Both the position numbers and the translations under genes were made by a program. 64,000 bases of DNA, from contig DAIDIY010000048.1 of the NCBI GenBank assembly GCA_027451625.1, positions 26,917 to 90,916 on the forward strand, in the 5' to 3' direction. The notes beneath the pieces were generated by a model, which saw only the letters and a list, made by a program, of their open reading frames with translations, ran no database searches and was not told where the DNA came from. Source of the stretch: Candidatus Daviesbacteria bacterium (GTDB lineage: Bacteria > Patescibacteriota > Microgenomatia > Daviesbacterales > UBA10151). Positions 1 to 64,000 of this stretch are shown here, in pieces; the first letter of the stretch is position 1; each line of letters begins with the position of its first letter.

Positions 1-55
1 TTTTAGATTAAAACTTAAATTTTCAATTATAGTAGAATTAAAGGAGAGATTTTTT

Positions 56-805
56 ATGTATATTAATATTTTGGATCAAAACATATACTACCAAAAAACA
101 GGTCATGGCCATGATTTGATCCTACTTCATGGATGGCAACAAGATTTGTCTTCTTTTTGGCCTTTACTTGACAATCTAAGTCAGAACTTCACCGTTTGGC
201 TGATTGATTTACCCGGTTTTGGTAGGTCGGATTATCCCCGTAAGCCATTTAAAGTTTCTGACTATGCCCAAATTGTCGAATCATTCATAAAGATAAATAA
301 AATTAATAAGCCTCACCTTCTTGGACATTCTCTAGGAGGAGGAATCTCTATTAAACTAGCCGCATTTAATCCTCAATTAATAGAAAAATTAATTTTAGAA
401 GACAGTGCAGGACTAAAAAATATTTCTAACTACAAAAAGAAGATGCTCATGCTCTTTACAAAACTCTTTAAAATTTTAATTCCAAACTTGTTTAACTTAC
501 ATGAAAGAATCCGCCATCTTGGGTACAAATCTCTAAACTCAGATTATGAACATGTTGGTAAATTAAAAGAAACATTTATTCGGCTAACCTCAGAAGATGC
601 TACCTCTTATCTTCCTAAAGTAATAAACGAAACACTCATTATTTGGGGAGAGTCAGATACAACTCTTCCTTTAAATTTAGGTAAAAAAATGTATAGACTG
701 ATTCCTAATTCTAGAATTGAAACAATAGATAGGGCAGGACACTTTCCACACTTGGATAATCAAGAAATGTTTCTGTATTTCCTAAACGATTTTCTTAAAT
801 CCTAA
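56..805 (+). CDS. alpha/beta-fold hydrolase
   Basis: HGW oxyanion-hole region and a GHSLGG nucleophile elbow (GxSxG); C-terminal GHFPH histidine. RBS aaaggagag upstream. Confidence 0.75.
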   Translation: MYINILDQNIYYQKTGHGHDLILLHGWQQDLSSFWPLLDNLSQNFTVWLIDLPGFGRSDYPRKPFKVSDYAQIVESFIKINKINKPHLLGHSLGGGISIKLAAFNPQLIEKLILEDSAGLKNISNYKKKMLMLFTKLFKILIPNLFNLHERIRHLGYKSLNSDYEHVGKLKETFIRLTSEDATSYLPKVINETLIIWGESDTTLPLNLGKKMYRLIPNSRIETIDRAGHFPHLDNQEMFLYFLNDFLKS

Positions 806-818
806 AAATCTAAATTAT

Positions 819-2291
819 ATGAATTTATTAATCAAAATCTTTCCTCTACCAGACCATCTTTACATATTCCAAACGTTCGAATATGCGCCTTCGGATTTCT
901 CAAAATGGTTTTTAAGGCATTTTTTTAAACGTAATCTACAGCGGAAGCATTCCTTAAATTTAACGACTAAAGCTCTATTCCTTTTAGTAATCTCATTTAC
1001 ACTTATTTCTTTTACTTCTGTATTATCTTCCCTTTTAGTTATTAACCTATATCGAAACCTCTATCTTAATAATCTGCTCCTCTTTTTAATTTTCTTTTTT
1101 TTCTATGGACTTATATCTCCTTTATTTTTGATAACTGCATCTTTTTTAATTACTCCAATTGAGAATAATCAAAAACATCAACTAATAAAAAGGGCTCGCC
1201 AAAAACTTTATTCTCTCCCAGATTTAAAAATTGTTGCGATTGTCGGTTCTTATGGGAAAACTTCAACCAAGAATATGCTTTATACTTTACTTTGGAAAAA
1301 ATTTCGCGTAGTCAAAACCCCAAAAAGTTACAACACACCAATCTCTATCGCAAGATCAATATTAGAAGACATTAAAGACAACACCGAGATATTTTTAGTT
1401 GAGATGGATGCTTACCACCAGGGTGAGATAGATCAGTTATGTAATTTTGTTAAGCCGCACTTCGGAATAGTCACTGCAATAGCTCCTCAACATTTAGAAA
1501 GATTCGGAGATATGAAGACTTTAGCCAAAACTCAGTTTGAGTTAGTTGAATACTTATCCAAAAATGGAACAGTCTTTATAAATACAGCAGACAGCTGGAG
1601 TATGAAGCTTTTAACTCAGGATGCGACTTACCAAATAAAAAATGGTACTGGAGAAATTATTGAATTCGGAGAACGTCCAGATGATGATTTTTATGCAGAT
1701 CATATTATCCAGACACAACAAGGTTTAAAGTTTAATCTGCATATAAAATCTCCAAATAACCAACAGGCAATCACCATACCTCTATTCGGTCAACACCATA
1801 TAATAAACTTTGTATCAGCTGCAGCAATAGCTACCAAGCTAGGGATGAACCTTGCCGAGATAGCAAAAAGAGCTTCCAAAATTTTACCTACACCTCATCG
1901 TTTAGAGATAAAAAAACAATCAAACATAACTATTATAGATAATACTTATAATACTAACCCTGCCGCAGCTCAAACCTCACTTACTGTCTTATCTGCTTAT
2001 CCAGGAAATCAAAAAATCCTTATTACTCCAGGGCTTGTTGAGCTTGGGAAACAGAGTTCAACCCAAAATCAAATATTTGCCAAATCTGCAGCTAAGGTTG
2101 CTGATCTTTTTATTATAGTCGGAGAAAATTCTAAAAAAGATCTCCTCAAAGGCCTTAATGAAGCAAAATATCCAAAAAATAAAATCATATCTGCTAAAAC
2201 AATTGCTGAGGCTTTAGAAATACTACAAACTTACGCTAAACCTTTATCTGTGGTTTTACTTGAAAATGATCTTCCTGATCAATATTTCTAA
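819..2291 (+). CDS. murF: UDP-N-acetylmuramoyl-tripeptide--D-alanyl-D-alanine ligase (Mur ligase family) with a hydrophobic N-terminal extension
   Basis: Mur ligase P-loop IVGSYGKTSTK and a DNTYNTNP motif (MurF DxYNANP). Lies beside ddl. The N-terminal ~120 aa are hydrophobic, so the true start may be internal. Confidence 0.75.
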   Translation: MNLLIKIFPLPDHLYIFQTFEYAPSDFSKWFLRHFFKRNLQRKHSLNLTTKALFLLVISFTLISFTSVLSSLLVINLYRNLYLNNLLLFLIFFFFYGLISPLFLITASFLITPIENNQKHQLIKRARQKLYSLPDLKIVAIVGSYGKTSTKNMLYTLLWKKFRVVKTPKSYNTPISIARSILEDIKDNTEIFLVEMDAYHQGEIDQLCNFVKPHFGIVTAIAPQHLERFGDMKTLAKTQFELVEYLSKNGTVFINTADSWSMKLLTQDATYQIKNGTGEIIEFGERPDDDFYADHIIQTQQGLKFNLHIKSPNNQQAITIPLFGQHHIINFVSAAAIATKLGMNLAEIAKRASKILPTPHRLEIKKQSNITIIDNTYNTNPAAAQTSLTVLSAYPGNQKILITPGLVELGKQSSTQNQIFAKSAAKVADLFIIVGENSKKDLLKGLNEAKYPKNKIISAKTIAEALEILQTYAKPLSVVLLENDLPDQYF

Positions 2292-2294
2292 TAC

Positions 2295-3473
2295 TTATCT
2301 TTTTAATCCAGAATTTGCCATTTGCGATAATAACCCTGAATTAAAAGTATATTGAGTCTTCTTTTGATCTTCCCATCGTTCTAGAGCATACTGTATGATC
2401 TTATCTAATAATTCATTATATTTTATGCCCGCAGGTTCCCATAAATAAAAAGAGAGAGAACCTGGAGGAGAATTTATTTCATTAACATAAACTTTCTCTC
2501 GCTTAAGATCTACAAAATAATCTATTCTTGCTACTCCACAACCACCTAAAGATTTAAAGATATGAATTGTTATATCCTGAATTTTATCTGTCAATTTAGA
2601 AGTAATTGGTGCAGGAATCACTCTAGAAAGAGACGCCATCCCTGCTCCCTTACTCCCCTTTCCTCCTTTTTTATACTTATCCTCAAAAGACAAGATCTCT
2701 CCGGATGCTATTGGCATTTCACAGACAGATGCCTCAACATCTTTGTATCCCAATGCAGAACAATTAACCTCTTTAACACCCTCAAAAGCTTCCTCAATCA
2801 AAATTTTATCCGAATAAATTGCAGCAACTTCAATATTAAAGCTCAGTTCTTCTTCATTATTGGCTTTCCCAGCACCAATACTTGATCCTCCATTACCAGG
2901 CTTTACAAATAAAGGGAATTTTAGCCTATTATCTTTCTGTAAAATTATATTTAAACATTCCTTCGGATCCTTAATCCAGTCAGATCTTTTAATGTAACAA
3001 AATTTTGCGAAGTCTAGTCCTAAAGAACTAAAGAAAAACTTAGAGATCACTTTATCCATTGCCACAGCAGAGGCTAAAACATTAAATCCAGTGTAAGGAA
3101 TCTGGTAGACCTCAAAAAGTCCCTGGATAGAACCATCTTCTCCAAAAGACCCATGAAAAAGAGGAAAAGCCAGATCAAAAGGAATAAATTTATTAAACCA
3201 AGATGAAATTGTTACAAGAGTCGGTTTACCTTTATATCGTATGGGTATAACCTCTACCGAAGAGATAAGTAAATTATCAATATCTTTATAGTTCTTTAAA
3301 TCTAAGAATTTAGGATTGGTATAAAACCTGCTTTCTTTGCTAACATAAACTGGAATAATGTTATATTTCAGCTTATCTAAATGCTTAAAAGCTTGTAAAG
3401 CAGTAATTACTGAGACTTCATGTTCAGTAGATCTACCTCCAAAGAATAGACCCAAAGTCAACTTTCCCATCAA
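2295..3473 (-). CDS. ddl: D-alanine--D-alanine ligase
   Basis: N-terminal GGRSTEHEVSVITA matches the Ddl signature GGxSxEHEVS; ATP-grasp architecture. Confidence 0.85.
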   Translation of the reverse strand: MMGKLTLGLFFGGRSTEHEVSVITALQAFKHLDKLKYNIIPVYVSKESRFYTNPKFLDLKNYKDIDNLLISSVEVIPIRYKGKPTLVTISSWFNKFIPFDLAFPLFHGSFGEDGSIQGLFEVYQIPYTGFNVLASAVAMDKVISKFFFSSLGLDFAKFCYIKRSDWIKDPKECLNIILQKDNRLKFPLFVKPGNGGSSIGAGKANNEEELSFNIEVAAIYSDKILIEEAFEGVKEVNCSALGYKDVEASVCEMPIASGEILSFEDKYKKGGKGSKGAGMASLSRVIPAPITSKLTDKIQDITIHIFKSLGGCGVARIDYFVDLKREKVYVNEINSPPGSLSFYLWEPAGIKYNELLDKIIQYALERWEDQKKTQYTFNSGLLSQMANSGLKR

Positions 3474-3548
3474 TTTCCTATTTTAATACATAACTCATTC
3501 AAATATTAGTCATTATTTACATTGAAAAATTAAATACAATATTCCTAA

Positions 3549-4529
3549 CTAATTTAAAGCTTCAATCGTTAGTAAAGTGCCTTTTGAAAGGAACTCCAGC
3601 ATTGCTCCTCCTCCGGAAGAAACAAAATCAAACTTATCGAGGAATTGAGACAAGGATGAGATTGTGTCCCCTCCTCCTATAATAGACTTAATACTCGAAC
3701 CTGTTATTGTCTGGGCAAGCTGCAAATCAGAATAATTACCTCTTGGATCTTCATATTTTCCCATTGGTCCACCCCAAATGACTTCTTTAGAAGTCTTAAG
3801 AATAGACATAAACTCATTCATTGATTCGGCTGCTAAATCAATACCAGAGTCGTTTACTTTTCCTAGTCGAACATTACTTGGTACTTCTAAACTCTGTTCT
3901 TTAATCTTTTGTGGCAACAATCCTCCAACTAAGACATAATCAGAGAATTTACTTAAAGCTATTACTGCATCGTATTTGTCTTCAACCTTTACACCTCCAA
4001 CTAAGGAAACTAGAGGACGCTGAGGATTTCCCCTGACATTTTCTAGTGTATGGACCTCTTTAGCAAAACGAAGGCCTGCAGCGTGAGGCAATAGAGTTGG
4101 TAAAACAGTTGTGGAGGCAGCTTTATGATGTGAGGCAAAAGCCTCATTCACAAAACAATCTCCGAATTCTGCTAATTGTTTTGCATATTCTAAATCAGCT
4201 TCATCTTCACCTTTTTCAAAACGCAAGTTCTCTAATAGCTTCAACCTGCCATTATTTAAATCTCTTGCAAAACCGTACTCCATAAACCAGTCATAAATAG
4301 GTTCGATCGAAAGATCCTTAACCTCTATCCCTTTAGGTCTTCCGATATGGCCAATGACTGTTACTTCTTTTCCAAATTCAAGGCAAAGATGCAGGGTAGG
4401 TATTCCTACTTCAAGGCGGAAGCTCTCTGAAACCACCCATTTTTCTCCATCAAAATGTAATGGAACATCCAAATCCATCCTCACAAGAACTCGCTTGTCT
4501 TTTACAAATTCAGCTGAAACTATCTGCAT
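3549..4529 (-). CDS. pgk: phosphoglycerate kinase (short form)
   Basis: RVLVRMDLDVP, IGHIGRPKG, LENLRFEKGE and GGGDT/GGGA motifs in PGK order. At 326 aa it is shorter than canonical PGK. Confidence 0.8.
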   Translation of the reverse strand: MQIVSAEFVKDKRVLVRMDLDVPLHFDGEKWVVSESFRLEVGIPTLHLCLEFGKEVTVIGHIGRPKGIEVKDLSIEPIYDWFMEYGFARDLNNGRLKLLENLRFEKGEDEADLEYAKQLAEFGDCFVNEAFASHHKAASTTVLPTLLPHAAGLRFAKEVHTLENVRGNPQRPLVSLVGGVKVEDKYDAVIALSKFSDYVLVGGLLPQKIKEQSLEVPSNVRLGKVNDSGIDLAAESMNEFMSILKTSKEVIWGGPMGKYEDPRGNYSDLQLAQTITGSSIKSIIGGGDTISSLSQFLDKFDFVSSGGGAMLEFLSKGTLLTIEALN

Positions 4530-4601
4530 AAATTTATAGTAACAATATGCAGCGAATGAGGCAAGGTTCCAACTTTGCCCCTAATAGGCTAAAATACTTC
4601 G

Positions 4602-5384
4602 ATGGCAGAACAACATACTCAATCAATAAGATTAGTAAGCTATAATACAAGGCACGGTCTAGGATTAGATGATTGGGATAAACTACCTAAATCTCATATT
4701 GTTGGTTTTCAAGAAGTTCCAGAGTCAAAAATTAGCAAGTTGAATGACCAAATGAGGTCAAACGGCTATCTTTTAGCGGGGTTTGCTCCTGCGTGGACCA
4801 ACAAAGATGGGTCATCTGAAGGCGAAGTAACTTATTACCATAAAGAATCTGGGCTGAAAAAAATACAATCAAAAGTTATTCCTATCGGAAGATCTATAAT
4901 TGAATCTTGGATATTTGGGATGGATGGTTGTCGAAGTGCATTATACACAAGCTTTTACCATAGTGATTTAAATATTCCATTTAGCTTCATTAATGCACAT
5001 TTAGTGCTACTCGGATCTTTAGTATTTTTTTGGTCTATCAATAAAAGAATCTTACAGATTAAAAAGATCATATCTGAAACAAACAGCACTTCCCTTCCTA
5101 CAGTTATATTTGGAGATTTTAATACAAGCACCCTACTTCCAGAGTCAAAAAAGTTAGATGATTTCCTGTCTAGAAATGGTTTTAATAGACAGAATATTAA
5201 TCTGGCAACTCATCAATATTATATCCAAGCAGGCCCTTTTAGATTTAATATATTTAAGCATCAACTGGATTACATTTTTGCAAAGAATTGTTCAATACAA
5301 GACAGTCAGTCTTTAGAATCGCTAAACAAGTCAGACCATTATCCTATTATGGCCAAAATAATTATTCCCAGTACTTCCAAGTAG
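4602..5384 (+). CDS. endonuclease/exonuclease/phosphatase (EEP) family protein
   Basis: N-terminal VSYNTRHG and C-terminal SDHYPI motif typical of the EEP fold. Confidence 0.6.
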   Translation: MAEQHTQSIRLVSYNTRHGLGLDDWDKLPKSHIVGFQEVPESKISKLNDQMRSNGYLLAGFAPAWTNKDGSSEGEVTYYHKESGLKKIQSKVIPIGRSIIESWIFGMDGCRSALYTSFYHSDLNIPFSFINAHLVLLGSLVFFWSINKRILQIKKIISETNSTSLPTVIFGDFNTSTLLPESKKLDDFLSRNGFNRQNINLATHQYYIQAGPFRFNIFKHQLDYIFAKNCSIQDSQSLESLNKSDHYPIMAKIIIPSTSK

Positions 5385-6474
5385 CATACTTAGCTTCCAA
5401 TTGAGACTCAGTTATATTAGCAGGCGGTATGCCAAATTTTTGAAATCCTAAGTCCAGTAGTTCAGATGCCCACATATCTCGCTGCAACACTCCAGGAGCA
5501 CCGAGAGCTACTACAAGAATTCTTTTTCCACCTCTCTCTGCTGCGACAATTGATGTAAATCCAGCTTGATCAGTATTGCCAATTTTGACCCCATAAGCTC
5601 CAGGATAGACTCCCAATAGCCCATTCCAATTATATAAATCAAACTGCTTATGATTTAAATCTGCGGATAAAAACTGATAATCGCTCTTCACGTCAGTTGC
5701 GATTGTCGGATAATTTGTAATCGCATAATGCGCTAGAACAGCCAGATCAGCAGCAGAACTATAATTATTTATTGAATCTAGTCCTTCTGGGTTAGCAAAA
5801 CGAGTATCTTTTAACCCCATAACTACTGCTTTCTCGTTCATTAAAGATATAAAGATATTCCGATTATATAGATTATTAATACCCACTTTGATTGCTTCAG
5901 CAGCGTCGTTAGCTGAAGTAAGCAAGGCTCCTTTTAAAAGTTCATCTAAACTCATTCTCTGCCCTTCGACTACTCCAATTTTAGTTGGAATCATTTGTGC
6001 TGCTTGATTTGTAATAGTAAATTCCTGATCTGGAGAGGTAACATCAAGCGATACTACTGCGGTCATAAGCTTAGTGAGTGAAGCAATTGGTAATTGCTGA
6101 TGAATATTTTTTTCAGCTAGAATTTGCCCCGTACCATCGTCAATAACTATATATGATTTTAAAAATTCAAAATCTCCTGCTGCCTGTGCTTGAGGAATTA
6201 TAGATTCGCCTGTAGATCTGAACAAACTAAAATTATTCTGTTTTTGTTGTAATCTTGGCAACAATTGTTGAATGACAGACTTCTCTGACAAACTGGGAGA
6301 TGTCAAACTTTCGCTTTGAACTCTTAACGTATTCAAAGATAGCCTTTGTAAAAATAATGGTGCTTTTATACCTAATCCGAGGAGTATTGTCAAAATTAGT
6401 TGCAAACCAAATGATAAAAAAAATAATCTCCAACGTTTCTCTAAATAATCAAAAAAAAGATCAATATATTTCAT
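5362..6474 (-). CDS. D-alanyl-D-alanine carboxypeptidase (PBP5-like serine peptidase)
   Basis: SLTKLM (SxxK), SAND (SxN) and KIGNT (KTG-like) motifs in canonical order; N-terminal TM anchor. Confidence 0.75.
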   Translation of the reverse strand: MKYIDLFFDYLEKRWRLFFLSFGLQLILTILLGLGIKAPLFLQRLSLNTLRVQSESLTSPSLSEKSVIQQLLPRLQQKQNNFSLFRSTGESIIPQAQAAGDFEFLKSYIVIDDGTGQILAEKNIHQQLPIASLTKLMTAVVSLDVTSPDQEFTITNQAAQMIPTKIGVVEGQRMSLDELLKGALLTSANDAAEAIKVGINNLYNRNIFISLMNEKAVVMGLKDTRFANPEGLDSINNYSSAADLAVLAHYAITNYPTIATDVKSDYQFLSADLNHKQFDLYNWNGLLGVYPGAYGVKIGNTDQAGFTSIVAAERGGKRILVVALGAPGVLQRDMWASELLDLGFQKFGIPPANITESQLEAKYATWKYWE

Positions 6475-6486
6475 ATATTTAACTGT

Positions 6487-7818
6487 TTATCCTCTAATCT
6501 CTCGATTTAATACCGCATTATCAGCAATTTTTTTACCAAACACATCCGCAAGTTCTTGCCATAGGTCATTCCTTCCTTGGTCATTACCTAAGGCCCAAAT
6601 ACCAATACCTTCTAAATTCTTTTGCTTTGCTAAATCATACTTTAATGCCAACGATTTGGGATTATCCATAAAAACCATTCTCCAAGTTCCCAAGCTATTA
6701 TCATAATACGAAGTCCATTCCACTTGACCATTCTTGTCCCAACCTTGAGTCACATTGCCAAGTTGTCCAGAGGTCAAACTATTCATAAAATCGGAGTAAG
6801 TTTCAGAAATATTTGACCCCCACCAAGAAGAAGGCCTAACTAGCGCTAAAATTCCCGGCTGATAGACCATGTAGTTATACCCGTACCATGGAACTCCTAA
6901 GATTAATTTGTCTGCAGGAATTTTAGAAAGAAAATCATTAACAGCTGTAGTTACATCATACCAATACTGTCCATCCTGTGCTCCATTAAGAGGTGCTGTA
7001 GGAATCGCGTTGGCTGAACTTGCATTCGCAAAATCATAAGCCATCATAAAGATTCCGTCTGAAACCTGAGACAGCGCAGATACGTCATAAAGTTTAGGTT
7101 CCTTAGCTGAGGCTGCATAAACTGATACAGTAACTCTGGAATCGGGGTTTAACTGATGCATCTTTTTAGTTAAATCAGAAACAAAATTAGTAAAATTATT
7201 TCGTAGGTCATTTCCAGGATCACCTTGATATTCAAAATCAATATTAACTCCATCTATACCTCTGCTCATAACCTCCGAAACAGTCTGGTTGATTGCATTT
7301 TGAAAGGCTACGGGATCATCTAGAATACTCTCAATCGTAGAGTTATCCATCTGAATAATAGTCAAGACTACTCTTGTACCATAACTATGCGCTCTAGTAA
7401 AAAGATCCGTCGCCTGACTACTTTTAAAAGTAAGATAACCTGGATCATAACGATCTAAGCTTCCATCCGCTTCTACTGGTACTCCAAAATAAGCTAATGT
7501 AGTTAGTGTATTAAAATCAACATTATCTAATTTATCAATATTCCAGTATGGCATAAAACCGAAAACCTCTTTTTGAGTTAAATCTTCTTGTAATGGATGT
7601 AAAGCAGTTGAACTAGAGATAGCTGAGCTACTTATAGTATTCGATACTCCTAAATTAAAAGAAAAAATTACCGGCAAAATAGAGACTAAGATACTCGCAT
7701 TATTAACACGAAAAATTGATGAGATATCTATTAATCTTAATCTGAATTTAAAAATTAATATTTCTTCCGAAATATAGGATTTAATCTTACTTGGCAGTTG
7801 TGTTAGGTAATTCCCCAT
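6487..7818 (-). CDS. glycoside hydrolase family 18-like (chitinase or peptidoglycan hydrolase-like), membrane anchored
   Basis: DGVNIDFEY matches the GH18 catalytic DxxDxDxE motif; N-terminal TM segment. Confidence 0.65.
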   Translation of the reverse strand: MGNYLTQLPSKIKSYISEEILIFKFRLRLIDISSIFRVNNASILVSILPVIFSFNLGVSNTISSSAISSSTALHPLQEDLTQKEVFGFMPYWNIDKLDNVDFNTLTTLAYFGVPVEADGSLDRYDPGYLTFKSSQATDLFTRAHSYGTRVVLTIIQMDNSTIESILDDPVAFQNAINQTVSEVMSRGIDGVNIDFEYQGDPGNDLRNNFTNFVSDLTKKMHQLNPDSRVTVSVYAASAKEPKLYDVSALSQVSDGIFMMAYDFANASSANAIPTAPLNGAQDGQYWYDVTTAVNDFLSKIPADKLILGVPWYGYNYMVYQPGILALVRPSSWWGSNISETYSDFMNSLTSGQLGNVTQGWDKNGQVEWTSYYDNSLGTWRMVFMDNPKSLALKYDLAKQKNLEGIGIWALGNDQGRNDLWQELADVFGKKIADNAVLNREIRG

Positions 7819-7965
7819 CTTTTGAATTCTGAGCCAAAATTTCCCTAAAGTATTAAACGGGTGGGATTACGACAAGATAGTCTCAGATCAAGATCGCTGC
7901 GCAAGTCTACCAAGAGCAATCTGTCTTGTCAAACCCAAAAGTATTGAGTTCAAGCCTAAAAAAGT

Positions 7966-8970
7966 ATGAAAATAGTAAGAACGTCCTTTTATGCTGCTAT
8001 TTCAACCCAGCAAGGAATTTTATTATATAAAGTCTTTTATCTTTTTTTGCGATTCATATTATATTATATCTATATGATTATTCTAACCCCTTCCACTTGG
8101 ACAGACTACGATCTTTTAGATTCTGGAGATTATAAAAAACTAGAAAGATTTGGTCCTTATACAGTAGTTCGTCCTGATCCTCAAGTTATGTGGAAAAAAA
8201 ATTTATCAGAATCTTTATGGAAAAATGCTGATGCTATTTTTGAGAGAATATCTGAAGATAAAGGTATATGGAGATTTCATAAAAAAACACCTCAAAGATG
8301 GACGATCAAATATGACAATCTTACACTTTTGGTCAAGCTCTCTCCTTTTAAGCATACAGGAGTATTTCCTGAACAGGAACCTCACTGGAGGTTTATTCAA
8401 AATATACTAGCTAAGAATCATAATCAGTTAAATTCGGGTGTTTCAACAGCAAGAAAACCTTCTATATTAAATTTGTTTGGTTATACAGGGATATCCACCC
8501 TTATTACAGTCAAATCCGGAGCCAAAGTTACACATGTCGATGCATCATATCCTGCCATAGGTTGGGCAAAAGAGAATCAGAAACTATCCGGTCTGGAAAA
8601 TGAACCAATCAGATGGATAGAAGATGATGTTATCAAATTCTGTCAAAGAGAAGTAAGAAGAGGTAATAAATATGACGGTATTATCATGGACCCCCCAGCT
8701 TTTGGACATGGCCCAAAAGGTGAAGTATGGAAATTTAACACCTCTCTACCTACGCTTCTTTCAATCTGTTCTCAATTAATATCTGATAAACCACTTTTTA
8801 TAATAATAAACGCTTATGCAGTATCAATTTCGGCACTTTCCTTAAAAAACCTTCTTCAAGAGTATTTCAAAGGCTTAAATGGTTATATTGATTTTGGAGA
8901 ACTCGCATTACAAGAAAGGTCAACAAAAAGACTCCTCTCTACTGGTATTTTCGTCAAATGGAGTAAATAA
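7966..8970 (+). CDS. class I SAM-dependent RNA methyltransferase (RlmI/RlmK-like)
   Basis: Motif I LNLFGYTGISTL and a DPPAF motif (IIMDPPAFGHG) typical of RlmI-type m5C methyltransferases. The start may be the internal Met near 8073. Confidence 0.65.
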   Translation: MKIVRTSFYAAISTQQGILLYKVFYLFLRFILYYIYMIILTPSTWTDYDLLDSGDYKKLERFGPYTVVRPDPQVMWKKNLSESLWKNADAIFERISEDKGIWRFHKKTPQRWTIKYDNLTLLVKLSPFKHTGVFPEQEPHWRFIQNILAKNHNQLNSGVSTARKPSILNLFGYTGISTLITVKSGAKVTHVDASYPAIGWAKENQKLSGLENEPIRWIEDDVIKFCQREVRRGNKYDGIIMDPPAFGHGPKGEVWKFNTSLPTLLSICSQLISDKPLFIIINAYAVSISALSLKNLLQEYFKGLNGYIDFGELALQERSTKRLLSTGIFVKWSK

Positions 8971-9323
8971 ATATCCTCTATAGAAAAAAATAGCAAACCT
9001 TGAGTGGGCAGTGATGGAGTTGGACCATCCACTTCGTCATTATCAGTGACGCGTTCTACCGATGAACTAACTGCCCTTAAAGTTATATTTTATATCGATT
9101 CTCCAGATTTCTTACTCCCCTTTCAATTAACAACACCCCTGCCAAAGTTCCTATGGGAAAAATACCCATTGCAATGTATCCTAAATAAATCTCTCCTGAT
9201 GCAATTGAGATATCTTTGATAAAATTCCCTATCTGTTCTTTCATGCAATTAATAAGTTTCAATATTTTATCAAATATTCATGATTTTGTCTTCCTAGAAA
9301 TCAAATCATATAGATCAATAAAA

Positions 9324-10331
9324 TCATATTTCACCATCAGGTAAATCATATTTTATCGTTAGCGCTGAAGCTACACTCTCTAAACTAGGACGATCACTAA
9401 CACACAGTATTTCAACCTCAGGACCAACACAATCTTCAACCATTCCTACTATTCTTCGAGAAGGATCAAAAATAACTAAGGTATTCACCCCTTGAGTTGA
9501 TAGTCCTTCCAAAACAGGCTTGTGATGCACTTGACTATCCAGTAAATCAGAAACTATTCTATAAATACCCTCTCTATTTTTTACTACCGGATTCAATCCT
9601 TGAGCCTCTCTAATAGGAGATAAAATTGTTCCTACGGGGTCATTTACAGAGTTGGGTAGAATTATTTGCGGTAATCTATCACGAAATCCGTCAGCTGCTT
9701 CCTTAACAAATCCTGTATGAATCGCCCAACCTATTCCACCAATTAAAATATGTTTACTTTTTTCAAAGTAATCTTTTAATGACAAAAGATTCCCTATAGG
9801 ACCACCCACGATACTTTGTTTAGGTGAATTCCAGTTAGCATATTCAACGTTTACTCCAGCATTTCTTGCTTTAACAATCCCATTTTCAACTACTTCTTTA
9901 GATAGTCCTATAATCGTCATAAGTCCAGTTCTAGGTTCTGCGGGAAGTTTAAGAAGCTCTTCTTGCCTTGCTTTCATTGCTAGTAAAGCTGATCTTAAAT
10001 CTATTGCTCCTGATGAGACTGCAGAACTTAGTTCTCCCATGCTTAAAGCTACATGGGTTTGTGGACGCCTTTCCAAAAGACGCGTTAAAGTTACCGCCAT
10101 ACCTACAGTCACAGCAACTAAGATAACCGGCTTAAACCAAGGTTTTTCTATTTCTTCACCCAATATACTCTTCGCTTGCTCAAGAGCTCTCCCAAATGAA
10201 GTATTCCTCGAAGAAAACAGAGATTCCATTCCGTCAACACCTGCGTTTTGACCCGGGAAATAATAAGCTACTTTTGATAGAGTTTTTTTAATATCCCCAA
10301 GATTTAATTGGTCTTCTTTTTCCAAAGACAT
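9324..10331 (-). CDS. fabD: [acyl-carrier-protein] S-malonyltransferase-like acyltransferase
   Basis: YFPGQNAGVDGM (FabD FPGQGSQ region), ALSMGELSS (GHSLGE nucleophile region with Ser kept) and VEYANWNSPKQSIVGGP (IANxNSPxQ). The start is trimmed to the internal Met because the longer ORF overlaps tRNA-Cys. Confidence 0.6.
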   Translation of the reverse strand: MSLEKEDQLNLGDIKKTLSKVAYYFPGQNAGVDGMESLFSSRNTSFGRALEQAKSILGEEIEKPWFKPVILVAVTVGMAVTLTRLLERRPQTHVALSMGELSSAVSSGAIDLRSALLAMKARQEELLKLPAEPRTGLMTIIGLSKEVVENGIVKARNAGVNVEYANWNSPKQSIVGGPIGNLLSLKDYFEKSKHILIGGIGWAIHTGFVKEAADGFRDRLPQIILPNSVNDPVGTILSPIREAQGLNPVVKNREGIYRIVSDLLDSQVHHKPVLEGLSTQGVNTLVIFDPSRRIVGMVEDCVGPEVEILCVSDRPSLESVASALTIKYDLPDGEI

Positions 10332-10337
10332 ACTAAG

Positions 10338-10408
10338 AGGCCTGGACCGGACTTGAACCGGTGTGTGCGGTTTTGCAGACCGCTGGATGGCCACTCTCCC
10401 ACCAGGCC
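10338..10408 (-). tRNA. tRNA-Cys (anticodon GCA)
   Basis: Cloverleaf read on the minus strand: acceptor GGCCTGG/CCAGGCC, anticodon stem GCGGT/ACCGC with loop CTGCAAA, T-arm ACCGG-TTCAAGT-CCGGT. Confidence 0.8.
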
Positions 10409-10543
10409 CTACGCTGATTTTAGCATATTTGAAAACAAGATCCTAAGATAGAATAATACTCTTTTCGTGGTAATCTAAAAGTCCTTATGGACAAACAAAG
10501 GCTACAAAACAAATCAATAAGAATCTAATTTATGATTTCAATT

Positions 10544-11215
10544 TTACGAAGCAACAGTATTTAAATATTGTCCGCATAGTCCAGGAACTCGAGCAATAAT
10601 AAATACTATTTTTCCTAGATCTGGACTCCAGCCGAGGGTACATAGAGCTACTGCGATTGCTCCGTCAATGTTGAGAGGTAAAGTCATATTTAAAGATGAA
10701 TCAATTTTATCTTTAAACTCTGAGACAAGTTTCACGAATTCATCACTAAGTCCAAAATCATTTATTTTTTCTATAATTAACATCGCTCGAGGATCTTTAT
10801 TTTTATATATTCGATGACCAAATCCAGGAAATCTTTTCCCTTCTTTAATATATCCTTCTACTAATTCTGAAATCTTTAAGCTCCCCATTTTAATTTGATA
10901 TAGAAGTTCCATTAGTTTTTCTTGAGCTCCTCCATGAATATCATTAATTTCCTCTATACCTGCAGCAATAGATTCTGAAATCGTTTTTCCCTCCCTTGCT
11001 TTTTCTATGACTTTTTTTGTGCTTGGAGTATTTGGACCATGATCGATAGATAGATTTAATATCAATTCAAATAATTTTTTTTCTTGAGGAGAGGGTTTGC
11101 GTTCACTTAAAAGTTCAAAAACAAGTTCAGGAAAAGACCTCTGCGGAGCTATTTGAAGTAAATCTTCATCTCCAAATAAAATATCAAGATCTCGATGTAT
11201 AACTGTTTTTGCCAT
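10544..11215 (-). CDS. citrate synthase C-terminal domain-like protein (citryl-CoA lyase-like)
   Basis: HGGAQE (citrate synthase HGGANE) and GFGHRIYKNKDPRA (GFGHRVYKxxDPRA, including the catalytic His and Asp). Only 223 aa, matching the C-terminal half of citrate synthase or the AclA tail. Confidence 0.6.
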   Translation of the reverse strand: MAKTVIHRDLDILFGDEDLLQIAPQRSFPELVFELLSERKPSPQEKKLFELILNLSIDHGPNTPSTKKVIEKAREGKTISESIAAGIEEINDIHGGAQEKLMELLYQIKMGSLKISELVEGYIKEGKRFPGFGHRIYKNKDPRAMLIIEKINDFGLSDEFVKLVSEFKDKIDSSLNMTLPLNIDGAIAVALCTLGWSPDLGKIVFIIARVPGLCGQYLNTVAS

Positions 11216-11244
11216 ACTTAAAAATTAGATTTATTCATTTTATT

Positions 11245-12138
11245 CTATTTTAAAACCTCCTCTACAAGTCCAACAATTTGATCAAATTCTCTGGCCACTC
11301 GAACTCCTGCTTGAGCTAGAACTTGACGTTTATATTCAGGATTTCCTCTATTACCTTCAATTATCGCTCCAGCATGACCAAACTGAACTTCTGAAGGTAG
11401 AGTCATAGTGAACTCTCCCCCTATAAATGCTATTATCGGTTTTTTGATTTTATCAAGTTTAACAAATTCTGCTACCCTCTCTTCATAAGTTCCCCCTAAC
11501 TCTCCAAACATGACAAAGCAATCTGTTTCTTTATCATCTTCTAAATCCAGCATTAGGTCAACGAAGTCGGAGCCTATAATTCTATCTCCCCCTATCCCTA
11601 TAGCCCAAGAGATCCCCTTACCTCTTTTTTTAAGCTGTAACGAGATTTCAGCAGCCATACTCCCAGATTTAGAAAGTACAGCTATACTTCCAGGTACAAA
11701 CATCTTTTGAGGATTTCCCCCTCCCATTAATCCCATCTTTAGTTTTCTAGAAGGAGAGATAAGCCCCGCGGTATTAGGTCCTATTATTTGAGCTCCTTTT
11801 AAACGTGCATAAGACACGATGTATGTAGTATCTTTAGTAGGAACCTTCTCTGCTTGAACTATGTGGAATTTGATGCCAGCATCGATCGCCTCAATAGTAG
11901 CGTTTTTAACAAAACTAGGGGGAACGAATTGAATTGATGCATCTACAAACCCAATTTTACTAATAGCCTCAGATACTGTATTAAAAACTGGAACACCATT
12001 GACTTCTAATCCCCCTTTACCTGGGGTCACTCCCGCAACAATATCAGTCCCATAATCCATCATCCATGGTAGAGCCCTTGCTCCTTCAGAGCCTGTCATT
12101 CCTTGACCTAAAATTCTTATTCCTGATTTTGGTAGCAT
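11245..12138 (-). CDS. succinyl-CoA synthetase alpha-subunit-like / ATP-citrate lyase AclA N-terminal-like CoA ligase
   Basis: GMTGSEGARA...GVTPGKGG CoA-binding motifs and a GHAGAII phosphohistidine loop. Confidence 0.75.
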   Translation of the reverse strand: MLPKSGIRILGQGMTGSEGARALPWMMDYGTDIVAGVTPGKGGLEVNGVPVFNTVSEAISKIGFVDASIQFVPPSFVKNATIEAIDAGIKFHIVQAEKVPTKDTTYIVSYARLKGAQIIGPNTAGLISPSRKLKMGLMGGGNPQKMFVPGSIAVLSKSGSMAAEISLQLKKRGKGISWAIGIGGDRIIGSDFVDLMLDLEDDKETDCFVMFGELGGTYEERVAEFVKLDKIKKPIIAFIGGEFTMTLPSEVQFGHAGAIIEGNRGNPEYKRQVLAQAGVRVAREFDQIVGLVEEVLK

Positions 12139-12210
12139 CTTTATATTCCTTAGTAAGTTAAAAAAAACTTATCTAATTTAGGTAATAAATTCTATTTGTC
12201 TTACCCTCAA

Positions 12211-13467
12211 TTACGAATCGATTATCTTTTTATATTTATTCACTAAATCTACCATAATTTTTGCCGACTGGGAAATTGTTGCTTCCTCTCCGTATACATA
12301 AAGTTGAAAATCTTTAACTTTTCTCAGCATATCAAAGGCTTCTTCTTCTCTTGGTCCTCCTCTTCGAATTAAGATTGGAAATTTAAACTTTTTATCCAAT
12401 TTTTTTTCTACCTCACGAAGTCCTTCTATTATTCCTAGTAAAGTTTCATAAATATCGGTAAAGTTAGCAGCTACAGTTCCAATAATCCATAATCCATGAA
12501 TATTTGGCTTAGATAAGACTATTTCTGTTAACTTTACAACCTTTTCTTTAGGAGGATTACCTGAATACTCAGTGAAATTAGCGGGTTTTCCTCCATATTC
12601 AATCAGAGCATCCATAGCTGTAAGTGATACTCCTCCTCCAGAGGATAAAATAGCTATATCTCCAGGGAGATCAAAATATGTTGAACCGGCAGTTCCGCGA
12701 TAATCGAGAAGATCAATTTGTTTGGCAGCAACCTCACTATTTGTGGGCTCATGTCCAGGAACTGAACGAGGAGGGAAATTCCACTCTTTATGCCTAAATC
12801 TAGCATCATCATCTATCTTAATCTTAGCATCCAAAGCTATCCATTCTCCGGTTTTGGTTATAACTAAAGGATTTATTTCTAAAAGTAAGCAATCGTTCTC
12901 AAAAAAAATATTTATTAATTTTTGAACAAGGATAAGAAAAGATTTTTTATTTTTATTAGTCAAAAAAAGATCTAAGTCATTTAGAAATTTAGATCTACTC
13001 TTATTCACAATTTCTGTATCCGTTAAACCTTTCTGATTTAGCTTATCCCAAACAACTTGCTGTTCTAAAATATTTATAGGATACATACTCTTCTCTCTCT
13101 CCTCTACCCCTGTTCCTCCTAATAAAGATAAAGTTAGTACAGGCAGTCGAACTAATGTATCGTAAGATATAGAGATATAATATTCTTTAGCAAAACCTAC
13201 AGCATCTTCAACGAGTACTTTATTTACCCTTTCACCATTGATCTTCTTTCCAAACAAATCTATTATTTCACCTGAAACATCTTCTTCTTTTAACACTTTA
13301 ATAATTCCTCCAGAGTTAGCCCTTTTACCTGATAAGACTTGAGCCTTCAAGACTATAGGAACTTTAAGTCTTACTGGTTGATTAAGATTCTCTATAACCT
13401 CAGATCTAGGAACTTTAATCCCATTGTTTCCAAGGATCTCCTTTCCCTCAAACTCATATAAAATCAT
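12211..13467 (-). CDS. succinyl-CoA synthetase beta-subunit-like / AclB-like ATP-grasp subunit
   Basis: N-terminal MILYEFEGKEIL...VLKAQVLSGKR resembles the SucC ATP-grasp N-terminus; 418 aa. Confidence 0.7.
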   Translation of the reverse strand: MILYEFEGKEILGNNGIKVPRSEVIENLNQPVRLKVPIVLKAQVLSGKRANSGGIIKVLKEEDVSGEIIDLFGKKINGERVNKVLVEDAVGFAKEYYISISYDTLVRLPVLTLSLLGGTGVEEREKSMYPINILEQQVVWDKLNQKGLTDTEIVNKSRSKFLNDLDLFLTNKNKKSFLILVQKLINIFFENDCLLLEINPLVITKTGEWIALDAKIKIDDDARFRHKEWNFPPRSVPGHEPTNSEVAAKQIDLLDYRGTAGSTYFDLPGDIAILSSGGGVSLTAMDALIEYGGKPANFTEYSGNPPKEKVVKLTEIVLSKPNIHGLWIIGTVAANFTDIYETLLGIIEGLREVEKKLDKKFKFPILIRRGGPREEEAFDMLRKVKDFQLYVYGEEATISQSAKIMVDLVNKYKKIIDS

Positions 13468-13550
13468 ACGATCTATTCTACCCTAAAACTGGTTATTTGA
13501 CAGCATAAATGTTTACAGTGGAGGCTAATGTAAGGTAAAATTACCGGTAA

Positions 13551-13622
13551 GGCAGGGTAGCTTAGAGGAAGAGCAACACATTCATAACGTGTAGGCCATG
13601 GGTTCGAATCCCATCCCTGCTA
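13551..13622 (+). tRNA. tRNA with anticodon CAT (elongator Met, or Ile2 if lysidinylated)
   Basis: Acceptor GGCAGGG/CCCTGCT (G1-U72 wobble), anticodon loop TTCATAA, T-arm ATGGG-TTCGAAT-CCCAT. No 3-GC run in the anticodon stem, so it is not the initiator. Confidence 0.65.
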
Positions 13623-13662
13623 CTTTTTTAGTGGTATATTAACTTCAAAAATAAAATCTATG

Positions 13663-13734
13663 TTGCGGGGCTGGGATTCGAACCCAGGACCTCGAGATTA
13701 TGAGCCTCGCGAGCTGCCACTGCTCTACCCCGCG
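13663..13734 (-). tRNA. initiator tRNA-fMet (CAT)
   Basis: Minus-strand sequence CGCGGGGTAGAGCAG...CTCATAA...CCCCGCAA is near-identical to E. coli tRNA-fMet, including the C1-A72 mismatch. Confidence 0.85.
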
Positions 13735-13852
13735 GTTTTTAGATATCTATAAATTAATCCAAAAGAAAAATCTTGAGTAAACTTTTCTAAATGTATTATA
13801 TAACAAGACTGACCTGAGTGCAAAATCGATTACAAATATTATATATTCTTAA

Positions 13853-14218
13853 TCAGAAAAAACCAAAAATATTTAACCATCCCTGCCAATATGGTAGTTT
13901 CACTTGAGGAACTTTTCTCTCTTGAGCCATTATCTTGTCTAATTCACTTTGAGAGATAATCACGACTGTCTCATTAGGTTTGGCTAAATCCATTCTATCT
14001 CGTGCTTGTTCCTCAATAAAATTTAAAGAGGAAACATTCTTAAATTCAGATTTAAGTTTTAAATTATTGTCTTCTAAAGTCTGCAGTTGTGCTTGTGCAT
14101 CATACAACCTTTTCCCGGCCTGGAGTGAATCATAAATCTGCTTACTTAGGCTATAAAGCAGCAAGAAGAAAAGGCCAACTATAGCCACGAATGTAATATT
14201 TTTTCTTAAGTTATTCAT
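13853..14218 (-). CDS. ftsB: cell division protein FtsB/DivIC family (septum formation initiator)
   Basis: Single N-terminal TM, a coiled-coil, then IEEQARDRMDLAKPNETVVI, the conserved FtsB/DivIC C-terminal motif. Confidence 0.7.
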   Translation of the reverse strand: MNNLRKNITFVAIVGLFFLLLYSLSKQIYDSLQAGKRLYDAQAQLQTLEDNNLKLKSEFKNVSSLNFIEEQARDRMDLAKPNETVVIISQSELDKIMAQERKVPQVKLPYWQGWLNIFGFF

Positions 14219-14292
14219 ATATCAAAAAAAAAATTGTACATTGACTTTCACAACCTATATAAGTAATATATAAGATATAAATTTCTATTAAA

Positions 14293-15159
14293 ATGACACT
14301 TACCGAAGCCAGAACTAAATTTATTGATTTCTTAAAGACTAAAAAACGTTCCTCGAGTACTATTCTAGCTTACGGAAAGGATATAGAGCAACTTGTTTCC
14401 TATTTAGAAGAGAGAAAAGTTATTGATCCTACCAATGTGACTACCGATCAACTAAATCTTTTTATGCAGAAATTGGCTCAAGAAAACTATACAGCTAAAT
14501 CAATCTCTCGGAAAACTAACTCAACTAAAACTTTTTTTAAATATCTGAAGACAGAAAATATCATTCAAAATGATCCAGCTTCAGCCTTAGAACACCCCAA
14601 CTTTGAAAATAAGCCACCTCGGATATTAACAAAAATGGAATATCGAGCTTTGAGAGATGCTGCCAGAGGTGATATACGAATGTCAGCTGTAATAGAACTC
14701 CTATTACAAACAGGTGTAAGAATTGGAGAATTAGCTAAGATAGATCTAGAAGATTTAACTTTAAGTAGTGATAATCCCAGTTTATATATAAAACCTCAAG
14801 AAGGAGCTGTGGAGAGGCATATTCCTCTTAATAAACCTGCACTTGATGCTTTAACAAAATATTTAGATGTTAGATCCAAAACGCAAAGTAAATCTTTATT
14901 TGTGACCAAAACAGGCAGACCTCTACTAGTAAGAAATATTCGAACAGCCATAGATCGATATTTCAGACTCGCTGGTATAAAAGGTGCCAAAGTTAATGAT
15001 TTACGTCATACTTGGGTTGCTCATCAACTAGAATCTGGAATGTCACTGGTTATGGTTTCTAAACTTTCTGGGCACAAAAGAGTTTCTACTACTGAAAAGT
15101 ATCTTCAATATATCCCTTCTCGTACATCTGAAGATAAAATTAAATTAGAAGAACTTTAA
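14293..15159 (+). CDS. xerD: tyrosine site-specific recombinase, XerC/XerD family
   Basis: N-terminal SAM-like domain (ILAYGKDIEQLVSYL); catalytic LRHTWVAHQL...GHKRVSTTEKYL with the R-H-R-Y residues. Confidence 0.75.
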   Translation: MTLTEARTKFIDFLKTKKRSSSTILAYGKDIEQLVSYLEERKVIDPTNVTTDQLNLFMQKLAQENYTAKSISRKTNSTKTFFKYLKTENIIQNDPASALEHPNFENKPPRILTKMEYRALRDAARGDIRMSAVIELLLQTGVRIGELAKIDLEDLTLSSDNPSLYIKPQEGAVERHIPLNKPALDALTKYLDVRSKTQSKSLFVTKTGRPLLVRNIRTAIDRYFRLAGIKGAKVNDLRHTWVAHQLESGMSLVMVSKLSGHKRVSTTEKYLQYIPSRTSEDKIKLEEL

Positions 15160-15177
15160 ATTCATAAAAGTATAGAG

Positions 15178-15249
15178 TGCGCCTGCTTGGGATCGAACCA
15201 AGGACATCTACTTTATAAGAGTAGCGCTCTACCACTGAGCTACAGGCGC
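15178..15249 (-). tRNA. tRNA-Ile (anticodon TAT/UAU)
   Basis: Minus-strand read GCGCCTG-TA-GCTCAGTGGTAGAGC-G-CTACT-CTTATAA-AGTAG-ATGTC-CTTGG-TTCGATC-CCAAG-CAGGCGC-A. The 7-nt anticodon loop has UAU at positions 34-36. Confidence 0.7.
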
Positions 15250-15385
15250 ATCAAAACCTTTCAATTGTATCAAGATATATTTATTAAAAACATAAACTTT
15301 TTAATAAATACTATTTTAAGAAATACTCAAGTATTAAAAGACTATACGAATAGTAATATGTGCCTGTTCTTATGTCAACAAATAG

Positions 15386-15589
15386 CTATTTAAGATAGTT
15401 TAATACAAAACTAAGGATGATTGCTAAAAGTAAACCTGAAACAAATGGAATATATAATTTTATACTGTATCTATCTACAAAAATATCCCCAGGAATTGGA
15501 GGATAATTTTTTAGCACTAAGTTAGCTAAAAAAGCTATAAACAACTCACTAACAACAAATAAATAAAACCCTCTTATTATAAGATGCAT
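15386..15589 (-). CDS. small hydrophobic membrane protein (hypothetical)
   Basis: 67-aa ORF with two predicted TM helices, immediately downstream of the VirD4-like gene on the same strand. No motif. Confidence 0.3.
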   Translation of the reverse strand: MHLIIRGFYLFVVSELFIAFLANLVLKNYPPIPGDIFVDRYSIKLYIPFVSGLLLAIILSFVLNYLK

Positions 15590-15609
15590 TATTTAAACTC
15601 TTATAGCCT

Positions 15610-17952
15610 CTAAAGATTTGCCCTATGAGTAATCTCTGTTTCAACTTCTCCTACATCACGACCATATGTTAGTCGAGATAATTCCTTAATAGCTTGGGCA
15701 ATATTGGGATTTTTCATTGCATTCCAAGCATTAACATCAATTCCAACATTCATTGAAAATGGAGGGACAGGTTCTCCATGAACTTGGGTTTTAACATACA
15801 CGTGCCGAGCTTCAATATTTACCAAATCTTGTTCAGAAAATACCGGTGAGAACTCATGTTGTAAAAAGTTTGCATCTGTTACTCCTACTCGATAAGTCAT
15901 TAAAGTTCCAACATTACCAAAAATAGCATTCTTAATTTCTTCAGGCATCTGTCCTATAAACTGGTTAGCAACAATTAAGTTTAAATGGTACTTTCTAGCT
16001 TCAGACAAGATAGTAGCAAAAGTGTCCGTAGCAAAATTTTGAAACTCATCTACATACAAATAAAAATCTCTTCTTTGAGATTCTGGGACATCAGCTCTCG
16101 ACATCGCAGCAGCCAAAATTTTAGGAACTAAAATAAGTCCTAAGAAATTAGAATTTTCTTCTCCCATTCTTCCTTTCGAGAGATTAACAATTAAAATTTT
16201 TCCATTATCCATAATCTCTCGAAGATTGAACGAGGACTTACTCTGACCAATGATATTCCTTAACATTCTATTTGTGACAAAACGCCCAAATTTAGAAACT
16301 GTATAATCTAACACCTCGGATTTATGAAAATCGGCTGTATGAGCAATCTGATCAGTCCAATACCGCCTTACTATCGGATCAGTTACATAGGGTAAGAGCT
16401 CTTTAACATACTCAGGATCTTGCATTATTCTCATAACTTCAACAAAAGTATTTCCAGGAACAGACATGACTGTTAACATCGCATTTCTTACTCCATGCTC
16501 AAAACGAGGTCCAATAATTCCTGTTTTATGAGGGTCATATAGCTTATACATAAGACCTAAAATTTCAGTTGTGATGAAGTGTTTCTCATCTTCTGTTCTA
16601 GCATCAAGCATATTCATTCCAAAAGGTCGAGAAACATCACCTGGGTCAAAATAAACTACGTCTTGAGCTCTATTAGGAGGAATAAGCGATAACATCTCCT
16701 CAGCAGCATCACCGTGCGGATCGATAAAAGCTATTCCCTTACCCGATATAATATCTTGAAGCATTAAAGTCTTAAGTAGAGTGGTTTTACCTGTTCCAGT
16801 ACGTCCAATAATATACATATGTCGTTGGCGATCCTCCTCAGAGATATAAACAGGTCTTTGAGTACCTCGGAAAATAGATTTCCCTAAATAAAGACCTGAG
16901 GTAGGAATTTTCTCTGAGGCTGGAGCTGATCTTGCTGGCAACCAAGCTATATGAGGAGTTGTTATAGATTTATTGGGGAAGTGATAAATCGTGGCTATTT
17001 CTTCAGGGGTAAGAATCGGAATCTTGTGTAAAAGAGGAGTGTAGCGGTTGATAAAATCAGTAATAAACCCTTTTTCAGATGGCACTTTAGCACCACTGAA
17101 GCTATTATAAGGACCAGCAAACTGCTCAAATGAAGCCTTAATATTGGCAAGATGCGCCTTTGCACTATCCTTATTAATTGAAGAGGTAACTATCCTTATA
17201 GTCACAAAAAAACCAGGTTTAGAAATTTTATTTTCAACAGCTTCAAGTTGTTTAGTATCTGGAGGTGGTTTAGGATTATCGGGCTTACCAGGATCTTTTT
17301 CTTTTTTTATCCATTTTTTAGCTAAATCCTTCCATTTATTATCTGCAGGACTCATGATAAGCTGAACCGTAGCACCTTCCCCTTCTCCCATCTTAGCCAA
17401 GGCTGAAGTCATTGAACTTAATGGGTCTGTGGGTAAATCCTTATAAGTCTTTATTGGAAAATAATCAGATGATTTAAGATTATATTGAGCATAAGCGGTC
17501 TGTCCACCTTCTGAAAAAATATTATATTCTGGAACTTCTTTAATCTCAGCATCAGGATATGCACCATGGATCTGTTTTTCCACTAAATCTTGTAATGATT
17601 TATTAACACATATATAGAACTTTATTGACTCATGTAAAGCCACTATCTCAAAAGAAATTTGGTTTTGCATTTTTAGGCTCATAAAACCAGTATTTTTCTT
17701 TATCGAATTTAAGGCTGCAAAGAGTTGTTCCATTGCATCAATCTTAATCTCATTATCTTTAGGTACATTAACCTGGAGCACTATAGATTGCAAAGAATAC
17801 TTATCTCTACCTCGACTTCTCAACCAAGCAAAAAAATAATGGAAAAAAGAAACAGCTAGAATTACAAAAAGTCCAACCAAAAAGAATCCTCCAATAACTA
17901 AAGCTATAATAAGTGTTAAATCAGAGCCTCCTGTGGCTGTTGAAACTTCCAT
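15610..17952 (-). CDS. VirD4/TraG/TrwB-like type IV coupling-protein-family P-loop ATPase (or DUF87/HerA-like)
   Basis: N-terminal TM anchor; Walker A MYIIGRTGTGKTTLLK, then IAFIDPHGD, Walker B DFYLYVDEFQNF. 780 aa. Confidence 0.5.
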   Translation of the reverse strand: MEVSTATGGSDLTLIIALVIGGFFLVGLFVILAVSFFHYFFAWLRSRGRDKYSLQSIVLQVNVPKDNEIKIDAMEQLFAALNSIKKNTGFMSLKMQNQISFEIVALHESIKFYICVNKSLQDLVEKQIHGAYPDAEIKEVPEYNIFSEGGQTAYAQYNLKSSDYFPIKTYKDLPTDPLSSMTSALAKMGEGEGATVQLIMSPADNKWKDLAKKWIKKEKDPGKPDNPKPPPDTKQLEAVENKISKPGFFVTIRIVTSSINKDSAKAHLANIKASFEQFAGPYNSFSGAKVPSEKGFITDFINRYTPLLHKIPILTPEEIATIYHFPNKSITTPHIAWLPARSAPASEKIPTSGLYLGKSIFRGTQRPVYISEEDRQRHMYIIGRTGTGKTTLLKTLMLQDIISGKGIAFIDPHGDAAEEMLSLIPPNRAQDVVYFDPGDVSRPFGMNMLDARTEDEKHFITTEILGLMYKLYDPHKTGIIGPRFEHGVRNAMLTVMSVPGNTFVEVMRIMQDPEYVKELLPYVTDPIVRRYWTDQIAHTADFHKSEVLDYTVSKFGRFVTNRMLRNIIGQSKSSFNLREIMDNGKILIVNLSKGRMGEENSNFLGLILVPKILAAAMSRADVPESQRRDFYLYVDEFQNFATDTFATILSEARKYHLNLIVANQFIGQMPEEIKNAIFGNVGTLMTYRVGVTDANFLQHEFSPVFSEQDLVNIEARHVYVKTQVHGEPVPPFSMNVGIDVNAWNAMKNPNIAQAIKELSRLTYGRDVGEVETEITHRANL

Positions 17953-17983
17953 AATTAGTATTCTATTCTCCTTATCTACTACT

Positions 17984-18370
17984 TTACTTCTTATTTACTT
18001 CTACAATTTCCATCCCCGGATGTTTAGCTGATAAACGTTTCTTGTGCTCTATGAGAAAAACATTGGAAGGCTCAGTTCGAGGTCTGCCCATGTTACCAGC
18101 TATTATATCCTCTAGGTCAACATTATTCTGGTCTGATATTTTAAACCATTTTAAAATTTTTTCCCACAGACTAGCCTTTTTACTTTGTTCTCCAGAAGCA
18201 AGATTGTCTTCAGGAATCATTGGAGTTTGATTTTCTATAGGTACGATATTATCTAAACTAACAGCTTTACCAGTAATTTCGGTTAAGTTTTGAGATATAT
18301 TCTGATGCAGCGATTTTGTATGAGATTCAGCATCACTTCCAGGTTGGATTAAATCATATATATCTACCAT
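17984..18370 (-). CDS. hypothetical protein
   Basis: 128-aa ORF directly upstream of and co-directional with the VirD4-like gene. No recognisable motif. Confidence 0.35.
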   Translation of the reverse strand: MVDIYDLIQPGSDAESHTKSLHQNISQNLTEITGKAVSLDNIVPIENQTPMIPEDNLASGEQSKKASLWEKILKWFKISDQNNVDLEDIIAGNMGRPRTEPSNVFLIEHKKRLSAKHPGMEIVEVNKK

Positions 18371-18451
18371 ATAAAGTTATTATACTCTACATGTCACGAC
18401 AAAGAGAGAATGTTATAGAACTAAATTAAATGGTAAAACTGAGGATTCTAG

Positions 18452-19399
18452 TTACTTACTTTGTTTAATTTTAAGATTTTCTAAATAGTCTTCAACGTCT
18501 AAAGCTGCTTTACAGCCAGCTGCAGCAGCAGTAACTGCCTGTTTGTATATCCGATCAGCGACGTCTCCAGCCCAGAAGATACCATCGATGGATGTTTTAG
18601 TCTCGTCAAAAACTTTAATATATCCTTTATCATCAAGCTCTAGTTGAGATTTTAAAAACTCCGTATTAGGTTTATGTCCAATTGCTATAAAAACTCCAGC
18701 AATCGGCATAACGGAGGTAGTACCGTTTTTAATATTTTTTAATCTTACAGAGGTAAGAACATTCTCCCCAAGAAATTCTTCTATAACACTATCTATTATA
18801 AATTCAATATTAGGCTTCGACTTAACTAACTCTAAAAGTGCTGGTTGAGCACGAAATTCATTTCGTCTATGAACTATATACACTTTTGAACAGATCTTAG
18901 ATAGATGTTGAGCTTCTCTCATAGCCGTATCTCCTCCACCTATTACAAGAACCTCTTTCCCTTGAAAAAACAATCCGTCACAAACTGCACAAGCTGAAAC
19001 TCCATGACCAATAAACTTCTCCTCTGAAGGAATTCCTAACCACATAGCTGAAGCACCCGTAGCTATAATTACTGACTGAGCGATGACTTTTTCACTCTCA
19101 GTTTGAATTACAAACGGTCGTGTTGAGAAATCTACTTCAACCACATCTTCATTAATGAATCTTGTATTAAAACGTTCAGCTTGAGATCTCATTTGCATCA
19201 TCAGTTGAGGGCCTTGAATACCTTCACTAAACCCTGGGAAGTCATCAACATCTGTTGTAAGCATAAGTTGTCCTCCGGCAGATCTGCCTGCTATAACTAG
19301 TGGAGATAAACTTCCTCTTGCTGCATAGATAGCTGCTGTAAGTCCAGCTGGTCCTGAACCTATAATGACTAATTTTTTGATGTCTGTAGAATCTTTCAT
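18452..19399 (-). CDS. trxB: thioredoxin-disulfide reductase
   Basis: FAD site GSGPAG, redox-active CAVCDG, NADPH site GGGDTA, C-terminal GDV. Confidence 0.9.
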   Translation of the reverse strand: MKDSTDIKKLVIIGSGPAGLTAAIYAARGSLSPLVIAGRSAGGQLMLTTDVDDFPGFSEGIQGPQLMMQMRSQAERFNTRFINEDVVEVDFSTRPFVIQTESEKVIAQSVIIATGASAMWLGIPSEEKFIGHGVSACAVCDGLFFQGKEVLVIGGGDTAMREAQHLSKICSKVYIVHRRNEFRAQPALLELVKSKPNIEFIIDSVIEEFLGENVLTSVRLKNIKNGTTSVMPIAGVFIAIGHKPNTEFLKSQLELDDKGYIKVFDETKTSIDGIFWAGDVADRIYKQAVTAAAAGCKAALDVEDYLENLKIKQSK

Positions 19400-19423
19400 A
19401 TTTCTCCTTTTTCAAAAGATACC

Positions 19424-19729
19424 TTAAGATTTTGGAGATATCTTTACTTGGGGGATAACCTTTACAGCAGATGGTGACACTTCTTTCACTCTCATTGATG
19501 GTGTAATTATTGCTGAAGATGAAGATACTAATGGAAGAGGCGTAATGGTTGGAGTTGGTACCGACATCATAGGAGTAGGAGTTGCGGAAACAGCGACTTC
19601 CTGAGAAAATTGATTTCTAAGCCAAACGAGATATCCTGCAATAACTAATATCGTAAGTACAACAATCAGAATAGTCACATTTCGATTCATAACTTTATCG
19701 ATTTTACATGAATGTAAACATAGGTACAA
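19424..19729 (-). CDS. small secreted/membrane-anchored Ser/Pro/Thr-rich protein (hypothetical)
   Basis: N-terminal TM or signal (VTILIVVLTILVIAGYLVW), then a low-complexity S/P/T-rich tail. Confidence 0.35.
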   Translation of the reverse strand: MYLCLHSCKIDKVMNRNVTILIVVLTILVIAGYLVWLRNQFSQEVAVSATPTPMMSVPTPTITPLPLVSSSSAIITPSMRVKEVSPSAVKVIPQVKISPKS

Positions 19730-19779
19730 GAGATGATTTTTGGCTTGCTAAAAACAAAATATTAATTTAAAATTTTTTT

Positions 19780-20502
19780 ATGCATCTCTCTCTTTTTCTT
19801 AAAGAACACCGGCAAGAAACTCCAGAAATAGAATCATTCATATTTTCTTCTAATCAAAAAATAAATTACCAGCCAGGACAATTTCTAAGATGGAATCTAC
19901 CTCATCAAAATCCTGATAATAGAGGAATATGGAGATACTTTACAGTATCATCATCTCCAGCCGAAGGTATAATCATGCTGACAACCAAATTTAGTACTCC
20001 TTCAAGTACTTTTAAGACAACTTTGCATTCACTTAAGATTGGACAGGAGATTACAGTCGAAGGGCCGTTTGGTGATTTCACTTATCCAGATCCAACCGTA
20101 AAAGCTGTCTTTATAGCAGGAGGAATAGGTATAACTCCTTTCAGATCTATTCTCACTCAGTTAGATCTATTAGGAACCAACTCACCCATTATTATTCTAT
20201 ACTCCAACAGGAATGAAGAGATTCCTTTTAAAGTACTTTTAGATGATATATCTAAAAGACGCAAAACTATAAAAATTATTTATACAGTTACAGAAAAGGA
20301 CTCTCGTTATAAAGGAGAGACAGACAAGATTGATGCTAATTTTGTTAAACAATATGTTCCCAATTATCTATCAACTGGCTTACTATATTATTTATCTGGA
20401 CCTAAACCGATGGTTGAATCAATAGAAAAAGAGCTTATTTTTCTGAAAATCTCCAAGCAACAGATAAAAAAAGACTTTTTTCCAGGATATACTGAAATAT
20501 AG
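19780..20502 (+). CDS. ferredoxin-NADP reductase-like FAD/NAD(P)-binding oxidoreductase
   Basis: RYFTVSSSP (FAD-binding RxYS) and GGIGITPFRSIL (NAD-binding GGxGxxP) motifs. Confidence 0.65.
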   Translation: MHLSLFLKEHRQETPEIESFIFSSNQKINYQPGQFLRWNLPHQNPDNRGIWRYFTVSSSPAEGIIMLTTKFSTPSSTFKTTLHSLKIGQEITVEGPFGDFTYPDPTVKAVFIAGGIGITPFRSILTQLDLLGTNSPIIILYSNRNEEIPFKVLLDDISKRRKTIKIIYTVTEKDSRYKGETDKIDANFVKQYVPNYLSTGLLYYLSGPKPMVESIEKELIFLKISKQQIKKDFFPGYTEI

Positions 20503-20544
20503 TAATTTTAAAGCTAATAATAGATTATAAAGGGGGTGATAAAT

Positions 20545-20748
20545 ATGTGCTTGAATTGCGGATGTGGAATAGCTGATGATCCAATGGGAAATGATGATAA
20601 TTTAACTTTAACAGATTTAGCAAAGGCAGCAATTGCAGCGGGCCAAGACGCAGAGACAACTCTAAATAACACTAGGCAGGCACTCCAAAATATTACAGTG
20701 GAAGGACTGCAAAAAAGAATAGATGAATTAAAAGATCACCAATCTTAG
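20545..20748 (+). CDS. small Cys-rich (CxxCxC) protein, hypothetical
   Basis: ATG at 20545 preceded by agggggtg RBS; N-terminal MCLNCGCG; followed by a strong terminator. Confidence 0.4.
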   Translation: MCLNCGCGIADDPMGNDDNLTLTDLAKAAIAAGQDAETTLNNTRQALQNITVEGLQKRIDELKDHQS

Positions 20749-20761
20749 ATTGGAGTGTTTT

Positions 20762-20791
20762 CTAGCCCTCTTCTGAAGAGGGCTAGTTTTG
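20762..20791 (+). terminator. rho-independent terminator
   Basis: Perfect inverted repeat tagccctcttc ... gaagagggcta with a short loop and a TTTT run. Confidence 0.7.
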
Positions 20792-20888
20792 TTAAGTACA
20801 GTCTTTATTTTAGTATTAAAAAATCAGCTAATATCTTAATCTGTTATTAATTTTATATTTAAAGGATTAAGCCCTGCTAAATATGGAA

Positions 20889-21950
20889 CTATTGTAGAGA
20901 GAATGTAGCATCTAGTAAATCGTCTATTTGTGTAGATAGTTTTTCATTTGTAAACTTTTTCAAATCTGAATTTACCATTAATTTAACTAACTCTTCAAAC
21001 CCTACTGTCGGTGCCCACCCAAGCTCTTTTTGTGCTAAAGAATAATCACCTCTAAGCTCTCTAATCTCTGTTGGACGTAATAGGCTTTTATCGCTTATAA
21101 CATGATCCTCCCAATTTAATCCTACCAAGGAAAAAGCTATCTGACAAAAATCTTTTACAGAATGTTGAGTATTAGTTCCGATAACATAATCTTTTGGAGA
21201 TGGCTGTTGTAACATAAGCCACATTGCAAATACATAATCTTTAGCGTATCCCCAATCTCGTTTAGCATCTAAATAACCCAAGTGTAGCTTTCCATTATCA
21301 TCAATTAATGGTTCTCCTAATTCGTTCAAAGGAGGCCTTTTAACTTTATTTTTAATACAAGCTACACCTACAGAAATCTTTCTTGAAACATATTGTAGCC
21401 CTCTTCTTTCACTTTCATGATTAAATAAAAATCCTCCGCATACAAAGATATTGTAGCTTTCACGATAGCAACGAACCATCATATGTGCATAAGCCTTAGA
21501 AATTCCATATGGATTATTTGCATCAAAAGGAGTCTCCTCTGTAGCAACCTCTGCCTTTATATTTCCAAACACTTCTCTTGATGTTGCCTGATAGACTCTA
21601 GAATGAGGAGAGAAATTCTTTACTGCCTCAAGAACTCTTACAATACCTAAGCCTGTTACCTCTGCCGTATAGATAGGAGTAGACCAAGAGTCGGCAGGGA
21701 CTGCTTGAGCAGCAATATTATATACTTCATCTGGCTGGTATTTTTTTATTACTCTATTTAAACTCTCAGGGTCTATTAAATCTGCGACTTCGATTTTTAT
21801 CTTCCCATAAAGATGAGATATGTTTTCCCGATAGAAACTACTCGTACGGCGAATTGTACCTATAACTTCATAGCCTTTAGATATAAGTAAATCGGCTAAA
21901 AAAGAACCGTCTTGTGAAGTTACACCAATAATAAGAGCTTTTTTAGCCAT
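20889..21950 (-). CDS. gmd: GDP-mannose 4,6-dehydratase
   Basis: ALIIGVTSQDGSFLADLLISKGYEVIGTIRRTSSF is near-identical to the Gmd N-terminus; SDR YxxxK present. Confidence 0.85.
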   Translation of the reverse strand: MAKKALIIGVTSQDGSFLADLLISKGYEVIGTIRRTSSFYRENISHLYGKIKIEVADLIDPESLNRVIKKYQPDEVYNIAAQAVPADSWSTPIYTAEVTGLGIVRVLEAVKNFSPHSRVYQATSREVFGNIKAEVATEETPFDANNPYGISKAYAHMMVRCYRESYNIFVCGGFLFNHESERRGLQYVSRKISVGVACIKNKVKRPPLNELGEPLIDDNGKLHLGYLDAKRDWGYAKDYVFAMWLMLQQPSPKDYVIGTNTQHSVKDFCQIAFSLVGLNWEDHVISDKSLLRPTEIRELRGDYSLAQKELGWAPTVGFEELVKLMVNSDLKKFTNEKLSTQIDDLLDATFSLQ

Positions 21951-22042
21951 ATTTAAAAGATGCTTCCCAGATTACCATAGAATCAGTTGTTTTTCAATTT
22001 AAAAATCCAAAATTTAATATCTTTATTCAAAAAACAATTAAA

Positions 22043-22999
22043 TCATAAATTATCTAGTAGTGTTTGATTTTCCCAAAATTTTAATATATCTTTTAAAGAT
22101 TCATCTATTGAGATTAATGGTTTCCAGGAGAAAGTACTCTTAAATTTATTGTTATTTCCAACAATCGTAGGAATATCCTTCTTTCTTACCTTATTTGGAT
22201 CAGTCGTGACTGTAATATTTTTCAAGCTGAAACTAATTAATTTATCCAAAATCTGTTTACCTGAATAGTCTACTCCCGAGCAGAGATTAAATGCCTCTCC
22301 CCAATTCAAATCTCTTTTTTCAATAATCTTTTTATATCCCAAGGCAACATCTCGAACGTCTAAATAGTCTCGTGTCGATTTCAGATTTCCTACTCTGATA
22401 TTCCCTTCATTATTCTTCACCTCGGCTATTTGAGAAGCAATATCCGAAACTAGAAAACCTTTCTTCTGCCCTGGGCCAATATGGTTGAACGCTCTTACAA
22501 TTATAATCTTAAGATTATGACTTCTACTATATTGATAACTTAAGATATCACCAGCTGCCTTACTTGAACCATAGAAATTAACTGGATTTATGGGAAAATT
22601 TTCATCAATCGCCACTTTAGTATCAACATCTCCATAAATCTGTGCTGAGCTTACATAGATAATCTTAGGATTAATCGAAGATGCTTCTTTAAACTTAGCA
22701 ACTGCTTGATATAGATTAAATGTACCCAAAAAATTAACATTAAAATAATCTTCTGGAGAGCAATCCCAGGTCATTGAACGAGCAGCGAGATGGACAATTA
22801 CATCAGAGCTATATTTTAACAAAGAGTCATAAATCAACTTCTCATTCTTAATATCTAAGTTAAAGGAAAGTCCATTCGTTAAATGATAAGCATACTCATC
22901 AGAATGAGTTACTGCAATTAGAAAATATTCCTTTTCTAAGCAACTAATTAAATATTTTCCAACAAACCCCCCAGCACCTGTTATTAAAACTTTTTGCAT
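22043..22999 (-). CDS. NAD-dependent epimerase/dehydratase (GDP-4-keto-6-deoxymannose reductase or GDP-fucose synthase-like)
   Basis: Rossmann VLITGAGGFVGKYL; catalytic YGSSKAAGD (YxxxK); lies beside gmd. Confidence 0.65.
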   Translation of the reverse strand: MQKVLITGAGGFVGKYLISCLEKEYFLIAVTHSDEYAYHLTNGLSFNLDIKNEKLIYDSLLKYSSDVIVHLAARSMTWDCSPEDYFNVNFLGTFNLYQAVAKFKEASSINPKIIYVSSAQIYGDVDTKVAIDENFPINPVNFYGSSKAAGDILSYQYSRSHNLKIIIVRAFNHIGPGQKKGFLVSDIASQIAEVKNNEGNIRVGNLKSTRDYLDVRDVALGYKKIIEKRDLNWGEAFNLCSGVDYSGKQILDKLISFSLKNITVTTDPNKVRKKDIPTIVGNNNKFKSTFSWKPLISIDESLKDILKFWENQTLLDNL

Positions 23000-23006
23000 T
23001 AATATC

Positions 23007-23735
23007 CTATTCTATCCCTAAAAGATGTGGTAGGATAGTTCCAAGGAAATATCCTCCAATTCCTGAGGCCGCACCAATTAACAGGACCTGTAATCCACTT
23101 TTAATATAAGGCAGAGCAGCTACCCTTCCTTTAACTACTCCAATAATAAAAAGTGCTGCAAAAGTAAATAGAATTGAAGCTATGATAGCTAATCTTCCAG
23201 AAATAAAAAAATAAGGGAAAAGAGGCACCATAGCTGATCCTAAGTAAGATGCACCTACAAACAAAGCATCTTTTTTAGGCGTTCCTGTAGGTTCAGGATC
23301 TATTCCCAATTCTTTCTGTATCATAGTATATAAAAAAGATTTTGGGCTAGAGCTTATTTTTTGAGTAACAATATGCGCACTTTCAGTAGATAAACCTTCT
23401 CTCTCAAATATTTTCTTTAACTCTTCATTTTCATAAGATGGCTTATTTTCAATCTCCTTCTTCTCTTTACTAATTTCGAAATCATGAACTTGTCTTTCGG
23501 CCTGAGAAGATAAATAAGCCCCAGTCGCCATCGAAAAAGCCCCTGCCAAAGCCTCGGAAATACCAGCCACAATAACAATATGATTATTATTAAACGCTCC
23601 CGCCACGGATGAAACAACTCCTAGAGGAACCAATAATCCGTCTTGGGCTCCAAGAACAATTTCTCTTATTTGCGATAATTTTCCAATCCTTTCCTTCTCC
23701 GCAAAGATTGCTTCTTTATTTAAATTTTGAGCCAT
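23007..23735 (-). CDS. VIT1/CCC1 family (DUF125) membrane transporter-like protein
   Basis: LGAQDGLLVPLGVVSSVAGAF matches the VIT-family LGANDGL helix; hydrophobic C-terminal half. Confidence 0.6.
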   Translation of the reverse strand: MAQNLNKEAIFAEKERIGKLSQIREIVLGAQDGLLVPLGVVSSVAGAFNNNHIVIVAGISEALAGAFSMATGAYLSSQAERQVHDFEISKEKKEIENKPSYENEELKKIFEREGLSTESAHIVTQKISSSPKSFLYTMIQKELGIDPEPTGTPKKDALFVGASYLGSAMVPLFPYFFISGRLAIIASILFTFAALFIIGVVKGRVAALPYIKSGLQVLLIGAASGIGGYFLGTILPHLLGIE

Positions 23736-23959
23736 CTTTTTATTATACCAATATTTAACAAAATTCCATTAATACATAACTGGATTAAATTTTTAAATAA
23801 GGTGCTCTTTTCATATAATTTTAGCAGGGATATCCTCAAATAATTCTATCTTTATATTTTTATAAAAATTCGAATAAAAACATTACTATATTTACAATTT
23901 AAGAGAGACATTATTTTTTGTAAACTCTTCGCTACAATATTCGCAATGACCGCGCTGAT

Positions 23960-24330
23960 TATTTTAATGGTCCTACTTATAATACTCATATTCAACAGAT
24001 CATTTCTTATGGAGCTCCATATGTACTTTTAGAACCATTAGTCATACACCATCTAATCAAACAAACGGAAATTAAAAAAGATAATATTTTTTACGAGCTT
24101 GGATCTGGAGACGGAAGAATTGTTATTGCTGCTGCTCTACCCCCTAAGAATTCTCTATTCTAGATTAGGTTATTAACTATTAAATAATAAAGCTAAAATT
24201 TTATCTAAAAATTTGATACTGATCTAAGCAATGCTGACATAGCTTACATGTATTTATTGCCTAAAACTACGTCTAATTTAGAATTGAAATTAGAAAAAAT
24301 TGAAGAAGAGATCTAAAATTATTAATGTTT
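23960..24330 (+). pseudogene. degraded class I SAM-dependent methyltransferase
   Basis: Frame fragments ...YGAPYVLLEPLVIHHLIKQTEIKKDNIFYELGSGDGRIVIAAALPP then an in-frame stop. The next fragment ...NADIAYMYLLPK is in another frame and also stops. No intact ORF spans the region. Confidence 0.45.
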
Positions 24331-24590
24331 TGCTTCCATTTCCGCTTTGGAAACCTATAGAGATAGAACTTCACAGACCAATATATGGACCTACCTATAT
24401 CTATCAGAGATAATTTGTCTTTTTCAGTTAATATTATTCCTACCCAAGGAGAAAAGCTTTCGGTAATATATTACTAGAAACTACTTAAGTGTTATAATTA
24501 CGTTCTAAAAGAAAATAACAACTCATAAAGTAGCTATTTTCAAAATACTCGAAGTTATTTAATATAAAGTGTACTTTCAAAATTAAATAT

Positions 24591-24888
24591 TCCTCGATAG
24601 CTCAACGGTAGAGCGGCTCGCTGTAAGCTATAGAAATATTTCGTATAGAGATATACAATTTGCAGCTTCCAAGAGAAATTTTGGAATGATAACTGGGTTA
24701 ATTGCGAAAAGCCTATAAAAATGGTAATCCGCAGCCAAGGGATAAGTTATTTATTCAAGGTTCAGAGACTATACGCCCGGATCCTAAGTCTGGTAAATAT
24801 AGATAAGGATAAGAGATAGTCCAAGCCTTAAGGAAACTTAGGGGCACTTGTAACGAGAAGGTTCCTGGTTCGAATCCAGGTCGAGGAG
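24591..24888 (+). tRNA. tRNA-Asn (GUU) interrupted by a group I intron in the anticodon loop
   Basis: 5' exon TCCTCGA-TA-GCTC-AACGGTA-GAGC-G-GCTCG-CTGT (24591-24624). 3' exon TAA-CGAGA-AGGTT-CCTGG-TTCGAAT-CCAGG-TCGAGGA-G followed by CCA (24851-24888). Acceptor stem is a perfect 7 bp with G73 discriminator; ends match E. coli tRNA-Asn. The spliced loop would be CTGTTAA. Confidence 0.8.
24625..24850 (+). ncRNA. group I self-splicing intron (IC3-like) within tRNA-Asn
   Basis: 226 nt. 5' exon ends in U and the intron ends in G. P-like AATTGCGAAAAGCC (~24699-24713); Q AATCCGCAGC (24726-24735); R GGTTCAGAGACTA (24759-24771); S AAGAGATAGTCC (24811-24822), giving P7 GACUA/UAGUC. A candidate IGS GCAGC (~24657) can pair with exon GCUGU using a U-G pair. 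Confidence 0.75.
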
Positions 24889-25345
24889 CCAAGCTTGACG
24901 ATCAGCGAAATTTAAGATCGTATCAAAGGGTTTTATAGCGTCATATCGGACTAATTTGCTTTATACCCTTAGGTTCGATAGTACAAGATTGATCAACTAC
25001 CTTCTTTCTTCAACTTCAGCACTTTTGAATAATTCATAAGCATTGTTTGCCAGTTCCAAAAGGTATTTAGACGTGATGTAGTAGTTATCCTCAGCTTCTT
25101 GCAGTAAAGCAATTCGGGTATCAATATCTGCTAACTGATCACGGAAAATTGATAAAATCTGTCATACTCATTGTCAGTAATTCTCCAAAGTATCTTACAT
25201 CCGGAAACTCTTGAATTATTAAAGAGAAATCCAAGGCTAGGGGAGCAAAAGTATAAAAAGATCTCTCAAACCCCCTAAAGTCTTTTTAATTATAAGCATT
25301 TTTCCTTGACACAAACTTTTAGTAGAGTAATACTAAATAGAGAAG

Positions 25346-25561
25346 GTGAGTTTTATGCTTTCTGCAAAAACATTTCTTCAGCTTGTCGGAACAATTTTCA
25401 CTATTATTGGAACTCTACATCTATTACGTCTCCTTACAGGCTGGCAAGTGGTTCTAGTCGGGTGGGCTGTACCGCTTTGGATAAGTCTCTTTGGAGCAGT
25501 AATTGGTTGGTATTTAGCATATACAGCATTTTCGCTTGCAAAAAAGAAAAACAAGAAGTAA
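25346..25561 (+). CDS. small two-TM membrane protein (hypothetical)
   Basis: 71 aa, two hydrophobic helices and a Lys-rich tail. A GGTGAG-like RBS lies upstream (aGAAGGTGAGtttt ATG). Confidence 0.45.
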   Translation: MSFMLSAKTFLQLVGTIFTIIGTLHLLRLLTGWQVVLVGWAVPLWISLFGAVIGWYLAYTAFSLAKKKNKK

Positions 25562-25575
25562 AGGAAGTGAGCTAT

Positions 25576-25824
25576 ATGAAATTGGAAATAAAACGAGTAG
25601 CAATTGCTGGTGGAATTATGTGGGCACTCTGTTTATTCGTAACAACACTTGTAAGTGTATTTGTGGGAGGATTTGCCAAGGCTTTTCTTGACGGAATAGC
25701 CAGTATTTATCCCGGATATTCAATTTCTATAGTTGGGAGTTTTATTGGACTAATTTACGGATTTCTTGATGTATTTATTGGAGTGTACATCTTTGCATGG
25801 ATATACAAAATGGTTAGAAAATAA
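25576..25824 (+). CDS. small multi-TM membrane protein (hypothetical)
   Basis: ATG at 25576 preceded by aaggaagtga RBS; 82 aa, very hydrophobic. The 172-aa track ORF 25306..25824 fuses an out-of-frame read-through of the previous gene onto this one. Confidence 0.45.
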   Translation: MKLEIKRVAIAGGIMWALCLFVTTLVSVFVGGFAKAFLDGIASIYPGYSISIVGSFIGLIYGFLDVFIGVYIFAWIYKMVRK

Positions 25825-25842
25825 AATCTAAAACAAAATTAA

Positions 25843-26013
25843 TGGATAACGTTCATTTAATTACAGTAGTTGGATTAGTATTGATGATCGCACTTATCGT
25901 TGCCATGGATGTTCTATTCTTTAGAAATCACTTTTGGGAACGTCTATTAATGAATATAGGAATTGTTCTTGTGTTTTTAGCTTTTTACTTAAGATTTTTT
26001 AGACATCCATAAA
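25843..26013 (+). CDS. small membrane protein (hypothetical, 56 aa)
   Basis: Manual translation MDNVHLITVVGLVLMIALIVAMDVLFFRNHFWERLLMNIGIVLVFLAFYLRFFRHP. Third of three consecutive small hydrophobic ORFs on the same strand. Confidence 0.3.
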
Positions 26014-26337
26014 AAACAATATGAAAAGACCAAAATTTCTAACTGTATAGTTATTTTATTACCATTATTTACTTTAATTATAACAATTAATTCTTTTTCA
26101 CATCTTCCTTTTCTTTTATATCCTTACTAAAAGTTATGTCAGTTTTTTGGGAATTATTGCTGGTAAGATATGCGCAGTAGTCCAAATTTTAAGATTGAAA
26201 AAGATAGGAACTACGATTTTAGTATCCTTAGCAATATAGTTTTAAGTATGTTAGCTGTATTAGGAGTCAACATCATTATGTTTGGGGTTTTATAGTTACC
26301 AGTATGGAAAAATTTCAAATAGAAAAAACATTTATCC

Positions 26338-26646
26338 TCATTTTATCTTTTGTTTATTTAGCACATATTGTACAGAAGGACTTATTGGCTTGTCCTTACG
26401 ATGGAAACAACCAATCCAACAACAAGGCCTTCGCATTCCTTCTTTAAGTTCAGAAATTACTCTTTCGACATGCTGCTTTCTGGTTTCCTCCCTTTTAACT
26501 AAGGTTGCCCAGCATATCCATTCATTGCGTGCAAGTGGTGTAAGGCTTTCCCATACTGTAAGAGCTTTTGAGTCAGAAGTCAAAGCCTCACGCAAATCTA
26601 TTGGAACTTTGTGTACTGTACCGTCTGAAATATTTGTTTTTATCAT
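26338..26646 (-). CDS. YdeI/OmpD-associated (OmdA-like) family protein
   Basis: PIDLREALTSDSKALTVWESLTPLARNEWICWATLVKREETRKQHVERVISELKEG matches the YdeI/OmdA pattern. Start taken at the internal Met (MIKTN). Confidence 0.45.
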   Translation of the reverse strand: MIKTNISDGTVHKVPIDLREALTSDSKALTVWESLTPLARNEWICWATLVKREETRKQHVERVISELKEGMRRPCCWIGCFHRKDKPISPSVQYVLNKQKIK

Positions 26647-26760
26647 AAAATAATGATAACAAACCTGAGAGTAAAAATAATAGACTAAGATTAGCGTATA
26701 GAACTTTGACAGTGAGTATGCGGATAGTATCACTTAATGAAAACCAATTTTAATAATCAA

Positions 26761-27828
26761 TTAATTGAAAAACTGAATAGGTAAATAAATAGAAAAGATT
26801 GATCCTTTTCCAGGAGTACTCTTTACAGAAACTGTTCCTTTATGTCGATATATTATTTGTTGAGTTATATATAAACCTAGTCCAAGTCCCCTTATATATG
26901 ATGTGGAAGGTCTTTTTTCTCTGAAGTGTTGATTAAATATTTTATGTAAATTATTTCTCTCTATACCAAAACCAAAATCTTGTACTGAAATACGAATTCT
27001 TCTCTTAGAAGAAGTTAAACTTACCTTTATATCACTATCTTTAGGGGAATATTTAGCAGCATTTGCCACTAAATTAATTAAAGTTTGACTTAGACGATAC
27101 TTATCTCCATATACAAAAATATCTGCTTTTTCTAGATCTGTTTTAAATATTATTTTGTGATCCTTAATAACTAAACGCAAGTTTTCAATAATGCTTTTCA
27201 CAAATCTAAGAATATTAATAGATTCATCTCTATAAGTAAATTTTCCACCTTCTATTTTATTTAGATCTAATAAATCATTGATAAGATTCGTTGCTCGGTC
27301 AGATTGTTCAATTATATCTGATGAATATTCGGCAAGTTTAGGAAAATTTTTCTGTACTAATTTTTTATTTAAAATTTCCGCAAATCCCCTTATCGAAGCT
27401 AGTGGATTTTTTAATTCATGAGATGCAAAATTAATAAAACTTATTTTTTGCATATTAGCCCTTATCAGAGATTCGCTTACTAAGCTAATAAAAAAACCTT
27501 CTATTATAAATATGACTAACAGAATTAGATCTTCAGCTATTCCTAAACGAATATTATGGGTTTGAAAAAAATACGTATTTATAAGACCCAGCGACAAAGT
27601 CGTAATAACCCCAGGAATTAATCCTCCATACCAAGCGCTTAACATAACTCCTAACAGTGCTAAATGTAATGAGATATATTTTCCTAAAAATACTTGTGCC
27701 AAAGTTCTTGTAAGGATGAATGAAATGGTAATAATAAAGACAAATCCATATCTAGCCCAATAGCTTTTATTCTGGGAAAAAATATATTTATTAATTAAGC
27801 GTTGTATCTGCTCTTTCCTTAAAAACAT
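26761..27828 (-). CDS. sensor histidine kinase (membrane bound)
   Basis: Four N-terminal TM helices; H-box FASHELKNPLASIRGF; N-box LINLVANAAKYS; G-boxes DFGFGIE and GLGLGLYI. Confidence 0.85.
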   Translation of the reverse strand: MFLRKEQIQRLINKYIFSQNKSYWARYGFVFIITISFILTRTLAQVFLGKYISLHLALLGVMLSAWYGGLIPGVITTLSLGLINTYFFQTHNIRLGIAEDLILLVIFIIEGFFISLVSESLIRANMQKISFINFASHELKNPLASIRGFAEILNKKLVQKNFPKLAEYSSDIIEQSDRATNLINDLLDLNKIEGGKFTYRDESINILRFVKSIIENLRLVIKDHKIIFKTDLEKADIFVYGDKYRLSQTLINLVANAAKYSPKDSDIKVSLTSSKRRIRISVQDFGFGIERNNLHKIFNQHFREKRPSTSYIRGLGLGLYITQQIIYRHKGTVSVKSTPGKGSIFSIYLPIQFFN

Positions 27829-27883
27829 CGTCGGGTTATATACAAAATACTAAACGCCTAAAAAGGCTTTTATATAATTTTTA

Positions 27884-28978
27884 TTACTCTAAATAATCGC
27901 GCAGCTTTTTTGCTCGAGTGGGATGACGAAGTTTTCTTATAGCCTTAGCTTCAATCTGTCTGATTCTCTCTCTTGTGACCCCGAACTCTTTGCCTACTTC
28001 TTCCAGAGTTCGTTGTTTACCATCTTCCAGTCCAAATCTTAGCTGCAAAACTCTTTTTTCTCTTGGCGAGAGTGAGTCTAACACCTCATCTAAATCTCCT
28101 CGCAGTAATTCCTGAGCTGCTTGTTGGTCTGGTTTCAATCCTTGAGCTTCAATGAAATCTCCCAGTTCTGAATCTTCTTCATCTCCAATTTTTGTCGCAA
28201 GAGATGTCGGTTCTTGTGATACTTTAATAATCTCACGAGCTTTAGTAGCGTCTATTCCTAAGGCTTTTGCAACCTCTTCAGGTGTTGGTTCTCTACCTAA
28301 ATCTTGCATCAATTTTCTCTGTGCTCGATTAAAACGATTAATAGTCTCAACCATATGTACTGGAATCCTAATAGTTCTGGCTTGGTCCGCTAAAGCACGA
28401 GTAATAGCTTGTCTTATCCACCAAGTAGCATAAGTTGAGAACTTAAAACCTCGTCTCCAATCATATTTCTCAACGGCCCTCATAAGCCCCATATTCCCCT
28501 CTTCAATTAAATCTAGCAGACTCATTCCTCGACCTACATATTTTTTGGCAATTGAAACAACCAGCCTTAAATTAGCACTAATAAGCCTATCTTTAGCTCT
28601 CCTATCTCCTTTTTCACTTTTTTTAGCAAGCTCTATCTCTTCTGCAGCAGTCAACAAAGATACTCTTCCAATCTCTCTTAAATATTGCCTAACCGGATCT
28701 GAAACATATCCTTCCTCAAGAGAAGCTAGCATTTCTAGTTCTTTTTCTAAATCTGTTGCACCTTTCTCATCGTCAGCAACCTCTTCTGCAGTACTCTCGA
28801 AGACATCAACACCTGAATCAATTAGCTTGAGATAAAAATTATCTAGTTCTTCAATCTTTTCTTCAGGCTTAGGGAAAATCTGCAAAATCTCTTCTTGAGT
28901 CACGAAACCTCGGTCTCTTCCCATTTGTAATAGTTTTTTTTCATCTAGTTGTGCACTTCTTTGTTGACTTTTATTCAT
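27884..28978 (-). CDS. rpoD: RNA polymerase sigma-70 factor
   Basis: Region 1.2 [11 protein letters not shown], region 2 [13 protein letters not shown]...[13 protein letters not shown], region 3 [11 protein letters not shown], region 4 TLEEVG...[18 protein letters not shown]. Confidence 0.9.
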
Positions 28979-28982
28979 ATAA

Positions 28983-30746
28983 TTAACTCTTTAATTTTAA
29001 AGATAAATCACGGAAACGTTTATTCAACGCTTCAAGTTGCTCTATTTTACCAAATGTTTGAGCATTTTTAATATCGGCAGCTAATTTTTCTAAAGACGAC
29101 TTCACTAAGGCTTTTTTCAACTCTGATACTACAACTTGAACTTCATCTTGCCAAGCCTTTGACTGCAAGATCTTTTCATTAATTTCCATTAAGTATAGCT
29201 TATCTACGATACCAATAAACTCCTGAGGCAGTGTTTTAACAAAATCAGCAATCGAAAATACTCTCCCTTTAAAAGAAATCGAATCTAAATATAGCACACA
29301 AAGGACATATATGGAACGGTTAATATTAGATTGAAATAAAGTCTCAGGGAAATTTGGTACAAATGTAAGCTCATCAGGTATATGCAAGAGTAAAGAGAGA
29401 AGATATTCTTCCAGTAGTTCTCGTCTACTCCTAAGAGTTTTTTCTGATTCTTCTACACTATCTATTTTTTTATAACTTATTTTATCTACTTTTATCTTTT
29501 TTATTTCATTCTTCAAAATTTCTTCCGAAAGGCCTAATAAAGCAGAAAGTTTTTGCAAATAATGATCAAATACTAAAGGATCTGAGATCTTTCTCCAGAT
29601 TGGAAATAGCTCTTCACTCATCTTGCGTCTATCTTCTACCTTATTTCTATTAAAGCGGTCTGCTGCCGAACGTAAATAATAATCATAGATAGGTTCTGCC
29701 TCCTCTACCACTTTATGCCATTTAGATTGGTCTTTCTTCGCCAATTCTGCCGGATCTTTACCTTCCTCAATTCGAATAACCTTAATATTCATTCCTGCTT
29801 CATCCGCAATTTCAATTCCCCGTCGAGAAGCAATTTCACCCGCTTTATCCATGTCAAAACTTAAAATTAAAGTCTGTGTATAATTCTTTAATAAATCTAT
29901 TTGGCCAGAAGTCAGCGCAGTCCCTTTGGAAGCAACTACATTTTTAACTCCACTTTGATAAGATAAAATCATATCCATCTCGCCTTCTGTTAAGATAGCA
30001 GAACCTTGAGATCTAATTTCATTTTTAGTTAGATTAAGACCAAACAAAAAATGACTTTTATCAAAAATTAAGGTCTGAGGAGTATTTACATATTTAGGTT
30101 CACCTTTATCTAACACTCTTCCCGCAAAACCTATGACCAAACCTTTTTGGTCGATAAGAGGAAAAATTATACGTCCTCTAAAACGATCATAGCATCCTCT
30201 TTTTGAAGGCACCGCAAGTCCTGAATCTATTAATTCATCATTAGAAAACCCCCGTTTGTTAGCAAAAAGGGTTAATGAATCCCAGGAGTTAGGCGCATAA
30301 CCTAATTGAAAAGTTTCTATTGTTTCTTTGGTTAATCCTCGATCCAATAAATAAGCTAAAGCCTTTTTGCCTAGCTTATGATTTAAAAGAAGATAATTAA
30401 AAAACTCTACTGCTTTAAGATTAAGGTCTAATAATTTACTCTTTTTGTCTTTACTAATATCCTTAGATCTTTTTAAAACTACTCCAGACTTTTTAGCTAA
30501 AATTTCCAACGCTTCTGGAAAGGTTAGAGCTTCTTTCTCCATTAAGAACTTAAAGACATCTCCGCCCTTACTACAACCAAAACAATGCCAAATAGCTCTT
30601 TCGGGGGAGACCACAAATGAGGGTGTATTTTCTTGATGAAAAGGACAGTTTGCTTTAAAATTAACTCCAGATTTTTTAAGAGGAAAGTACTCCTGGATAA
30701 AATCAACAATATTTATCCTTTTTTTTATTTCTTCGAGGTCATCCAT
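28983..30746 (-). CDS. dnaG: DNA primase
   Basis: Zinc-binding [13 protein letters not shown]...[14 protein letters not shown] and a TOPRIM domain ([14 protein letters not shown]). Immediately upstream of rpoD. Confidence 0.9.
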
Positions 30747-30997
30747 AGCATTACAATGATCTTATCGCCCGCTTTGCAAAGCCATAAGGTATTGTGGGCA
30801 GATTTTACACCTAACAAAGCCCGAAGTCAACGCAATCAATATAAGTAATTAGCACAGACAGACAAGCTGATTTAAAATTTCTAACAAAAATATTCAAATC
30901 CAGATATTTGCTCAAAAATAAACATTACGTTATCATAACGGGTAATTGAGTCCAAAATTCAAAATTGTTTAAAATTAAATAATCTTAAATTTTTAAT

Positions 30998-31084
30998 GGA
31001 GAGATGCAAGAGTGGTTTAATTGGCAGTCCTGGAAAGACTGTGTGCGGGTGACCGTACCGTGGGTTCGAATCCCACTCTCTCCG
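30998..31084 (+). tRNA. tRNA-Ser (GGA), type II
   Basis: Acceptor GGAGAGA/TCTCTCC, anticodon stem-loop CAGTC-CTGGAAA-GACTG, long variable arm, T-arm GTGGG-TTCGAAT-CCCAC, discriminator G, encoded CCA. Confidence 0.8.
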
Positions 31085-31129
31085 CCAGGTATAATTGTGA
31101 ATTAATACTTAATTTATTATAATTTTTAT

Positions 31130-31690
31130 TTAAAAAGAAATAGAAATTTTTAAAAGGTATTCTTTATTACCCGAACCTCCTCTAATAGGAGAATCCATCA
31201 CCTTTTCTACTTCAAAATTAAGTTCTTTTATTTTCCTTAAGCTTTCATCTTTTATTTCCTCCGCCACATCATCTGCCAATAACCCTTTTTTCAACAAATT
31301 TACACGGGCTTCATACTGGGGTTTAAGTAATGCAATAATAATAGCTTTAGACTTAACGAAATTTTTTATAACTGGAAGAACCTTTTCCATCCTCGTCCAG
31401 CCTGCATCTATTGTAACTAGATCTACCTTTTCTGGTAAGGTTGTTAAATGCAATATATTAGTCCGTTCCAGAACTGTAACTTTTGGATTTGTTCTTAATT
31501 TCCATGACAGTTCTCCGTAAGAGGTATCCACTGCATAAACCCTGGATGCTCCGTACTGAATCAGACAATCAACAAAACCACCAGTCGAAGATCCAATATC
31601 CAAACAAAGTAGATTATTGATATCTAATTTCCATTTTTCAATTGCCCCTTGGAGTTTGATTCCCCCTCTAGAAACAAAAACTTTATTCAT
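31130..31690 (-). CDS. tlyA: TlyA-family rRNA 2'-O-methyltransferase (FtsJ-like), lacking the S4 domain
   Basis: RGGIKLQGAIEKWKLDINNLLCLDIGSSTGGFVDCLIQYGASRVYAVD aligns closely with the TlyA core. Confidence 0.7.
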   Translation of the reverse strand: MNKVFVSRGGIKLQGAIEKWKLDINNLLCLDIGSSTGGFVDCLIQYGASRVYAVDTSYGELSWKLRTNPKVTVLERTNILHLTTLPEKVDLVTIDAGWTRMEKVLPVIKNFVKSKAIIIALLKPQYEARVNLLKKGLLADDVAEEIKDESLRKIKELNFEVEKVMDSPIRGGSGNKEYLLKISISF

Positions 31691-32111
31691 TTAAGATTTC
31701 CTTTGCCAGCCTTAAAAATTCTTTATCCTTGGAAAAACTTAAGGTCTGTAATGCCTCATCAAAAGACAACCAGACGGCTTCAGAGATCTCTTCTTCCTGA
31801 CGTTTAACATCACCACCTGCATACTCCATTAGAAAGATTATCACTATTTTAAATATTTTTTGACCTTCCCTCTCAAAAACATATTTTGACTCTCCTAATT
31901 TAGAAACTACTGTTGCCTCCACTCCAGTTTCTTCTCTAACTTCTCTATTTGCAGCTCCTTCGCTGGATTCGTTTTCTTCTATATGACCTTTAGGAAACCC
32001 CCAATAACTAACTCCCGCATGTGCTATCGAAGAATTTTTTATCAACAAAAAATAGAACTTATCTCCTTTTTTATAAAAAACTACACCCCCAGCAGAAACT
32101 TCTCTTCTCAT
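31683..32111 (-). CDS. NUDIX hydrolase
   Basis: Nudix box GHIEENESSEGAANREVREETGV. Start trimmed to the internal Met (MRREVSAGG) because the longer ORF overlaps tRNA-Arg. Confidence 0.8.
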   Translation of the reverse strand: MRREVSAGGVVFYKKGDKFYFLLIKNSSIAHAGVSYWGFPKGHIEENESSEGAANREVREETGVEATVVSKLGESKYVFEREGQKIFKIVIIFLMEYAGGDVKRQEEEISEAVWLSFDEALQTLSFSKDKEFLRLAKEILNE

Positions 32112-32141
32112 ATAGTCCTTATTAGATTTATAACTATCCAG

Positions 32142-32213
32142 TGCCCCTGGCGGGAATCGAACCCGCATATCGGGATCCGGAATCCCGTGGTCTATCCATT
32201 AGCCTACAGAGGC
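32142..32213 (-). tRNA. tRNA-Arg (CCG)
   Basis: Minus strand: acceptor GCCTCTG/CAGGGGC, anticodon stem-loop CGGGA-TTCCGGA-TCCCG, T-arm GCGGG-TTCGATT-CCCGC. Confidence 0.7.
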
Positions 32214-32220
32214 AAAAAAG

Positions 32221-32309
32221 CGGAGGAGGTGGGATTCGAACCCACGGTCACCTAAAAGGCGACAGCCGCTTTCGAAACGGCCCCGTTACAACCACTTCGG
32301 TACTCCTCC
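32221..32309 (-). tRNA. tRNA-Ser (CGA), type II
   Basis: Minus strand: acceptor GGAGGAG/CTCCTCC, anticodon stem-loop GCCGT-TTCGAAA-GCGGC, long variable arm, T-arm GTGGG-TTCGAAT-CCCAC. Confidence 0.7.
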
Positions 32310-32609
32310 AAGAACTATCTAAGTTTACCATAAGCTTAAAACTAACAAGCCGTCTTTTGAGAAACTCCGATAGAATCTGTTTTGAGAAACTAAGTAGAGA
32401 CTACAATTTTTTTATTTTTATAATGAAGCGCAAACCCTATATAGCAATGTTAGATCAGGCTAATAAGATAGTATATAAATTTATGTACAGATTTTCTCAT
32501 CGAGAACATATTGATCTCTTTATTGATACTTGCTAAATACTTTAAATTCCGTATCTGTAAACTGTAATTACTACTATTCGTATAGTTATAATAAGACCAT
32601 CCAATCCTG

Positions 32610-32682
32610 TGCGCCCGGCGGGAGTCGAACCCACAACCGTCAGATCCGCAATCTGATGCTCTATCCATTAAGCTACGGGCGC
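32610..32682 (-). tRNA. tRNA-Arg (anticodon GCG as read)
   Basis: Minus strand: acceptor GCGCCCG/CGGGCGC, D-arm GCTT/GAGC, anticodon stem-loop TCAGA-TTGCGGA-TCTGA, T-arm GTGGG-TTCGACT-CCCGC. Confidence 0.65.
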
Positions 32683-32744
32683 CAACAGGGACAATTTTAG
32701 CATAAAAGTAGATCAAAATAGAATTTCAAATAATCTTAATTTAT

Positions 32745-33323
32745 TTATACGCTGACTCGATGGGGATTTTCCAGGGGAAAATGCTTTTGAATGCTTTCCG
32801 CCCATCTATCAAACATTGTTTTAGGAGGAATTTCGTGAAAAGGGATAAACCGAGCAATAATCTCTTTGACAGCATCTTCATTTAAATCTCCAGGCATTAA
32901 AATTAGCTCTCCAGGAAAGCGTAAGTGAGTCCAAATGTGTATTAATCTATATCCATCTTTATCAGCAAACCAAAATGAATCAAGAACTTCCCAAAGATAA
33001 AAATGGTCTCCGATTGTCACCCCTTGAGTTGATACTTTATAAGGGATACTCTCAGGTTGCACATATGCTAAAACAAAAGTTATGAATGCAACCGCAAGGA
33101 TTGCTCCTATCAAAAGCATCTCATTAATTAAAAACGAAATTAGAGTTAGCAGTACTACAATTATCATAATAGTAGTGTAGTAAGATCTGTCCTTCCTACG
33201 ATAAGGTCTTGCTGGTGCTTGCCAGGAGAGGAGTGTTCTAACTGGCAAATCTGAGGCATAGCTGCTTATTTGTATCGAGGAGGGCAAAGAAGATTTGTTT
33301 TCTTTAACAAAGACTTTGGGCAT
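32745..33323 (-). CDS. hypothetical membrane protein
   Basis: 192-aa ORF with two central TM helices. No motif recognised. Confidence 0.4.
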   Translation of the reverse strand: MPKVFVKENKSSLPSSIQISSYASDLPVRTLLSWQAPARPYRRKDRSYYTTIMIIVVLLTLISFLINEMLLIGAILAVAFITFVLAYVQPESIPYKVSTQGVTIGDHFYLWEVLDSFWFADKDGYRLIHIWTHLRFPGELILMPGDLNEDAVKEIIARFIPFHEIPPKTMFDRWAESIQKHFPLENPHRVSV

Positions 33324-33416
33324 ATCCTTAGTGTACTTTGGATAACAGCTAGTGTACAGAGACTACTTGAATACAAACACTAAATCTTAAGTTAAAGTTA
33401 ACTGACAATTATCATG

Positions 33417-33803
33417 TGGAGACGGAGGGAGTGACCCTCGTGTGAACTTACAAAATAAAAACACCTACAAGCTTAGCTGATATATTTATAAGTAAAAGAT
33501 GTAACCTATCAGCAGGAAATCATTTACTTGATTCAATATTCTTAATAATCTCAGTTGAATCTGACCAAAATTACTGCATTCTGACTGTTGTACGTATTCT
33601 AAGCTTCCGCCAGAAAAGAAATTCTTAGAATACCGTTATGCTGCTAACGCGTATCCAACTTGAGGCTGGACTAACGCCGCAAACATTTCGGATGCTTTAT
33701 TTTTTAGATTAGCATCTATTTTTGAAACAATATTTTACGAATAATGTTTCCTGTTCGGCTTGCAGTTTTTAAAGTGCGAAGTACATCGAATCTGTACGTC
33801 CCC
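33417..33803 (-). ncRNA. ssrA: tmRNA (transfer-messenger RNA)
   Basis: Minus strand. 5' end GGGGACGTACAGATTCGATG matches the tmRNA 5' consensus (GGGG...GATTCGAC). 3' end has a T-arm-like GAGGGTCACTCCCTC, and an acceptor 3' strand CGTCTCC that pairs with the 5' GGGGACG. Internal tag ORF ...GCA TCC GAA ATG TTT GCG GCG TTA GTC CAG CCT CAA GTT GGA TAC GCG TTA GCA GCA TAA ends in YALAA-stop. smpB lies 1.1 kb away. Confidence 0.75.
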
Positions 33804-33855
33804 GTAAGCATATTTTAACATATAAACAGCTGCACCTCAAGTAAATCTTGTAGTG

Positions 33856-34533
33856 TCACGACTTTTGATACAGTTTAACAAACTCAAATGGTGTTTTGTA
33901 ATCTAAAGCTTGATGAGGTCTCCACGTATTGTAGCTGTTAATGAATTCTTGTATCCACTGATTAAGCTGTCCAATATGCTCAGGTCTATTCTCCAGCCAG
34001 TAGTAGAACTCATCTTGATCAGTCCTGAATGACCTTTCAATGACTGCATATTCGAAAACTGTAAAAGGTAATCCACCTAGCTCTGGAGTAACATGTTTAG
34101 TATCCATTTGTAGATAACCTAATGATTTAGTATTTCTTGGCCTCATAGCATGACCATTCTGGAATTTAGGTCTTCTGTATTGTACCTGTTTTGTTATTAA
34201 GTTTTTGTTTTTTAGCAGTCTATGGATTGTTCTCCATGAAGCAGATACACCATCTACATAAGCTAGCTCTCTTGCTGCTACATGTTTTCTACTTCTGATT
34301 TTGATCAACTTTTCAGCCTCCAAAACAGATATTTTGTAATTGATAGTTTTGGGTCTGGTAGATCTTCTCCTCAATCCTCTAGTAGTCAAATGTAATCTGT
34401 TATGAACAGATTTAGCTCTTTTGATCCATCTGTAAACAGTCGGTCTTGATATACCGAGATCTCTGGAAGTTTTAGTAATGGAATTACTCTCTTTAAATGA
34501 ATAAATAATTTCTTTAACTTCAATTCGTTTCAT
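33856..34533 (-). mobile_element. IS-family transposase (HTH plus rve/DDE integrase core; possibly truncated)
   Basis: N-terminal HTH (SRDLGISRPTVYRWIKR); C-terminal rve signature YNTWRPHQALDYKTPFEF. 225 aa is short for IS481/IS3/IS30-type enzymes. I found no clear terminal inverted repeats. Confidence 0.55.
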
Positions 34534-34709
34534 ACATTCATTACTAGTGTAACAAATGTCATGTCACCTTAAGGGAAATTGGAAGCTGAATCCGACACAG
34601 GATCATAAGATAAAACAATTAGCCTTAATAATAACTTAGATAAAGCAGTCCACGGCTAGCGAATATCATTAAGCGATGATATACTAAAGAATGTCATTTA
34701 GGCGTAACA

Positions 34710-34794
34710 GGAGGGGTCGCATAGTGGTCTAGTGCGGCGGTCTTGAAAACCGCTGTGTCGTAAGGCACCGTGAGTTCGAATCTCACCCCCTCCG
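34710..34794 (+). tRNA. tRNA-Ser (UGA), type II
   Basis: Acceptor GGAGGGG/CCCCTCC, anticodon stem-loop GCGGT-CTTGAAA-ACCGC, long variable arm, T-arm GTGAG-TTCGAAT-CTCAC, discriminator G. Confidence 0.8.
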
Positions 34795-34847
34795 CCTAAA
34801 AAAGACTTTTGGTTGAAAATACTAGTTGGAGTAAATTTGTAGAATCA

Positions 34848-34935
34848 GGAGAGGTCGCATAGTTGGTCTAGTGCGGCGCAGTGCTAATGCGCTGTCCGAG
34901 AAATCGGACCGTGGGTTCGAATCCCACCCTCTCCG
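34848..34935 (+). tRNA. tRNA-Ser (GCU), type II
   Basis: Acceptor GGAGAGG/CCTCTCC, anticodon stem-loop GCGCA-GTGCTAA-TGCGC, long variable arm, T-arm GTGGG-TTCGAAT-CCCAC. Confidence 0.8.
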
Positions 34936-34958
34936 CTTTGATATTGAATTTTCTCAAT

Positions 34959-35399
34959 TTATATTTTACCTCTCAATTCTTGCTCAATTCGACGCAAATG
35001 GTCGCGATCTTTAAGTGCTTTTCTTTTATCAAATTCCCTTTTGCTTTTACCTACCCCTAACTGTAATTTAATAAAATTATTCTTATCGTAGAAAGATAAG
35101 GGAACAAGGACCATCTTACCTCCAGATATTTTACCAATAAGAGTCTTAATTTGATCTTCATGTAATAATAATTTACGACTCCTACTTGGGGTATAACCTT
35201 CAATATGAGAGTTTTTATAAAGAGGTATATTCGCATTAACTAAAAATACTTCCCCACTAATAATTCGAGCAAAACTCTGGCCTAGATCAGCTCGACCTTG
35301 TCTTAAAGATTTCACTTCTGAACCAAGTAAGACAACTCCTGTCTCTATTGATTCTAGAATATGATAATTCCTATAAGCTTCTTTGTTAACGATTCGCAT
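34959..35399 (-). CDS. smpB: SsrA-binding protein
   Basis: NKEAYRNYHILE...GVVLLGSEVKSLR and C-terminal GKSKREFDKRKALKDRD are characteristic of SmpB. Confidence 0.9.
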   Translation of the reverse strand: MRIVNKEAYRNYHILESIETGVVLLGSEVKSLRQGRADLGQSFARIISGEVFLVNANIPLYKNSHIEGYTPSRSRKLLLHEDQIKTLIGKISGGKMVLVPLSFYDKNNFIKLQLGVGKSKREFDKRKALKDRDHLRRIEQELRGKI

Positions 35400-35408
35400 A
35401 GTAATATT

Positions 35409-37232
35409 TTACTGCAAATCGATCCGGAATATCTTGCTGCCTTTAAGAAGATAGATTTTTTTATTATCTTCATCTACAGCTAAATCTGTAAAAGTTGCGA
35501 ATTTATCTCCTCTATATTGAGATTGGTAAACTCCTTTTTTGTCAACAATTAATAATCTGCTGTTCCCGCTATCCAGGATATAGACGTTATCACCATTTTC
35601 TGAAACAAAAAAACTAACAGGATGGTTGACATCTTTATCTAACCCTTGATAGGAGAAAAAATCAGATCCTCCTTCAGTAAATTTATCAATTCCTCCGTTG
35701 GCTTTTAAAACCCATATAGAAGAGTCAATTTGCATCTTTTTGCTCCCTAAGAATTGATCAGTAACTCCATTTAAATAACCAATTTTATCCGAATAACCAT
35801 CAGCAACAGGAACATACTTCCATATTTGATTCTTTAGCTCATCTAACAAATAGATGTTGTTTGCAAACCCAACCATATTGACTATTCCTCCCCAATCTTT
35901 ATCAAGTTTGATTGGATTCGAGATCTGATCATTCCCTAAATCAATATTTAACAATCCTTTTTGCTGTGAATATACCCATGCAGTACTACCATTTAAAGAT
36001 GCAAGAGAGGCATCACCTAATTTATCTTTTCCGGCTAAGATTTGAGGTGATTTGGTAGCAAGATCGACAGAGATAAGGTCACCATGGGTTGGATCTAAAA
36101 GCAGGAGATTACCATGAGATAAAGACATTTGCTGAGCCTCAAAGTTTGGTTTTAAAAGTGAGAGATCCAACCAGAGTGGAAAATTATTAACTTGATATAT
36201 CTTTAAAATCTGAGGAAACTTTTGATTAATTTCTGATTTTAATTCTTGTGCTTGCGAATTTTTTGGATCTATTACTGCTATTTGAGTTAATAATTTTTGA
36301 GCATTTTTTAAATCAGATAAAGCTTGCGCCTTACTCTCAGCTTTATTATTTGTTTTATTAATAGATATAGTAGCTGCTTTTATTAAATTAGAAATCTGAA
36401 TTTCTTTGTTTTTTTCAGCTTTATACTTTTTAAATCCTAAATACCCTCCCCCACAAATTATCAACAAAATAGCTACGATGATAGGTATTATTTTTTTTGG
36501 TTTAGAAGCTGGAATAAGAGTATCTGCTAGTACTGTAGGAAATTTTTGCATACCAGAGAAAACTTTCTCTGTTTTTGGTTGAGTTTCCATCCATTGAGCT
36601 ACTGGAACTTCATTATTCTCCTCTGAAGACTCTTCAATGATAATAGCTGTGATTGGATGAATTTCACCTTTAGGCAGTAGTTCTAAAGTCGCGTCTTCTA
36701 TCTCTTCTAATGGTATCTGTCTAATCTCTTCTAAACCATTTTTGAACAAAGGTAAAAAATCCTCGGTAGCCAAAACAATTCTATCTCCAGGGTGAATAAA
36801 TCCAGACAGAAGTTGTCCTTCTGGAGTCATCTCTGATAAGTTTGATGATTGATTTATCTTAGTAAGAAATATTTTTAAGCTTGTTCCAAATCTTAAAACA
36901 TACAATACTCGATCCAAAAGGTCTTCTTTTATAGTTGCCGCAACTACGAACTCCAGTTTGTCTACTTCCGGTAAATTTTGCTTAATAATCTCTTGCAACG
37001 CCGATAATCGCTCGGGGATAGACCTAGTCTCATCCAAATAGAACGATTCTTCTAGTAGAGGTAGCAGCTGACGAGTCTTTACAAATGCTTCCTCACCAGA
37101 AACTTTAGTTAAAAAGAACAACCTAATATCTAATTGCTTCCCCGAAGAATTAGATACTTGTTTTTGAAAAATATGAGACAAAGCTACTTCGAAGTCTGAA
37201 TTTAAACCAACAATCTTTTCTGCTCTTAACAT
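35409..37232 (-). CDS. hypothetical membrane protein with C-terminal beta-propeller-like repeats
   Basis: 607 aa; central TM; the C-terminal half has repeated hydrophobic motifs (NNIYLLDELKNQIWKY, DNVYILDSGNSRLLIVD, KKIYLLKGSKIFRID) suggestive of NHL/YVTN-type blades. Confidence 0.4.
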   Translation of the reverse strand: MLRAEKIVGLNSDFEVALSHIFQKQVSNSSGKQLDIRLFFLTKVSGEEAFVKTRQLLPLLEESFYLDETRSIPERLSALQEIIKQNLPEVDKLEFVVAATIKEDLLDRVLYVLRFGTSLKIFLTKINQSSNLSEMTPEGQLLSGFIHPGDRIVLATEDFLPLFKNGLEEIRQIPLEEIEDATLELLPKGEIHPITAIIIEESSEENNEVPVAQWMETQPKTEKVFSGMQKFPTVLADTLIPASKPKKIIPIIVAILLIICGGGYLGFKKYKAEKNKEIQISNLIKAATISINKTNNKAESKAQALSDLKNAQKLLTQIAVIDPKNSQAQELKSEINQKFPQILKIYQVNNFPLWLDLSLLKPNFEAQQMSLSHGNLLLLDPTHGDLISVDLATKSPQILAGKDKLGDASLASLNGSTAWVYSQQKGLLNIDLGNDQISNPIKLDKDWGGIVNMVGFANNIYLLDELKNQIWKYVPVADGYSDKIGYLNGVTDQFLGSKKMQIDSSIWVLKANGGIDKFTEGGSDFFSYQGLDKDVNHPVSFFVSENGDNVYILDSGNSRLLIVDKKGVYQSQYRGDKFATFTDLAVDEDNKKIYLLKGSKIFRIDLQ

Positions 37233-37290
37233 GATTAGTTTTTAAAAATAAACTTTTAATTCATACAGTTTATAAGAATATTCCTTCGAT

Positions 37291-37572
37291 TTACCTTTTA
37301 CCTGATAAATGTAAAAAATACAATATCTGAGAAGCGTCAAAGAAAAATCCTATAAATAACACGGTAACAAATACTGCAAGCGCTACATTAGCTAAGGCAA
37401 GGTTACGCAAAACACCTTTTGAATCAGTCTCTACAGTTTCTGTCATTCTATCTACTTCTGTAACAACTAATAAACTAAATAGAAAATATAAAAAAGCCAT
37501 AAGAATTGATACTAACCTTAATCCCGTCCAAGTATCTATAAGTAAGACCGAAAACACAGATGTAGTCTCCAT
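37291..37572 (-). CDS. small membrane protein (hypothetical)
   Basis: 93 aa, three hydrophobic segments. Confidence 0.3.
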   Translation of the reverse strand: METTSVFSVLLIDTWTGLRLVSILMAFLYFLFSLLVVTEVDRMTETVETDSKGVLRNLALANVALAVFVTVLFIGFFFDASQILYFLHLSGKR

Positions 37573-37576
37573 TATT

Positions 37577-38134
37577 TTATTTTTTCATACTCTCCTTAAG
37601 GCTTTGAATTCTATCCGCAACAAAAACGGGATCAGGAATTTTTACAAACTCTACACTCTGATTCTCTGCAGCTGTTTCCATAATTACATCACCAAAATTT
37701 AAAAAAGTCTCATTAAAGCCTTGTTGAACAGATTTTACACTTTGAATATCAGAGAGTTCAGCTTGAGTAATCTCCCTACGGAACAAATTATAAAAATGTA
37801 CTTGAATAATATGAAGGTTAGTCACAATATAACAATTGAAATACCAGTGCAGAAAACTTTGGAGTAAATAAAACATACTTAATAAATACCAGAGGATTGT
37901 TGCAGATATAATTATGTCCAAGGGTATAAATCGTAGTTCTGGCTTAAAAAAAATCCAAGCTAAATCTAATCCCAAAACTGGAATTAAAGACATAAATAGA
38001 AAACCAATAATCCAGTTAAGATTTGTTATCCAATATTGTCGTAAAAATATTTCAACTGTTTCACTATCCTCTACTTCAGAAAAATGAACTGAATCTGGTT
38101 TATCAAAAAGCGCAGGGAAAAAGGATAGATTCAT
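37577..38134 (-). CDS. membrane protein with bacterial PH-like (YdbT/bPH_2-like) domain
   Basis: Two N-terminal TM helices, then a soluble domain (FLNFGDVIMETAAENQSVEFVKIPDP) resembling membrane-flanked bPH domains. Confidence 0.35.
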   Translation of the reverse strand: MNLSFFPALFDKPDSVHFSEVEDSETVEIFLRQYWITNLNWIIGFLFMSLIPVLGLDLAWIFFKPELRFIPLDIIISATILWYLLSMFYLLQSFLHWYFNCYIVTNLHIIQVHFYNLFRREITQAELSDIQSVKSVQQGFNETFLNFGDVIMETAAENQSVEFVKIPDPVFVADRIQSLKESMKK

Positions 38135-38192
38135 CCTAATATGGATAATACCACTCTTGGTTTAAGGATTACAGCCACACAACCATTAATTG

Positions 38193-40031
38193 TCATTTAA
38201 TACGAACGTCAAAAAGTCGACTTTTAATCGAAATATTACCAGGAGCCCGAAGAGCAAAAATTGTCCAAAAATCTTTACACCCTCCACCTGGATGTGAGCA
38301 GTTAACATCAAACCCGGGAAGGGTAAGATCTCCTCGATCAGTTTGAAAAGTTACATCTGCTGTATATCCTCCTCCATTTTGAGAAACACTTACACCATTC
38401 ACACTACTATATGCCCCGCCTAATGCATTTGCTCTATCCTTCATTTGTGAAATTGAATACGGTGAACCTCCACCACAATTATCTGCAGGAAGGATATGGC
38501 TTTGGTCATCGCTTGTACCTTTAGTATAAACCACCCAAGCATTTAAAATATCGGTAATGTCTTCTTGTGAAAGCCATGGATTATTACGATCACATGTAGA
38601 AAATCCGCTTCCATAGCGATAATTGCTATACCATGCTTTATAGAACCAAGGGCTGGAAGAATCGTATGCCCCTCCTGATAAACAACCGCCGTTATTACAG
38701 GTTGTATCCCAACCTTTTGTATCCAAATATCCTCCAGGAGTAGAGACATATTGAGCCGAGACTCCATCGGGCAGAATCATCCCTTTTGTTTGATCAACAG
38801 CGTCTTTCCATGCTTGAGGAGGGTTTGCACCCTTACTTGCATCATATACTTGGCAGTGATCGCTGGTACATATAGTAGATCCACTTTGAATATAGTGGTA
38901 AGCATATGTTCGCGCAGCTATTGCTTGAGCTTTAAGAGCCGCTAAATTATTATCTGTCCAGGAAGCAGGCATCTCAGCTATACCATATAAATACTGTGTC
39001 TCAAAAGGCATAGTCCCTTGATCTGTATTAATTGTAGCTGGCATACTTCGCTGTATAGGAGTAGATCCGTAATATGCCTGAAGTATTGCATTATAGTCTT
39101 GGCCTGCCTTAGCTCTTGCCCAAGCTCCATACTGACTCATTCCATTTCTGCGGAAATTAGAACCATTTCCAGCATAAGCTCCAAAAGAAAATACAGTCAC
39201 AGAGCCAGAAGGTGCATTAGATTGCCAGCCAGACAATGATGCATTTGGGTCATCAGCCAAAGCCGCACTCCCTACAGAAACATTAAAATTTCCTGATTTA
39301 GCTGCTATTAAAGATTGTTGTTGTGCTGTAAGACTCGCTATCTTTGTTTCTAAATCCTTTTGGTATGCCTTAGCTGTAGTAATTACACCTCCCAAATACT
39401 GAGCATTTTTATCTACTTGAGCTTGAAAGGAAGCAAGACTTGCTTTGTCTTTTTCCAGTTTAGCCTTTTCATTTGCTAAATTAACCATATCTAAGGTTAC
39501 ACTGCCAATGACTCTTTGATCTTCTGCTGTCGTTGCTTGACTATAAGTCATCTCTCTTATTAGATCACCTGTATTATTAGATGAAAGAAGCATTATTAGT
39601 GGGTTAACTAAAAAAGATTGAATATAATATGCTCTAACCCTAGAATCAAGGAGTACTTGCTGTGTTGCCAGTTTATCCTCACGAACTTTAATATCCTCTT
39701 CCCTTTGACCTATCTGATCTGACAGATTATTTAATCTGATCTGTATTTGATTGAGTTGAACTTTTATCGCTTCCAGTTGACCTTCTAAAGGTTTGGTTGC
39801 ATTTATAGAATTTTGCAGATTGGTATTTAGTTGGTTAATTTCTTGTCCAATCGATTGTATGCATTGATCTGATGTATCGTTACATGTTGTATCAGCCCAA
39901 ATTAAATGGATAGGTGTAAAAAAAGAAATCAAGCCGATCATTAAGGAGAAAGCAAATATGGTTACAATTCTTTTTTTATATATTTTAGAAAACAACTTAT
40001 CTAGATGCATAAAAGACAAATGAGGATGCAT
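38193..40031 (-). CDS. SpoIID/LytB-domain protein with N-terminal coiled-coil (EnvC-like architecture); probable cell-wall remodelling enzyme
   Basis: N-terminal signal/TM, a long coiled-coil (aa 60-230), then NGMSQYGAWARAKAGQDYNAILQAYYGS matching the SpoIID/LytB signature (GMSQxGAxxMAxxGxxYxxILxHYYxG). Confidence 0.5.
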   Translation of the reverse strand: MHPHLSFMHLDKLFSKIYKKRIVTIFAFSLMIGLISFFTPIHLIWADTTCNDTSDQCIQSIGQEINQLNTNLQNSINATKPLEGQLEAIKVQLNQIQIRLNNLSDQIGQREEDIKVREDKLATQQVLLDSRVRAYYIQSFLVNPLIMLLSSNNTGDLIREMTYSQATTAEDQRVIGSVTLDMVNLANEKAKLEKDKASLASFQAQVDKNAQYLGGVITTAKAYQKDLETKIASLTAQQQSLIAAKSGNFNVSVGSAALADDPNASLSGWQSNAPSGSVTVFSFGAYAGNGSNFRRNGMSQYGAWARAKAGQDYNAILQAYYGSTPIQRSMPATINTDQGTMPFETQYLYGIAEMPASWTDNNLAALKAQAIAARTYAYHYIQSGSTICTSDHCQVYDASKGANPPQAWKDAVDQTKGMILPDGVSAQYVSTPGGYLDTKGWDTTCNNGGCLSGGAYDSSSPWFYKAWYSNYRYGSGFSTCDRNNPWLSQEDITDILNAWVVYTKGTSDDQSHILPADNCGGGSPYSISQMKDRANALGGAYSSVNGVSVSQNGGGYTADVTFQTDRGDLTLPGFDVNCSHPGGGCKDFWTIFALRAPGNISIKSRLFDVRIK

Positions 40032-40097
40032 ATTAAAATTTTACCACAGTAATCACTTACTAGACACTTATATCCAGCCTGAGATATTCTATTATTA

Positions 40098-42041
40098 ATG
40101 ATTCCCATTAAAAAGTACTTAAAAGTATCTGCTATATTAATCGTTCTTATGATGTTTTTTTCGATCTTTCCCAAAAAAGTTAAAGCTGATAATAATTTTA
40201 GTTATTCTCAATACTTTGGGACTCTCAATCAAATCTCAACTTCTGGAATAAAGGTTACAATTACAAATAATGCTGGCGACTTTGCATCTGGTTCAGATAT
40301 TTCTTATGCATGGGGTTTGTCTTATAATGGATCCCCGATTGATGTAGAAAACTCTATTCCCCAGATAAGTGGTAACACAATTACTGTTGATATTTATTCA
40401 TCATATTTTCAATGGTACGGCGCTGGGAACTACCAATTTTCATTATGGGTTGGAAAGTTTGGACAACCTCCTGATTATAATTCATCAAGTGCAAGTTATA
40501 TTATTCACAATAAAACAATCGTCTTCAAACAAGTTTGTCCTTCCAATACAGGATGTAGTGATGATGCGACTTTTAGCAACAACTCTTCTCCAATAAAAGT
40601 AGTTATTGGAGAAAATACAATGCCTAAGATAACAGTCAACAACCTTTATGATTACAATAGCTATTATTTTTGGTGGATTGATGGAAATAATAATTTAGAA
40701 AATTCTGGTTATAGCCTTGTAAATCCAGGTGAACAAACCGAACAAGTAGTAGGGGTTAACGCACCCAATTCTTTGCTTTCAAATGCATATGAAAATAGTA
40801 GCAATGCAAAATCTGTGACTTTATATCTTTGTATAACAACAGATTCGACAGGCATTCCTCCAACTTCTTCTGGATGTATAAATAAACAACAATTTGAATT
40901 TGATCCTCCATCAATCTACCCCTACCCCAACCCCATACAGATAAATCAACCTGCACAAGTATTAATCAGTTTTGGGGGAGTAGGAACTAATTACACATTC
41001 GTGCCGACATCTGGGTTCGGGTATCTCCTAAACTCAAACTCTCCAACACGAGATGGATCCTTTGTGATCCCAATAGGCACATTTTCTCAACCGGGGAATC
41101 CTTCATATTGTATGATTATAAATTCTGGAGCAAATCAAATAGGCGATGATCAAAATTGTCAATTTAAAGTAACATTTAATGTTCAGGCGTCTCCAAGCAC
41201 ATCTACAAATCTTCCTTGTGGACCCACAAGTTCGGCTTCTATATCTTTATACTCAGATGGTCAACAAACATCAACTCTAGAAATAAACAAATCAGGGAGT
41301 ATTGACTGGAATAATATTTGCATTCCCTCTCCGCAAGATGTAATTAAAATCTTTAAAACAGATTCTTCTGGGAATAATTTAGGTGACCCAGTCTTTTATA
41401 CCTATGTTGATTGTAAAAATGTGACAACAGGGCAACAAGACGATCCAAACATAGGTGATAGTCCCCTACCTTCAGGAAATTGTTCAGTAGGACCTTTTAC
41501 AGACACAGGAAACTATAAAGCTTATTATGTGTCTATTTTCTATCAAAACAACCCTCTAGCTTCTTTTCCATTCGTAGTTACCTTACCTAATACGCCTACA
41601 GTAACTACATCTCCTCAGTCTTTAACATCAGCTCCTCCTGCTCCAGTTGTTTCTAATTCTACCGGACAATTATGTAATGTAAAAACAGGTAAGTATTATA
41701 ATGGCTCACCAAGTAACCCAACTCCTCTGACTTTAGACGATATACCAAATCCAGCAGATAGAGGAGTTTATACTGCAGTAGGATGTGTTCCAACAGATCC
41801 AGCTATTTTTATAAATAACCTATTAAGAGTAGCAATTGGAGCGGGAGGTGGAATAGCACTTCTACTTATGGTAAGAGGTGTGTTTGAGATTATGGGTTCA
41901 GCTGGCAATCAAGAAGCAGTACATAAAGGTCGAGATCAACTTATTTCAGCGGGTATTGGACTCCTATTTATAATTTTTGCAGTCCTCCTTCTCAAATTCA
42001 TCGGAATTAATATATTGCAAATTCCGGGATTTTCTTCTTAA
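40098..42041 (+). CDS. large secreted Ser/Thr/Asn-rich protein ending in a VirB2/TrbC-like pilin module (pilin-fusion adhesin candidate)
   Basis: Signal peptide MIPIKKYLKVSAILIVLMMFFSIFPKKVKA. About 560 aa of low-complexity extracellular sequence. C-terminal 75 aa (LRVAIGAGGGIALLLMVRGVFEIMGSAGNQEAVHKGRDQLISAGIGLLFIIFAVLLL) has the same helix/GxxxE charged loop/helix pattern as the next four genes. Confidence 0.55.
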   Translation: MIPIKKYLKVSAILIVLMMFFSIFPKKVKADNNFSYSQYFGTLNQISTSGIKVTITNNAGDFASGSDISYAWGLSYNGSPIDVENSIPQISGNTITVDIYSSYFQWYGAGNYQFSLWVGKFGQPPDYNSSSASYIIHNKTIVFKQVCPSNTGCSDDATFSNNSSPIKVVIGENTMPKITVNNLYDYNSYYFWWIDGNNNLENSGYSLVNPGEQTEQVVGVNAPNSLLSNAYENSSNAKSVTLYLCITTDSTGIPPTSSGCINKQQFEFDPPSIYPYPNPIQINQPAQVLISFGGVGTNYTFVPTSGFGYLLNSNSPTRDGSFVIPIGTFSQPGNPSYCMIINSGANQIGDDQNCQFKVTFNVQASPSTSTNLPCGPTSSASISLYSDGQQTSTLEINKSGSIDWNNICIPSPQDVIKIFKTDSSGNNLGDPVFYTYVDCKNVTTGQQDDPNIGDSPLPSGNCSVGPFTDTGNYKAYYVSIFYQNNPLASFPFVVTLPNTPTVTTSPQSLTSAPPAPVVSNSTGQLCNVKTGKYYNGSPSNPTPLTLDDIPNPADRGVYTAVGCVPTDPAIFINNLLRVAIGAGGGIALLLMVRGVFEIMGSAGNQEAVHKGRDQLISAGIGLLFIIFAVLLLKFIGINILQIPGFSS

Positions 42042-42102
42042 TAAAATACTAATTTCTCTTTACTGTCTTGCCTAGAAAAATTTAAAAGATTAGTATGTTC
42101 TT

Positions 42103-42786
42103 ATGTTATCATTTTTGAGTAATACAGCTTACGCTCAGACATTAAAAATTCCTGGACTAGATCAAATTAAAGGTCCCCTAACTAATACAAATCGACCTTT
42201 TGATACTCCGGGAGGAGTTATCACAACAGGTTTAGATATTTTTTTTACAGTCATGACTTTTATTGCCTTTTTATGGATGATCTGGGGAGCTATTGCATAC
42301 ATATTTGCTGCTGGGGAGAAGGAAGCATTATCTAAAGCTAAAAATCGAATATTCGCTGCTTTAATAGGATTGTTTATAATTGCTTTATCTTATACAGCCA
42401 CCCAATTAATTTTTCAAATACTACAGCCTAATGTTCCTAATCCACTATCTCTTAGCATTATTCAACCTGTTTATGCACAAGCATCAACAGGTTATGGTTC
42501 AGATTTGAGTAAAACATATGCTTTTGGTAATTTCTTAGATTTTGGTAGCATTACTGCATTAATTATGCCTTTTATTTTCTCTATAGCTACTACTGGAGTA
42601 GTTATATACTTTCTAATTGGAGCTTTTAGATTTGTTATCTCAGCTGGTAATAAAGAATCAATAAGTAAAGCACAGTCAATGATTACCCATGCAGTAATTG
42701 GATTCTTTATTTTGATATTTATTTTTCTGATATTTCAATTTATTCCGCAATTTTTCGGTTTTAAGTTTAGTGTATTTGGCCAGTAG
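42103..42786 (+). CDS. VirB2/TrbC-like pilin-fold protein, internal tandem duplication (two modules)
   Basis: Module 1 FFTVMTFIAFLWMIWGAIAYIFAAGEKEALSKAKNRIFAALIGLFIIALSY. Module 2 FIFSIATTGVVIYFLIGAFRFVISAGNKESISKAQSMITHAVIGFFILIFIFLIF. Confidence 0.55.
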   Translation: MLSFLSNTAYAQTLKIPGLDQIKGPLTNTNRPFDTPGGVITTGLDIFFTVMTFIAFLWMIWGAIAYIFAAGEKEALSKAKNRIFAALIGLFIIALSYTATQLIFQILQPNVPNPLSLSIIQPVYAQASTGYGSDLSKTYAFGNFLDFGSITALIMPFIFSIATTGVVIYFLIGAFRFVISAGNKESISKAQSMITHAVIGFFILIFIFLIFQFIPQFFGFKFSVFGQ

Positions 42787-42834
42787 TTAACTTAAATATT
42801 TTATAAACAAAAATGTTAAGATTTAAAATCTAAA

Positions 42835-43371
42835 ATGACAAAAAAACTTTTAGTTTTATCTGTTTTTATAGTAGTCTTTTTTTTGGCTATTCCAAACAAC
42901 GTTTATGCTTGCAGTGGGCCTGGAGATTGTCCTGCTGGTGAATATTGCAACACTAGTAACCCTCCGGGAGAATGCCAGTCTGTCTTAGGACATATTAGTC
43001 CTCCCCAAGCTATTTCGAATATAGGTTACGGGTCTCAGGGTATTGGACACTTCTTAAGCCAGCTTATTCAACTTTTATATGTTGCTGCAGCAATTGTCTT
43101 TGTTTTTATGATCCTTTGGAGTGCATTTCAATGGATAATGTCAGCAGGAGATAAAGAAAAGCTAAACGCAGTAAGGAGCAGAATGATACATGCTATTATC
43201 GGTATAGCTCTTCTTGCAGCCGCTTTTGTAATAATTAGATTTTTCGGACAGGTTACAGGGTTTCATTTCTTCCAAGGACAAGAAAATCCAGACTTCTCTC
43301 TTCCTACACCTACTCCTTGTTTAATGTTTGTTCCAGGAGCAGGTCAATTGACTCCTCAGCCTTGTTCCTAA
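42835..43371 (+). CDS. VirB2/TrbC-like pilin-fold protein with Cys-rich N-terminal segment
   Basis: Signal peptide; CSGPGDCPAGEYCNTSNPPGEC; then LLYVAAAIVFVFMILWSAFQWIMSAGDKEKLNAVRSRMIHAIIGIALLAAAFVII. Confidence 0.55.
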   Translation: MTKKLLVLSVFIVVFFLAIPNNVYACSGPGDCPAGEYCNTSNPPGECQSVLGHISPPQAISNIGYGSQGIGHFLSQLIQLLYVAAAIVFVFMILWSAFQWIMSAGDKEKLNAVRSRMIHAIIGIALLAAAFVIIRFFGQVTGFHFFQGQENPDFSLPTPTPCLMFVPGAGQLTPQPCS

Positions 43372-43450
43372 ATTAAGTTTATATGCCTAATCTTTAGGTT
43401 CACTAGGACGAACTATTGACAAGGTACGTTAATCAATCTAAGATTAAATC

Positions 43451-43804
43451 ATGACTCCTACACCTACAGAATCACCAGCAACCACCATAGCAATTCAACC
43501 CCCAAGTGGTGTTGGAATAAGTCCTACTTATTCTATTAGCAGTTTATTCCACAATATCATAGGTTTATTTTTCGTAGTAGGTGCAATACTTGTAATATAC
43601 AATTTAATCATGGGTGCTTTTGATTGGATATTATCAGGTGGAGATAAGGAAAAAATAAGTGCTGCGAGAAATAAAATTATAAATGCTTTAATTGGTTTTG
43701 CCATACTTGCCGTTGCTTTTGTAATACTCAACTTTACTGGAAAATTAATTAATATTGATATTTCAAATCTTAATGTACCTAAATTAGGAAATCCTCCCTC
43801 TTAA
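43451..43804 (+). CDS. VirB2/TrbC-like pilin-fold protein
   Basis: IIGLFFVVGAILVIYNLIMGAFDWILSGGDKEKISAARNKIINALIGFAILAVAFVIL. Confidence 0.55.
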   Translation: MTPTPTESPATTIAIQPPSGVGISPTYSISSLFHNIIGLFFVVGAILVIYNLIMGAFDWILSGGDKEKISAARNKIINALIGFAILAVAFVILNFTGKLINIDISNLNVPKLGNPPS

Positions 43805-43870
43805 ATTTCTTCAACGATATAAACTAAGTTAGTTGTCAAAAATAAATATCTAATTTATTATTATTGTGAT

Positions 43871-44179
43871 ATGCAAGCCGCAGCAGGAATCGAGGATTTA
43901 CAAGCTTTAATTCAAAGAATTCTAGGATTAGTAGTAATTGGAGCATTCTTAGTTCTCTTATTCCTCTTCCTTTCAGCTGGATTCAAATATTTAACTTCAG
44001 GAGGAGAACCCAAAGGAGTTCAGTCAGCCCATAACACATATACATGGGCATTAATAGGTATCGCCCTTTTACTAATCGTATTTGTAGCCTTACGGTTAAT
44101 TTCTTCCTTTACCGGAGTAGATGTTACCAAGTTTTGTTTAGGTTTCCCTGGCTTGGAGAGTACTACTTCATGCTTTTAA
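43871..44179 (+). CDS. VirB2/TrbC-like pilin-fold protein
   Basis: LVVIGAFLVLLFLFLSAGFKYLTSGGEPKGVQSAHNTYTWALIGIALLLIVFVAL. Confidence 0.5.
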   Translation: MQAAAGIEDLQALIQRILGLVVIGAFLVLLFLFLSAGFKYLTSGGEPKGVQSAHNTYTWALIGIALLLIVFVALRLISSFTGVDVTKFCLGFPGLESTTSCF

Positions 44180-44970
44180 AATTAATTTCATCTGTAGTAA
44201 TAATAATTTTTATTTTTATTCCCCTTACAGTCTTTGCAGATCAAGCAAGCTCTCCATATAGTTCTCCTGGACCGACACAAGAATCACTTCCAAGCCCGAC
44301 TCTTCCCCCCGTCGATGCTTCAAAATTAGATAACGATTTTGTACTTACCAAAGTAGTTAACAAAGCTACTCTCCCTAATCTAGCAGATAGCATCACTCCA
44401 TCTTTATTTCCTTCTCCTGCTACTCAAATAGGTCTTGAAGAAAATAGTAGCTTCTTATCTTGGATAAACCAGTTTGCCTGTAGTATAGGAACTTTTATAG
44501 ATCAAATTATAGGAGGAACATTCTGCCGAGATCAATTAATCCTAGCCGCAAACAAAGGAGATCAATTTGCATCCAATGCAAGTATTGAAGCTCAATCTCA
44601 AAGGCCGTTTGATATAACGATTACTCCGATCTGGAAAAATCCTGGTCTAAAAGATTCTCCCAACCAAACAACTGGAGATAAAGATCTAACTAATATCAAT
44701 AATTCACAGGGAACATCCGTGGGTATTTATTCGCTAAACATGCCTCAACTAAAAGGAATTGATTGCCCAACTCCTCCATCCCCAGATACAAACTCACTTA
44801 ACAACGATAGTCAATATTATGCTTCTAATGGAGCTCTAACAGTTGGTGGTAATATAATTTCAGACTGTAGACTACCTGACACAAATGCTAGACGGAACGA
44901 GTACAATCAAGCAAACTTTCCTCCAGGGGTTGATCCAACTAATAAATTCATAACTCCTACACCTCCTTAG
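44170..44970 (+). CDS. secreted hypothetical protein (signal peptide)
   Basis: Start moved to the internal ATG at 44170 (MLLKLISSVVIIIFIFIPLTVFADQ...). The track ORF from 44044 would overlap the preceding pilin gene by 136 nt in another frame. Confidence 0.45.
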   Translation: MLLKLISSVVIIIFIFIPLTVFADQASSPYSSPGPTQESLPSPTLPPVDASKLDNDFVLTKVVNKATLPNLADSITPSLFPSPATQIGLEENSSFLSWINQFACSIGTFIDQIIGGTFCRDQLILAANKGDQFASNASIEAQSQRPFDITITPIWKNPGLKDSPNQTTGDKDLTNINNSQGTSVGIYSLNMPQLKGIDCPTPPSPDTNSLNNDSQYYASNGALTVGGNIISDCRLPDTNARRNEYNQANFPPGVDPTNKFITPTPP

Positions 44971-45058
44971 ATTTTGATTTAAACTCTTAGATACTTAACT
45001 CATCAAAAAATATGATTTTCCTTCTACACAAAAAATACAAATTATGTACAATTAAATT

Positions 45059-46792
45059 ATGCTTTCTGCCCGAGTATTAATTCTTTTATTCCTAACATTT
45101 ATATATTTAGTATTTACCAAAAATATTTATGCTGTCTCTCCTATCCCAACTCCGACAGATGATATAGCTCCAGGATCTATAATATTTAATAATTTTTCTC
45201 AAGATGCTTCAAAATATACGGTTCCTCCAACCCCAACACCGAATAGTACTTCAAGTTCTACCAACTCTGTTCCTGCTACATCTCAAAATTGGGGAGCAGC
45301 GCAACAAGCTCCTTTTACTCTAGACAATATGATGGGCGGAACTATTTGTTTCTTAGGAGGATTTGATCCATACGGCGCATGTCCAGTACAAAATGGTCCT
45401 TTAGTAAATGGACGAATTCAAGTTATGCTTTATAATCAAATTCCTGGAGATGGTGCTATTGGAGCTGCCAATAACTTAATGATCTCTTTATATAATCATC
45501 CTCCGACCTCAACCTCTTATTATTTAGCAAACTTGGGTAATTCAATCGGCATTACGAATACAGCTTATGCTGCATCTGGACCTGATCAAGGTTCTGGTTC
45601 GAGCCTAATTGTTCCTGTTTATAAAATATGGACATTCACCAGAAATATGGCTTACGTATTGATTATTTTTATAATTATAGCTGTTGGATTTATGATTATG
45701 TTCAGAAGCAAGATAAACCCGCAAACTACAATATCTATACAGTCAGCGATACCACGAATAGTAATAAGCTTGGCACTTATCACTTTCAGCTATTTCATTG
45801 CATCTTTATTAATTGACATATCTTTTTTTGGTGTTCAAATAATAGCTCAACTTTTTCTTCAAGCTCAGAATCAAGCAGGCGCTAATAATGCTTTTGATGT
45901 GAATAGTGTAGCTAACAATTCTAACATATTTCAATTATTGTCGATCGCTCAATCTCAGAGCTGGAATGTGGGTGAGATTATGACAGCTATCTGGAATGTA
46001 ACTTTAAATGCAGCCGGAAATAATTTTGCACAGATCGGTCATACAGGGAACATCGCTGGAGCAATAGGTTCAATTGTCACTGGATTAATTTTAGGAGTCG
46101 GAGGGTTAATAGGAGGAACTTTGGGAGGAATACTTATACCTCTTATACTTATGATAGTATTTTTTATTCAGACATTCAGACTTTTATGGAGCCTCCTTAA
46201 TGCATACATTACTATTCTTATATACACAGTGATTGGCCCGTTCCTAATTCTATATTCTGCTATTCCTGGGAAAGGAGGAGTTTTGACAAACTGGTGGAAA
46301 ACCATTTTAGGAAATTCGCTAATTTTTCCAGCTGTTATAGCCGTATTTTTATTTTCCGGTGTCATTCTAGGAACGCCTTCTACTGATTGGAATGGTGCTC
46401 GTCCTCCACTTTTGAATTTTGACAGCGGAGAGATATTAAGACTGGTAATCTCATACGGACTTCTTATCGGTCTACCTGCTATTCCCGGGATGGTCAAAGA
46501 ATTACTAGGTATTAAAGATATTCAAGGTATCCCTGGAGCAGCTATGGCTGGAGCTATGGCTGGGGTTGGAGTAGTTCAAGCGGGAGTCAATCTAACACAA
46601 ATTCCAGCTACTATTCAACAACGAAGACTTGCATGGAGTAGATACAACGCTGGAGTCGATAACGCTCCCGCTCCAAGAACTAGAACTGGTGCGACAGGTA
46701 GATATGCATTTATAAGGAATCTTCCATCCAACATTGTTGACTTGTTCGGTGGACAAGGTAATGGAACTGGTGGTGGCGGTGCGTCACACTAA
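45059..46792 (+). CDS. VirB6/TrbL-like polytopic membrane protein (candidate T4SS channel component)
   Basis: Signal peptide, ~150-aa extracellular segment, then at least six TM helices (aa 190-470), then a Gly-rich tail. Size and topology resemble VirB6/TrbL. No sequence motif, so assignment is by architecture and context. Confidence 0.4.
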   Translation: MLSARVLILLFLTFIYLVFTKNIYAVSPIPTPTDDIAPGSIIFNNFSQDASKYTVPPTPTPNSTSSSTNSVPATSQNWGAAQQAPFTLDNMMGGTICFLGGFDPYGACPVQNGPLVNGRIQVMLYNQIPGDGAIGAANNLMISLYNHPPTSTSYYLANLGNSIGITNTAYAASGPDQGSGSSLIVPVYKIWTFTRNMAYVLIIFIIIAVGFMIMFRSKINPQTTISIQSAIPRIVISLALITFSYFIASLLIDISFFGVQIIAQLFLQAQNQAGANNAFDVNSVANNSNIFQLLSIAQSQSWNVGEIMTAIWNVTLNAAGNNFAQIGHTGNIAGAIGSIVTGLILGVGGLIGGTLGGILIPLILMIVFFIQTFRLLWSLLNAYITILIYTVIGPFLILYSAIPGKGGVLTNWWKTILGNSLIFPAVIAVFLFSGVILGTPSTDWNGARPPLLNFDSGEILRLVISYGLLIGLPAIPGMVKELLGIKDIQGIPGAAMAGAMAGVGVVQAGVNLTQIPATIQQRRLAWSRYNAGVDNAPAPRTRTGATGRYAFIRNLPSNIVDLFGGQGNGTGGGGASH

Positions 46793-46797
46793 ATAAA

Positions 46798-49110
46798 CTA
46801 ATGATGTCTCGCAGCAGGGGCGCTACCCATTGATGACCTAATCATAGCCCATATAAGTTCGAATAAGACGCCTCTTAAATTTAACCTTGTTGCAAGAATA
46901 TCTAGAGCGATCAATGATTCAAATCCTTTATTCTCAATGACTTTATCCCAGGCATTTCTAATTTCAGTTTCATCAAGTCTCATCTGTCGCCCTCTTTGAG
47001 CAACCATTAAATCCAGAGAAGACATCGAAGGTCTGGCGATATGCATGACGTGCTGACCCTCGTGAGTCTGCTCAAATCCTGCTAAATTAACCAGCATGTT
47101 CCGTATATTGCTAAACTGACCTGCACCTTGGTTAAAAAACAATCCCCCAAATTTAACCATTCCTTCTTCGCTGGGATTTGCTAAATAACCTTCACCTGAC
47201 TCTGCTTGTGACCTTATCTGATCAGGAATCAGAACCCGAGGAGCTAGTTTAAAAGAAGGTCCTTCAATAAGCTTAAAATCAAAAAGTCTAATTCTACCAT
47301 CATCAGATTTAAATGCCGAATTTATTGATGAATCCTCTATTACTTCTTCAATAAAGCTTTTCCTTTCTTTCAGATCATCTGGAGATATATTTAAAGAATT
47401 AAGATCTTCTATACGAAAAATTGTATTTTGTAAAGATAAAGATATACCTGAAGGCCATTTATAATCACCCCCATCCATTCTTCCTTTCACACCAAATATA
47501 GCATAGGTATAATTGGCTGCCATCTCAGCAGGATTCTTTTTACCAGCAACTGCAAACCTTTTTGATAAACTTTTATATAAGTCTTCAGGCAAAAGACTAA
47601 AAAAATCTCTATTATTAAAATCTACACCTTTTACTAATTCATAATACATTCTATATTTTGAATGTCCAGCACGATATCCTAATCTTGCTTTAATATTTAA
47701 ATTTCTAGCAGTATAAGAACCAGTGCCTTCCATCTCTACTCCGTACCAATCTAAGCTTCTTCCTGTATTTAAAAATTTAATCATTTCCTCTTCAGCTTTT
47801 GGATCATTGGGATCAAAAATGCGAGTAACTCCCTTTTCATCCACTCCAACCAATTTTTCATGATAATATTTTCTAAAATCCATCTCCCATTTTCTCTCAG
47901 CTATTCTCATAGCTGACTCTAAAGCAGCTTTCATATAAAATGCATGTCTGCTTTTCTCTTTATCAGATAGGTCTTTATCCGGTCTCCCTTTCTCCCAATT
48001 AGCAAAAACCTCATTTTCTATCTCTTCTCTCATCTTCTCCTTTGCACTGTTATCTTTTTTAATAAAATCTCCAGCATGCCTTTCTAAAGCTTGATAGAAA
48101 TGGAACACTAGAAGAGGTGAATTATTAGTAAGGTCATAATTTTTTTTATTACCTTCCGAATCTTTATAGCTGAACTTATATGCATCAGGAGCATCGACCA
48201 TTAAAAAATTAAGCTGATCATTATATTGTGAACCTATCGCACCGACTATTCCTTGTGTGTCTTTAGCTTGATAAAACTGAACGTACGCTTGATGAAAATG
48301 AAGTCTCCTATAAAATTCTCTATACATTGCATCACCTAAATGCTTCAACCGATAGCGGCGTTCATCATACTCATCATCACTTTCTTCGTTTTGTATAGGT
48401 TCTCCATCAGGACCGGATCTTTCACCAGGCTTAAATTTAGGAACAACCTCTGTTGTTCCTGATCCAATAGATACAGTTTTTTCACCTAGACCGGGAAGTC
48501 TTATCTTTTCTTCTACTTTAAGACTTTGCATAAGAGGTAAAACCAAAATAAATTCATTCAATCTCCTCCTATTAGATTGATCTCCTTCGGGAGCTAGACT
48601 CGACTCAATTTTATTCAATAACTCTCTCATCTCCGCAATTTTTGCCTCATCATCTCTTGGAAGATAGATATCTCGCGGGTAACCCACTTCAGACACAATA
48701 GTAAATCTTTCCCATTCTCCCTCTCTCATCTCCTCTGCAGATTTTGTCGCTTCGGAAGAAATTGACCTCGTAAAAGATTGTGCTAAAGCGGAAGCCTGTT
48801 GTTGTCTTCTAAAAGCTTCTGTCAATCGTAACTGTATCTCACTTTGTGCTTGCTGTTGTATCTGTTGGCGTAAAGCTATATCTGCTTGCATTTGTTGCTC
48901 TGCAGTCATCTCACTCATTCGATTCCGATATTCAGGAGTAGAAGTATGTTGTTGATATAATTGATCCACTCTACTATTTAAACTCCCGAATGCATCAATA
49001 TTTTCAAAAGTTTCAGACTCCTCTCTCCCCACATTCTCTTGAGGATTAGTATGCTCTGCGGGGTTAGGTGGATTCGATTCAGGATTATCCATTGGTCGTT
49101 CTAAAGACAT
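46798..49110 (-). CDS. hypothetical large soluble protein (770 aa)
   Basis: Acidic, no TM, N-terminal coiled-coil or Gln-rich region. No recognisable catalytic motif. Sits on the opposite strand inside the T4SS-like locus. Confidence 0.4.
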   Translation of the reverse strand: MSLERPMDNPESNPPNPAEHTNPQENVGREESETFENIDAFGSLNSRVDQLYQQHTSTPEYRNRMSEMTAEQQMQADIALRQQIQQQAQSEIQLRLTEAFRRQQQASALAQSFTRSISSEATKSAEEMREGEWERFTIVSEVGYPRDIYLPRDDEAKIAEMRELLNKIESSLAPEGDQSNRRRLNEFILVLPLMQSLKVEEKIRLPGLGEKTVSIGSGTTEVVPKFKPGERSGPDGEPIQNEESDDEYDERRYRLKHLGDAMYREFYRRLHFHQAYVQFYQAKDTQGIVGAIGSQYNDQLNFLMVDAPDAYKFSYKDSEGNKKNYDLTNNSPLLVFHFYQALERHAGDFIKKDNSAKEKMREEIENEVFANWEKGRPDKDLSDKEKSRHAFYMKAALESAMRIAERKWEMDFRKYYHEKLVGVDEKGVTRIFDPNDPKAEEEMIKFLNTGRSLDWYGVEMEGTGSYTARNLNIKARLGYRAGHSKYRMYYELVKGVDFNNRDFFSLLPEDLYKSLSKRFAVAGKKNPAEMAANYTYAIFGVKGRMDGGDYKWPSGISLSLQNTIFRIEDLNSLNISPDDLKERKSFIEEVIEDSSINSAFKSDDGRIRLFDFKLIEGPSFKLAPRVLIPDQIRSQAESGEGYLANPSEEGMVKFGGLFFNQGAGQFSNIRNMLVNLAGFEQTHEGQHVMHIARPSMSSLDLMVAQRGRQMRLDETEIRNAWDKVIENKGFESLIALDILATRLNLRGVLFELIWAMIRSSMGSAPAARHH

Positions 49111-49255
49111 AGGCTTATCTCCTTTTACAACAATATTCTTTATAGGATATTATACCATTTTGAGTTAAGCTTAGCCTAATTCAAACTATAATCTCTTTCA
49201 AATTTCTTGTCAATTTTATCTAACCGATTTCTATCAAAAATCTAAAAATAAAAGT

Positions 49256-50629
49256 TTATCTAAATATTTTTTCCATACGTTCTTTTATTTTTACCATTCT
49301 AGCTGCTTCATCATATCTGGTTTGGCATTCTCTACAAATATTGCATTGTGCAACTTCTACACTTTTTTTTCCACAGCCATTAGTACAATCTCCAATTCTC
49401 CATACAAGCTCCGGATGAGAGATGTCTACCACATCATACACAGACCCTCCATTAATAAATGGTAAAATGTTTCGTCTCTCTAGACCAGAGTAATTAGTGA
49501 AAGATCGTCCTTTACTTAATAACTGTCTCTGTCCCCAATCTCCACAAAAATCACCATTAGAGCCGCTGTAAACCATTAATTCCGCTCCAATAAAAGATTC
49601 TTGATACCTTCTTCCTCCTAAGAGCTCTACCTCTCTGTTTTTTTCCAGCCAGTACATAGAAAGAGCTTCTTTAGTTGCGTTAATATATTCTTGACGGACT
49701 TTTGCCTGAAGTTCATCTGGGCTCTGACCGGATTCTATTCGTGACAAAATCCATTCAGCAACAGATGGAGCTGCAAATTCTTTTATTAGCTGATGTAATC
49801 TTTTATCTTGTACAGCTTGAATTGTATCTGCTGACAAGTTAAATATTTTGTTATCCTTTCCTGCTTCGTTTTTTGCCTCACCTAATAGCCTCCAGACTTC
49901 GCCGACGTTAAAATCGTATTTCGTTTTTGCAATTGTGGTCATAGATCTATCAAGGTCAGGTTTAATCTCCGATTCTTTATCTATAAAAAACTCAGTCCCG
50001 ACTTTCTTAAGGAAGATATTAAACGCATCCCTCTGCAAATCCATTTTGAAATCATATACCACCATTCTTCGGGCTTCTCCTTCTCCGTAAATTTTTGCCA
50101 TATAGGCATATCCATAGCTACCGTTATACTTTTGGATAAGAGGGTCTTCCCAATCTTCAGCTTTTAAACTCCCCCAAAACAGCACATTCTCATCTTGGCT
50201 GTTTAGAAACTGATTTCTAACTTCTGTCATTGCTGTCCGGTCCAAACTTCTTCTCCAATCAGAAAATGTACTTAAAACATCTTTTTCTAAAAACAAATAC
50301 TCTGGAGCAGTCATGTACGGTTCTGTTGTTTGTGAATAGCGTGCCTTGATATATGTATGTTGAGGTGGAGTCAATTGAAGTCTTACTCTCGATTCAGTAT
50401 CAAAAATAAAATTACCGTTCTCCTTTTCAGAAGATATTTTTTCAGTTATTAAACCTACCCCATCATTTATAAGAGATGTTCTAACTACATTTCTAGCTCC
50501 GTTTGAACCCAGCTTCTGAACAGCTTCTTGATATAAATGATAGTATCTACTGACGTCAAAGACTCTCAGGTCTGAAGTTGATGTATAAGTGTGTTGAAAA
50601 TCAGCTAAAGATGATAAAGTTCGTTCCAT
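49256..50629 (-). CDS. hypothetical protein with C-terminal Cys4 zinc-ribbon
   Basis: 457 aa; C-terminal CTNGCGKK...CNICRECQ (CxxxC...CxxC). Co-directional with the 770-aa gene. Confidence 0.4.
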   Translation of the reverse strand: MERTLSSLADFQHTYTSTSDLRVFDVSRYYHLYQEAVQKLGSNGARNVVRTSLINDGVGLITEKISSEKENGNFIFDTESRVRLQLTPPQHTYIKARYSQTTEPYMTAPEYLFLEKDVLSTFSDWRRSLDRTAMTEVRNQFLNSQDENVLFWGSLKAEDWEDPLIQKYNGSYGYAYMAKIYGEGEARRMVVYDFKMDLQRDAFNIFLKKVGTEFFIDKESEIKPDLDRSMTTIAKTKYDFNVGEVWRLLGEAKNEAGKDNKIFNLSADTIQAVQDKRLHQLIKEFAAPSVAEWILSRIESGQSPDELQAKVRQEYINATKEALSMYWLEKNREVELLGGRRYQESFIGAELMVYSGSNGDFCGDWGQRQLLSKGRSFTNYSGLERRNILPFINGGSVYDVVDISHPELVWRIGDCTNGCGKKSVEVAQCNICRECQTRYDEAARMVKIKERMEKIFR

Positions 50630-50988
50630 GCTTTCTCCTGCTCGGGATATAAATATCTTTAGAAAACTTCCAGCACAAAATTTTAATCTTCTATCTTTGT
50701 TTTCTAAAAATGATGGTCGGTCTCCGGACTTATCAAAATAAATTGAATTACCGTTGCGGCACAGTTCTCGAATTACACGAGATTCCCTTCTTTGAATCTT
50801 ATCTGTTGTCTACAGACGATTCACCACAACTGAAATTTACTCCAACTTTTTTTGAAAAACAAGAGGGTAAACACGTTCATACTAACTTGCTAAGTTGTAC
50901 ATCCAAATAAGTCTTATTAATGAGTAATTGATCTACTTTGAACTTCTTGTCACGTATTTTTTCACGCTGTATAAAGATGGAGTAAAGT

Positions 50989-52146
50989 ATGGATGCACAT
51001 CCTGTCCCACAAAATGTGACTTCTTTTGAGTTCCACCTGGTTGGAGATATGACTCTAAAGCAATTTGGATATCTTGCAACGGGGTTAATTATTGCCTATA
51101 TCACATTCTTATTTTTTTTTAATAACCTTCCGTATGTAGCAACTCCAATTATTGCTATCTCTGCTGGATTAGGAGCAGCTTTTGCCTTTTTGCCCATCTA
51201 TAATCGTCCTTTAGATCACTGGGTAAACGTCTTCTTTCATGCTATATTCTCTCCTACCCAGAGAGCATGGAGAACCCCAACAGACAAACCAATACCAAAT
51301 GACCTAAGAGCTGAATTAATTAAAAACCGCCTTCATCTTTTTATGCAAAGCACTGCCATACCCCAATCCTCCTATGGAACACCATTTCCTTCTAACTCTG
51401 CATCTATTAATTTAAGACGTCTACCTATAAATACCCACCCAAACTTAAATTTTCCTTCACACCCTAACTCTTCTAATAAACCTGAACCATCTCAAAATCA
51501 AACCTTAAAACCGACTAAAACAGGCTCGACAACCTCTAAGATGCCTACCCCTGAGGAACTAAACCACTTAGTAGAAATGGCCCGACAGACCCAAATGCTT
51601 CAGAGTAAAACTCTCGAATTGGAAAAAGAGCTCTCCCAACTTAAGTCTTTGCTTGCATTACAATCTACAAAAGGATCTTCTCCTGTTCAGCTGTCACAAA
51701 CAGGATCAGTAGTTCAGCAAGCTGGATCACAATTAAATCAATTGCAAAAACAGGCCATACAAGTTGCACAGCAAAAAGTTCAACCTCCAATCCCTAACCC
51801 AACTCCTCCTGCTAAACCCCCTAAAGTCGTGATAATAGAGCCTCCAAAACAAACAAAAACAGTAATTGCCTTAACATCGCTACCCAATATTATTAACGGT
51901 ATTATTACAGATACAGTCGGAAATTATCTCGAAAATGTAATTGTCATAATTCATAATCAGGATAACCTACCAGTCAGGGCTTTAAAAACCAATAAACTTG
52001 GCCAGTTCACAGGAGCCACGCCGTTACCTTCTGGTGTTTACACTATTACAATGGAAAAGGAAGGATTTGATTTTGACACATTACAAATAACTCTAAACAA
52101 CCAGATTGTTCCACCAATTAAAGTTACGGCAAAAAAAGGAGGTTAA
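50989..52146 (+). CDS. VirB10/TrbI-like architecture: TM anchor, Pro-rich linker, coiled-coil, C-terminal beta domain
   Basis: Two TM helices (aa 35-75); Pro-rich aa 100-290; coiled-coil (LEKELSQLKSLLALQ); C-terminal domain GIITDTVGNYLENVIVIIHN...GVYTITMEKEGF resembling a carboxypeptidase-regulatory or Cna-B-like beta-sandwich. Directly precedes VirB4. Confidence 0.35.
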   Translation: MDAHPVPQNVTSFEFHLVGDMTLKQFGYLATGLIIAYITFLFFFNNLPYVATPIIAISAGLGAAFAFLPIYNRPLDHWVNVFFHAIFSPTQRAWRTPTDKPIPNDLRAELIKNRLHLFMQSTAIPQSSYGTPFPSNSASINLRRLPINTHPNLNFPSHPNSSNKPEPSQNQTLKPTKTGSTTSKMPTPEELNHLVEMARQTQMLQSKTLELEKELSQLKSLLALQSTKGSSPVQLSQTGSVVQQAGSQLNQLQKQAIQVAQQKVQPPIPNPTPPAKPPKVVIIEPPKQTKTVIALTSLPNIINGIITDTVGNYLENVIVIIHNQDNLPVRALKTNKLGQFTGATPLPSGVYTITMEKEGFDFDTLQITLNNQIVPPIKVTAKKGG

Positions 52147-53136
52147 ATGTTCTCTACTCAACAAGCTATATTAATCGAGGACATTAAAGATGATCTAATA
52201 TTTTTAAAAGATGGCGGCGCATCCTTAATTCTCAATACTACTGCTGTTAATTTCGGTTTACTTTTTGAGACAGAGCAAATGGCTATTATCGATGCTTTCG
52301 CTCAACTGTTAAACTCTCTTTCATTCCCAATACAAATTGTTATTCGCTCAAAAAAAATGGATATCTCTTCATACCTTAGCACACTTGAGAGAGCTTTAAA
52401 GTCACAAACTAACCAACTCCTCGCTCAACTAACTCTAGATTACCGGAATTTTGTTGAAGGATTAATTAAGGAAAACGATGTACTCGATAAACAATTCTAT
52501 GTTTGCCTTTATGTTTCAGCAATCGAAATGGGAATTTTACCTAAACAACAAACTGATAGGAGTAGAAAAGCTAAAGCAATGCTAGAAACAAGAAGAGATT
52601 TAATATTAAGGCAACTGAACAGAATTGGGCTCAAAGCGAGACAGCTTGCAACAGCTGAGTTAATTAATCTCTTTTATGATATCTATAACCCAGATAATTG
52701 GTACTTCTCCACTGATGACGAAAGTGTAGTCGATCCTGAAGCAGAAAGAAAAGAAAACGAATTACAAACGTCAACTCCCAACATACCTTCACAACTCAAA
52801 CGAATTGTTCCTCAAACACCTATTGTTCAACACACACTTCAAAGTAACCTCCAATTAAGACCGATACCTCAACTCGTTCAACATCAATCACATCTAGAAC
52901 CTAGATCTCCACTACAACAAAATTCTACCCCTCTTTCTCAAAACAACCCACAAGCTACAAATATATTTCAAAAACCTCAAATTCCATTTCAAATACCAGT
53001 TAATGGGCCTACAGTAAATCCTTTACCTCCAATAAAACAAAATCCACCAAATAGCCAACAGCCATCGCAGAACAATTCGATAAATAGGGCCTCTCCGTTT
53101 ATAGTTGAAGAACTAAAAGATGACTTTGGATCCTAA
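52147..53136 (+). CDS. VirB4/TrbE/CagE N-terminal domain protein (first part of a split VirB4) with Gln/Pro-rich tail
   Basis: N-terminus AILIEDIKDDLIFLKDGGASLILNTTAVNFGLLFETEQMAIIDAFAQLLNSLSFPIQIVIRS matches the VirB4/CagE_TrbE_VirB N-domain. Residues ~230-329 are Q/P-rich. Overlaps the next ORF by 17 nt in another frame. Confidence 0.6.
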   Translation: MFSTQQAILIEDIKDDLIFLKDGGASLILNTTAVNFGLLFETEQMAIIDAFAQLLNSLSFPIQIVIRSKKMDISSYLSTLERALKSQTNQLLAQLTLDYRNFVEGLIKENDVLDKQFYVCLYVSAIEMGILPKQQTDRSRKAKAMLETRRDLILRQLNRIGLKARQLATAELINLFYDIYNPDNWYFSTDDESVVDPEAERKENELQTSTPNIPSQLKRIVPQTPIVQHTLQSNLQLRPIPQLVQHQSHLEPRSPLQQNSTPLSQNNPQATNIFQKPQIPFQIPVNGPTVNPLPPIKQNPPNSQQPSQNNSINRASPFIVEELKDDFGS

Positions 53137-54850
53137 ACCTAAAATAGATCTTACATTGCAAGATGTCGTTGCCCCTGCTGAATGGGAGGTAGATTTTTCA
53201 CACCTACGGATCAATCAAACTCTTTTTAGAAGCTTTATAGTTACTTCATATCCAAGATTCGTTGATCCAAATTGGTTAGAACCACTAATTGCGTTTGACC
53301 ATTCACTTACCATTTCTATGTTTATTTATCCAACTAACTCCGCTGGTGTTATGGATGACTTAAAAAGAAAAATTGCAGAGATGGAGGCAACTCTCCAATC
53401 AGATTTAGATAGAGGCAGAGCTGTTGATCCGTCTGTTGAAGTTGCCTTAGAAGACGCAGAAGCTCTACAAGACCAATTGGCAAGAGGTACAGAGAGATTC
53501 TTTCAATATTCTTTGTATGTAACAGTACCTGCAAAAAATAAAACTGAACTTAATAACATATCACAGCTTGTAACATCAACTTTGAGAAGCATTTCAATTA
53601 CGGCATATCCATCTGTTTTGGAAATGGAAGATGGTTTCAAGTCAACTCTTCCAGTAGGAGAAGATATGCTATATGTTCCTCATAATATGGATACCACTTC
53701 TTTAGCCACTACGTTTCCATTTACTTCCTCTGAATTAACATCGCCCCAAGGAGTAGTTTATGGAATTAATGAGCATAATGATTCCTTAATAATCTTTGAT
53801 AGATTCAGCCAAGAAAATGCTAATTCAACAATTCTTGCTACCTCTGGAGCTGGAAAATCGTATCTGGTCAAACTAGAAACACTGCGATCTCTAATGTTAG
53901 GTACAGAGGTCATTGTTATTGATCCTGAGCGTGAATACTTAAAACTTGCTCAAGCTGTCGGAGGAGATTATATAAATTTCTCCACGAACTCTCCCATAAA
54001 GATTAATCCATTTGATCTTCCAGAAGTCGCAGACCAAGGAGAAAACGAACTGGGGAGAAAGATACTGTCATTAAGTGGCTTCCTAAAACTAGTATTAGGA
54101 GAACTTACCCCCCAAGAGTCAGCCATTTTAGATCGAGCTTTAAATACTACATATAGAATTAAAGGTATTACTGAAGATACTAGAACACAAATGGGAAAAA
54201 AGGATACTGAAATGCCACTAATGGAAGATCTATATAAAGTACTTTTGGGCATGGAGGATCAAGTATCAACAGGACTGGCGGTCCGACTTGAAAGATTCAT
54301 CAGAGGATCGCTTGCGGGAATTTTCTCTGCTCCATCAAATTTAAGAATTTCCAACCTACTGACAATCTTTTCTGTCCGTGATTTACCAGAACAACTTCGG
54401 CCTCTAGCAATGCATCTAATTTTAGATTACATTTGGACTAAGATTAGGAAGGAACAAAAAAAGCGGATATTGGTTGTTGATGAAGCATGGTATCTGATGA
54501 AATATCCTGACTCTGCCAGCTTTCTAGTTGAAATGGTAAAAAGGGCTAGAAAGTATTTTCTTGGAGTAACTACAATCAGCCAGGATGTTGAAGATTTCTT
54601 AGAAAGAGATCATGGAAAAGAGGTTATCTCAAACTCATCAATGCAAGTTTTACTTAAACAAGCGCCTGCATCAATTGAAAGGATAGGTGAAACATTCAAT
54701 CTCTCTCAAGGAGAAAAAAGGCTATTACTTTCATCTGGAGTCGGACAGGGCTTATTTTTTGCTGGTAATACTCATGTCGCGATGAGAGTAGTTGCTTCTC
54801 CAAAGGAACACCAATTAGTTACAACTAATCCCACTGAATATCAAAACTAA
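53120..54850 (+). CDS. virB4: VirB4-family type IV secretion ATPase (C-terminal catalytic part)
   Basis: Walker A ILATSGAGKSYLVK; Walker B RILVVDEAWYLM; downstream GVTTISQDVEDF; upstream FRSFIVTSYPRFVDPNWL. Confidence 0.8.
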   Translation: MTLDPKPKIDLTLQDVVAPAEWEVDFSHLRINQTLFRSFIVTSYPRFVDPNWLEPLIAFDHSLTISMFIYPTNSAGVMDDLKRKIAEMEATLQSDLDRGRAVDPSVEVALEDAEALQDQLARGTERFFQYSLYVTVPAKNKTELNNISQLVTSTLRSISITAYPSVLEMEDGFKSTLPVGEDMLYVPHNMDTTSLATTFPFTSSELTSPQGVVYGINEHNDSLIIFDRFSQENANSTILATSGAGKSYLVKLETLRSLMLGTEVIVIDPEREYLKLAQAVGGDYINFSTNSPIKINPFDLPEVADQGENELGRKILSLSGFLKLVLGELTPQESAILDRALNTTYRIKGITEDTRTQMGKKDTEMPLMEDLYKVLLGMEDQVSTGLAVRLERFIRGSLAGIFSAPSNLRISNLLTIFSVRDLPEQLRPLAMHLILDYIWTKIRKEQKKRILVVDEAWYLMKYPDSASFLVEMVKRARKYFLGVTTISQDVEDFLERDHGKEVISNSSMQVLLKQAPASIERIGETFNLSQGEKRLLLSSGVGQGLFFAGNTHVAMRVVASPKEHQLVTTNPTEYQN

Positions 54851-54855
54851 ACAAC

Positions 54856-57387
54856 ATGGCTCAAGATACGGAACAAAAGCAAGATCTTTCAGACTTAGAG
54901 CAAGCCTTAAGTTGTGTAAACCCCTTTCGTCGTAAAACTTTACAAGTACTCTACAAATCACATCCTAAAACATATCAAAAGATAATTGAACAAACAATTA
55001 AGATTTTAATTAAAAATGAACCTTCTTTAAAAAATATTTTTGAATATTTACATAAACAGGAAAATGGTAATGAAATCTTTTTAAATCATCTTTACAAAGA
55101 TAATTTCTACTACACAAATCTTTGGAAAAAAGCTCATCCCGACCTGACTAGTCAGGGGGTTATAAATAATAAAATTGAAGAAATAAATAAAACAGCCATC
55201 GCAACTCGAGAACAAAAACAAAAGGTTTTGTCCGAAAAAAGTGTTTTTGAACCTCTCAATATCCAAAATGAGGTAAAAAATACAGATACAAAGAAAAATG
55301 TTCAGACAGAAAAAGAAGAAACATCGAAGGCCAGCCGACCTCCATCTCAACCCGAAAAAATTTTGTCTGGATCTAAAAAAACAACTCTTCCTAATGCTGC
55401 TTTCCCTCCTTATTCAGCAGCTCCTATAACTAACCCCGTTAACCAAACCTCAGATTCCCTTATAGACTCATCAAAAATTTCTCCCTCGGAAGATAAGATA
55501 TCCAGAGAAGCTAATATTAATATAGTCCCAATAGACCTTCAGGAAATAACCGTTCCAAAGGTTGCCCCATTAATTTCTTCTACTAAAAAAGTTGCTGGGT
55601 CCTCAGTTACCAAAAACATTCTTTCCAATGCAGCTATCTTAATAAAAAAAACAGTTGGTAAGATTTTGATCCCTGAAAACATTATTTATTTGCCCGCTGT
55701 TTTAGCCAGCGCTGCTGTAGGTGGAGCAGCTGCACCTATTATAGGTATCTCTCCAGCTGTTGGTATGGCCCTTGGCGGAGGTGCAGGCGCTACTATTATT
55801 CCGCAAGGTACTAAACGAGGTTGGTTTAACAACACCCTTAATATGGCTTTAAACTTTATACCGGGACCGGAGGGGACAGCAATTAATCTGGGAAGAAGAG
55901 TCTTAGGTAGCAGACTCGGAGTCAAGCAAGTTGCTCAAAAAGGTCTGATTGCATTTTTTAGTACTCCTCTTGGATGGGGAACTATTGGAGTTATTATTTT
56001 TTTATTTATCGTTATCTTAATTACCCAACAGAGCTCTGCCATGCTTCCTCCTTACCAGGTAGAAGGAATTTCTGAAGTCTCTGTGGCAAATTCCACACCA
56101 GGAGCTTCACTATCTCCAACAAACACTCCTGGCAGCGGAGAATCTCCAATTGGTTATGCTATACCCATAAGAGATACATCTGTTATTCCAAATACAAGTA
56201 ACACAATCGCACAAGCTGTTCAAAGTCTTTGTGGTGGTCAAGGGTATGGTGAGCCTCACTTGGAACTTTGGCAAGACCTCATTCAAGCAAGTGTTGATAA
56301 GGGTTGGAATCCATCATTTGTATCTGCGCTATGGATAGAAGAAACAGGTGCTCAATGTCCTGCTGTATATGACGATGCAGTAGGGTGTGGAAATGATCCA
56401 AATAAAAGTTCTCCTGATGCAAAAAAACGATTATTTAATTATGCTCTACCTTGTTTAGATAGTTTTTTTACTAATTGGTTTCCGAGAGGTTATAGTAATG
56501 ATCAGTTTCAAAAATTTATGTGTATTTATGCTGATGGCCCTAGCGGGTATCCGGCATGTAACTCCTCAAAATATACTGGGTTTATTTCTAGAGTAAGTTA
56601 TTGGTATACAAAACTATCTGGAAATAATTCTAGTATATCTCCTACCCCCACAACAGAATCTATCCCAAACGATATTACAGGGAAAATAAACACTATAAAT
56701 CAGCAATTTCATATCGATTTTAGTAAGTTTGATTTTCAGAGTGCGGGGTTAACTACATCTCAATATAACCAAGATCTTCAATGGGCCTGGGCGGATTTAA
56801 ATCTTGCAAAACAAGTTGCTCCTAAATTTGATACACTTCTTGGAAATGTACAGATAGAACTAGGATCCCTGCCGTATAATTACAGGAGCGGCCAAACTGT
56901 TAACTTCTCTAAAAACTACTATTTCTTCACTACAGAAAATTTTTTCAAACAGAATTTCATTCACGAGTTAACCCATGTTATAAACGATGGCCAACCTGGA
57001 AAATATGGAGTCGATTTATGGAACCAAGCCATCACAAAAGAAGGATACATTAGTCAATACTCTTCCGCTGCCACCCCTGGAGATGTTTCTCAAATTTGTA
57101 CATATAGTTATCCATTAGCAGATGAAGAACAATATATGTCAGCTGGAAACACAAACCCAAACGATACAATCCTTCAATACATTGATGCAAGAGACGACGA
57201 GGATTTCTCAGAATCTGTAGCTTATTATATTACCAGCTTTTATGATCCTCCTATTGTAGAAATGCCTTATGGTAACAGCGCTACAAGTCCTTCCTGTGCA
57301 GGTGTAGAAAATTCTACCAATCCGTTTACTGGTGGAGGGCACCCCTACCATACAGAATTTATAAAAAAGATATTAGGCGGGCAGTAA
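54856..57387 (+). CDS. large multi-domain protein: Gly-rich TM segment, lysozyme/transglycosylase-like region and HExxH metallopeptidase-like motif (candidate T4SS-associated cell-wall hydrolase or effector)
   Basis: 843 aa. Central Gly/Ala-rich hydrophobic block (AAVGGAAAPIIGISPAVGMALGGGAGA), then ITQQ. GQGYGEPHLELWQDLIQASVDKGWNPSFVSALWIEETG resembles lysozyme/SLT-type active-site regions. FIHELTHVINDG carries HExxH. Confidence 0.35.
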   Translation: MAQDTEQKQDLSDLEQALSCVNPFRRKTLQVLYKSHPKTYQKIIEQTIKILIKNEPSLKNIFEYLHKQENGNEIFLNHLYKDNFYYTNLWKKAHPDLTSQGVINNKIEEINKTAIATREQKQKVLSEKSVFEPLNIQNEVKNTDTKKNVQTEKEETSKASRPPSQPEKILSGSKKTTLPNAAFPPYSAAPITNPVNQTSDSLIDSSKISPSEDKISREANINIVPIDLQEITVPKVAPLISSTKKVAGSSVTKNILSNAAILIKKTVGKILIPENIIYLPAVLASAAVGGAAAPIIGISPAVGMALGGGAGATIIPQGTKRGWFNNTLNMALNFIPGPEGTAINLGRRVLGSRLGVKQVAQKGLIAFFSTPLGWGTIGVIIFLFIVILITQQSSAMLPPYQVEGISEVSVANSTPGASLSPTNTPGSGESPIGYAIPIRDTSVIPNTSNTIAQAVQSLCGGQGYGEPHLELWQDLIQASVDKGWNPSFVSALWIEETGAQCPAVYDDAVGCGNDPNKSSPDAKKRLFNYALPCLDSFFTNWFPRGYSNDQFQKFMCIYADGPSGYPACNSSKYTGFISRVSYWYTKLSGNNSSISPTPTTESIPNDITGKINTINQQFHIDFSKFDFQSAGLTTSQYNQDLQWAWADLNLAKQVAPKFDTLLGNVQIELGSLPYNYRSGQTVNFSKNYYFFTTENFFKQNFIHELTHVINDGQPGKYGVDLWNQAITKEGYISQYSSAATPGDVSQICTYSYPLADEEQYMSAGNTNPNDTILQYIDARDDEDFSESVAYYITSFYDPPIVEMPYGNSATSPSCAGVENSTNPFTGGGHPYHTEFIKKILGGQ

Positions 57388-57409
57388 ATTATTTGTTAAT
57401 ATAATAATT

Positions 57410-57856
57410 ATGAAGTATTTAGATTTAAAAATAACAGCTTCATTAATAATAGCTGTTGTTGTTTTAGGAATAATTTATATTAGCTTTATACACAAAAAGG
57501 TAAACATAGAAAAACCGATTTCTTTCAATATCACTCCCAACATAGTTTCCACAGATCCTAACCCGCTAGATAATGCAGTCATATTTTCAAAGGAATCTTT
57601 TAGTATTACTTTCAACTTACCTATTCAAAATGTAGGTGAGTTAAAACATACAATTACACCTAAAATGGATTATTCATTAAAACTCTCTGATGATCGAAAA
57701 ACTGCAATTTTTACACCCAACAAACCTTTACCTATAGGAAAAGAGTATACTCTTCAAATCACAGGAGACACAAAGATGGATGGACCTTCTGGAATGATTC
57801 TTTTAGATCAAACCTTAATTTACCATATTAGAACAATTCCATATAATGGAGTTTAA
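57410..57856 (+). CDS. small membrane-anchored protein with Ig-like beta domain (hypothetical)
   Basis: N-terminal TM; the remainder is beta-rich. Last gene of the plus-strand block before dnaN. Confidence 0.35.
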   Translation: MKYLDLKITASLIIAVVVLGIIYISFIHKKVNIEKPISFNITPNIVSTDPNPLDNAVIFSKESFSITFNLPIQNVGELKHTITPKMDYSLKLSDDRKTAIFTPNKPLPIGKEYTLQITGDTKMDGPSGMILLDQTLIYHIRTIPYNGV

Positions 57857-57866
57857 TTGTTAACGA

Positions 57867-58967
57867 TTAGCTTAAGTTAATCGGCATAATAATATATTCA
57901 AGACTTGAGTCCTGCAAAGGCCTAACCAAAACAGCAGACAAGGAGCCAGAAAGCTGCATCTCTACTTCCGAATCAGGGAATGCGCCTAAGACATCCATCA
58001 AAAATTTTGCATTAAAAGCAATCTGAATCTCTTCTCCTAATACTTTGGCTGAAATTTCTTTTTTTTGGCCACCCAATTCTTTAGTCTCAGAGGTTAAGGT
58101 AATACCTTGGTTTCCCACAAAAAACTTTATAACATTAGCCTCTCCTCGAGCAAAAACAGAAGCCAACTTGACAGCCTTTAGAAGCTCATTTCTATCAAAA
58201 TTTACTGTTGTTTTTTTGTCAGTAGGTATAATTTTCTCCCAGGAAGGAAATTGTCCTTCAATCAAGCGTGATGAAAGTTTGGTATTACCAAAGCTAAAAA
58301 TTATTTGATTCTGATTATCAGAGGTTGAGATATTAACTTGCAGAGGTTTCTCTTCCGAAATTAATCTCAAGATTTCTTCTAAAGTTCTTCTTGGCACAAG
58401 AGCCTTAAAAGAGGAATCTTCATCAATCTCTACAACCTTGTGTGCTAATCTATACCCGTCAGTGGCCACAAACTGAAGTTTTTTATCTTTTATTTCAGTC
58501 AACACCCCAGTCAGAACTGGCCTTCCTTCATCCAAAGCCGAAGCAAAACTAACCTGAGGCAGACATGAATGGAGTGTATCTGCTTTCACTAGCGCAGTCT
58601 CTTTACCGCTTAAAGGAATCGCAGGAAACTCAGACGAGTCAATTCCATTAATAGTTGAAGAGAATGTTGGAGTTTTTATTTCCATTAAATTTGAATTAGC
58701 TGTAAATTCTATCTTTTCTCCTTGTAAATTAGAAACTAAATCCACAAGAGTACGTGCTGGCACACTAACAGCTCCTTCCTCGATAACTTCAGTCTTTATT
58801 GTTCTTACAACACCTACCTCTAAGTTTGTCGCTGAAACTTTCAGAGAGCCACTCTCTGCCTCTATAAGTATATTTCCCAGCACAGGAAGTTGAGCTTTCA
58901 TCCCCACAGATCTTGATGCTGAGTTTAATATGGGCATTATGTCTTGTTGAAGAATCGAAAATTTCAT
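57867..58967 (-). CDS. dnaN: DNA polymerase III beta sliding clamp
   Basis: N-terminus MKFSILQQDIMPILNSASRSVG...QLPVLGNILIEA and three-domain length (366 aa); downstream of dnaA. Confidence 0.9.
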   Translation of the reverse strand: MKFSILQQDIMPILNSASRSVGMKAQLPVLGNILIEAESGSLKVSATNLEVGVVRTIKTEVIEEGAVSVPARTLVDLVSNLQGEKIEFTANSNLMEIKTPTFSSTINGIDSSEFPAIPLSGKETALVKADTLHSCLPQVSFASALDEGRPVLTGVLTEIKDKKLQFVATDGYRLAHKVVEIDEDSSFKALVPRRTLEEILRLISEEKPLQVNISTSDNQNQIIFSFGNTKLSSRLIEGQFPSWEKIIPTDKKTTVNFDRNELLKAVKLASVFARGEANVIKFFVGNQGITLTSETKELGGQKKEISAKVLGEEIQIAFNAKFLMDVLGAFPDSEVEMQLSGSLSAVLVRPLQDSSLEYIIMPINLS

Positions 58968-58975
58968 TTTTTAAA

Positions 58976-59431
58976 TCATTGTTCTTTTCGTTGTGCGGAT
59001 ACAAACTTCTGAATCTCTTCCTCTCTAACTCTTATCAGACGAAAACTAACTCTTCCGCTTTGTATTAGGTTTTTAATGTGTTTTTCTTCTTCTGTCAAGA
59101 GAGCAGAATCTCCTGATTTAACCTCAATAAAATCTATCCTATCGTTATTTTTAATACCAATGAAGTCAATCGGCCAACCTAAAGGAACAATTCGATCGTA
59201 GTCGTAGCGCAGTTCAGCATAGGTTAGAAGTTCGGCCATTTTTCCTTTTTGTGGATTAATTGAACCTTGAATTGTTTGCAAAATCTTTACTGGAAGTTCC
59301 TGAACTCCACGATAAAGATCTATTAAATCTGTGGGGATATCTCCTCTTGGTTTTTGATGAACCCTTCCTAAAAGATATGCAATAAGTAAAGCAGATGCTC
59401 CAAGAAGACAATAAACTATTATTGGATTCAT
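58976..59431 (-). CDS. membrane-anchored PD-(D/E)xK-like nuclease-fold protein (YraN/Hjc-like), hypothetical
   Basis: N-terminal TM; core GWPIDFIGIKNNDRIDFIEVKSGDSALLTEEEK shows a D...(D/E)VK arrangement typical of the restriction-endonuclease-like fold. Confidence 0.35.
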   Translation of the reverse strand: MNPIIVYCLLGASALLIAYLLGRVHQKPRGDIPTDLIDLYRGVQELPVKILQTIQGSINPQKGKMAELLTYAELRYDYDRIVPLGWPIDFIGIKNNDRIDFIEVKSGDSALLTEEEKHIKNLIQSGRVSFRLIRVREEEIQKFVSAQRKEQ

Positions 59432-59439
59432 TGATTTGA

Positions 59440-59702
59440 TTATAACATGTGTTATTAAGTTATCCCCTATGGTTTGTTCTATTTTTTATTTATATATTAA
59501 ACAATAGTCGTATTAATAAGCGGGGTTGATATGTGGAATTTATAAAGTGAGCAGGCTTAAAATATGTGTGGATATCTTTTTAAAGCTAACTTAAATGTTT
59601 ATAGATTTTTTGATCTTGGTTTTTGGGTTTGATTAGTGTGTATAAAACAGGACCTTTTGTGGATAAGTTTGTGGATAAGTTGATAAGTATTTGTGGATAG
59701 TT
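59440..59702. promoter_or_regulatory. oriC candidate: DnaA-box cluster plus AT-rich unwinding region
   Basis: Perfect TGTGGATAA at 59658-59666 and 59670-59678; TGTGGATAG at 59692-59700; TGTGGATAT at 59567-59575; TGTGGAATT near 59532. AT-rich tract 59585-59640. Confidence 0.7.
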
Positions 59703-61022
59703 TTATCCTTGAGTAATAATTTGGCGAATCTCTATAATCATCCTTTGAAGTTCTCGATCTCTGTTAATAGTTGATCTCATCTTTTCCACTCCATGAAGAA
59801 TTGTGGTATGATCGCGTCCTCCTAAGATATCCCCTATTCTTTCATATGGAAGTTTACACTCTTCATATAAAAAGTACATTACAATTTGTCTGGGGATAAC
59901 CAGATCTCTTTTTCGCCTCGGACCGATTAGATCGCTTGTCTTAACATGGAAGTATTGATTAACACCTGTTATTACTTTTTTATAATCGGGAGCCTTTGCC
60001 GTATGAGAAGGTGTCCCGAGGTATTTATGAACAACGTCTTCTGATAATATTTGGTTCGTTAGTTTTGCTGCCTGCACTATCTGAATAAGCTTACCTTCTA
60101 ACTCCCTTGCGTTTGTATCCTGAGACTGCGCTATTATGGTGAGTATTTCATCCGAAATGTGCTCATTTCTTTCCATGCATTTTGCTCTTAAAATAGCAAC
60201 TCTAGTATCGAAGTCGGGATTTTGAATATCAACCATCAGTCCACCTTGAAATCTAGATCTTAACCTAGACTCCAAATCCTTCATTTGGTCCGGAGTTCTA
60301 TCGGAGGTTAAAATTATTTGTGAATTTTTAGTATGCAGCTCATTAAAGGTGTGGAAAAACTCCTCTTGAGTAGAATCCCTTCCTGAAATAAATTGAATAT
60401 CGTCTACTAAAAAAAGGTCGCAATTTCGATACTTTGCTCTAAATTCGCTGGTTTTTTTATTTTGTATAGATTGAATAAAGTCATTTGTATACTTTTCCGA
60501 TGTGCAGTAGATAATTTTTAAACCAGGATTTTTTTTAAATAATTCATTGCCGATGGCTTGCATAAGATGAGTTTTCCCGACGCCTGTTCCACCATAGATA
60601 AAAAGAGGGTTATAAGTTGTCCCTGGGGTCTGAACGACAGCTCTGGCCGCAGCGAAGGCTAAATTATTTGAGAGTCCGACTACAAAATTTTCTAAATTAT
60701 ACTTTGGATTTAATCCTACAGTAGGAACCTTGACCGTTGGTGTGGTAAACTCAAATTCAACTTCTGTTTCTTTAAGAGATTGTTTTACTTCGATAGAGAT
60801 TTCAGCCTCATCAGGGTAGACTTCTTTAAATGTATTACTTAATAGTGTAGGATACTTAGCCAGAATATTTTGCTTGATGAATGAAGATTCGACGTAAACA
60901 ATAAAGTGGTTTTTATCTTTTTGCTCTAAAGCCGTTTTCCCAAACCATATCCTAAAGTTAGCTTCAGATAACTGTGGGCGTATTCTTTCTAGAACGTTTT
61001 TCCATAGTTTTTGAGAGTCCAT
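59703..61022 (-). CDS. dnaA: chromosomal replication initiator protein
   Basis: Walker A GGTGVGKTHLMQA; Walker B LFLVDDIQFI; C-terminal DNA-binding signature RRKRDLVIPRQIVMYFLYE...GGRDHTTILHGVEKM. Confidence 0.95.
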   Translation of the reverse strand: MDSQKLWKNVLERIRPQLSEANFRIWFGKTALEQKDKNHFIVYVESSFIKQNILAKYPTLLSNTFKEVYPDEAEISIEVKQSLKETEVEFEFTTPTVKVPTVGLNPKYNLENFVVGLSNNLAFAAARAVVQTPGTTYNPLFIYGGTGVGKTHLMQAIGNELFKKNPGLKIIYCTSEKYTNDFIQSIQNKKTSEFRAKYRNCDLFLVDDIQFISGRDSTQEEFFHTFNELHTKNSQIILTSDRTPDQMKDLESRLRSRFQGGLMVDIQNPDFDTRVAILRAKCMERNEHISDEILTIIAQSQDTNARELEGKLIQIVQAAKLTNQILSEDVVHKYLGTPSHTAKAPDYKKVITGVNQYFHVKTSDLIGPRRKRDLVIPRQIVMYFLYEECKLPYERIGDILGGRDHTTILHGVEKMRSTINRDRELQRMIIEIRQIITQG

Positions 61023-61041
61023 CCAGCAATATTAGTGTAAA

Positions 61042-61050
61042 AGTTATCCA
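61042..61050 (+). promoter_or_regulatory. consensus DnaA box (TTATCCACA) in the dnaA upstream/rpmH divergent intergenic region
   Basis: Exact 9-mer match, 20 nt upstream of the dnaA start on the opposite strand. Confidence 0.6.
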
Positions 61051-61246
61051 CATTAAATAGGGGTAAAATACTACATAATAGGTCAGGACTTGTTACGGTA
61101 GAGTTTTAAAGAGAATTAGTTAGTATTAACATGCAAAAGCTATTATGGGAAGGTCTTTGTAAATTTACTTTTGGAAGCATCTGTTTTGACAGATATCAAC
61201 AGAGTCATTGAATTTTAGTTTAAAAATTAGTAAACTTCTTTCTACA

Positions 61247-61390
61247 ATGGCTAAAACTAAAAGGACCTACCAACCAAAGAAAATGAAACGTTTGCGGAAA
61301 CACGGGTTTTTAGAACGAAATTCTACTAGGGATGGTCGAAAAGTAATGAAGAGGCGAATTGCTAAAGGGCGAAGTAGAATTACTATTTAA
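61247..61390 (+). CDS. rpmH: 50S ribosomal protein L34
   Basis: [47 protein letters not shown] matches L34. Start taken at the internal Met. Confidence 0.85.
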
Positions 61391-61752
61391 TGCTATCAAA
61401 AGAAAAACGCCTTAATCTGAACTTAAGCTTCCGCTGGACAGCATCTGGAGAAAAAATATCACTTCCTTTTGTAAAGATATTTTATAGAACAGGTCATAAT
61501 AGTAACCCCCTTATAGGAGTATCTCTTTCAAAAACAAATTTTAAAACAGCCATTGAGCGTAATAGAGCGAAAAGGCTTTTAAGTGAAGCGTTTAACGAGC
61601 TTTACCCTAAAATAGAGCCTCATCTTAATATAGTAGCTATTCCCTATACTCAAGTGTTAAAATTATCTTCAAAAGAAATTCTGAAGGTTTTAAAAGATAA
61701 TTTTAATAGAAAAAGTTTATTGAGGATGTATAACGAAAGACCTTTTAAATAA
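61390..61752 (+). CDS. rnpA: ribonuclease P protein component
   Basis: RLNLNLSFRW...NPLIGVSLSK...AIERNRAKRLLSEAF (RNR motif); canonical position after rpmH. Confidence 0.8.
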   Translation: MLSKEKRLNLNLSFRWTASGEKISLPFVKIFYRTGHNSNPLIGVSLSKTNFKTAIERNRAKRLLSEAFNELYPKIEPHLNIVAIPYTQVLKLSSKEILKVLKDNFNRKSLLRMYNERPFK

Positions 61753-61758
61753 ATTGAA

Positions 61759-61959
61759 ATGAAAAGCTTAGTTGTTTTTGTTATTAATTTTTACCAATTT
61801 TTCCTTTCTTTTGATAGAGGGATGTTATCTGTTTTGGCTCCTGGTGGAGCTTGTAAATATTCCCCAACATGTTCTGAATATACAAAACAGATGATTCTAA
61901 AGTATGGTATCATAAAAGGCCTTATCCTTGGAGGAAAGAGAATTCTGTCATGTCGATAA
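61759..61959 (+). CDS. yidD: membrane protein insertion efficiency factor YidD
   Basis: CKYSPTCSEYTKQMILKYGIIKG matches YidD (CxFxPSCSxY...HG). Confidence 0.8.
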   Translation: MKSLVVFVINFYQFFLSFDRGMLSVLAPGGACKYSPTCSEYTKQMILKYGIIKGLILGGKRILSCR

Positions 61960-62753
61960 TAAGCCTAATAGGAGCACTTTTTAATTTAGTTTTTTTTGGG
62001 CCAATTGTTAATCTCTTGGTTTTAATTTTGCGTACGTTAGAGATCCTACATATTCCAGGAGCATTAGGTTTTTCAATAATTATTTTATCTGTATTAATTA
62101 GAATGTTGGTTTGGCCGTTTATGTCTTCTCAGCTTAAGGCTGCAAGAAAGATGGCGGAGCTTAAACCGCATTTGGATGAGCTAAAAAGAAAGCACGGTAG
62201 TGACAAGCAGGCTTTTGCTTCTGCTCAAATGGAGCTATATAAAGAGCATGGGGTCAATCCAGCAGCGGGTTGTTTGCCATCACTAGTCCAAATGCCTGTA
62301 CTTTGGGCGCTATATAGATCTATATTTGCTTTTTTTAGCGGACAGTCAGGATTGAGTCAGATAAATTCAATTTTATATATTCCAGCCTGGCACCTTAAAT
62401 CTGTGCCTAACCTCACATTTTTTGGCTTGAATTTAGCTACCAAACCTTCAGATTTTATGCATTTAGGATATCTTCTTCTTTTAATACCTTTAGTTACCGC
62501 TGGACTGCAGTTTATTCAGAGTAGAATGATGACTCCAAAACCAATTCAAGCTTATCCGAAGGACACTAAAAAGGAAGAAAAAGAGAAGGAATCTCTAGAT
62601 GAATCAATGGCGGCGATGCAGACCCAAATGATGTATATGATGCCTCTCATGATAGGTTATTTTGCATTTCAGTTTCCAATCGGATTATCAATCTATTGGA
62701 ATACAGTAACTATCTTTAGTATCCTCCAGCAAAAAATTCTATTTAAGGATTGA
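61950..62753 (+). CDS. yidC: membrane protein insertase YidC/Oxa1 family (short form)
   Basis: GFSIIILSVLIRMLVWPF...QLKAARKMAELKPHLDELKRKHG...NPAAGCLPSLVQMPVLWALY is conserved YidC core TM2-TM3. Confidence 0.85.
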   Translation: MSIISLIGALFNLVFFGPIVNLLVLILRTLEILHIPGALGFSIIILSVLIRMLVWPFMSSQLKAARKMAELKPHLDELKRKHGSDKQAFASAQMELYKEHGVNPAAGCLPSLVQMPVLWALYRSIFAFFSGQSGLSQINSILYIPAWHLKSVPNLTFFGLNLATKPSDFMHLGYLLLLIPLVTAGLQFIQSRMMTPKPIQAYPKDTKKEEKEKESLDESMAAMQTQMMYMMPLMIGYFAFQFPIGLSIYWNTVTIFSILQQKILFKD

Positions 62754-62789
62754 CTCTAACTCTATCTTCTTTTATACTTAGCCAAGCTT

Positions 62790-63287
62790 ATGGAATCACA
62801 AGTCTCAGAAATCTTAGAAAATATATTAGGAATGCTAGCTTTAGAGGGTAATTTTGAGGTTGTAGAAGGACCAGAAGAGGTTACGGTTACGATAGAAACT
62901 GCTGATGCGGGGAGGCTGATAGGCTTTAAAGGAGAGACACTTGACTCCCTCCAGCTGCTTGCTAATCAAATTTTAGGTAAAAAATCAGAAAAATTTAAAA
63001 GGGTGGTTATAGATGTTGCTGGATGGAGAAAAAACAAAGAAGGTGACTTAGAGAATAGGGCAAGATATTGGGCAGATGAAGTTAAGGAATCTAAAAAAGA
63101 GATTGAATTAGATCCGATGCCTGCATGGCAGAGAAGAATTGTACATATGGTGATTTCAGAGATAGGCGGAGTCGAAACGGAAAGTGTTGGTGAAGGTGCA
63201 GAAAGACATTTGATAATAAAGCCTACTGGAGGTTTGGTCAAGAGTGAGGAAGAAACCTCCACGGACGATCCTTCTTCTAAAGAATAA
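62790..63287 (+). CDS. jag: Jag/KhpB RNA-binding protein (KH plus R3H)
   Basis: KH-like GRLIGFKGETLDSLQLL and R3H MPAWQRRIVHMVISEIGGVETESVG; canonical position after yidC. Confidence 0.8.
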   Translation: MESQVSEILENILGMLALEGNFEVVEGPEEVTVTIETADAGRLIGFKGETLDSLQLLANQILGKKSEKFKRVVIDVAGWRKNKEGDLENRARYWADEVKESKKEIELDPMPAWQRRIVHMVISEIGGVETESVGEGAERHLIIKPTGGLVKSEEETSTDDPSSKE

Positions 63288-63363
63288 CTTGCTAACGATA
63301 CTTACTGTTGCATTAAAGGATCTCTTTTAATTGATTGTTTTTGAATATATACTTCTTAAGATA

Positions 63364-64000
63364 GTGAAGGATTTTTTTTCAAGTTCGATAGTCTCCAAGG
63401 TTACAATTCAAACGTTCTGGCAGCTCTTAGCAAAGCTAATATCTTCTTTTGCAACACTCATCCTTCTGGGGATAATAACCAGAAACTTTTATGAAAGCGG
63501 TACGGGGATATACACCTTATCCTCTACAACAATATCTTTTATATACCTCGCGATAGACTTCGGGATTAATGCCCATCTCGTATCTGAAATCATAAGAAAT
63601 AAAAATTATGGAGAATGGCAAGAAGTCTTAGGTAGTAGGGTTATACTAGTCACTCTCTTGCTTTTAATTATAGATTTAATGTTTTTATTAATACCCGGTA
63701 TTAACGAATTATTTAGAATGTCCGTATTAATTGGAGATATTTCAGCACTAGGTTATTCCCTTTTTATAACCTCTCAAGTCGTTTTTCAAGTTGAAGGAAG
63801 ATTTGATCTCTATTTTATCTCATCTTTGGTAGCATCTCTTTTTACTCTCGCCCTAACCATCATTATTATATATTTAACTCGGTTTATTCCAGGATTATTT
63901 ATAGCAACTGCATTTTCATGGGGCGTTGCTGGGCTTCTTTCACTTATTCTTGTAAAACGGTACGTTAAAATTAAACCTTTGTTTAATATCAATTTTTTAA
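63364..64000 (+). CDS. polysaccharide/lipid-linked oligosaccharide flippase-like multi-TM protein (Wzx/MurJ-like), 5' partial running off the window
   Basis: Open frame from GTG 63364 (alternative TTG 63331) to the window end, with six hydrophobic helices. Not in the ORF track because there is no stop inside the window. Confidence 0.4.
   Translation, partial: MKDFFSSSIVSKVTIQTFWQLLAKLISSFATLILLGIITRNFYESGTGIYTLSSTTISFIYLAIDFGINAHLVSEIIRNKNYGEWQEVLGSRVILVTLLLLIIDLMFLLIPGINELFRMSVLIGDISALGYSLFITSQVVFQVEGRFDLYFISSLVASLFTLALTIIIIYLTRFIPGLFIATAFSWGVAGLLSLILVKRYVKIKPLFNINFL

Follow-up and report, generated by a model that had tools for sequence, protein, structure and literature searches.

In a preprint, Williams (2020; bioRxiv 10.1101/2020.01.27.920355) expanded the known classes of tRNA intron, which had numbered 4, to 21. 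The 'Asn.4Ug' class of that preprint, as cited by Nakagawa et al. (PMC13011429), appears to be the first listing of an intron between positions 35 and 36 of tRNA-Asn. Nakagawa et al. (bioRxiv 2025; mSystems 2026, PMC13011429) described 22 intron-containing tRNA genes in 95 complete Patescibacteria genomes. Group I introns at 35/36 of tRNA-Asn(GUU) were present in 15 of these 95 genomes, and this configuration is the typical tRNA intron of Patescibacteria. One Asn and one Asp example showed precise GTP-dependent self-splicing in vitro that was lost when omega-G was changed to C. The introns belong mostly to subgroup IA, with no Patescibacteria tRNA intron assigned to IC in that survey, and four of the Asn introns carry HNH endonuclease genes located in the P1 loop. 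According to the same authors, such genes are overlooked or wrongly labelled by annotation tools (Nakagawa et al., PMC13011429).

We analysed one 64-kb stretch of DNA, referred to here as the window, and conclude with high confidence that it contains the tRNA-Asn(GUU) gene of a Daviesbacteria-like member of the Patescibacteria, cut between U35 and U36 by a compact, endonuclease-free group I ribozyme of 226 nt. The initial annotation of this locus considered both the Asn host and the 35/36 site to be unusual, but these had already been reported by Nakagawa et al. (PMC13011429) and by Williams (2020). Its list of known hosts (Leu, fMet, Ile and Arg) corresponds to what was known before 2020, prior to the expansion of tRNA intron classes in the Williams preprint. 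It also found a reduced genome surprising as the setting. Because Asn 35/36 introns are typical of Patescibacteria, this is the expected context (Nakagawa et al., PMC13011429).

The window has a G+C content of 35%. The named homologues of its DnaG come from Daviesbacteria, Microgenomates and Patescibacteria only (approximately 64% identity), and its RpoD is 80-81% identical to the proteins at two loci, L088 and L097, from Daviesbacteria metagenome-assembled genomes (MAGs). These matches point to a host in the Patescibacteria (CPR), within the Microgenomatia, that is Daviesbacteria-like.

All features described here are on the + strand. The 5' exon of the tRNA-Asn gene (24591-24624, 34 nt; TCCTCGATAGCTCAACGGTAGAGCGGCTCGCTGT) covers tRNA positions 1-35 and its end reads ...GCUCG-CUGU, with G34 and U35 of the anticodon as the last two nucleotides. 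The 3' exon (24851-24891) covers positions 36-73 and the encoded CCA. Its tRNA portion (24851-24888, 38 nt; TAACGAGAAGGTTCCTGGTTCGAATCCAGGTCGAGGAG) starts with UAA-CGAGA... and finishes with the discriminator G73 at 24888, and the CCA occupies 24889-24891. The two halves are separated by 226 nt and form a perfect 7-bp acceptor stem (TCCTCGA/TCGAGGA). The initial annotation had these halves, the gap, the acceptor stem, G73 and CCA correct to the base. The anticodon stem contains a G27.A43 mismatch (24616/24858). Because relatives and an intron-less allele (see below) have the same mismatch, we regard it as a lineage feature and not as damage.

Default ARAGORN reported 11 tRNAs in the 64-kb window, none of them for Asn, and missed the split gene. 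When introns were allowed (ARAGORN -i), it reported tRNA-Asn (gtt) i(35,226) at 24591-24891, which is the call expected from the split at 35/36 that had been proposed initially. The 75-mer spliced in silico gave a normal cloverleaf in ARAGORN with the anticodon loop CUGUUAA. The exons had been described initially as close to E. coli tRNA-Asn, and annotated tRNA-Asn genes are the sole full-length matches of the spliced sequence in E. coli (75% identity). Taking the default and intron modes of ARAGORN together, the 64-kb window has no tRNA-Asn other than the split gene. Scans for promoters and terminators around the gene were uninformative, yielding 6 promoter-like sites where 3.0 were expected and no terminator. 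When default tRNA finders skip a gene of this kind, the genome is scored as being without tRNA-Asn and completeness estimates are distorted. An overlooked split tRNA-Asn also makes it easy to conclude, wrongly, that a reduced genome lacks a tRNA.

The group I intron (24625-24850, 226 nt) matched the Rfam family RF00028 (Intron_gpI) at 24643-24843 with a score of 80.6 bits (gathering score 50) and E 6.9e-19 over the full model, positions 1-253. This match, from a search that the initial annotation had suggested, is far beyond chance. All four core elements claimed from the letters are present: P (AATTGCGAAAAGCC, 24700-24713), Q (AATCCGCAGC, 24726-24735), R (GGTTCAGAGACTA, 24759-24771) and S (AAGAGATAGTCC, 24811-24822). 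The intron follows the exonic U24624 and ends with G24850, as had been claimed, and comparison with the intron-less allele agrees with this. There is no homing endonuclease gene in the intron, the longest open reading frame overlapping it in the ORF list being 45 aa.

We built a P1-P9 model by hand, using the sequence together with its alignment to the Rfam family. In this model, the 5' strand of P1 (24620-24627) consists of exon nucleotides G31-U35 (GCUGU) followed by intronic AAG. It pairs with the internal guide sequence UUUGCAGC (24659-24666), in which G24662 is opposite U35, an assignment based on the hand model and on homologues. The resulting wobble at the 5' splice site, U35 (U24624).G24662 within GCUGUAAG/UUUGCAGC, is U.G in 76 of 76 homologues and the adjoining pairs are found in 76-77 of 77. 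The P1 loop (24628-24658) is enlarged and holds a small hairpin (GUAUA-GAGA-UAUAC, 24643-24656). Measured on the alignment, this loop is 37 nt long, whereas the median for relatives is 8 nt. P2 (24667-24686) is an 8-bp hairpin with a GAAA tetraloop (24675-24678); each of its pairs covaries, and the loop is of the GNRA type in 77 of 77 homologues.

The P3 5' strand CUGGGU (24693-24698) pairs with GCCCGG (24775-24780), which lies 3 nt downstream of P7. Four of the five core pairs of P3 have compensatory changes and the helix is present in the minimum free energy (MFE) fold. The P4-P5 domain (24700-24735), placed with Rfam and the homologue alignment, holds the P and Q elements and is made up of P4 (24703-24708/24728-24733) and a minimal P5 of only 3 bp (24711-24713/24723-24725). 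P4 has an A24707.C24729 mismatch; 71 of the 77 homologues are Watson-Crick paired at this position. P6 (24734-24736/24759-24761) and the P6a hairpin (24740-24745/24751-24756) together span 24734-24761 and are seen in Rfam, in the covariation and in the MFE fold. The P7 5' strand G-A-GACUA (24765-24771, within the R element) was taken from the Rfam alignment; it is invariant in homologues but was fixed by the search pattern. Its partner, the P7 3' strand (24817-24822), forms the S element together with J8/7 (AAGAGA-UAGUCC, 24811-24822; sequence and Rfam).

The P8 hairpin (24781-24810), with AUCCU/AGGAU and an inner GUCU/AGAU, comes from the hand model and covariation and contains a motif, CCUAAG...UAAGG, that resembles the 11-nt GAAA-tetraloop receptor. 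P9 (24826-24843) is a 7-bp hairpin with a GAAA tetraloop (24833-24836) in which 7 of 7 pairs covary. The final intron nucleotide is omega-G (24850), a position that is set by the intron-less allele, and P10 amounts to 2 A:U pairs at most. P7.1/P7.2 helices are absent between P7 and the P3 3' strand, where just UAC separates GACUA (24767-24771) from GCCCGG (24775-24780). The initial annotation had suggested looking for a P1-P9 fold with a guanosine-binding site in P7, and the covariation-backed model provides one. The predicted site is the pair G24767:C24821 in P7, adjoining the bulged A24766, as judged from the sequence and the alignment to the Rfam model. The MFE fold of the single intron sequence contains P2-P6, P8 and P9. 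Its z-score is only -1.59, which is unremarkable for an AT-rich RNA, and was not used as evidence.

Homologues were sought by scanning 185,579 species-representative genomes with the pattern AGAGACTA-N28-58-ATAGTCC-N20-45-GTAA-N13-RGTTCRA, which returned at least 120 loci. On the 120 listed loci, ARAGORN -i gave inconsistent isotypes and positions and called Thr(UGU) with an intron at 33/34 at 34 of them. The exons were instead located by an explicit mapper, which demanded complementary acceptor and anticodon stems spaced as in a tRNA. With this mapper, 84 of the 120 listed loci were tRNA-Asn(GUU) genes split at 35/36, with a 5' exon ending in ...YUGU, an intron ending in G and a 3' exon starting with UAA. 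This mapping indicates that the same split gene is present in at least 84 other genomes. The split genes listed come from many CPR lineages, namely Daviesbacteria, Gottesman-, Roizman-, Levy-, Collier-, Shapiro- and Beckwithbacteria, Saccharibacteria and Parcubacteria groups. Other listed matches came from MAGs labelled Omnitrophota, Planctomycetes, Limnocylindria, Nitrospirota, Bacteroidetes and others. The Daviesbacteria locus L097 has exons identical to those of the window, and its 208-nt intron is only approximately 65% identical over shared columns. The closest intron to that of the window among the matches listed is 73% identical. Global pairwise identities of whole introns did not discriminate lineages and an anchored alignment was used instead.

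As a separate observation, the same intron element splits tRNA-Asn genes on DPANN archaeal contigs among the listed loci. The tRNA-Asn genes on these contigs are of the G1:C72 type and have archaeal-type neighbours (a PNO1/KRR1-type KH protein, DUF424 and TYW3). One such archaeal case was dismissed as mis-binning by Williams (bioRxiv 10.1101/2020.01.27.920355).

To assess covariation, we aligned 77 introns from the listed loci, none longer than 260 nt, with MAFFT. Under the P1-P9 model, 83.7% of cells in these 77 introns were paired, as compared with 35-48% when the partners were slid by 1-3 columns (maximum 47.6%) and 67% in shuffles. The covariation score was 0.483. Slid partners gave no more than 0.172 and shuffles 0.180, and none of the shuffles (0 of 500) reached the observed value. 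There were 852 cells with double-sided changes compared with at most 312 for slid partners. Every pair in P2 and P9 showed compensatory changes, as did most pairs in P3, P4, P6a and P8, and P6 too had double-sided changes. RNAalifold, run without input from the model, recovered the tRNA anticodon stem across the intron together with P1, P2, P4, P5, P7 and P9. A limitation of this set is that P7, omega-G, U36-A37-A38 and the UGU preceding the intron were imposed by the search pattern and filter, and their invariance is not independent evidence; the homologue filter also called for a paired anticodon stem. Apart from P7, on which this set is uninformative, these data show that the helices of the group I fold are backed by compensatory changes in homologues.

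To locate uninterrupted forms of the gene, we scanned metagenomes with the 30-nt spliced junction and obtained 7 contigs with uninterrupted genes. On one of these, a groundwater metagenome contig (L126), the intron-less tRNA-Asn consists of window positions 24587-24624 joined directly to 24851-24889, with 100% identity on both sides. Rfam recognises this uninterrupted gene as a tRNA (67.2 bits) and its anticodon loop is CUGUUAA. Its neighbours are homologues of rpoD and dnaG, with RpoD having 77% amino acid identity. Another locus, L123, is syntenic with the window over tRNA-Asn, rpoD, dnaG, the tRNA cluster and tmRNA. Because the L126 gene has identical exons joined directly, the boundaries of the intron can be fixed, and this comparison places it at exactly 24625-24850 with no sliding ambiguity. 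A syntenic intron-less allele with identical exons is direct evidence for gain or loss of the intron among close relatives.

These results also bear on the idea that two unrelated tRNA fragments happen to lie beside a chance group I-like sequence. Nothing beyond the failure of default tRNA finders to report a gene speaks for it, whereas the intron E value of 6.9e-19, the perfect 7-bp acceptor stem formed by halves that lie 226 nt apart, the same split gene in at least 84 other genomes and the exact intron-less counterpart all contradict it. We consider its probability to be negligible, and the RF00028 score, the homologous split genes and the intron-less allele refute it.

A different reading is that the gene encodes tRNA-Thr(UGU) with an intron at 33/34, a two-base-shifted interpretation often given by ARAGORN and tFind. 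The intron ends in ...UUG, and excising 24623-24848 yields the loop CUUGUAA with the anticodon UGU. Nakagawa et al. (PMC13011429) reported that tools call Thr for many such genes, as ARAGORN did at 34 of the 120 homologous loci listed here. However, an intron with these limits would end in U (24848) rather than G, and U33, which would then be at the splice site, pairs with A24664 in P1, whereas the conserved U.G wobble in 76 of 76 homologues involves U35. The syntenic intron-less allele reads CUGUUAA, the tRNA body (G73, a UCC... acceptor and a best E. coli match to tRNA-Asn) does not favour Thr, and spliced homologues that have been sequenced are joined at 35/36 (Nakagawa et al., PMC13011429). 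A Thr gene is therefore extremely unlikely. We exclude it on the intron ending in U, the splice-site U paired to A and the L126 loop, and retain tRNA-Asn(GUU) split at 35/36.

It could also be argued that the intron is decayed and splices poorly, leaving a tRNA pseudogene while tRNA-Asn is supplied by a gene outside the window. The A.C mismatch in P4 and the tiny P5 are points against activity of this copy, and the 37-nt AT-rich P1 loop and the weak single-sequence z-score fit with decay. The check for tRNA-Asn genes covered the 64-kb window, and a second, intron-less copy may lie outside it, which also leaves room for this explanation. By contrast, none of the catalytic-core elements is damaged, the splice-site wobble and omega-G are likewise intact, the exons are 100% identical to those of a functional-looking intron-less allele, and a single tRNA-Asn gene is typical of Patescibacteria genomes. 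We judge a pseudogene to be very unlikely and reject it on the intact core, wobble and omega-G and on the exons being those of the intron-less allele. The intron of the window tRNA-Asn is very probably functional, and we infer that this copy splices and supplies the tRNA-Asn of the cell. It would be another instance of a probably essential tRNA of a minimal genome relying on a ribozyme for its maturation.

All of the sequence features for two-step, guanosine-initiated group I transesterification are present in the window intron, and the mechanism proposed is this standard group I chemistry. The precursor would be transcribed as a single RNA in which the intron folds to P3-P9 and P1 presents U35.G. 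The P7 pair G24767:C24821 would bind a free guanosine or GTP, which would attack 3' of U35. Omega-G24850 would next take the same P7 site, and the 3'-OH released on U35 would attack after omega-G. Ligation of the exons would give a tRNA with the anticodon loop CUGUUAA. During this process the exons are probably held by the tRNA body, notably the anticodon stem, rather than by a long P10, as in other tRNA introns.

A further idea is that the intron acts as a guanosine/GTP-dependent gate on what is probably the sole tRNA-Asn, tying translation capacity to nucleotide status. Nakagawa et al. (PMC13011429) have floated this earlier as speculation. Persistence at one site across many Patescibacteria lineages and the compact, endonuclease-free form are consistent with such a role. 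Intron-less alleles in close relatives show that the intron can be lost, and this also fits with a gate. We regard a gate of this type as unlikely. It is similarly doubtful that, in an organism poor in protein regulators, the intron is by this means more than a tolerated parasite.

As a comparison, the published Patescibacteria Asn 35/36 introns (PMC13011429) come from the same phylum as the window intron and occupy the same site of the same host tRNA, with the same U-1/omega-G boundaries. Their core strings (GGGUNAAUUGCG..., GGUAAUCCGCAGCCAAG, AAGGUUCAGAGACUA and GAGAUAGUCC) are near-identical to those of the window, the P9 GAAA hairpin is shared and the genes, like that of the window, were missed by default annotation. 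In most of the published Asn introns, a P7.1/P7.2-type insert of 25-40 nt lies between P7 and the P3 3' strand, whereas the window intron has 3 nt there. In the accessible part of Table S5 (PMC13011429), the subgroup label IA1 is given to insert-bearing Nitrospirota Asn introns and to one Patescibacteria Asn row. Inserts of this type also occur at the listed loci L082, L087, L091, L105 and L119, and many other retrieved loci are compact. Because insert-bearing and insert-less forms share the core and the site, the P7.1/P7.2 insert appears to have been gained or lost within one lineage. A further difference is that four published Asn introns have an HNH gene in the P1 loop, whereas the 37-nt P1 loop of the window intron, at the same place, holds no ORF.

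Microgenomatia tRNA-Asp(GUC) introns at 35/36 (GCA_001029755.1, 196 nt, spliced in vitro; GCA_030583725.1, 184 nt) are like the window intron in the class of bacteria, in the insertion position and in being compact without P7.1/P7.2. Their 3' ends (...GAGAUAGUCCAAGCYUWAAGGAAACUUWAGG...UUG) are very similar to that of the window. They differ in the host tRNA, in the third anticodon base and in P4, which is UUCGG/CCGAG as compared with UUGCG/CGCAG in the window.

The compact architecture (IA3-like versus IC3-like) also led us to consider an assignment to subgroup IC3. The IC3 tRNA introns, such as those in cyanobacterial and plastid tRNA-Leu(UAA) at 34/35 and in Azoarcus tRNA-Ile, use the same mechanism, have a similarly small P1-P9 architecture and share with the window intron GNRA loops on P2 and P9 and the CCUAAG...UAAGG receptor-like motif in P8. 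The Azoarcus intron is held together by L2-P8 and L9-P5 tetraloop contacts. By contrast, the insertion site and host of IC3 tRNA introns are other than those of the window intron. The IC3 examples in the accessible part of Table S5 have a J3/4 of ...CAAAUUC... and an end of ...GUCCAGACCACAAAC..., and both regions differ from the window. The core strings of the window match the Asn lineage better than IC3.

Together, these comparisons show that the window intron is a further member of a described and experimentally validated class, in a phylum where it is common. What is added to the published systems is a compact form of the Asn intron that is free of P7.1/P7.2, and an intron-less syntenic allele with identical exons, which is direct evidence for gain or loss among close relatives. 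There is also a hint that this class of element extends well beyond Patescibacteria, including to DPANN archaea.

The tRNA-Asn gene of several close relatives was compared with that of the window. Two metagenome contigs carry a tRNA-Asn without an intron (L126:6528–6604 and L123:9–80), located beside rpoD-dnaG and with exons the same or nearly the same as those of the window; RpoD is 77–80% identical between the window and these relatives. The Daviesbacteria locus L097 has exons identical to those of the window, and its intron, inserted at this site as well, is 208 nt long and divergent in sequence. Presence of the tRNA-Asn intron is thus polymorphic among close relatives.

In relatives, tRNA-Asn closely follows rpoD in the same orientation, with a gap of 116 nt in the Daviesbacteria locus L088. 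In the window, tRNA-Asn (24591–24891) and rpoD (27884–28978) are 3 kb apart on opposite strands, with a histidine-kinase-like ORF (26761–27828) and other ORFs between them. The gene order in the window reflects a local rearrangement.

Other RNA genes were also observed in the window. In most bacteria the AUA codon is read by a CAU tRNA carrying the lysidine modification, not by a UAU tRNA. A tRNA-Ile with a UAU anticodon is found at 15177–15249 (–) (Rfam, 74.5 bits), and near it are two divergent tRNA(CAU) genes at 13551–13623 (+) and 13662–13734 (–). A tmRNA gene at 33414–33803 (–) (Rfam, 90 bits), whose central pseudoknots align poorly, is surrounded by a cluster of Ser/Arg tRNA genes, and this reduced genome has a cobalamin riboswitch at 50698–50843 (–) (Rfam, 51.4 bits).

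Our pattern scan yielded at least 120 loci, and the true number is larger. Going by MAG labels, group I introns at 35/36 of tRNA-Asn are not confined to Patescibacteria, and the resolved cases include Omnitrophota, Planctomycetes, Limnocylindria (Chloroflexota), Nitrospirota, Bacteroidetes, Gemmatimonadales, and Gammaproteobacteria. Some of these automatic labels may be wrong, since one gene of the "Gammaproteobacteria" locus L018 is 68% identical at the protein level to a gene in the window.

The usual intron type in archaeal tRNAs is bulge-helix-bulge, and a literature search found no archaeal tRNA reported to contain a group I intron. Rfam detected group I introns (82–97 bits) on MAG contigs labelled Pacearchaeota, Nanoarchaeota, and Woesearchaeota, at L003:1884–2214 (+), L008, L101:1010–1248, L039:108–326, and L065:2716–2950. 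In L003, L008, and L101 the intron interrupts, at 35/36, a tRNA-Asn(GUU) whose acceptor is of the G1:C72 type (GUCYCKG...). In an alignment of 77 introns, the introns of these contigs are similar to those of Omnitrophota (L022 and L085). Williams (2020; bioRxiv 10.1101/2020.01.27.920355) assumed mis-binning in one such case. L003 and L008 have adjoining archaeal-type genes (a PNO1/KRR1-type KH protein, DUF424, and TYW3), and mis-binning of these contigs looks unlikely.

The P1 loop of the window intron (24628–24658) measures 37 nt on the alignment, whereas the median among 77 homologues is 8 nt, and two mutually exclusive AU-rich hairpins could form within it. In published introns an HNH endonuclease ORF is located in the P1 loop (PMC13011429), and the enlarged loop of the window intron may be a deletion remnant.

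What the first reader, a model, noticed from the sequence alone, without database searches (positions are those of the whole stretch)
33417..34533. tmRNA gene with a YALAA-ending tag, and a transposase wedged between smpB and ssrA
The 530-bp ORF-free stretch encodes a tmRNA on the minus strand. The 5' GGGGACGTACAGATTCGATG and 3' acceptor CGTCTCC pair. The T-arm-like GGGTCACTCCC is shortened. The internal reading frame ends GYALAA-UAA. smpB lies 1.1 kb upstream on the same strand, but a 225-aa rve-type transposase (possibly truncated) and two tRNA-Ser genes sit between them. tmRNA and tRNA genes are hot spots for mobile-element insertion. The short T-loop and the long apparent tag (up to ~19 codons before YALAA) are worth verifying.
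Basis: partly seen in the sequence, partly recalled or inferred. Interest (0 to 1): 0.5.

Follow-up and report, generated by a model that had tools for sequence, protein, structure and literature searches.

The report
CPR tmRNA gene beside decayed IS
This is a genuine ribosome-rescue RNA (tmRNA) gene of an uncultured Patescibacteria (CPR) bacterium; it is ordinary in function, but its whole lineage has an unusually small T-loop and a long degradation tag, and a dead insertion sequence sits just upstream of its promoter.

Summary
Rfam's tmRNA model matches window 33414-33803 (-) at 90 bits against a threshold of 47. The acceptor stem, G3·U70, A73, the 25-codon tag ANLKNKASEMFAALVQPQVGYALAA-UAA and the intact smpB 1155 bp upstream are all present.

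ARAGORN misses the gene only because the T-loop has 5 nt (UCACU) instead of 7. Swapping in UUCGAAU in silico restores the call, with the same tag.

The short T arm is not damage. Nine independent relatives with SmpB at least 61% identical share a 5-bp stem plus 5-nt loop, with compensatory changes. All of them have also lost the first G of the D-loop-like GG doublet.

The "transposase" is a dead IS481-like element at 33847-34573. It has an in-frame 225-bp deletion that removes the second catalytic Asp. Both ends and a 5/6 target duplication are recognisable. It lies immediately upstream of the ssrA -35 box.

The IS is not the only cause of the smpB-ssrA gap. In relatives ssrA follows smpB by about 47 bp; here two tRNA-Ser genes have also moved in.

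There is no integrase island. This is a new member of a known kind, with a modestly interesting lineage-specific T-arm variant.

The parts
33417..33803 (-). ssrA, a standard one-piece tmRNA gene of 387 nt up to the discriminator A. CCA is not encoded; the next bases are CAU.
   Evidence: Rfam RF00023 at 90 bits against a threshold of 47, full model 1-374. MFE fold z = -4.1, with the acceptor stem and T arm formed.
33797..33803 (-). Acceptor stem 5' strand, GGGGACG, including G3 of the G3·U70 pair.
   Evidence: All 7 pairs form in 8 of 8 distinct clade sequences.
33792..33793 (-). D-loop-analog doublet. It reads AG where tmRNAs with a canonical T-loop read GG.
   Evidence: Rfam alignment; none of 15 tmRNAs with a non-canonical T arm has GG, while all 27 canonical ones do.
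33636..33713 (-). Tag reading frame. Resume codon GCU at 33713-33711, preceded by UAGAU. There are 25 codons, ANLKNKASEMFAALVQPQVGYALAA, and the stop UAA is at 33638-33636.
   Evidence: Sequence. ARAGORN reports the same tag after in-silico T-loop repair. Relatives keep the same frame, with a conserved ASQVF..L..GQP..YALAA pattern.
33425..33439 (-). T arm: stem GAGGG (33439-33435), 5-nt loop UCACU (33434-33430), stem CCCUC (33429-33425).
   Evidence: In one search the stem is 100% paired, 3 of 5 pairs show compensatory changes, and 0 of 500 shuffles reach that score.
33417..33424 (-). Acceptor stem 3' strand CGUCUCC (33424-33418) plus discriminator A73 (33417).
33812..33840 (-). Putative ssrA promoter: TTGAGG, 17-nt spacer, (TG)TAAAAT. 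It ends 8 nt before the mature 5' end.
   Evidence: Consensus scan, 9 of 12 matches with a TG extension. The same layout (TTGATT-17-TAAAAT) precedes ssrA in L002-L005. This is a consensus match only; transcription was not shown.
33847..34573 (-). Decayed IS481-like insertion sequence, 727 bp. Adding back the 225 deleted bp gives 952 bp.
   Evidence: The ends were defined by aligning to full-length copies L126-L130. IRL is CTTAAGGTGACA (34573-34562). IRR is TGACACTACAAG (33858-33847). The two match at 8 of 12 positions. No second copy is present in the window.
33856..34533 (-). Transposase remnant ORF of 225 aa. It keeps the HTH, the first Asp (MDTKH) and the Glu (VIERSF), but has lost 75 aa including the IQTDNGLE Asp.
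   Evidence: Pfam gives HTH_23 and rve_3 only. NCBIfam IS481 scores 82 bits for this ORF and 162.5 bits for P0002, against a cut-off of 224.
34044..34049 (-). Deletion junction, lying inside an ATGCAG microhomology.
   Evidence: DNA alignment with L128: TATGCAG...AATGCTG flank the 225 missing bp.
33841..33846 (-). Right copy of the target-site duplication, ATTTAC.
   Evidence: L129 shows a perfect 6-bp duplication, GGGGGC/GGGGGC.
34574..34579 (-). Left copy of the target-site duplication, ATTTCC (5 of 6 identical to the right copy).
34710..34796 (+). tRNA-Ser(UGA), on the strand opposite smpB and ssrA.
   Evidence: ARAGORN and Rfam tRNA.
34848..34936 (+). tRNA-Ser(GCU), on the strand opposite smpB and ssrA.
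   Evidence: ARAGORN and Rfam tRNA.
34959..35399 (-). smpB, 146 aa. This is the tmRNA partner protein and it is full length.
   Evidence: Pfam SmpB 150.6 bits, covering profile positions 3-142 of 143. 61-72% identical to SmpB of Daviesbacteria and Microgenomates MAGs.
32745..33323 (-). Conserved 192-aa membrane-like protein immediately downstream of ssrA. It marks the end of the rearranged segment.
   Evidence: 53-55% identical to the 184-204-aa gene that follows the tRNA-Ser pair in L004 and L005. No Pfam or NCBIfam hit.

Best explanation
Window 33417-33803 (-) is the working ssrA (tmRNA) gene of a Patescibacteria (CPR) bacterium, probably Daviesbacteria-like.

The likely mechanism is the standard one.
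- The gene is transcribed from its own sigma-70-like promoter (TTGAGG-17-TAAAAT).
- The transcript is trimmed and given CCA after transcription, because the gene encodes A-CAU rather than A-CCA.
- It is charged with alanine through G3·U70 and A73, and bound by the SmpB encoded 1.1 kb upstream.
- It enters stalled ribosomes, where translation resumes at GCU (33713-33711).
- This appends (A)ANLKNKASEMFAALVQPQVGYALAA, a long degradation tag that keeps the classic YALAA end.

Its tRNA-like domain carries a lineage-specific minimal elbow.
- The T arm is a 5-bp stem with a 5-nt UCAHH loop instead of a 7-nt TΨC loop. This keeps the 12-bp acceptor/T-stem stack.
- The first G of the D-loop-like GG doublet has been replaced by A.
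- I infer that the G19-C56-type contact is kept, while the T54-A58 and G18-Ψ55 contacts are given up.

A roughly 952-bp IS481-like element inserted into a TCCA-ATTTNC-TTGA target directly upstream of the -35 box. It duplicated 6 bp, then lost 225 bp by deletion between ATGCNG microhomologies, which removed a catalytic Asp. It is now immobile.

The separation of smpB from ssrA results from this IS (733 bp) plus an independent local rearrangement. That rearrangement moved the tRNA-Ser pair between the two genes and removed the phosphoribosyltransferase gene that follows ssrA in relatives.

Shown here: gene identity, ends, pairing and covariation, reading frame, IS anatomy, synteny.
Inferred: transcription, processing, charging, tag function, the tertiary contacts, and the order of the rearrangement events.
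For: Identity of the gene
- Rfam full-length match, 90 bits against 47.
- Intact SmpB.

Tag
- The tag frame is recovered independently by ARAGORN once only the T-loop is changed to UUCGAAU.
- Relatives have in-frame tags of 15-29 aa with shared motifs.

T arm
- All 9 distinct tmRNAs whose neighbouring SmpB is at least 61% identical, from different metagenomes, share the 15-nt T arm.
- The loop-closing pair is C:G, U:A or G:C. Two further pairs are compensated in the window copy. No shuffle out of 500 matches this.
- Sister tmRNAs (SmpB 52-57% identical) have 17-nt arms in which positions 54 and 60 are C:G, G:C or A:U. That again leaves a 5-nt UCAWW loop.

D-loop analog and detection
- The GG doublet is present in 27 of 27 tmRNAs with a canonical T-loop and in 0 of 15 with a non-canonical one.
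- ARAGORN finds 26 of 27 of the former and 1 of 15 of the latter.
- Rfam finds all of them.

IS element
- Alignment with 300-aa relatives shows the 75-aa gap and the 225-bp gap with microhomology.

Synteny
- In L002, L004, L005 and L054 ssrA starts about 47 bp after smpB.
- The phosphoribosyltransferase gene is absent from the window, and the 192-aa gene is orthologous to the one in relatives.
Against: - No expression, processing or charging data exist for any member of this clade.
[quoted passage not shown] A tmRNA lacking the canonical motif is therefore not guaranteed to behave identically.
- The covariation sample is small: 8 distinct TLD sequences. Two of the three compensated pairs rest on the window sequence alone.
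- The association between GG and T-loop type may reflect one or a few ancestral events rather than repeated co-evolution.
- The IS inverted repeats are short and imperfect (8 of 12), and the window's target duplication is 5 of 6.
- The promoter is only a consensus match, and the whole region has as many such matches as shuffled sequence does.
Confidence: 0.88

Rival explanations
1. The T arm is really a 4-bp stem with a 7-nt loop, x-UCAHH-y. On this view it is a near-canonical T-loop sitting on a stem shortened by one pair, not a 5-nt loop.
For: In L005 and L060 the seven bases read UUCAAUA, which fits the canonical T54-Ψ55-C56-R57-A58 pattern. The conserved U-C-A would occupy positions 55-57.
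Against: - The outer loop bases are always Watson-Crick complementary: C:G, U:A and G:C in the clade, and C:G, G:C and A:U in the sister group.
- Position '54' is C or G in most members, and '58' is C in the window. The U54-A58 reverse-Hoogsteen pair therefore cannot form in most of them.
- A 4-bp T stem would shorten the 12-bp acceptor/T stack that EF-Tu, RNase P and the CCA-adding enzyme measure. That last point is established knowledge, not tested here.
Confidence: 0.2
2. The ssrA copy is a decaying pseudogene. On this view the shortened T-loop and the nearby IS are signs that trans-translation is being lost in a reduced genome.
For: Loss or degradation of tmRNA or SmpB is documented in some highly reduced genomes (PMC4131195). 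ARAGORN does not recognise the gene.
Against: - The same T arm is conserved, with compensatory changes, in at least 9 independent relatives.
- The acceptor stem, G3·U70, the resume context, the open tag frame and the stop codon are all intact.
- SmpB is full length.
- The IS lies outside the gene and outside its core promoter.
Confidence: 0.03
3. The IS remnant still matters. Either read-through from the open 225-aa ORF, or the junction the IS created, now contributes to ssrA transcription. Alternatively, the HTH-only protein has been domesticated as a DNA-binding regulator.
For: - The ORF is still open after an in-frame deletion, and it points toward ssrA with only 52 bp between them.
- The HTH domain is intact.
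- The element's preferred target half-site, TTGA, coincides with the -35 box.
Against: - Relatives without any IS have an equivalent TTGATT-17-TAAAAT promoter in front of ssrA, so no IS contribution is needed.
- There is only one copy and no close homologues of the deleted form (in one search only the window protein itself is 225 aa), so selection on it cannot be assessed.
- An in-frame deletion leaves an ORF open by chance one time in three.
Confidence: 0.12
4. ssrA served as the attachment site of an integrase-type genomic island or prophage, the classic 'tmRNA hot spot'. On this view the transposase and tRNA genes are island cargo.
For: tmRNA genes are frequent integration sites for genomic islands (PMC11915505 abstract). 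The neighbourhood is rearranged relative to relatives.
Against: - No second copy of the ssrA 3' end exists in the 64-kb window, even allowing 3 mismatches.
- The gene downstream of the 3' end is the conserved 192-aa neighbour.
- The mobile element is a DDE-type IS with its own inverted repeats and target duplication, located upstream of the 5' end.
- No integrase was seen in this region.
Confidence: 0.02

Closest known systems
Standard one-piece bacterial tmRNA (Rfam RF00023; for example E. coli SsrA) with SmpB
   Same: - Full-length match to the covariance model.
- 7-bp acceptor stem with G3·U70 and A73.
- T arm stacked on the acceptor stem.
- Resume codon for Ala preceded by a UAGNN context.
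- Tag ending in YALAA followed by UAA.
- smpB in the neighbourhood.
   Different: - The T-loop has 5 nt (UCACU) instead of 7 (UUCRANY).
- The D-loop-like GG doublet is AG.
- The tag has 25 codons, where about 10 is usual (PMC3968760).
- CCA is not encoded.
- The gene is invisible to ARAGORN.
tmRNAs of other Daviesbacteria / Microgenomates MAGs (loci L002-L005, L007, L054, L083, L112)
   Same: - Same 15-nt T arm.
- Same 5' GGGGACGUA(C/U)AGAUUCGA.
- Long tags of 15-29 aa with shared motifs.
- ssrA next to smpB.
- All are missed by ARAGORN and found by Rfam.
   Different: - The window copy has G:C as the loop-closing pair and two other compensated stem pairs.
- Its loop is UCACU.
- It is the only one separated from smpB by tRNA genes plus an IS. 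L083 has a RHH/PIN cassette in that position instead.
Long-tag tmRNAs of Mycoplasma (about 27 residues; recalled from memory, not checked here)
   Same: The tag is far longer than the usual 10 residues, in an organism with a small genome.
   Different: Here the C-terminus stays YALAA-like. It has not switched to a different degron. Which protease reads it is unknown.
IS481-family insertion sequences (NCBIfam NF033577)
   Same: - Single ORF with an N-terminal HTH and an rve DDE core in full-length relatives.
- Size of about 950 bp.
- Short terminal inverted repeats.
- 6-bp target duplication.
   Different: - Full-length relatives score 162.5 bits, below the curated cut-off of 224.
- The ends are CTTAAGG/CTTGTAG.
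- The window copy lacks 75 aa, including the second catalytic Asp, so it cannot transpose on its own.
Genomic islands and prophages integrated at the 3' end of ssrA
   Same: A mobile element lies next to a tmRNA gene.
   Different: The mechanism and the side are both different. This is a DDE transposition upstream of the promoter. There is no integrase and no duplicated ssrA 3' end.

Membership tests
tmRNA, standard one-piece form (Rfam RF00023) | Covariance-model score at or above the curated gathering score, over the whole model | tested here: met
   90 bits against 47, model positions 1-374 of 374, E 1e-34.
tmRNA, standard one-piece form (Rfam RF00023) | 7-bp acceptor stem formed by the 5' and 3' ends, with the G3·U70 alanine identity pair and discriminator A | tested here: met
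   GGGGACG pairs with CGUCUCC, followed by A. All 7 pairs form in 8 of 8 clade sequences, with G·U at pair 3.
tmRNA, standard one-piece form (Rfam RF00023) | T arm (5-bp stem) directly stacked on the acceptor 3' strand | tested here: met
   GAGGG/CCCUC. The stem is 100% paired and 3 of 5 pairs are compensated across the clade.
tmRNA, standard one-piece form (Rfam RF00023) | Canonical 7-nt TΨC loop plus the GG doublet in the D-loop analog. This is a highly conserved typical feature, and I do not treat it as defining. | tested here: not met
   The loop is UCACU (5 nt) and the doublet is AG. This is the sole reason ARAGORN fails. The T-loop is described as highly conserved in PMC1168896.
tmRNA, standard one-piece form (Rfam RF00023) | Internal tag reading frame: a resume codon in the conserved upstream context, an in-frame stop, and a hydrophobic ALAA-type end | tested here: met
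   GCU after AAAAAUAGAU, then 25 codons to UAA. The frame is conserved in relatives.
tmRNA, standard one-piece form (Rfam RF00023) | Pseudoknots PK1-PK4 around the mRNA-like domain | tested here: inconclusive
   The model alignment spans these regions, but with low posterior probabilities in parts. Individual pseudoknots were not tested for covariation.
tmRNA, standard one-piece form (Rfam RF00023) | Partner SmpB encoded in the genome | tested here: met
   Pfam SmpB 150.6 bits, full length, at 34959-35399.
tmRNA, standard one-piece form (Rfam RF00023) | Alanylation and trans-translation activity | not testable with these tools
   Needs biochemistry or in-vivo data.
IS481-family insertion sequence | Transposase with an intact DDE (rve) catalytic core | tested here: not met
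   The window ORF lacks 75 aa, including the IQTDNGLE Asp, and Pfam rve (PF00665) is not matched. Full-length relatives P0002 and others have it.
IS481-family insertion sequence | NCBIfam NF033577 score above the curated cut-off | tested here: not met
   162.5 bits for full-length P0002 and 82 bits for the window ORF, against a cut-off of 224. IS481 is nevertheless the best-scoring family. It is therefore 'IS481-like', not a filed member.
IS481-family insertion sequence | Terminal inverted repeats and a short target-site duplication | tested here: met
   IRL CTTAAGGTGACA and IRR CTTGTAGTGTCA match at 8 of 12 positions. The 6-bp duplication is perfect in L129 (GGGGGC) and 5 of 6 in the window.
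Integrase-type genomic island at ssrA | Direct repeat of the ssrA 3' end bounding the island | tested here: not met
   There is only one match to the last 23 nt of ssrA in the 64-kb window, allowing up to 3 mismatches.
Integrase-type genomic island at ssrA | Tyrosine or serine integrase gene adjacent to the 3' end of ssrA | tested here: not met
   The downstream gene is the conserved 192-aa neighbour found in relatives.

The most novel reading that the evidence does not exclude
Daviesbacteria-type CPR tmRNAs, this one included, may represent a distinct architecture of the tRNA-like domain.

- The canonical T-loop motif has been replaced by a 5-nt UCAHH loop on an extended or retained stem.
- The G18-equivalent has been lost in step with it, leaving at most a G19-C56-like elbow contact.
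- If so, SmpB binding, T-loop modification (m5U54, Ψ55) and the ribosome and enzyme contacts with the elbow are relaxed or rewired in this lineage.
- It would also mean this lineage is systematically under-called by ARAGORN-based annotation and database pipelines.
Probability: 0.45. Interest if true: 0.55.

Novelty: new member of a known kind. Interest (0 to 1): 0.35.

Why it matters
- Annotation. tmRNA finders that require a 7-nt T-loop miss this whole lineage. ARAGORN called 0 of 9 distinct clade members, and 1 of 15 tmRNAs with non-canonical T arms overall. The main pass of the published tmRNA database pipeline relies on ARAGORN and BLASTN hits (PMC11915505). Apparent "tmRNA-less" CPR genomes may therefore be false negatives.
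- Mechanism. D-loop/T-loop contacts are regarded as necessary for SmpB binding and function in E. coli (PMC3968760). A natural lineage that shrank the T-loop and changed the partner G offers a ready-made test of how much of the tRNA elbow trans-translation actually needs.
- Genome dynamics. The locus shows that the normally tight smpB-ssrA pair is repeatedly broken up in these small genomes: by inversions, by a toxin-antitoxin cassette, and by a tRNA pair plus an IS. In none of these cases is either gene damaged.

Tried and rejected
Searches that led nowhere
- Exact-sequence look-ups of the window's SmpB and transposase returned no contig record. The cluster look-up gave only 'NCBI, 97,194-bp contig', without names.
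Relatives had to come from protein hits plus contig look-ups and from one metagenome pattern scan.
- The generic repeat finder did not reveal the IS ends, because the inverted repeats are short and imperfect. They emerged only on comparison with full-length copies.
- The closest SmpB relative, L131 at 72% identity, has only 80 bp after smpB. No ssrA start appears in those 80 bp, so it could not show the ancestral arrangement.
- Literature searches combining tmRNA with CPR, Patescibacteria, Microgenomates or OP11 found no paper describing these T arms. This covers the held library only.

Readings considered and rejected
- Pseudogene. Rejected on conservation and covariation.
- Assembly error. 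Rejected because the same arm appears in contigs from many projects.
- Permuted or two-piece tmRNA. Rejected because the standard model matches end to end.
- Group I intron in the T-loop. Rejected because the arm is contiguous.
- Integrase island at the 3' end.
- Terminal truncation of the transposase. It is an internal, in-frame deletion.

Not resolved
- The exact series of rearrangements that moved the tRNA-Ser pair and removed the phosphoribosyltransferase gene.
Full report
**1. Observation**

Rfam's tmRNA model (RF00023) matches window 33414-33803 on the minus strand. The score is 90 bits against a gathering score of 47, E about 1e-34, covering model positions 1-374 of 374. ARAGORN reports six tRNAs in the region but no tmRNA.

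The sequence shows the following.
- The 5' GGGGACG (33803-33797) pairs with CGUCUCC (33424-33418), with G·U at the third pair.
- The discriminator A is at 33417. It is followed by CAU, so CCA is not encoded.
- The T arm is GAGGG-UCACU-CCCUC (33439-33425).
- A reading frame starts at GCU (33713-33711), preceded by AAAAAUAGAU. It runs 25 codons to UAA (33638-33636) and encodes ANLKNKASEMFAALVQPQVGYALAA.
- The RNA folds more stably than shuffled sequence (z = -4.1), with the acceptor stem and T arm formed.

- smpB is at 34959-35399 (-), with a full-length Pfam match of 150.6 bits.
- Two tRNA-Ser genes lie on the opposite strand, at 34710-34796 and 34848-34936.
- A 225-aa ORF at 33856-34533 (-) matches HTH and rve_3 only.

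**2. Why ARAGORN misses the gene, and the tag**

I ran ARAGORN in the sandbox on edited versions of the region.
- The wild-type region gives no call.
- Changing AG to GG in the 5' region does not help.
- Adding CCA does not help.
- Replacing only the 5-nt loop UCACU with UUCGAAU produces a tmRNA call.

That call has the same resume site and the same 25-residue tag I had read by eye. The short T-loop is therefore the sole cause of the miss. The tag assignment rests on two independent routes.

**3. Organism and relatives**

The best named SmpB hits, at 61-72% identity, are from Candidatus Daviesbacteria, the Microgenomates group and Patescibacteria MAGs. The window's own proteins are on record only as coming from a 97,194-bp NCBI contig.

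I fetched four relatives' loci, L002-L005. One metagenome scan then used a pattern that does not constrain the T arm: GCTAAGCTTGTAG-N30-55-CGTCTCCA. It gave 120 further loci.

**4. The short T arm is a lineage trait**

Nine distinct tmRNAs carry a 15-nt T arm of 5 bp plus a 5-nt loop. They are the window, L002-L005, L007, L054, L083 and L112. The loops are UCAAU, UCACU or UCACA. These are exactly the loci whose adjacent SmpB is at least 61% identical to the window's.

The pairing test on the TLD alignment gave these results.
- The T stem is 100% paired.
- Three of five pairs show changes on both sides. The closing pair is C:G, U:A or G:C. The window also carries G:C for A:U and A:U for G:C.
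- No shuffle out of 500 reaches this, and every slid register collapses to 51-64% paired.

The next-closest group (SmpB 52-57% identical; L024/L079 and L124, plus L093) keeps a 17-nt arm. Its loop reads C-UCAUA-G, G-UCAAU-C or A-UCAUA-U. The outer bases are again Watson-Crick, which leaves the same 5-nt loop on a 6-bp stem.

More distant tmRNAs, with SmpB at most 49% identical, mostly have the canonical UUCRAYY loop.

A plausible path runs in two steps. First, positions 54 and 60 became a pair. Then one stem pair was lost, which restored a 5-bp stem and the 12-bp acceptor/T stack. This path is inferred.

**5. Correlated change in the D-loop analog**

I compared 43 unique full-length tmRNAs from the same scan.
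- All 27 with a canonical T-loop read GG before (A/G)UUCGA. ARAGORN finds 26 of them.
- All 15 with non-canonical T arms read AG or UG, or lack the doublet. ARAGORN finds 1 of them.
- One further pattern match, L073, is not a tmRNA T arm.
- Rfam finds every member of the non-canonical set, at 71-139 bits.

In tRNA, G18-Ψ55 and G19-C56 join the D and T loops. That is established knowledge. [quoted passage not shown] An earlier comparative study called the T-loop and its helix highly conserved (PMC1168896).

The conserved U-C-A in the small loop, together with the retained second G, suggests that a G-C elbow contact survives while the T54-A58 and G18-Ψ55 contacts do not. This is inference. The association could also stem from very few ancestral events.

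The tRNAs in the window have normal T-loops, so the change is specific to tmRNA.

**6. Long tags**

Tags in the clade are 15-29 residues and those of the sister group are 22-38. tmRNAs with canonical T-loops from the same scan have 7-12. The usual length is about 10 (PMC3968760).

Aligned tags share A(K/N)xK...ASQVF.L...GQP...(Y)ALAA, with an invariant Pro and a near-invariant Tyr. The window's YALAA end is the classic form.

Which protease reads the tag could not be examined from this window. Neither could any function of the N-terminal extension.

**7. The transposase is a dead IS**

Relatives of the 225-aa ORF are 299-303 aa and carry Pfam rve (PF00665), which the window protein lacks.

Alignment shows an in-frame 75-aa gap between FEYA and VIERS. 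The gap removes the IQTDNGLE Asp of the DDE triad. At the DNA level, 225 bp are missing between TATGCAG and AATGCTG, a microhomology-mediated deletion.

Comparison with full-length copies L126-L130 defines the ends.
- The left end is CTTAAGGTGACA, at 34573-34562.
- The right end is TGACACTACAAG, at 33858-33847.
- The two match at 8 of 12 positions as inverted repeats.
- The remnant is 727 bp, or 952 bp when restored. That matches the many roughly 950-bp contigs that carry relatives.

L129 shows a perfect 6-bp target duplication, GGGGGC, within TCAA-N6-TTGA. The window has ATTTCC and ATTTAC (5 of 6 identical) within TCCA-N6-TTGA.

The best family match is IS481, but below NCBI's cut-off: 162.5 bits against 224 for a full-length relative. 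I therefore call the element IS481-like. No second copy or end exists in the window.

**8. Position relative to ssrA**

The right target duplication abuts TTGAGG (33840-33835). Together with a 17-nt spacer and TG-TAAAAT (33817-33812), this forms a sigma-70-like promoter ending 8 nt before the mature 5' end.

Relatives have TTGATT-17-TAAAAT or TAGAAT in the 47-bp smpB-ssrA spacer. The IS therefore landed just outside the core promoter.

This is a consensus match. Transcription was not shown.

**9. Synteny**

The conserved order in L002-L005 is SpoIID, 190-aa gene, DUF5657, roughly 600-aa gene, smpB, ssrA, phosphoribosyltransferase, tRNA-Ser pair, roughly 190-aa gene, tRNA-Arg/Ser/Arg, NUDIX, FtsJ.

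The window differs in three ways.
- It has smpB, then the tRNA-Ser pair on the opposite strand and in reversed order, then the IS, ssrA and the 192-aa orthologue.
- The phosphoribosyltransferase gene is absent from all 64 kb.
- Removing the IS and one target copy would still leave 422 bp, including two tRNA genes, between smpB and ssrA.

The neighbourhood is unstable across the clade.
- ssrA is tandem to smpB in L002, L004, L005 and L054.
- It is convergent with smpB in L003/L067, L112, L007/L074 and L060.
- L083 carries a RHH/PIN toxin-antitoxin-like pair in the spacer.

smpB-ssrA adjacency is otherwise the rule in the loci recovered, and it is the most frequent smpB neighbourhood in the literature (PMC4131195).

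**10. No integrase island**

The last 23 nt of ssrA occur only once in the window, even allowing three mismatches. The downstream gene is the conserved neighbour. The classic ssrA-as-attB scenario does not apply.

**11. Comparison with what is known, and novelty**

Functionally this is an ordinary tmRNA-SmpB system, and the contig is already public. I file it as a new member of a known kind.

Its T-arm and D-loop variant, shared with its clade, departs from a segment regarded as the most conserved part of tmRNA. I found no description of it in the searchable library.

The 2025 tmRNA database paper lists 5,275 Patescibacteria tmRNAs for 6,765 genomes. Its main search pass used ARAGORN and BLASTN candidates only. 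Curators may therefore have seen such sequences without commenting on them, or may under-sample them. I could not check this.

**12. Verdict**

Interest is modest at 0.35. Most of the value lies in the lineage-wide minimal T-loop and its effect on annotation, rather than in the IS.

Noticed in passing
window 24597-24907 (+): A tRNA gene is interrupted in its anticodon loop by a group I intron (Rfam RF00028, 24643-24843, 80.6 bits). ARAGORN does not call the tRNA. Applying the usual -1 U and terminal G boundary rules joins the exons as CU-GUU-AA. That gives tRNA-Asn(GUU), with discriminator G73.
   Followed up: partly
window 50698-50843 (-): Cobalamin riboswitch aptamer (Rfam RF00174, 51.4 bits against 31.5).
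   Followed up: no
window 13551-13734 and 15177-15249: Two tRNA-Met(CAU) genes lie back to back on opposite strands, and there is a tRNA-Ile with the rare UAU anticodon.
   Followed up: no
L083 480-1162: In a clade relative, the smpB-ssrA spacer holds a RHH (CopG-like, 21 bits) plus PIN-domain (50 bits) gene pair that looks like a VapBC-type toxin-antitoxin cassette. This is a second, independent invasion of the same spacer.
   Followed up: partly
L003/L067, L112, L007/L074, L060 versus L002, L004, L005, L054: The orientation of ssrA relative to smpB flips between tandem and convergent among close relatives. The orientation and order of the tRNA-Ser(GCU)/tRNA-Ser(UGA) pair also vary.
   Followed up: partly
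L002 6488-6931: This relative's tmRNA carries an extra GC-rich hairpin of about 43 nt inserted in the PK4 region, making the gene 441 nt long.
   Followed up: no
L126-L130 and window 33835-33846 / 34574-34583: The IS family appears to prefer a palindromic target, TCAA-N6-TTGA. The TTGA half-site resembles a -35 box, and in the window it coincides with the ssrA -35 box.
   Followed up: partly
L003 7980-8441 (-): ARAGORN reports a permuted 'tmRNA*' overlapping tRNA-Ser(GCU). This looks like a false positive, because the real tmRNA found by Rfam is at 6476-6869.
   Followed up: no
L045, L051, L027, L047, L008 (T arms): Other, more distant tmRNAs from the same scan have 6-nt loops (UUCGCC, UUCAAC, CUCACC) or non-canonical 7-nt loops (UUCAUUG, AGCAAUG). 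Those whose 5' end was recovered (L045, L047, L051) lack the GG doublet; L027 and L008 were not checked. T-loop erosion may therefore be broader than the window's clade.
   Followed up: partly
L002 9349-10338 and 11415-12401: Two roughly 330-aa ORFs with faint or weak LAGLIDADG_3 hits flank the tRNA-Ser pair in this relative. They may be homing-endonuclease-like genes.
   Followed up: no

Follow-up and report, generated by a model that had tools for sequence, protein, structure and literature searches.

A probable Patescibacteria-type type IV secretion system beside the probable replication origin of a Candidatus Daviesbacteria chromosome

Positions 38193-57856 of a 64 kb stretch of DNA (the window) from Candidatus Daviesbacteria (class Microgenomatia) very probably encode a chromosomal, oriC-adjacent type IV secretion system (T4SS) of the type found in Patescibacteria, derived from the MPF-FATA lineage and with its DNA-processing parts lost. 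The published T4SSs of Patescibacteria are MPF-FATA-derived, contain TrsD together with VirB4, PrgI and VirB6, are without a relaxase, lie near dnaA/dnaN, and have arrays of 2-11 VirB2 pilin genes, which are notably abundant in Microgenomatia (PMC10633639; PMC12102498; PMC12857230). Every ORF of the gene block was found where the original prediction had placed it, and the reading of the block as a T4SS-derived locus next to the origin, with an expanded VirB2-like pilin array and without conjugation-specific parts, is supported. The same architecture has already been described and reviewed (PMC10633639; PMC12102498; PMC12857230) and the core synteny is common; therefore, the system is not new, and the suggestion that an undescribed system is most likely to be found here is not supported. 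What the locus adds to the known picture is a candidate VirB6 (577 aa), a modular family of putative peptidoglycan hydrolases occupying one slot (843 aa here) and a cobalamin riboswitch preceding an antisense gene, orf457. The features are as follows.

15610-17952, minus strand: VirD4/TraG-type coupling-protein-like ATPase (PF10412, PF12696, PF01935, PF01580)
38193-40031, minus strand: SpoIID-type cell-wall enzyme (PF08486, E 3.8e-16), one N-terminal TM helix
40098-46792, plus strand: operon 1 (pilin-fused secreted protein, five more VirB2-like pilin modules, secreted protein, VirB6-like protein)
40098-42041, plus strand: 647-aa pilin-fused secreted protein (PF18895 at residues 571-635, E 7.4e-5)
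42103-42786, plus strand: tandem double VirB2-like pilin (two PF18895 stretches; two hairpin modules in one ORF)
42835-43371, plus strand: VirB2-like pilin (PF18895, 35.7 bits, E 9.4e-9)
43451-43804, plus strand: VirB2-like pilin (PF18895, 30.7 bits; module alignment)
43871-44179, plus strand: VirB2-like pilin (PF18895, 26.1 bits, E 8.9e-6, slightly below the gathering score)
44170-44970, plus strand: secreted 266-aa protein; its slot, after the pilins and before the VirB6-like gene, is variable
45059-46792, plus strand: divergent, extended VirB6-like polytopic membrane protein, 577 aa (fold and position)
46798-49110, minus strand: orf770, soluble, second gene of the antisense slot; small, fast-evolving, lineage-restricted family
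49256-50629, minus strand: orf457, soluble, four-Cys zinc ribbon at the C-terminus; belongs to the riboswitch-associated "gene A" family as a divergent member
50698-50843, minus strand: cobalamin (B12) riboswitch aptamer (RF00174, full-length; 51.4 bits, gathering score 31.5; E 6.9e-10)
50989-57856, plus strand: operon 2 (PrgI/VirB3, TrsD, VirB4, putative two-domain wall hydrolase, small Ig-like membrane protein)
50989-52146, plus strand: PrgI/VirB3-like membrane protein (PF12666 at residues 5-91, 27.2 bits, cut-off 27)
52147-53136, plus strand: TrsD/TraD-like protein (NF041427 TrsD, E 2e-6, profile positions 15-200 of 201)
53120-54850, plus strand: VirB4 ATPase of the MPF-FATA lineage (NF045971, 378.9 bits, cut-off 325, profile positions 184-734)
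54856-57387, plus strand: two-domain membrane-anchored ectoprotein, 843 aa, in the wall-hydrolase slot downstream of virB4; HELTH motif
57410-57856, plus strand: small Ig-like (Big_5) membrane-anchored protein (PF13205, E 8.4e-8), N-terminal TM helix
59432-59702, no strand: probable oriC, a DnaA-box cluster between dnaA and a resolvase-like gene

In operon 2, VirB4 belongs to the NCBIfam CD1110 family, matches PF19044 (E 8e-24) and has the catalytic motifs that had been claimed for it (Walker A GAGKS, Walker B VVDEAW). The "split VirB4" of the original prediction is indeed two ORFs, not the result of a frameshift but a conserved pair of genes: TrsD corresponds to the N-terminal domain of VirB4 as a polypeptide of its own with a Pro/Gln-rich tail, it also matches the CD1110 VirB4 profile (positions 2-188, E 2.4e-6), and 77 of 80 related loci encode it separately. 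Its counterpart in the complete Daviesbacteria chromosome CP066688 is named PF26593 TraC-like. The 385-aa protein encoded immediately upstream of trsD (in 75 of the 80 loci) had been taken for VirB10-like; instead, it is PrgI/VirB3-like, with two TM helices (26-44 and 50-68) followed by a coiled-coil/Pro-rich linker and a CarboxypepD_reg β-sandwich (PF13620, residues 302-371).

The 80 loci were those kept from 427 relatives of VirB4 (identity up to 77%), which, where their titles were informative, are from Patescibacteria, mostly Daviesbacteria/Microgenomates. The core synteny is kept in 75-77 of these 80 Microgenomatia loci, dnaN/dnaA stand in the same order in 66, and CP066688 has an identical gene order from SmpB to dnaN. 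Thus, the comparison of relatives that the original prediction had proposed shows that VirB4 is not a solitary remnant. The origin-proximal position was also confirmed: dnaN and dnaA adjoin the locus, six DnaA boxes (two of them perfect) lie at 59567-59700, the GC skew flips at about 59.3 kb, and the probable oriC is about 4.6 kb from virB4.

Operon 1 begins with the pilins. Six PF18895 VirB2-like modules are carried by five genes, including the 647-aa fusion; the pilin identity of the "five pilin-fold genes" predicted besides that fusion therefore stands, and their number is corrected to four stand-alone genes with five modules. Holins had been named as another family for these small two-helix proteins; they are ruled out by the PF18895 profile, which identifies T4SS pilins. 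The 647-aa protein has, as predicted, a pilin-like C-terminus: it comprises a signal peptide, an unannotated ectodomain of about 540 aa and a C-terminal VirB2-like hairpin (TM helices 574-592 and 622-640), and is a candidate minor pilin or adhesin. Shorter counterparts (167-384 aa) head the pilin array in three related loci (L006, L007 and L081). The tandem pilin matches the NCBIfam Mbov_0395 pilin-like family (E 2.2e-8), and L006, L007, L008 and L081 each have its two modules as individual, overlapping genes. The pilin at 42835-43371 has a Cys-rich extension at its N-terminus in addition to a signal peptide, and the module alignment shows the (S/A)GG(D/N/E)KE loop common to the modules; the pilin at 43871-44179 aligns with its paralogues and is kept in 13 loci. 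The predicted secreted protein after the pilins has an N-terminal signal/TM helix (residues 5-23) and its true start at about 44170. Profile searches, Pfam and NCBIfam among them, gave no family match for it, and among the 80 loci it has a single relative (L008, 29%); in CP066688 its slot holds a 643-aa M23 peptidase and a 163-aa protein.

The last gene of operon 1 encodes the polytopic protein that had been called VirB6-like, and searches of folds support this: in two independent structure searches, the best matches were to the VirB6 family proteins TrwI (7O3V, 8RT9) and DotA (9NGY), at 10-19% identity, a Foldseek E of 0.12 and target-normalised TM-scores of 0.34-0.40. Like TrwI of R388 and DotA of the Legionella Dot/Icm system, it is a polytopic helical membrane protein encoded with pilins; unlike them, it is extended by an ectodomain of some 190 aa at the N-terminus and has a C-terminal tail rich in Gly. 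It is presumed to be the channel and pilus platform. VirB6 has been reported as scarce in Microgenomatia (PMC12102498); compared with the surveyed systems, the 577-aa protein is too divergent for HMMs and is recognised by fold and position only.

Downstream of virB4, 59 of 65 immediately following genes fall in one cluster, in which the domains M23 (13), SLT (5), CHAP (3), Amidase_2 (2) and Amidase_3 (1) were found. On the basis of sequence, the 843-aa protein, which has the predicted HExxH motif as HELTH, is placed in this modular peptidoglycan-hydrolase slot family, and is presumed from its relatives and motifs to be a hydrolase and an analogue of VirB1. Its domain A, spanning roughly residues 405-610, is possibly lysozyme-like: 25 members of the slot have an SLT-like domain by profile where the 843-aa protein has domain A, and hhalign gives very little direct similarity to SLT (probability 3%). 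Domain B, spanning roughly residues 611-843, is a zincin of the HExxH...E type in which H93, E94, H97 and E172 are invariant, with weak profile matches to WLM (0.006), Zn-metallohydrolase (0.038) and anthrax LF (0.15). The AF2 model of the protein had a low pLDDT (41.8). The small Ig-like protein was identified as expected; its gene closes the VirB4 operon, and 37 loci, every one from the Daviesbacteria group, have it between the hydrolase gene and dnaN.

A Pfam scan of most ORFs of at least 90 aa across the 64 kb gave no relaxase, VirB11, VirB9 or VirB10 family; the first three had already been thought absent. For VirB7, Pfam offers no usable model, and a VirB8-like component was not found. 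The gene for the T4CP-like ATPase, said to be 25 kb away, lies about 35 kb from virB4 (about 20 kb from the locus edge) and is not linked to the locus; as it is elsewhere in the window, it might still couple DNA or protein.

The absence of a relaxase argues against conjugation, and a role in host contact, with transfer of protein or other substrates, is likely by analogy with Southlakia epibionticum, whose epibiotic growth requires the T4SS (SEML1_0006-0019; Wang et al. 2023, PMC10633639; PMC12102498; PMC12857230). The proposal of such a role in an episymbiotic bacterium with a small genome is plausible. Essentiality of the T4SS has been demonstrated in one Saccharibacteria species only. By homology with T4SSs that have been studied, VirB4 and TrsD, anchored by PrgI, would pull pilin hairpins from the membrane and assemble them on the VirB6 platform into a putative pilus, the hydrolase would make a local opening in the wall, and the divergent pilin paralogues, with the pilin bearing the large ectodomain, would vary the surface or tip that touches the host cell.

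Two other readings of the locus have to be weighed against this one. It is improbable that the locus is a machine for DNA uptake or release, similar to the ComB or Ced derivatives of T4SSs, rather than a protein or contact apparatus. Uptake needs no relaxase, a T4CP-like ATPase lies within the window, and T4SS loci of the class ABY1 co-localise with competence genes (Quinonero-Coronel et al. 2025, PMC12102498), but no competence genes were found beside the locus among the Pfam-scanned ORFs of the window; VirB4 does match CedB, the archaeal DNA-import ATPase (E 4.7e-14), but weakly, the 51.9 bits against a cut-off of 700 reflecting generic VirB4 similarity. Moreover, natural competence of Southlakia needs ComEC and type IV pili, its T4SS being essential independently of ComEC (PMC12857230), an indication that losing the T4SS would cost host-dependent growth but not DNA uptake or release. 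A transfer module of an integrated conjugative element, whether active or decaying, is a very improbable reading of the locus: the same dnaN/dnaA-adjacent position recurs across several candidate Microgenomatia orders, GC content is uniform across the window, the published VirB4 phylogeny indicates vertical, class-specific inheritance (PMC12102498), and the 64 kb hold no Pfam-detectable relaxase, despite the MPF-FATA ancestry, a tyrosine recombinase (14293-15159) lying with the T4CP-like gene about 35 kb off, and an IS-type integrase fragment at 33856-34533.

Comparison with known systems is consistent with the T4SS of Patescibacteria, with which the locus shares an MPF-FATA VirB4 adjoining TrsD, PrgI/VirB3, VirB6, a divergent PF18895 pilin array, wall hydrolases directly after virB4, the lack of a relaxase, a T4CP-like gene elsewhere and, as in Microgenomatia, proximity to dnaA/dnaN. 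It differs in its hydrolase, which has two domains unmatched by Pfam instead of M23, SLT or lysozyme; in the 540-aa ectodomain encoded by the first pilin gene; in the long extension at the C-terminus of PrgI; and in the antisense unit with a B12 riboswitch that is nested between both operons. With the conjugative MPF-FATA systems of Gram-positive bacteria (pGO1 Trs, pIP501 Tra, pCF10 Prg and CTn2 of C. difficile) it has in common a VirB4 nearest the CD1110 family, the TrsD and TrsE-like split, PrgI, a putatively bifunctional membrane-anchored wall hydrolase (cf. PrgK/TraG) and the apparent lack of VirB7, VirB9, VirB10 and VirB11; in contrast to them, it is chromosomal and vertically inherited, has VirB2-like pilins, and is without a relaxase, an adjoining T4CP, a PrgB-type adhesin or a recognisable VirB8-like PrgL/TraM.

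The antisense unit between the operons contains the riboswitch, orf457 and orf770. The aptamer, which had been missed earlier, holds the B12 box AAGUCCGGAGACCGACC and recurs in the corresponding place in 28 Daviesbacteria loci, with strong covariation of its helices (82 double-change cells versus 25.9 in shuffles; score 0.439 versus at most 0.099 for slid controls); it is absent from eight Daviesbacteria loci scanned with Rfam. The aptamer is followed after 68 nt by the start of orf457, whose ATG has AGGAGA about 6 nt upstream. The riboswitch is predicted to control the antisense gene or genes, the first being orf457, the expression of which would therefore follow B12 supply. It resembles known cobalamin riboswitches (RF00174; AdoCbl-II variant RF01689) in its full-length aptamer, B12 box, covariation-supported helices and placement ahead of a Shine-Dalgarno sequence and gene start; it differs in preceding a gene outside the known families of B12 transport, salvage and B12-independent isozymes, and in lying antisense inside a T4SS locus, an arrangement for which no report was found in the three papers on Patescibacteria T4SSs (PMC10633639; PMC12102498; PMC12857230).

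The two "large orphan soluble proteins" of the original prediction are soluble (a Kyte-Doolittle hydropathy scan gave no TM segments in the 457 or 770 aa), encoded on the minus strand and without a match to a known family; they are not conserved T4SS components but occupants of a variable antisense slot. Searches with Pfam, NCBIfam and further profiles gave no known family for orf457, which matches a relative (L035) at E 1e-77, itself matching the cluster-0 HMM at E 1.5e-8; the gene A family alignment has an invariant S, C and CxxC. Gene A is a zinc-ribbon family without annotation. For orf770, there was no match in Pfam, NCBIfam, PADLOC or PDB, and 24 matches among 1.84 billion representatives, all of which best resemble slot proteins of L001, L003, L007 or L008; in the six closest relatives examined, the family profile finds the slot gene beside that for the VirB6-like protein.

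Perhaps orf457 and orf770 are coupled to the T4SS, as B12-responsive substrates or effectors, chaperones or regulators, or through convergent transcription modulating the pilin/VirB6 operon; this is unlikely, and would add to the Patescibacteria-type T4SS reading rather than replace it. If so, host-derived cobalamin would tune the secretion apparatus. The riboswitch and gene A keep their place between the VirB6-like gene and prgI in those 28 loci despite fast protein divergence, and all orf770-family members with an examinable position lie in the slot; however, adjacency is weak evidence of coupling because the whole synteny from SmpB to dnaN is conserved throughout the lineage. The end of the unit and the stop codon of the VirB6-like gene are 5 bp apart, both proteins are without signal peptides or hydropathy-predicted TM segments, as T4SS substrates should be, and profile searches found no B12-related domains that would explain them. 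Against this, the slot proteins are of different families without a common motif, other Microgenomatia have NAD synthase, ClpB, AAA_14/DUF4143 or, in one case, T4CP in the slot, the eight loci mentioned above have no riboswitch, and orf770 is perhaps outside riboswitch control, as suggested by a strong promoter-like site that separates it from orf457.

Upstream of operon 1, the predicted SpoIID plus coiled-coil wall enzyme was recovered, with a weak match to the PcsB coiled coil (PF24568, E 0.0012). This membrane-anchored enzyme is a possible part of the T4SS. Its gene is transcribed divergently from the pilin operon, which it also adjoins in L007 and CP066688.

[quoted passage not shown] It has the features of the Patescibacteria clade of T4SSs: a VirB4 of the MPF-FATA class, an adjacent TrsD, a PrgI/VirB3 protein, an array of VirB2-like pilins, and no relaxase among the ORFs scanned across the window. 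The original prediction was mostly right in its observations and right in the kind of system, but it mislabelled two components, missed one RNA element, and took the locus for the most likely seat of an undescribed system. The same architecture, the pilin arrays of Microgenomatia, the absence of a relaxase and the proximity to dnaA/dnaN have already been published (PMC12102498) and reviewed (PMC12857230). All of the open reading frames (ORFs) that it listed are present in the sequence. The main features are:

33414-33803, minus strand: tmRNA
33856-34533: fragment of an IS-type transposase (HTH and rve_3)
38193-40031, minus strand: SpoIID, with a weak PcsB coiled-coil match (profile search)
42103-42786, plus strand: two T4SS_pilin (PF18895) modules
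42835-43371, plus strand: T4SS_pilin module
43451-43804, plus strand: T4SS_pilin module
43871-44179, plus strand: T4SS_pilin module
45059-46792, plus strand: VirB6-like protein, 577 aa
46798-49110, minus strand: orf770
49256-50629, minus strand: orf457
50989-52146, plus strand: PrgI-like protein, 385 aa
54856-57387, plus strand: orf843, 843 aa
57867-58967, minus strand: dnaN (Pfam scan)
59703-61022, minus strand: dnaA (Pfam scan)

The window is a low-GC bacterial chromosome segment (about 35% GC), with a skew that changes from negative to positive at about 59.3 kb. Six clustered DnaA boxes, two of them perfect, lie at 59567-59700. The box cluster, the switch in skew and the dnaN/dnaA genes together place oriC about 4.6 kb beyond the virB4 end, so that the locus was correctly called origin-proximal. 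Both T4SS operons (40098-57856) are on the plus strand, to the left of oriC (about 59.5 kb), and have the same orientation in relatives; they are thus transcribed head-on to replication, while dnaA, dnaN and the genes of the antisense slot (between the VirB6-like gene and prgI) are co-directional with it.

A VirB4 scan over one genome per GTDB species found 427 relatives. The best 80 of these belong, where the record title is informative as to lineage, to Daviesbacteria (at most 77% identity) and to other Microgenomates/Patescibacteria. Synteny was assessed by tblastn of all window proteins against these loci, by ORF calls within them, and by look-up of the complete Daviesbacteria chromosome CP066688. 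The conserved order begins with SmpB, a 600-aa protein, DUF5657, a bPH protein and SpoIID (minus), followed on the plus strand by the pilin fusion, the pilins, one or more variable secreted proteins and the VirB6-like gene; then come the antisense slot (minus), the plus-strand series PrgI, TrsD, VirB4, large membrane protein and Big_5, and finally dnaN, a resolvase-like gene and dnaA, all minus. Among the 80 loci, PrgI is found in 75, TrsD in 77 and dnaN/dnaA in 66, and Big_5 in 37, all from the Daviesbacteria group; the VirB6-like gene (26-28 loci) and the pilins (11-13) have counts that are held down by the 10-kb flank. At the left end, DUF5657 (PF18901) is a small membrane protein (37291-37572, minus; counterpart at 2023-2256 of the CP066688 region), and in CP066688, as in the window, it and a bPH_2 protein are flanked by the 600-aa protein on one side and SpoIID on the other. 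Packed just upstream of the conserved block, at 33414-35399, are tmRNA, the transposase fragment, two tRNA-Ser genes and SmpB.

The VirB2-like nature of the pilins was correctly predicted; their number was not, as five modules are spread over four stand-alone pilin genes. A sixth module is formed by the last 65 residues of a 647-aa secreted protein, giving six PF18895 modules in five genes, three of which score above the gathering score and two just below. Alignment of the modules shows six hairpins (transmembrane helices from a Kyte-Doolittle hydropathy scan) with the common loop (S/A)GG(D/N/E)KE. The double pilin at 42103-42786 corresponds to two overlapping genes in four relatives: it is a 227-aa fusion, the counterparts of which are separate, with a 4-nt overlap, in L006, L007, L008 and CP066688, and its linker keeps a signal-peptidase-like VYAQA motif. 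The 647-aa pilin fusion, also first in the pilin array of relatives, is plausibly a minor pilin or adhesin; its ectodomain had no match. A secreted 266-aa protein (true start at about 44170) belongs to no family found in profile searches.

The 576-aa VirB4 matches the CD1110 family (NF045971) at 378.9 bits against a cut-off of 325, over profile positions 184-734. The 329-aa protein before it matches TrsD/TraD (NF041427, E 2e-6) over nearly the whole profile and also covers positions 1 to 188 of the CD1110 VirB4 model; its gene runs 17 nt into virB4 before the stop. The pair had been described as a split VirB4, and the two proteins do cover complementary parts of the CD1110 model, but they are a conserved pair of genes without a lesion. 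The 385-aa protein, predicted to be a Pro-rich, VirB10-like membrane protein, is instead of the PrgI/VirB3 type with a C-terminal extension: it matches PrgI (PF12666) at 27.2 bits, with a gathering score of 27, has two transmembrane helices by the same hydropathy scan, and also contains a CarboxypepD_reg beta-sandwich. A 148-aa protein matches Big_5. On homology of sequence, the assignments of VirB4, its TrsD partner, the PrgI/VirB3 anchor and the VirB2-type pilins are firm.

These results bear on several other readings of the locus. That the small proteins are holins, or of another unrelated family, is ruled out by their PF18895 and NCBIfam pilin matches and by their conserved context. VirB4 is no solitary remnant, as its neighbourhood is conserved and its neighbours are kept across the related loci. 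Nor is the TrsD/VirB4 split a frameshift or the mark of a pseudogene, as 77 of the 80 loci encode TrsD (221-341 aa) by a gene of its own.

Canonical conjugative MPF-FATA systems have a relaxase and a linked coupling protein, neither of which is found at this locus. Pfam scans of most sizeable ORFs of the 64-kb window detected no relaxase, VirB11, VirB9 or VirB10 family, in agreement with the predicted absence of the first three; the other matches were to housekeeping genes, a tyrosine recombinase and one VirD4/TraG-like ATPase (15610-17952), the sole T4CP-like gene of the window, about 35 kb away. Without a relaxase or an adjacent coupling protein, conjugation is unlikely. The locus also differs from diderm VirB/D4 (MPF-T) systems, which have an outer-membrane VirB7/VirB9/VirB10 core and VirB11, families not seen in the window. 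A VirB8-like subunit of the kind known from conjugative MPF-FATA systems (NTF2-fold; PrgL, TraM, TcpC) found no match by sequence profile; candidates for it are the secreted 266-aa protein, Big_5 and the C-terminal part of the PrgI-like protein. By analogy with Southlakia epibionticum, the only species in which a T4SS is known (from Tn-seq) to be needed for epibiotic growth (PMC10633639), the system probably mediates an essential interaction with the host, such as contact, protein export or some other transfer. Judging from studied T4SSs, VirB4 would dislocate pilins from the membrane and the pilins would polymerise on VirB6; the hydrolase would open the wall, and the paralogous pilins and pilin fusion might diversify the host-contact surface.

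The 577-aa polytopic protein belongs to no family found in profile searches. None of its 141 homologues carries a name or a VirB6/TrbL domain in Pfam; PF04610 (TrbL/VirB6) is touched by only one of 18 family members (E 0.0013), and a PDB search with the family profile gave no match. The AF2 model, built on 59 aligned sequences, has a mean pLDDT of 73.5; over most of the membrane-helix core (residues ~180-270 and 360-500), blocks of 10 residues reach about 84-97. In a Foldseek search of the PDB with this model, the TrwI/VirB6 chains of the R388 T4SS ranked first, at probability 0.87 and a non-significant E of 0.12; DotA of Legionella Dot/Icm, also a best fold match in the structure searches, is a VirB6 homologue in the unified nomenclature. 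Because of the fold matches, position and topology, the protein is best read as an extended, divergent VirB6. A 2025 survey found VirB6 to be scarce in Microgenomatia and suspected extreme divergence (PMC12102498); the present family, of over 140 "hypothetical" proteins, is now a candidate for the VirB6 seldom found by such HMM surveys. No contig encoding the window's own protein was found on record.

The gene directly 3' of virB4 falls into one single-linkage cluster in 59 of 65 cases, and the ectodomains encoded there are modular (Pfam: M23 in 13, SLT in 5, CHAP in 3, Amidase_2 in 2, Amidase_3 in 1; an SLT-like domain in 25 by profile). The occupant in the window, orf843, matched no family in profile searches, and homologue searches with it gave only 1 and 3 matches. 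It has a cytoplasmic N-terminal part, transmembrane helices, and two domains common to subsets of relatives. In domain A (residues ~405-610), N-P, W, E, G-C and C are invariant; a profile of this domain had no match in the PDB, and hhalign against the relatives' SLT-like domain set the catalytic-Glu helices in register at a probability of only 3%. Domain B (residues ~611-843) has an invariant HExxH and a downstream E-D-F-x-E, with weak PDB matches to WLM, a zinc metallohydrolase, and anthrax lethal factor. An AF2 model of the ectodomain from a 4-sequence alignment (pLDDT 41.8) was kept out of the fold search. Position and motifs suggest that orf843 is the VirB1-type wall hydrolase of the system; Gram-positive T4SSs and Southlakia likewise have a wall hydrolase. 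The gene position 3' of virB4 is a modular wall-hydrolase slot, and two of its domain types are unknown to Pfam.

The slot between the VirB6-like gene and prgI is antisense in every case but variable in content: its proteins form at least 12 clusters without BLAST links, including giants of 1200-1760 aa, and no common motif or secretion signal was found among the differing families by motif HMM. Outside Daviesbacteria it holds NAD synthase, ClpB, AAA_14/DUF4143 ATPases and one T4CP, a VirD4/TraG-type coupling protein in a non-Daviesbacteria Microgenomatia locus (L059, 5736-7910, minus). In the window it holds orf457 and orf770, correctly noted as antisense ORFs. Only 24 relatives of orf770 exist among 1.84 billion representative proteins, all with slot proteins of the closest genomes as best match, and in the six closest loci examined with the family profile the slot gene adjoins the VirB6-like gene. 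Nothing in the PDB, Pfam, NCBIfam or PADLOC matches the family, its cluster is linked by hhalign to one other slot cluster only (92% over 63 columns), and no contig encoding orf770 itself was found on record. A near-consensus promoter-like site between orf457 and orf770 implies that orf770 may be transcribed on its own.

The RNA element missed earlier is a full-length cobalamin riboswitch (RF00174, 50698-50843, minus; 51.4 bits against a gathering score of 31.5, model positions 1-189, with B12 box; Rfam scan), 68 nt upstream of the orf457 start, which has a Shine-Dalgarno sequence. An "ORF" at 50710-50910 overlaps it on the opposite strand and is spurious. The riboswitch occupies an equivalent position in 28 Daviesbacteria T4SS loci, e.g. 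as RF00174 in L001, L002, L003 and L006 and, instead, as the AdoCbl-II variant in L035, L018, L015 and L038. A covariance model from five copies matched the window and 24 loci at E <=1e-4, all on the minus strand and all within the Daviesbacteria group (L001-L042), with none in L043-L080; the position in L001-L042 is about 7.1-8.2 kb in most. Over 25 copies, in an alignment fitted to the model and thus favouring structure, 90.8% of helix cells are paired, 8 pairs are changed on both sides, there are 82 double-substitution cells against 25.9 in shuffles, and the covariation score of 0.439 was reached by none of 500 shuffles, slid controls scoring no higher than 0.099.

In 21 of 27 cases, the first gene 3' of the riboswitch is gene A (cluster 0, 287-517 aa), a family in which one Ser and one Cys are invariant and the C-terminal end carries a CxxC...C...C zinc ribbon; it has no match in Pfam, PDB or PADLOC. 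The orf457 protein, which matched no family in profile searches, belongs to it transitively: the cluster 0 HMM does not reach it directly, and the link passes through L035 only (orf457 against L035, 1e-77; L035 against the family HMM, 1.5e-8). Corrinoid binding and regulation are predicted, and a supply of corrinoid would be expected to repress orf457. No report of a cobalamin riboswitch in CPR or Patescibacteria was found within the literature collection searched, nor any earlier report of a B12-riboswitch/zinc-ribbon-protein module nested in a T4SS locus. In Daviesbacteria, the riboswitch and gene A make up an antisense module nested in the T4SS locus, often with a very large, fast-evolving soluble protein (here orf770) after them. 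There is a small chance that this module links host-derived B12 to the secretion apparatus. It could, for example, encode T4SS substrates or regulators induced by B12 starvation; no cargo or control circuit of a Patescibacteria T4SS would have had a candidate before it. The conserved riboswitch offers a concrete, testable handle on two opaque mid-locus genes, and may reveal how cofactor-dependent epibionts sense host supply.

Elsewhere in the window, a group I intron (RF00028, 80.6 bits, 24643-24843, plus) lies inside an ORF-free gap (23735-25306) with locally positive GC skew, with neither an rRNA nor a tRNA gene detected nearby as its host. Three adjacent genes at 10544-13467 (minus) resemble parts of ATP-citrate lyase or citryl-CoA synthetase/lyase (a citrate synthase C-terminal domain, a CoA-binding/ligase part, and ATP-grasp_2 with an ACL citrate-binding domain), which is unexpected in a metabolically reduced CPR genome. 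Finally, a tRNA-Ile gene with anticodon UAU (15177-15249, minus) adjoins the tyrosine recombinase and the T4CP-like gene.
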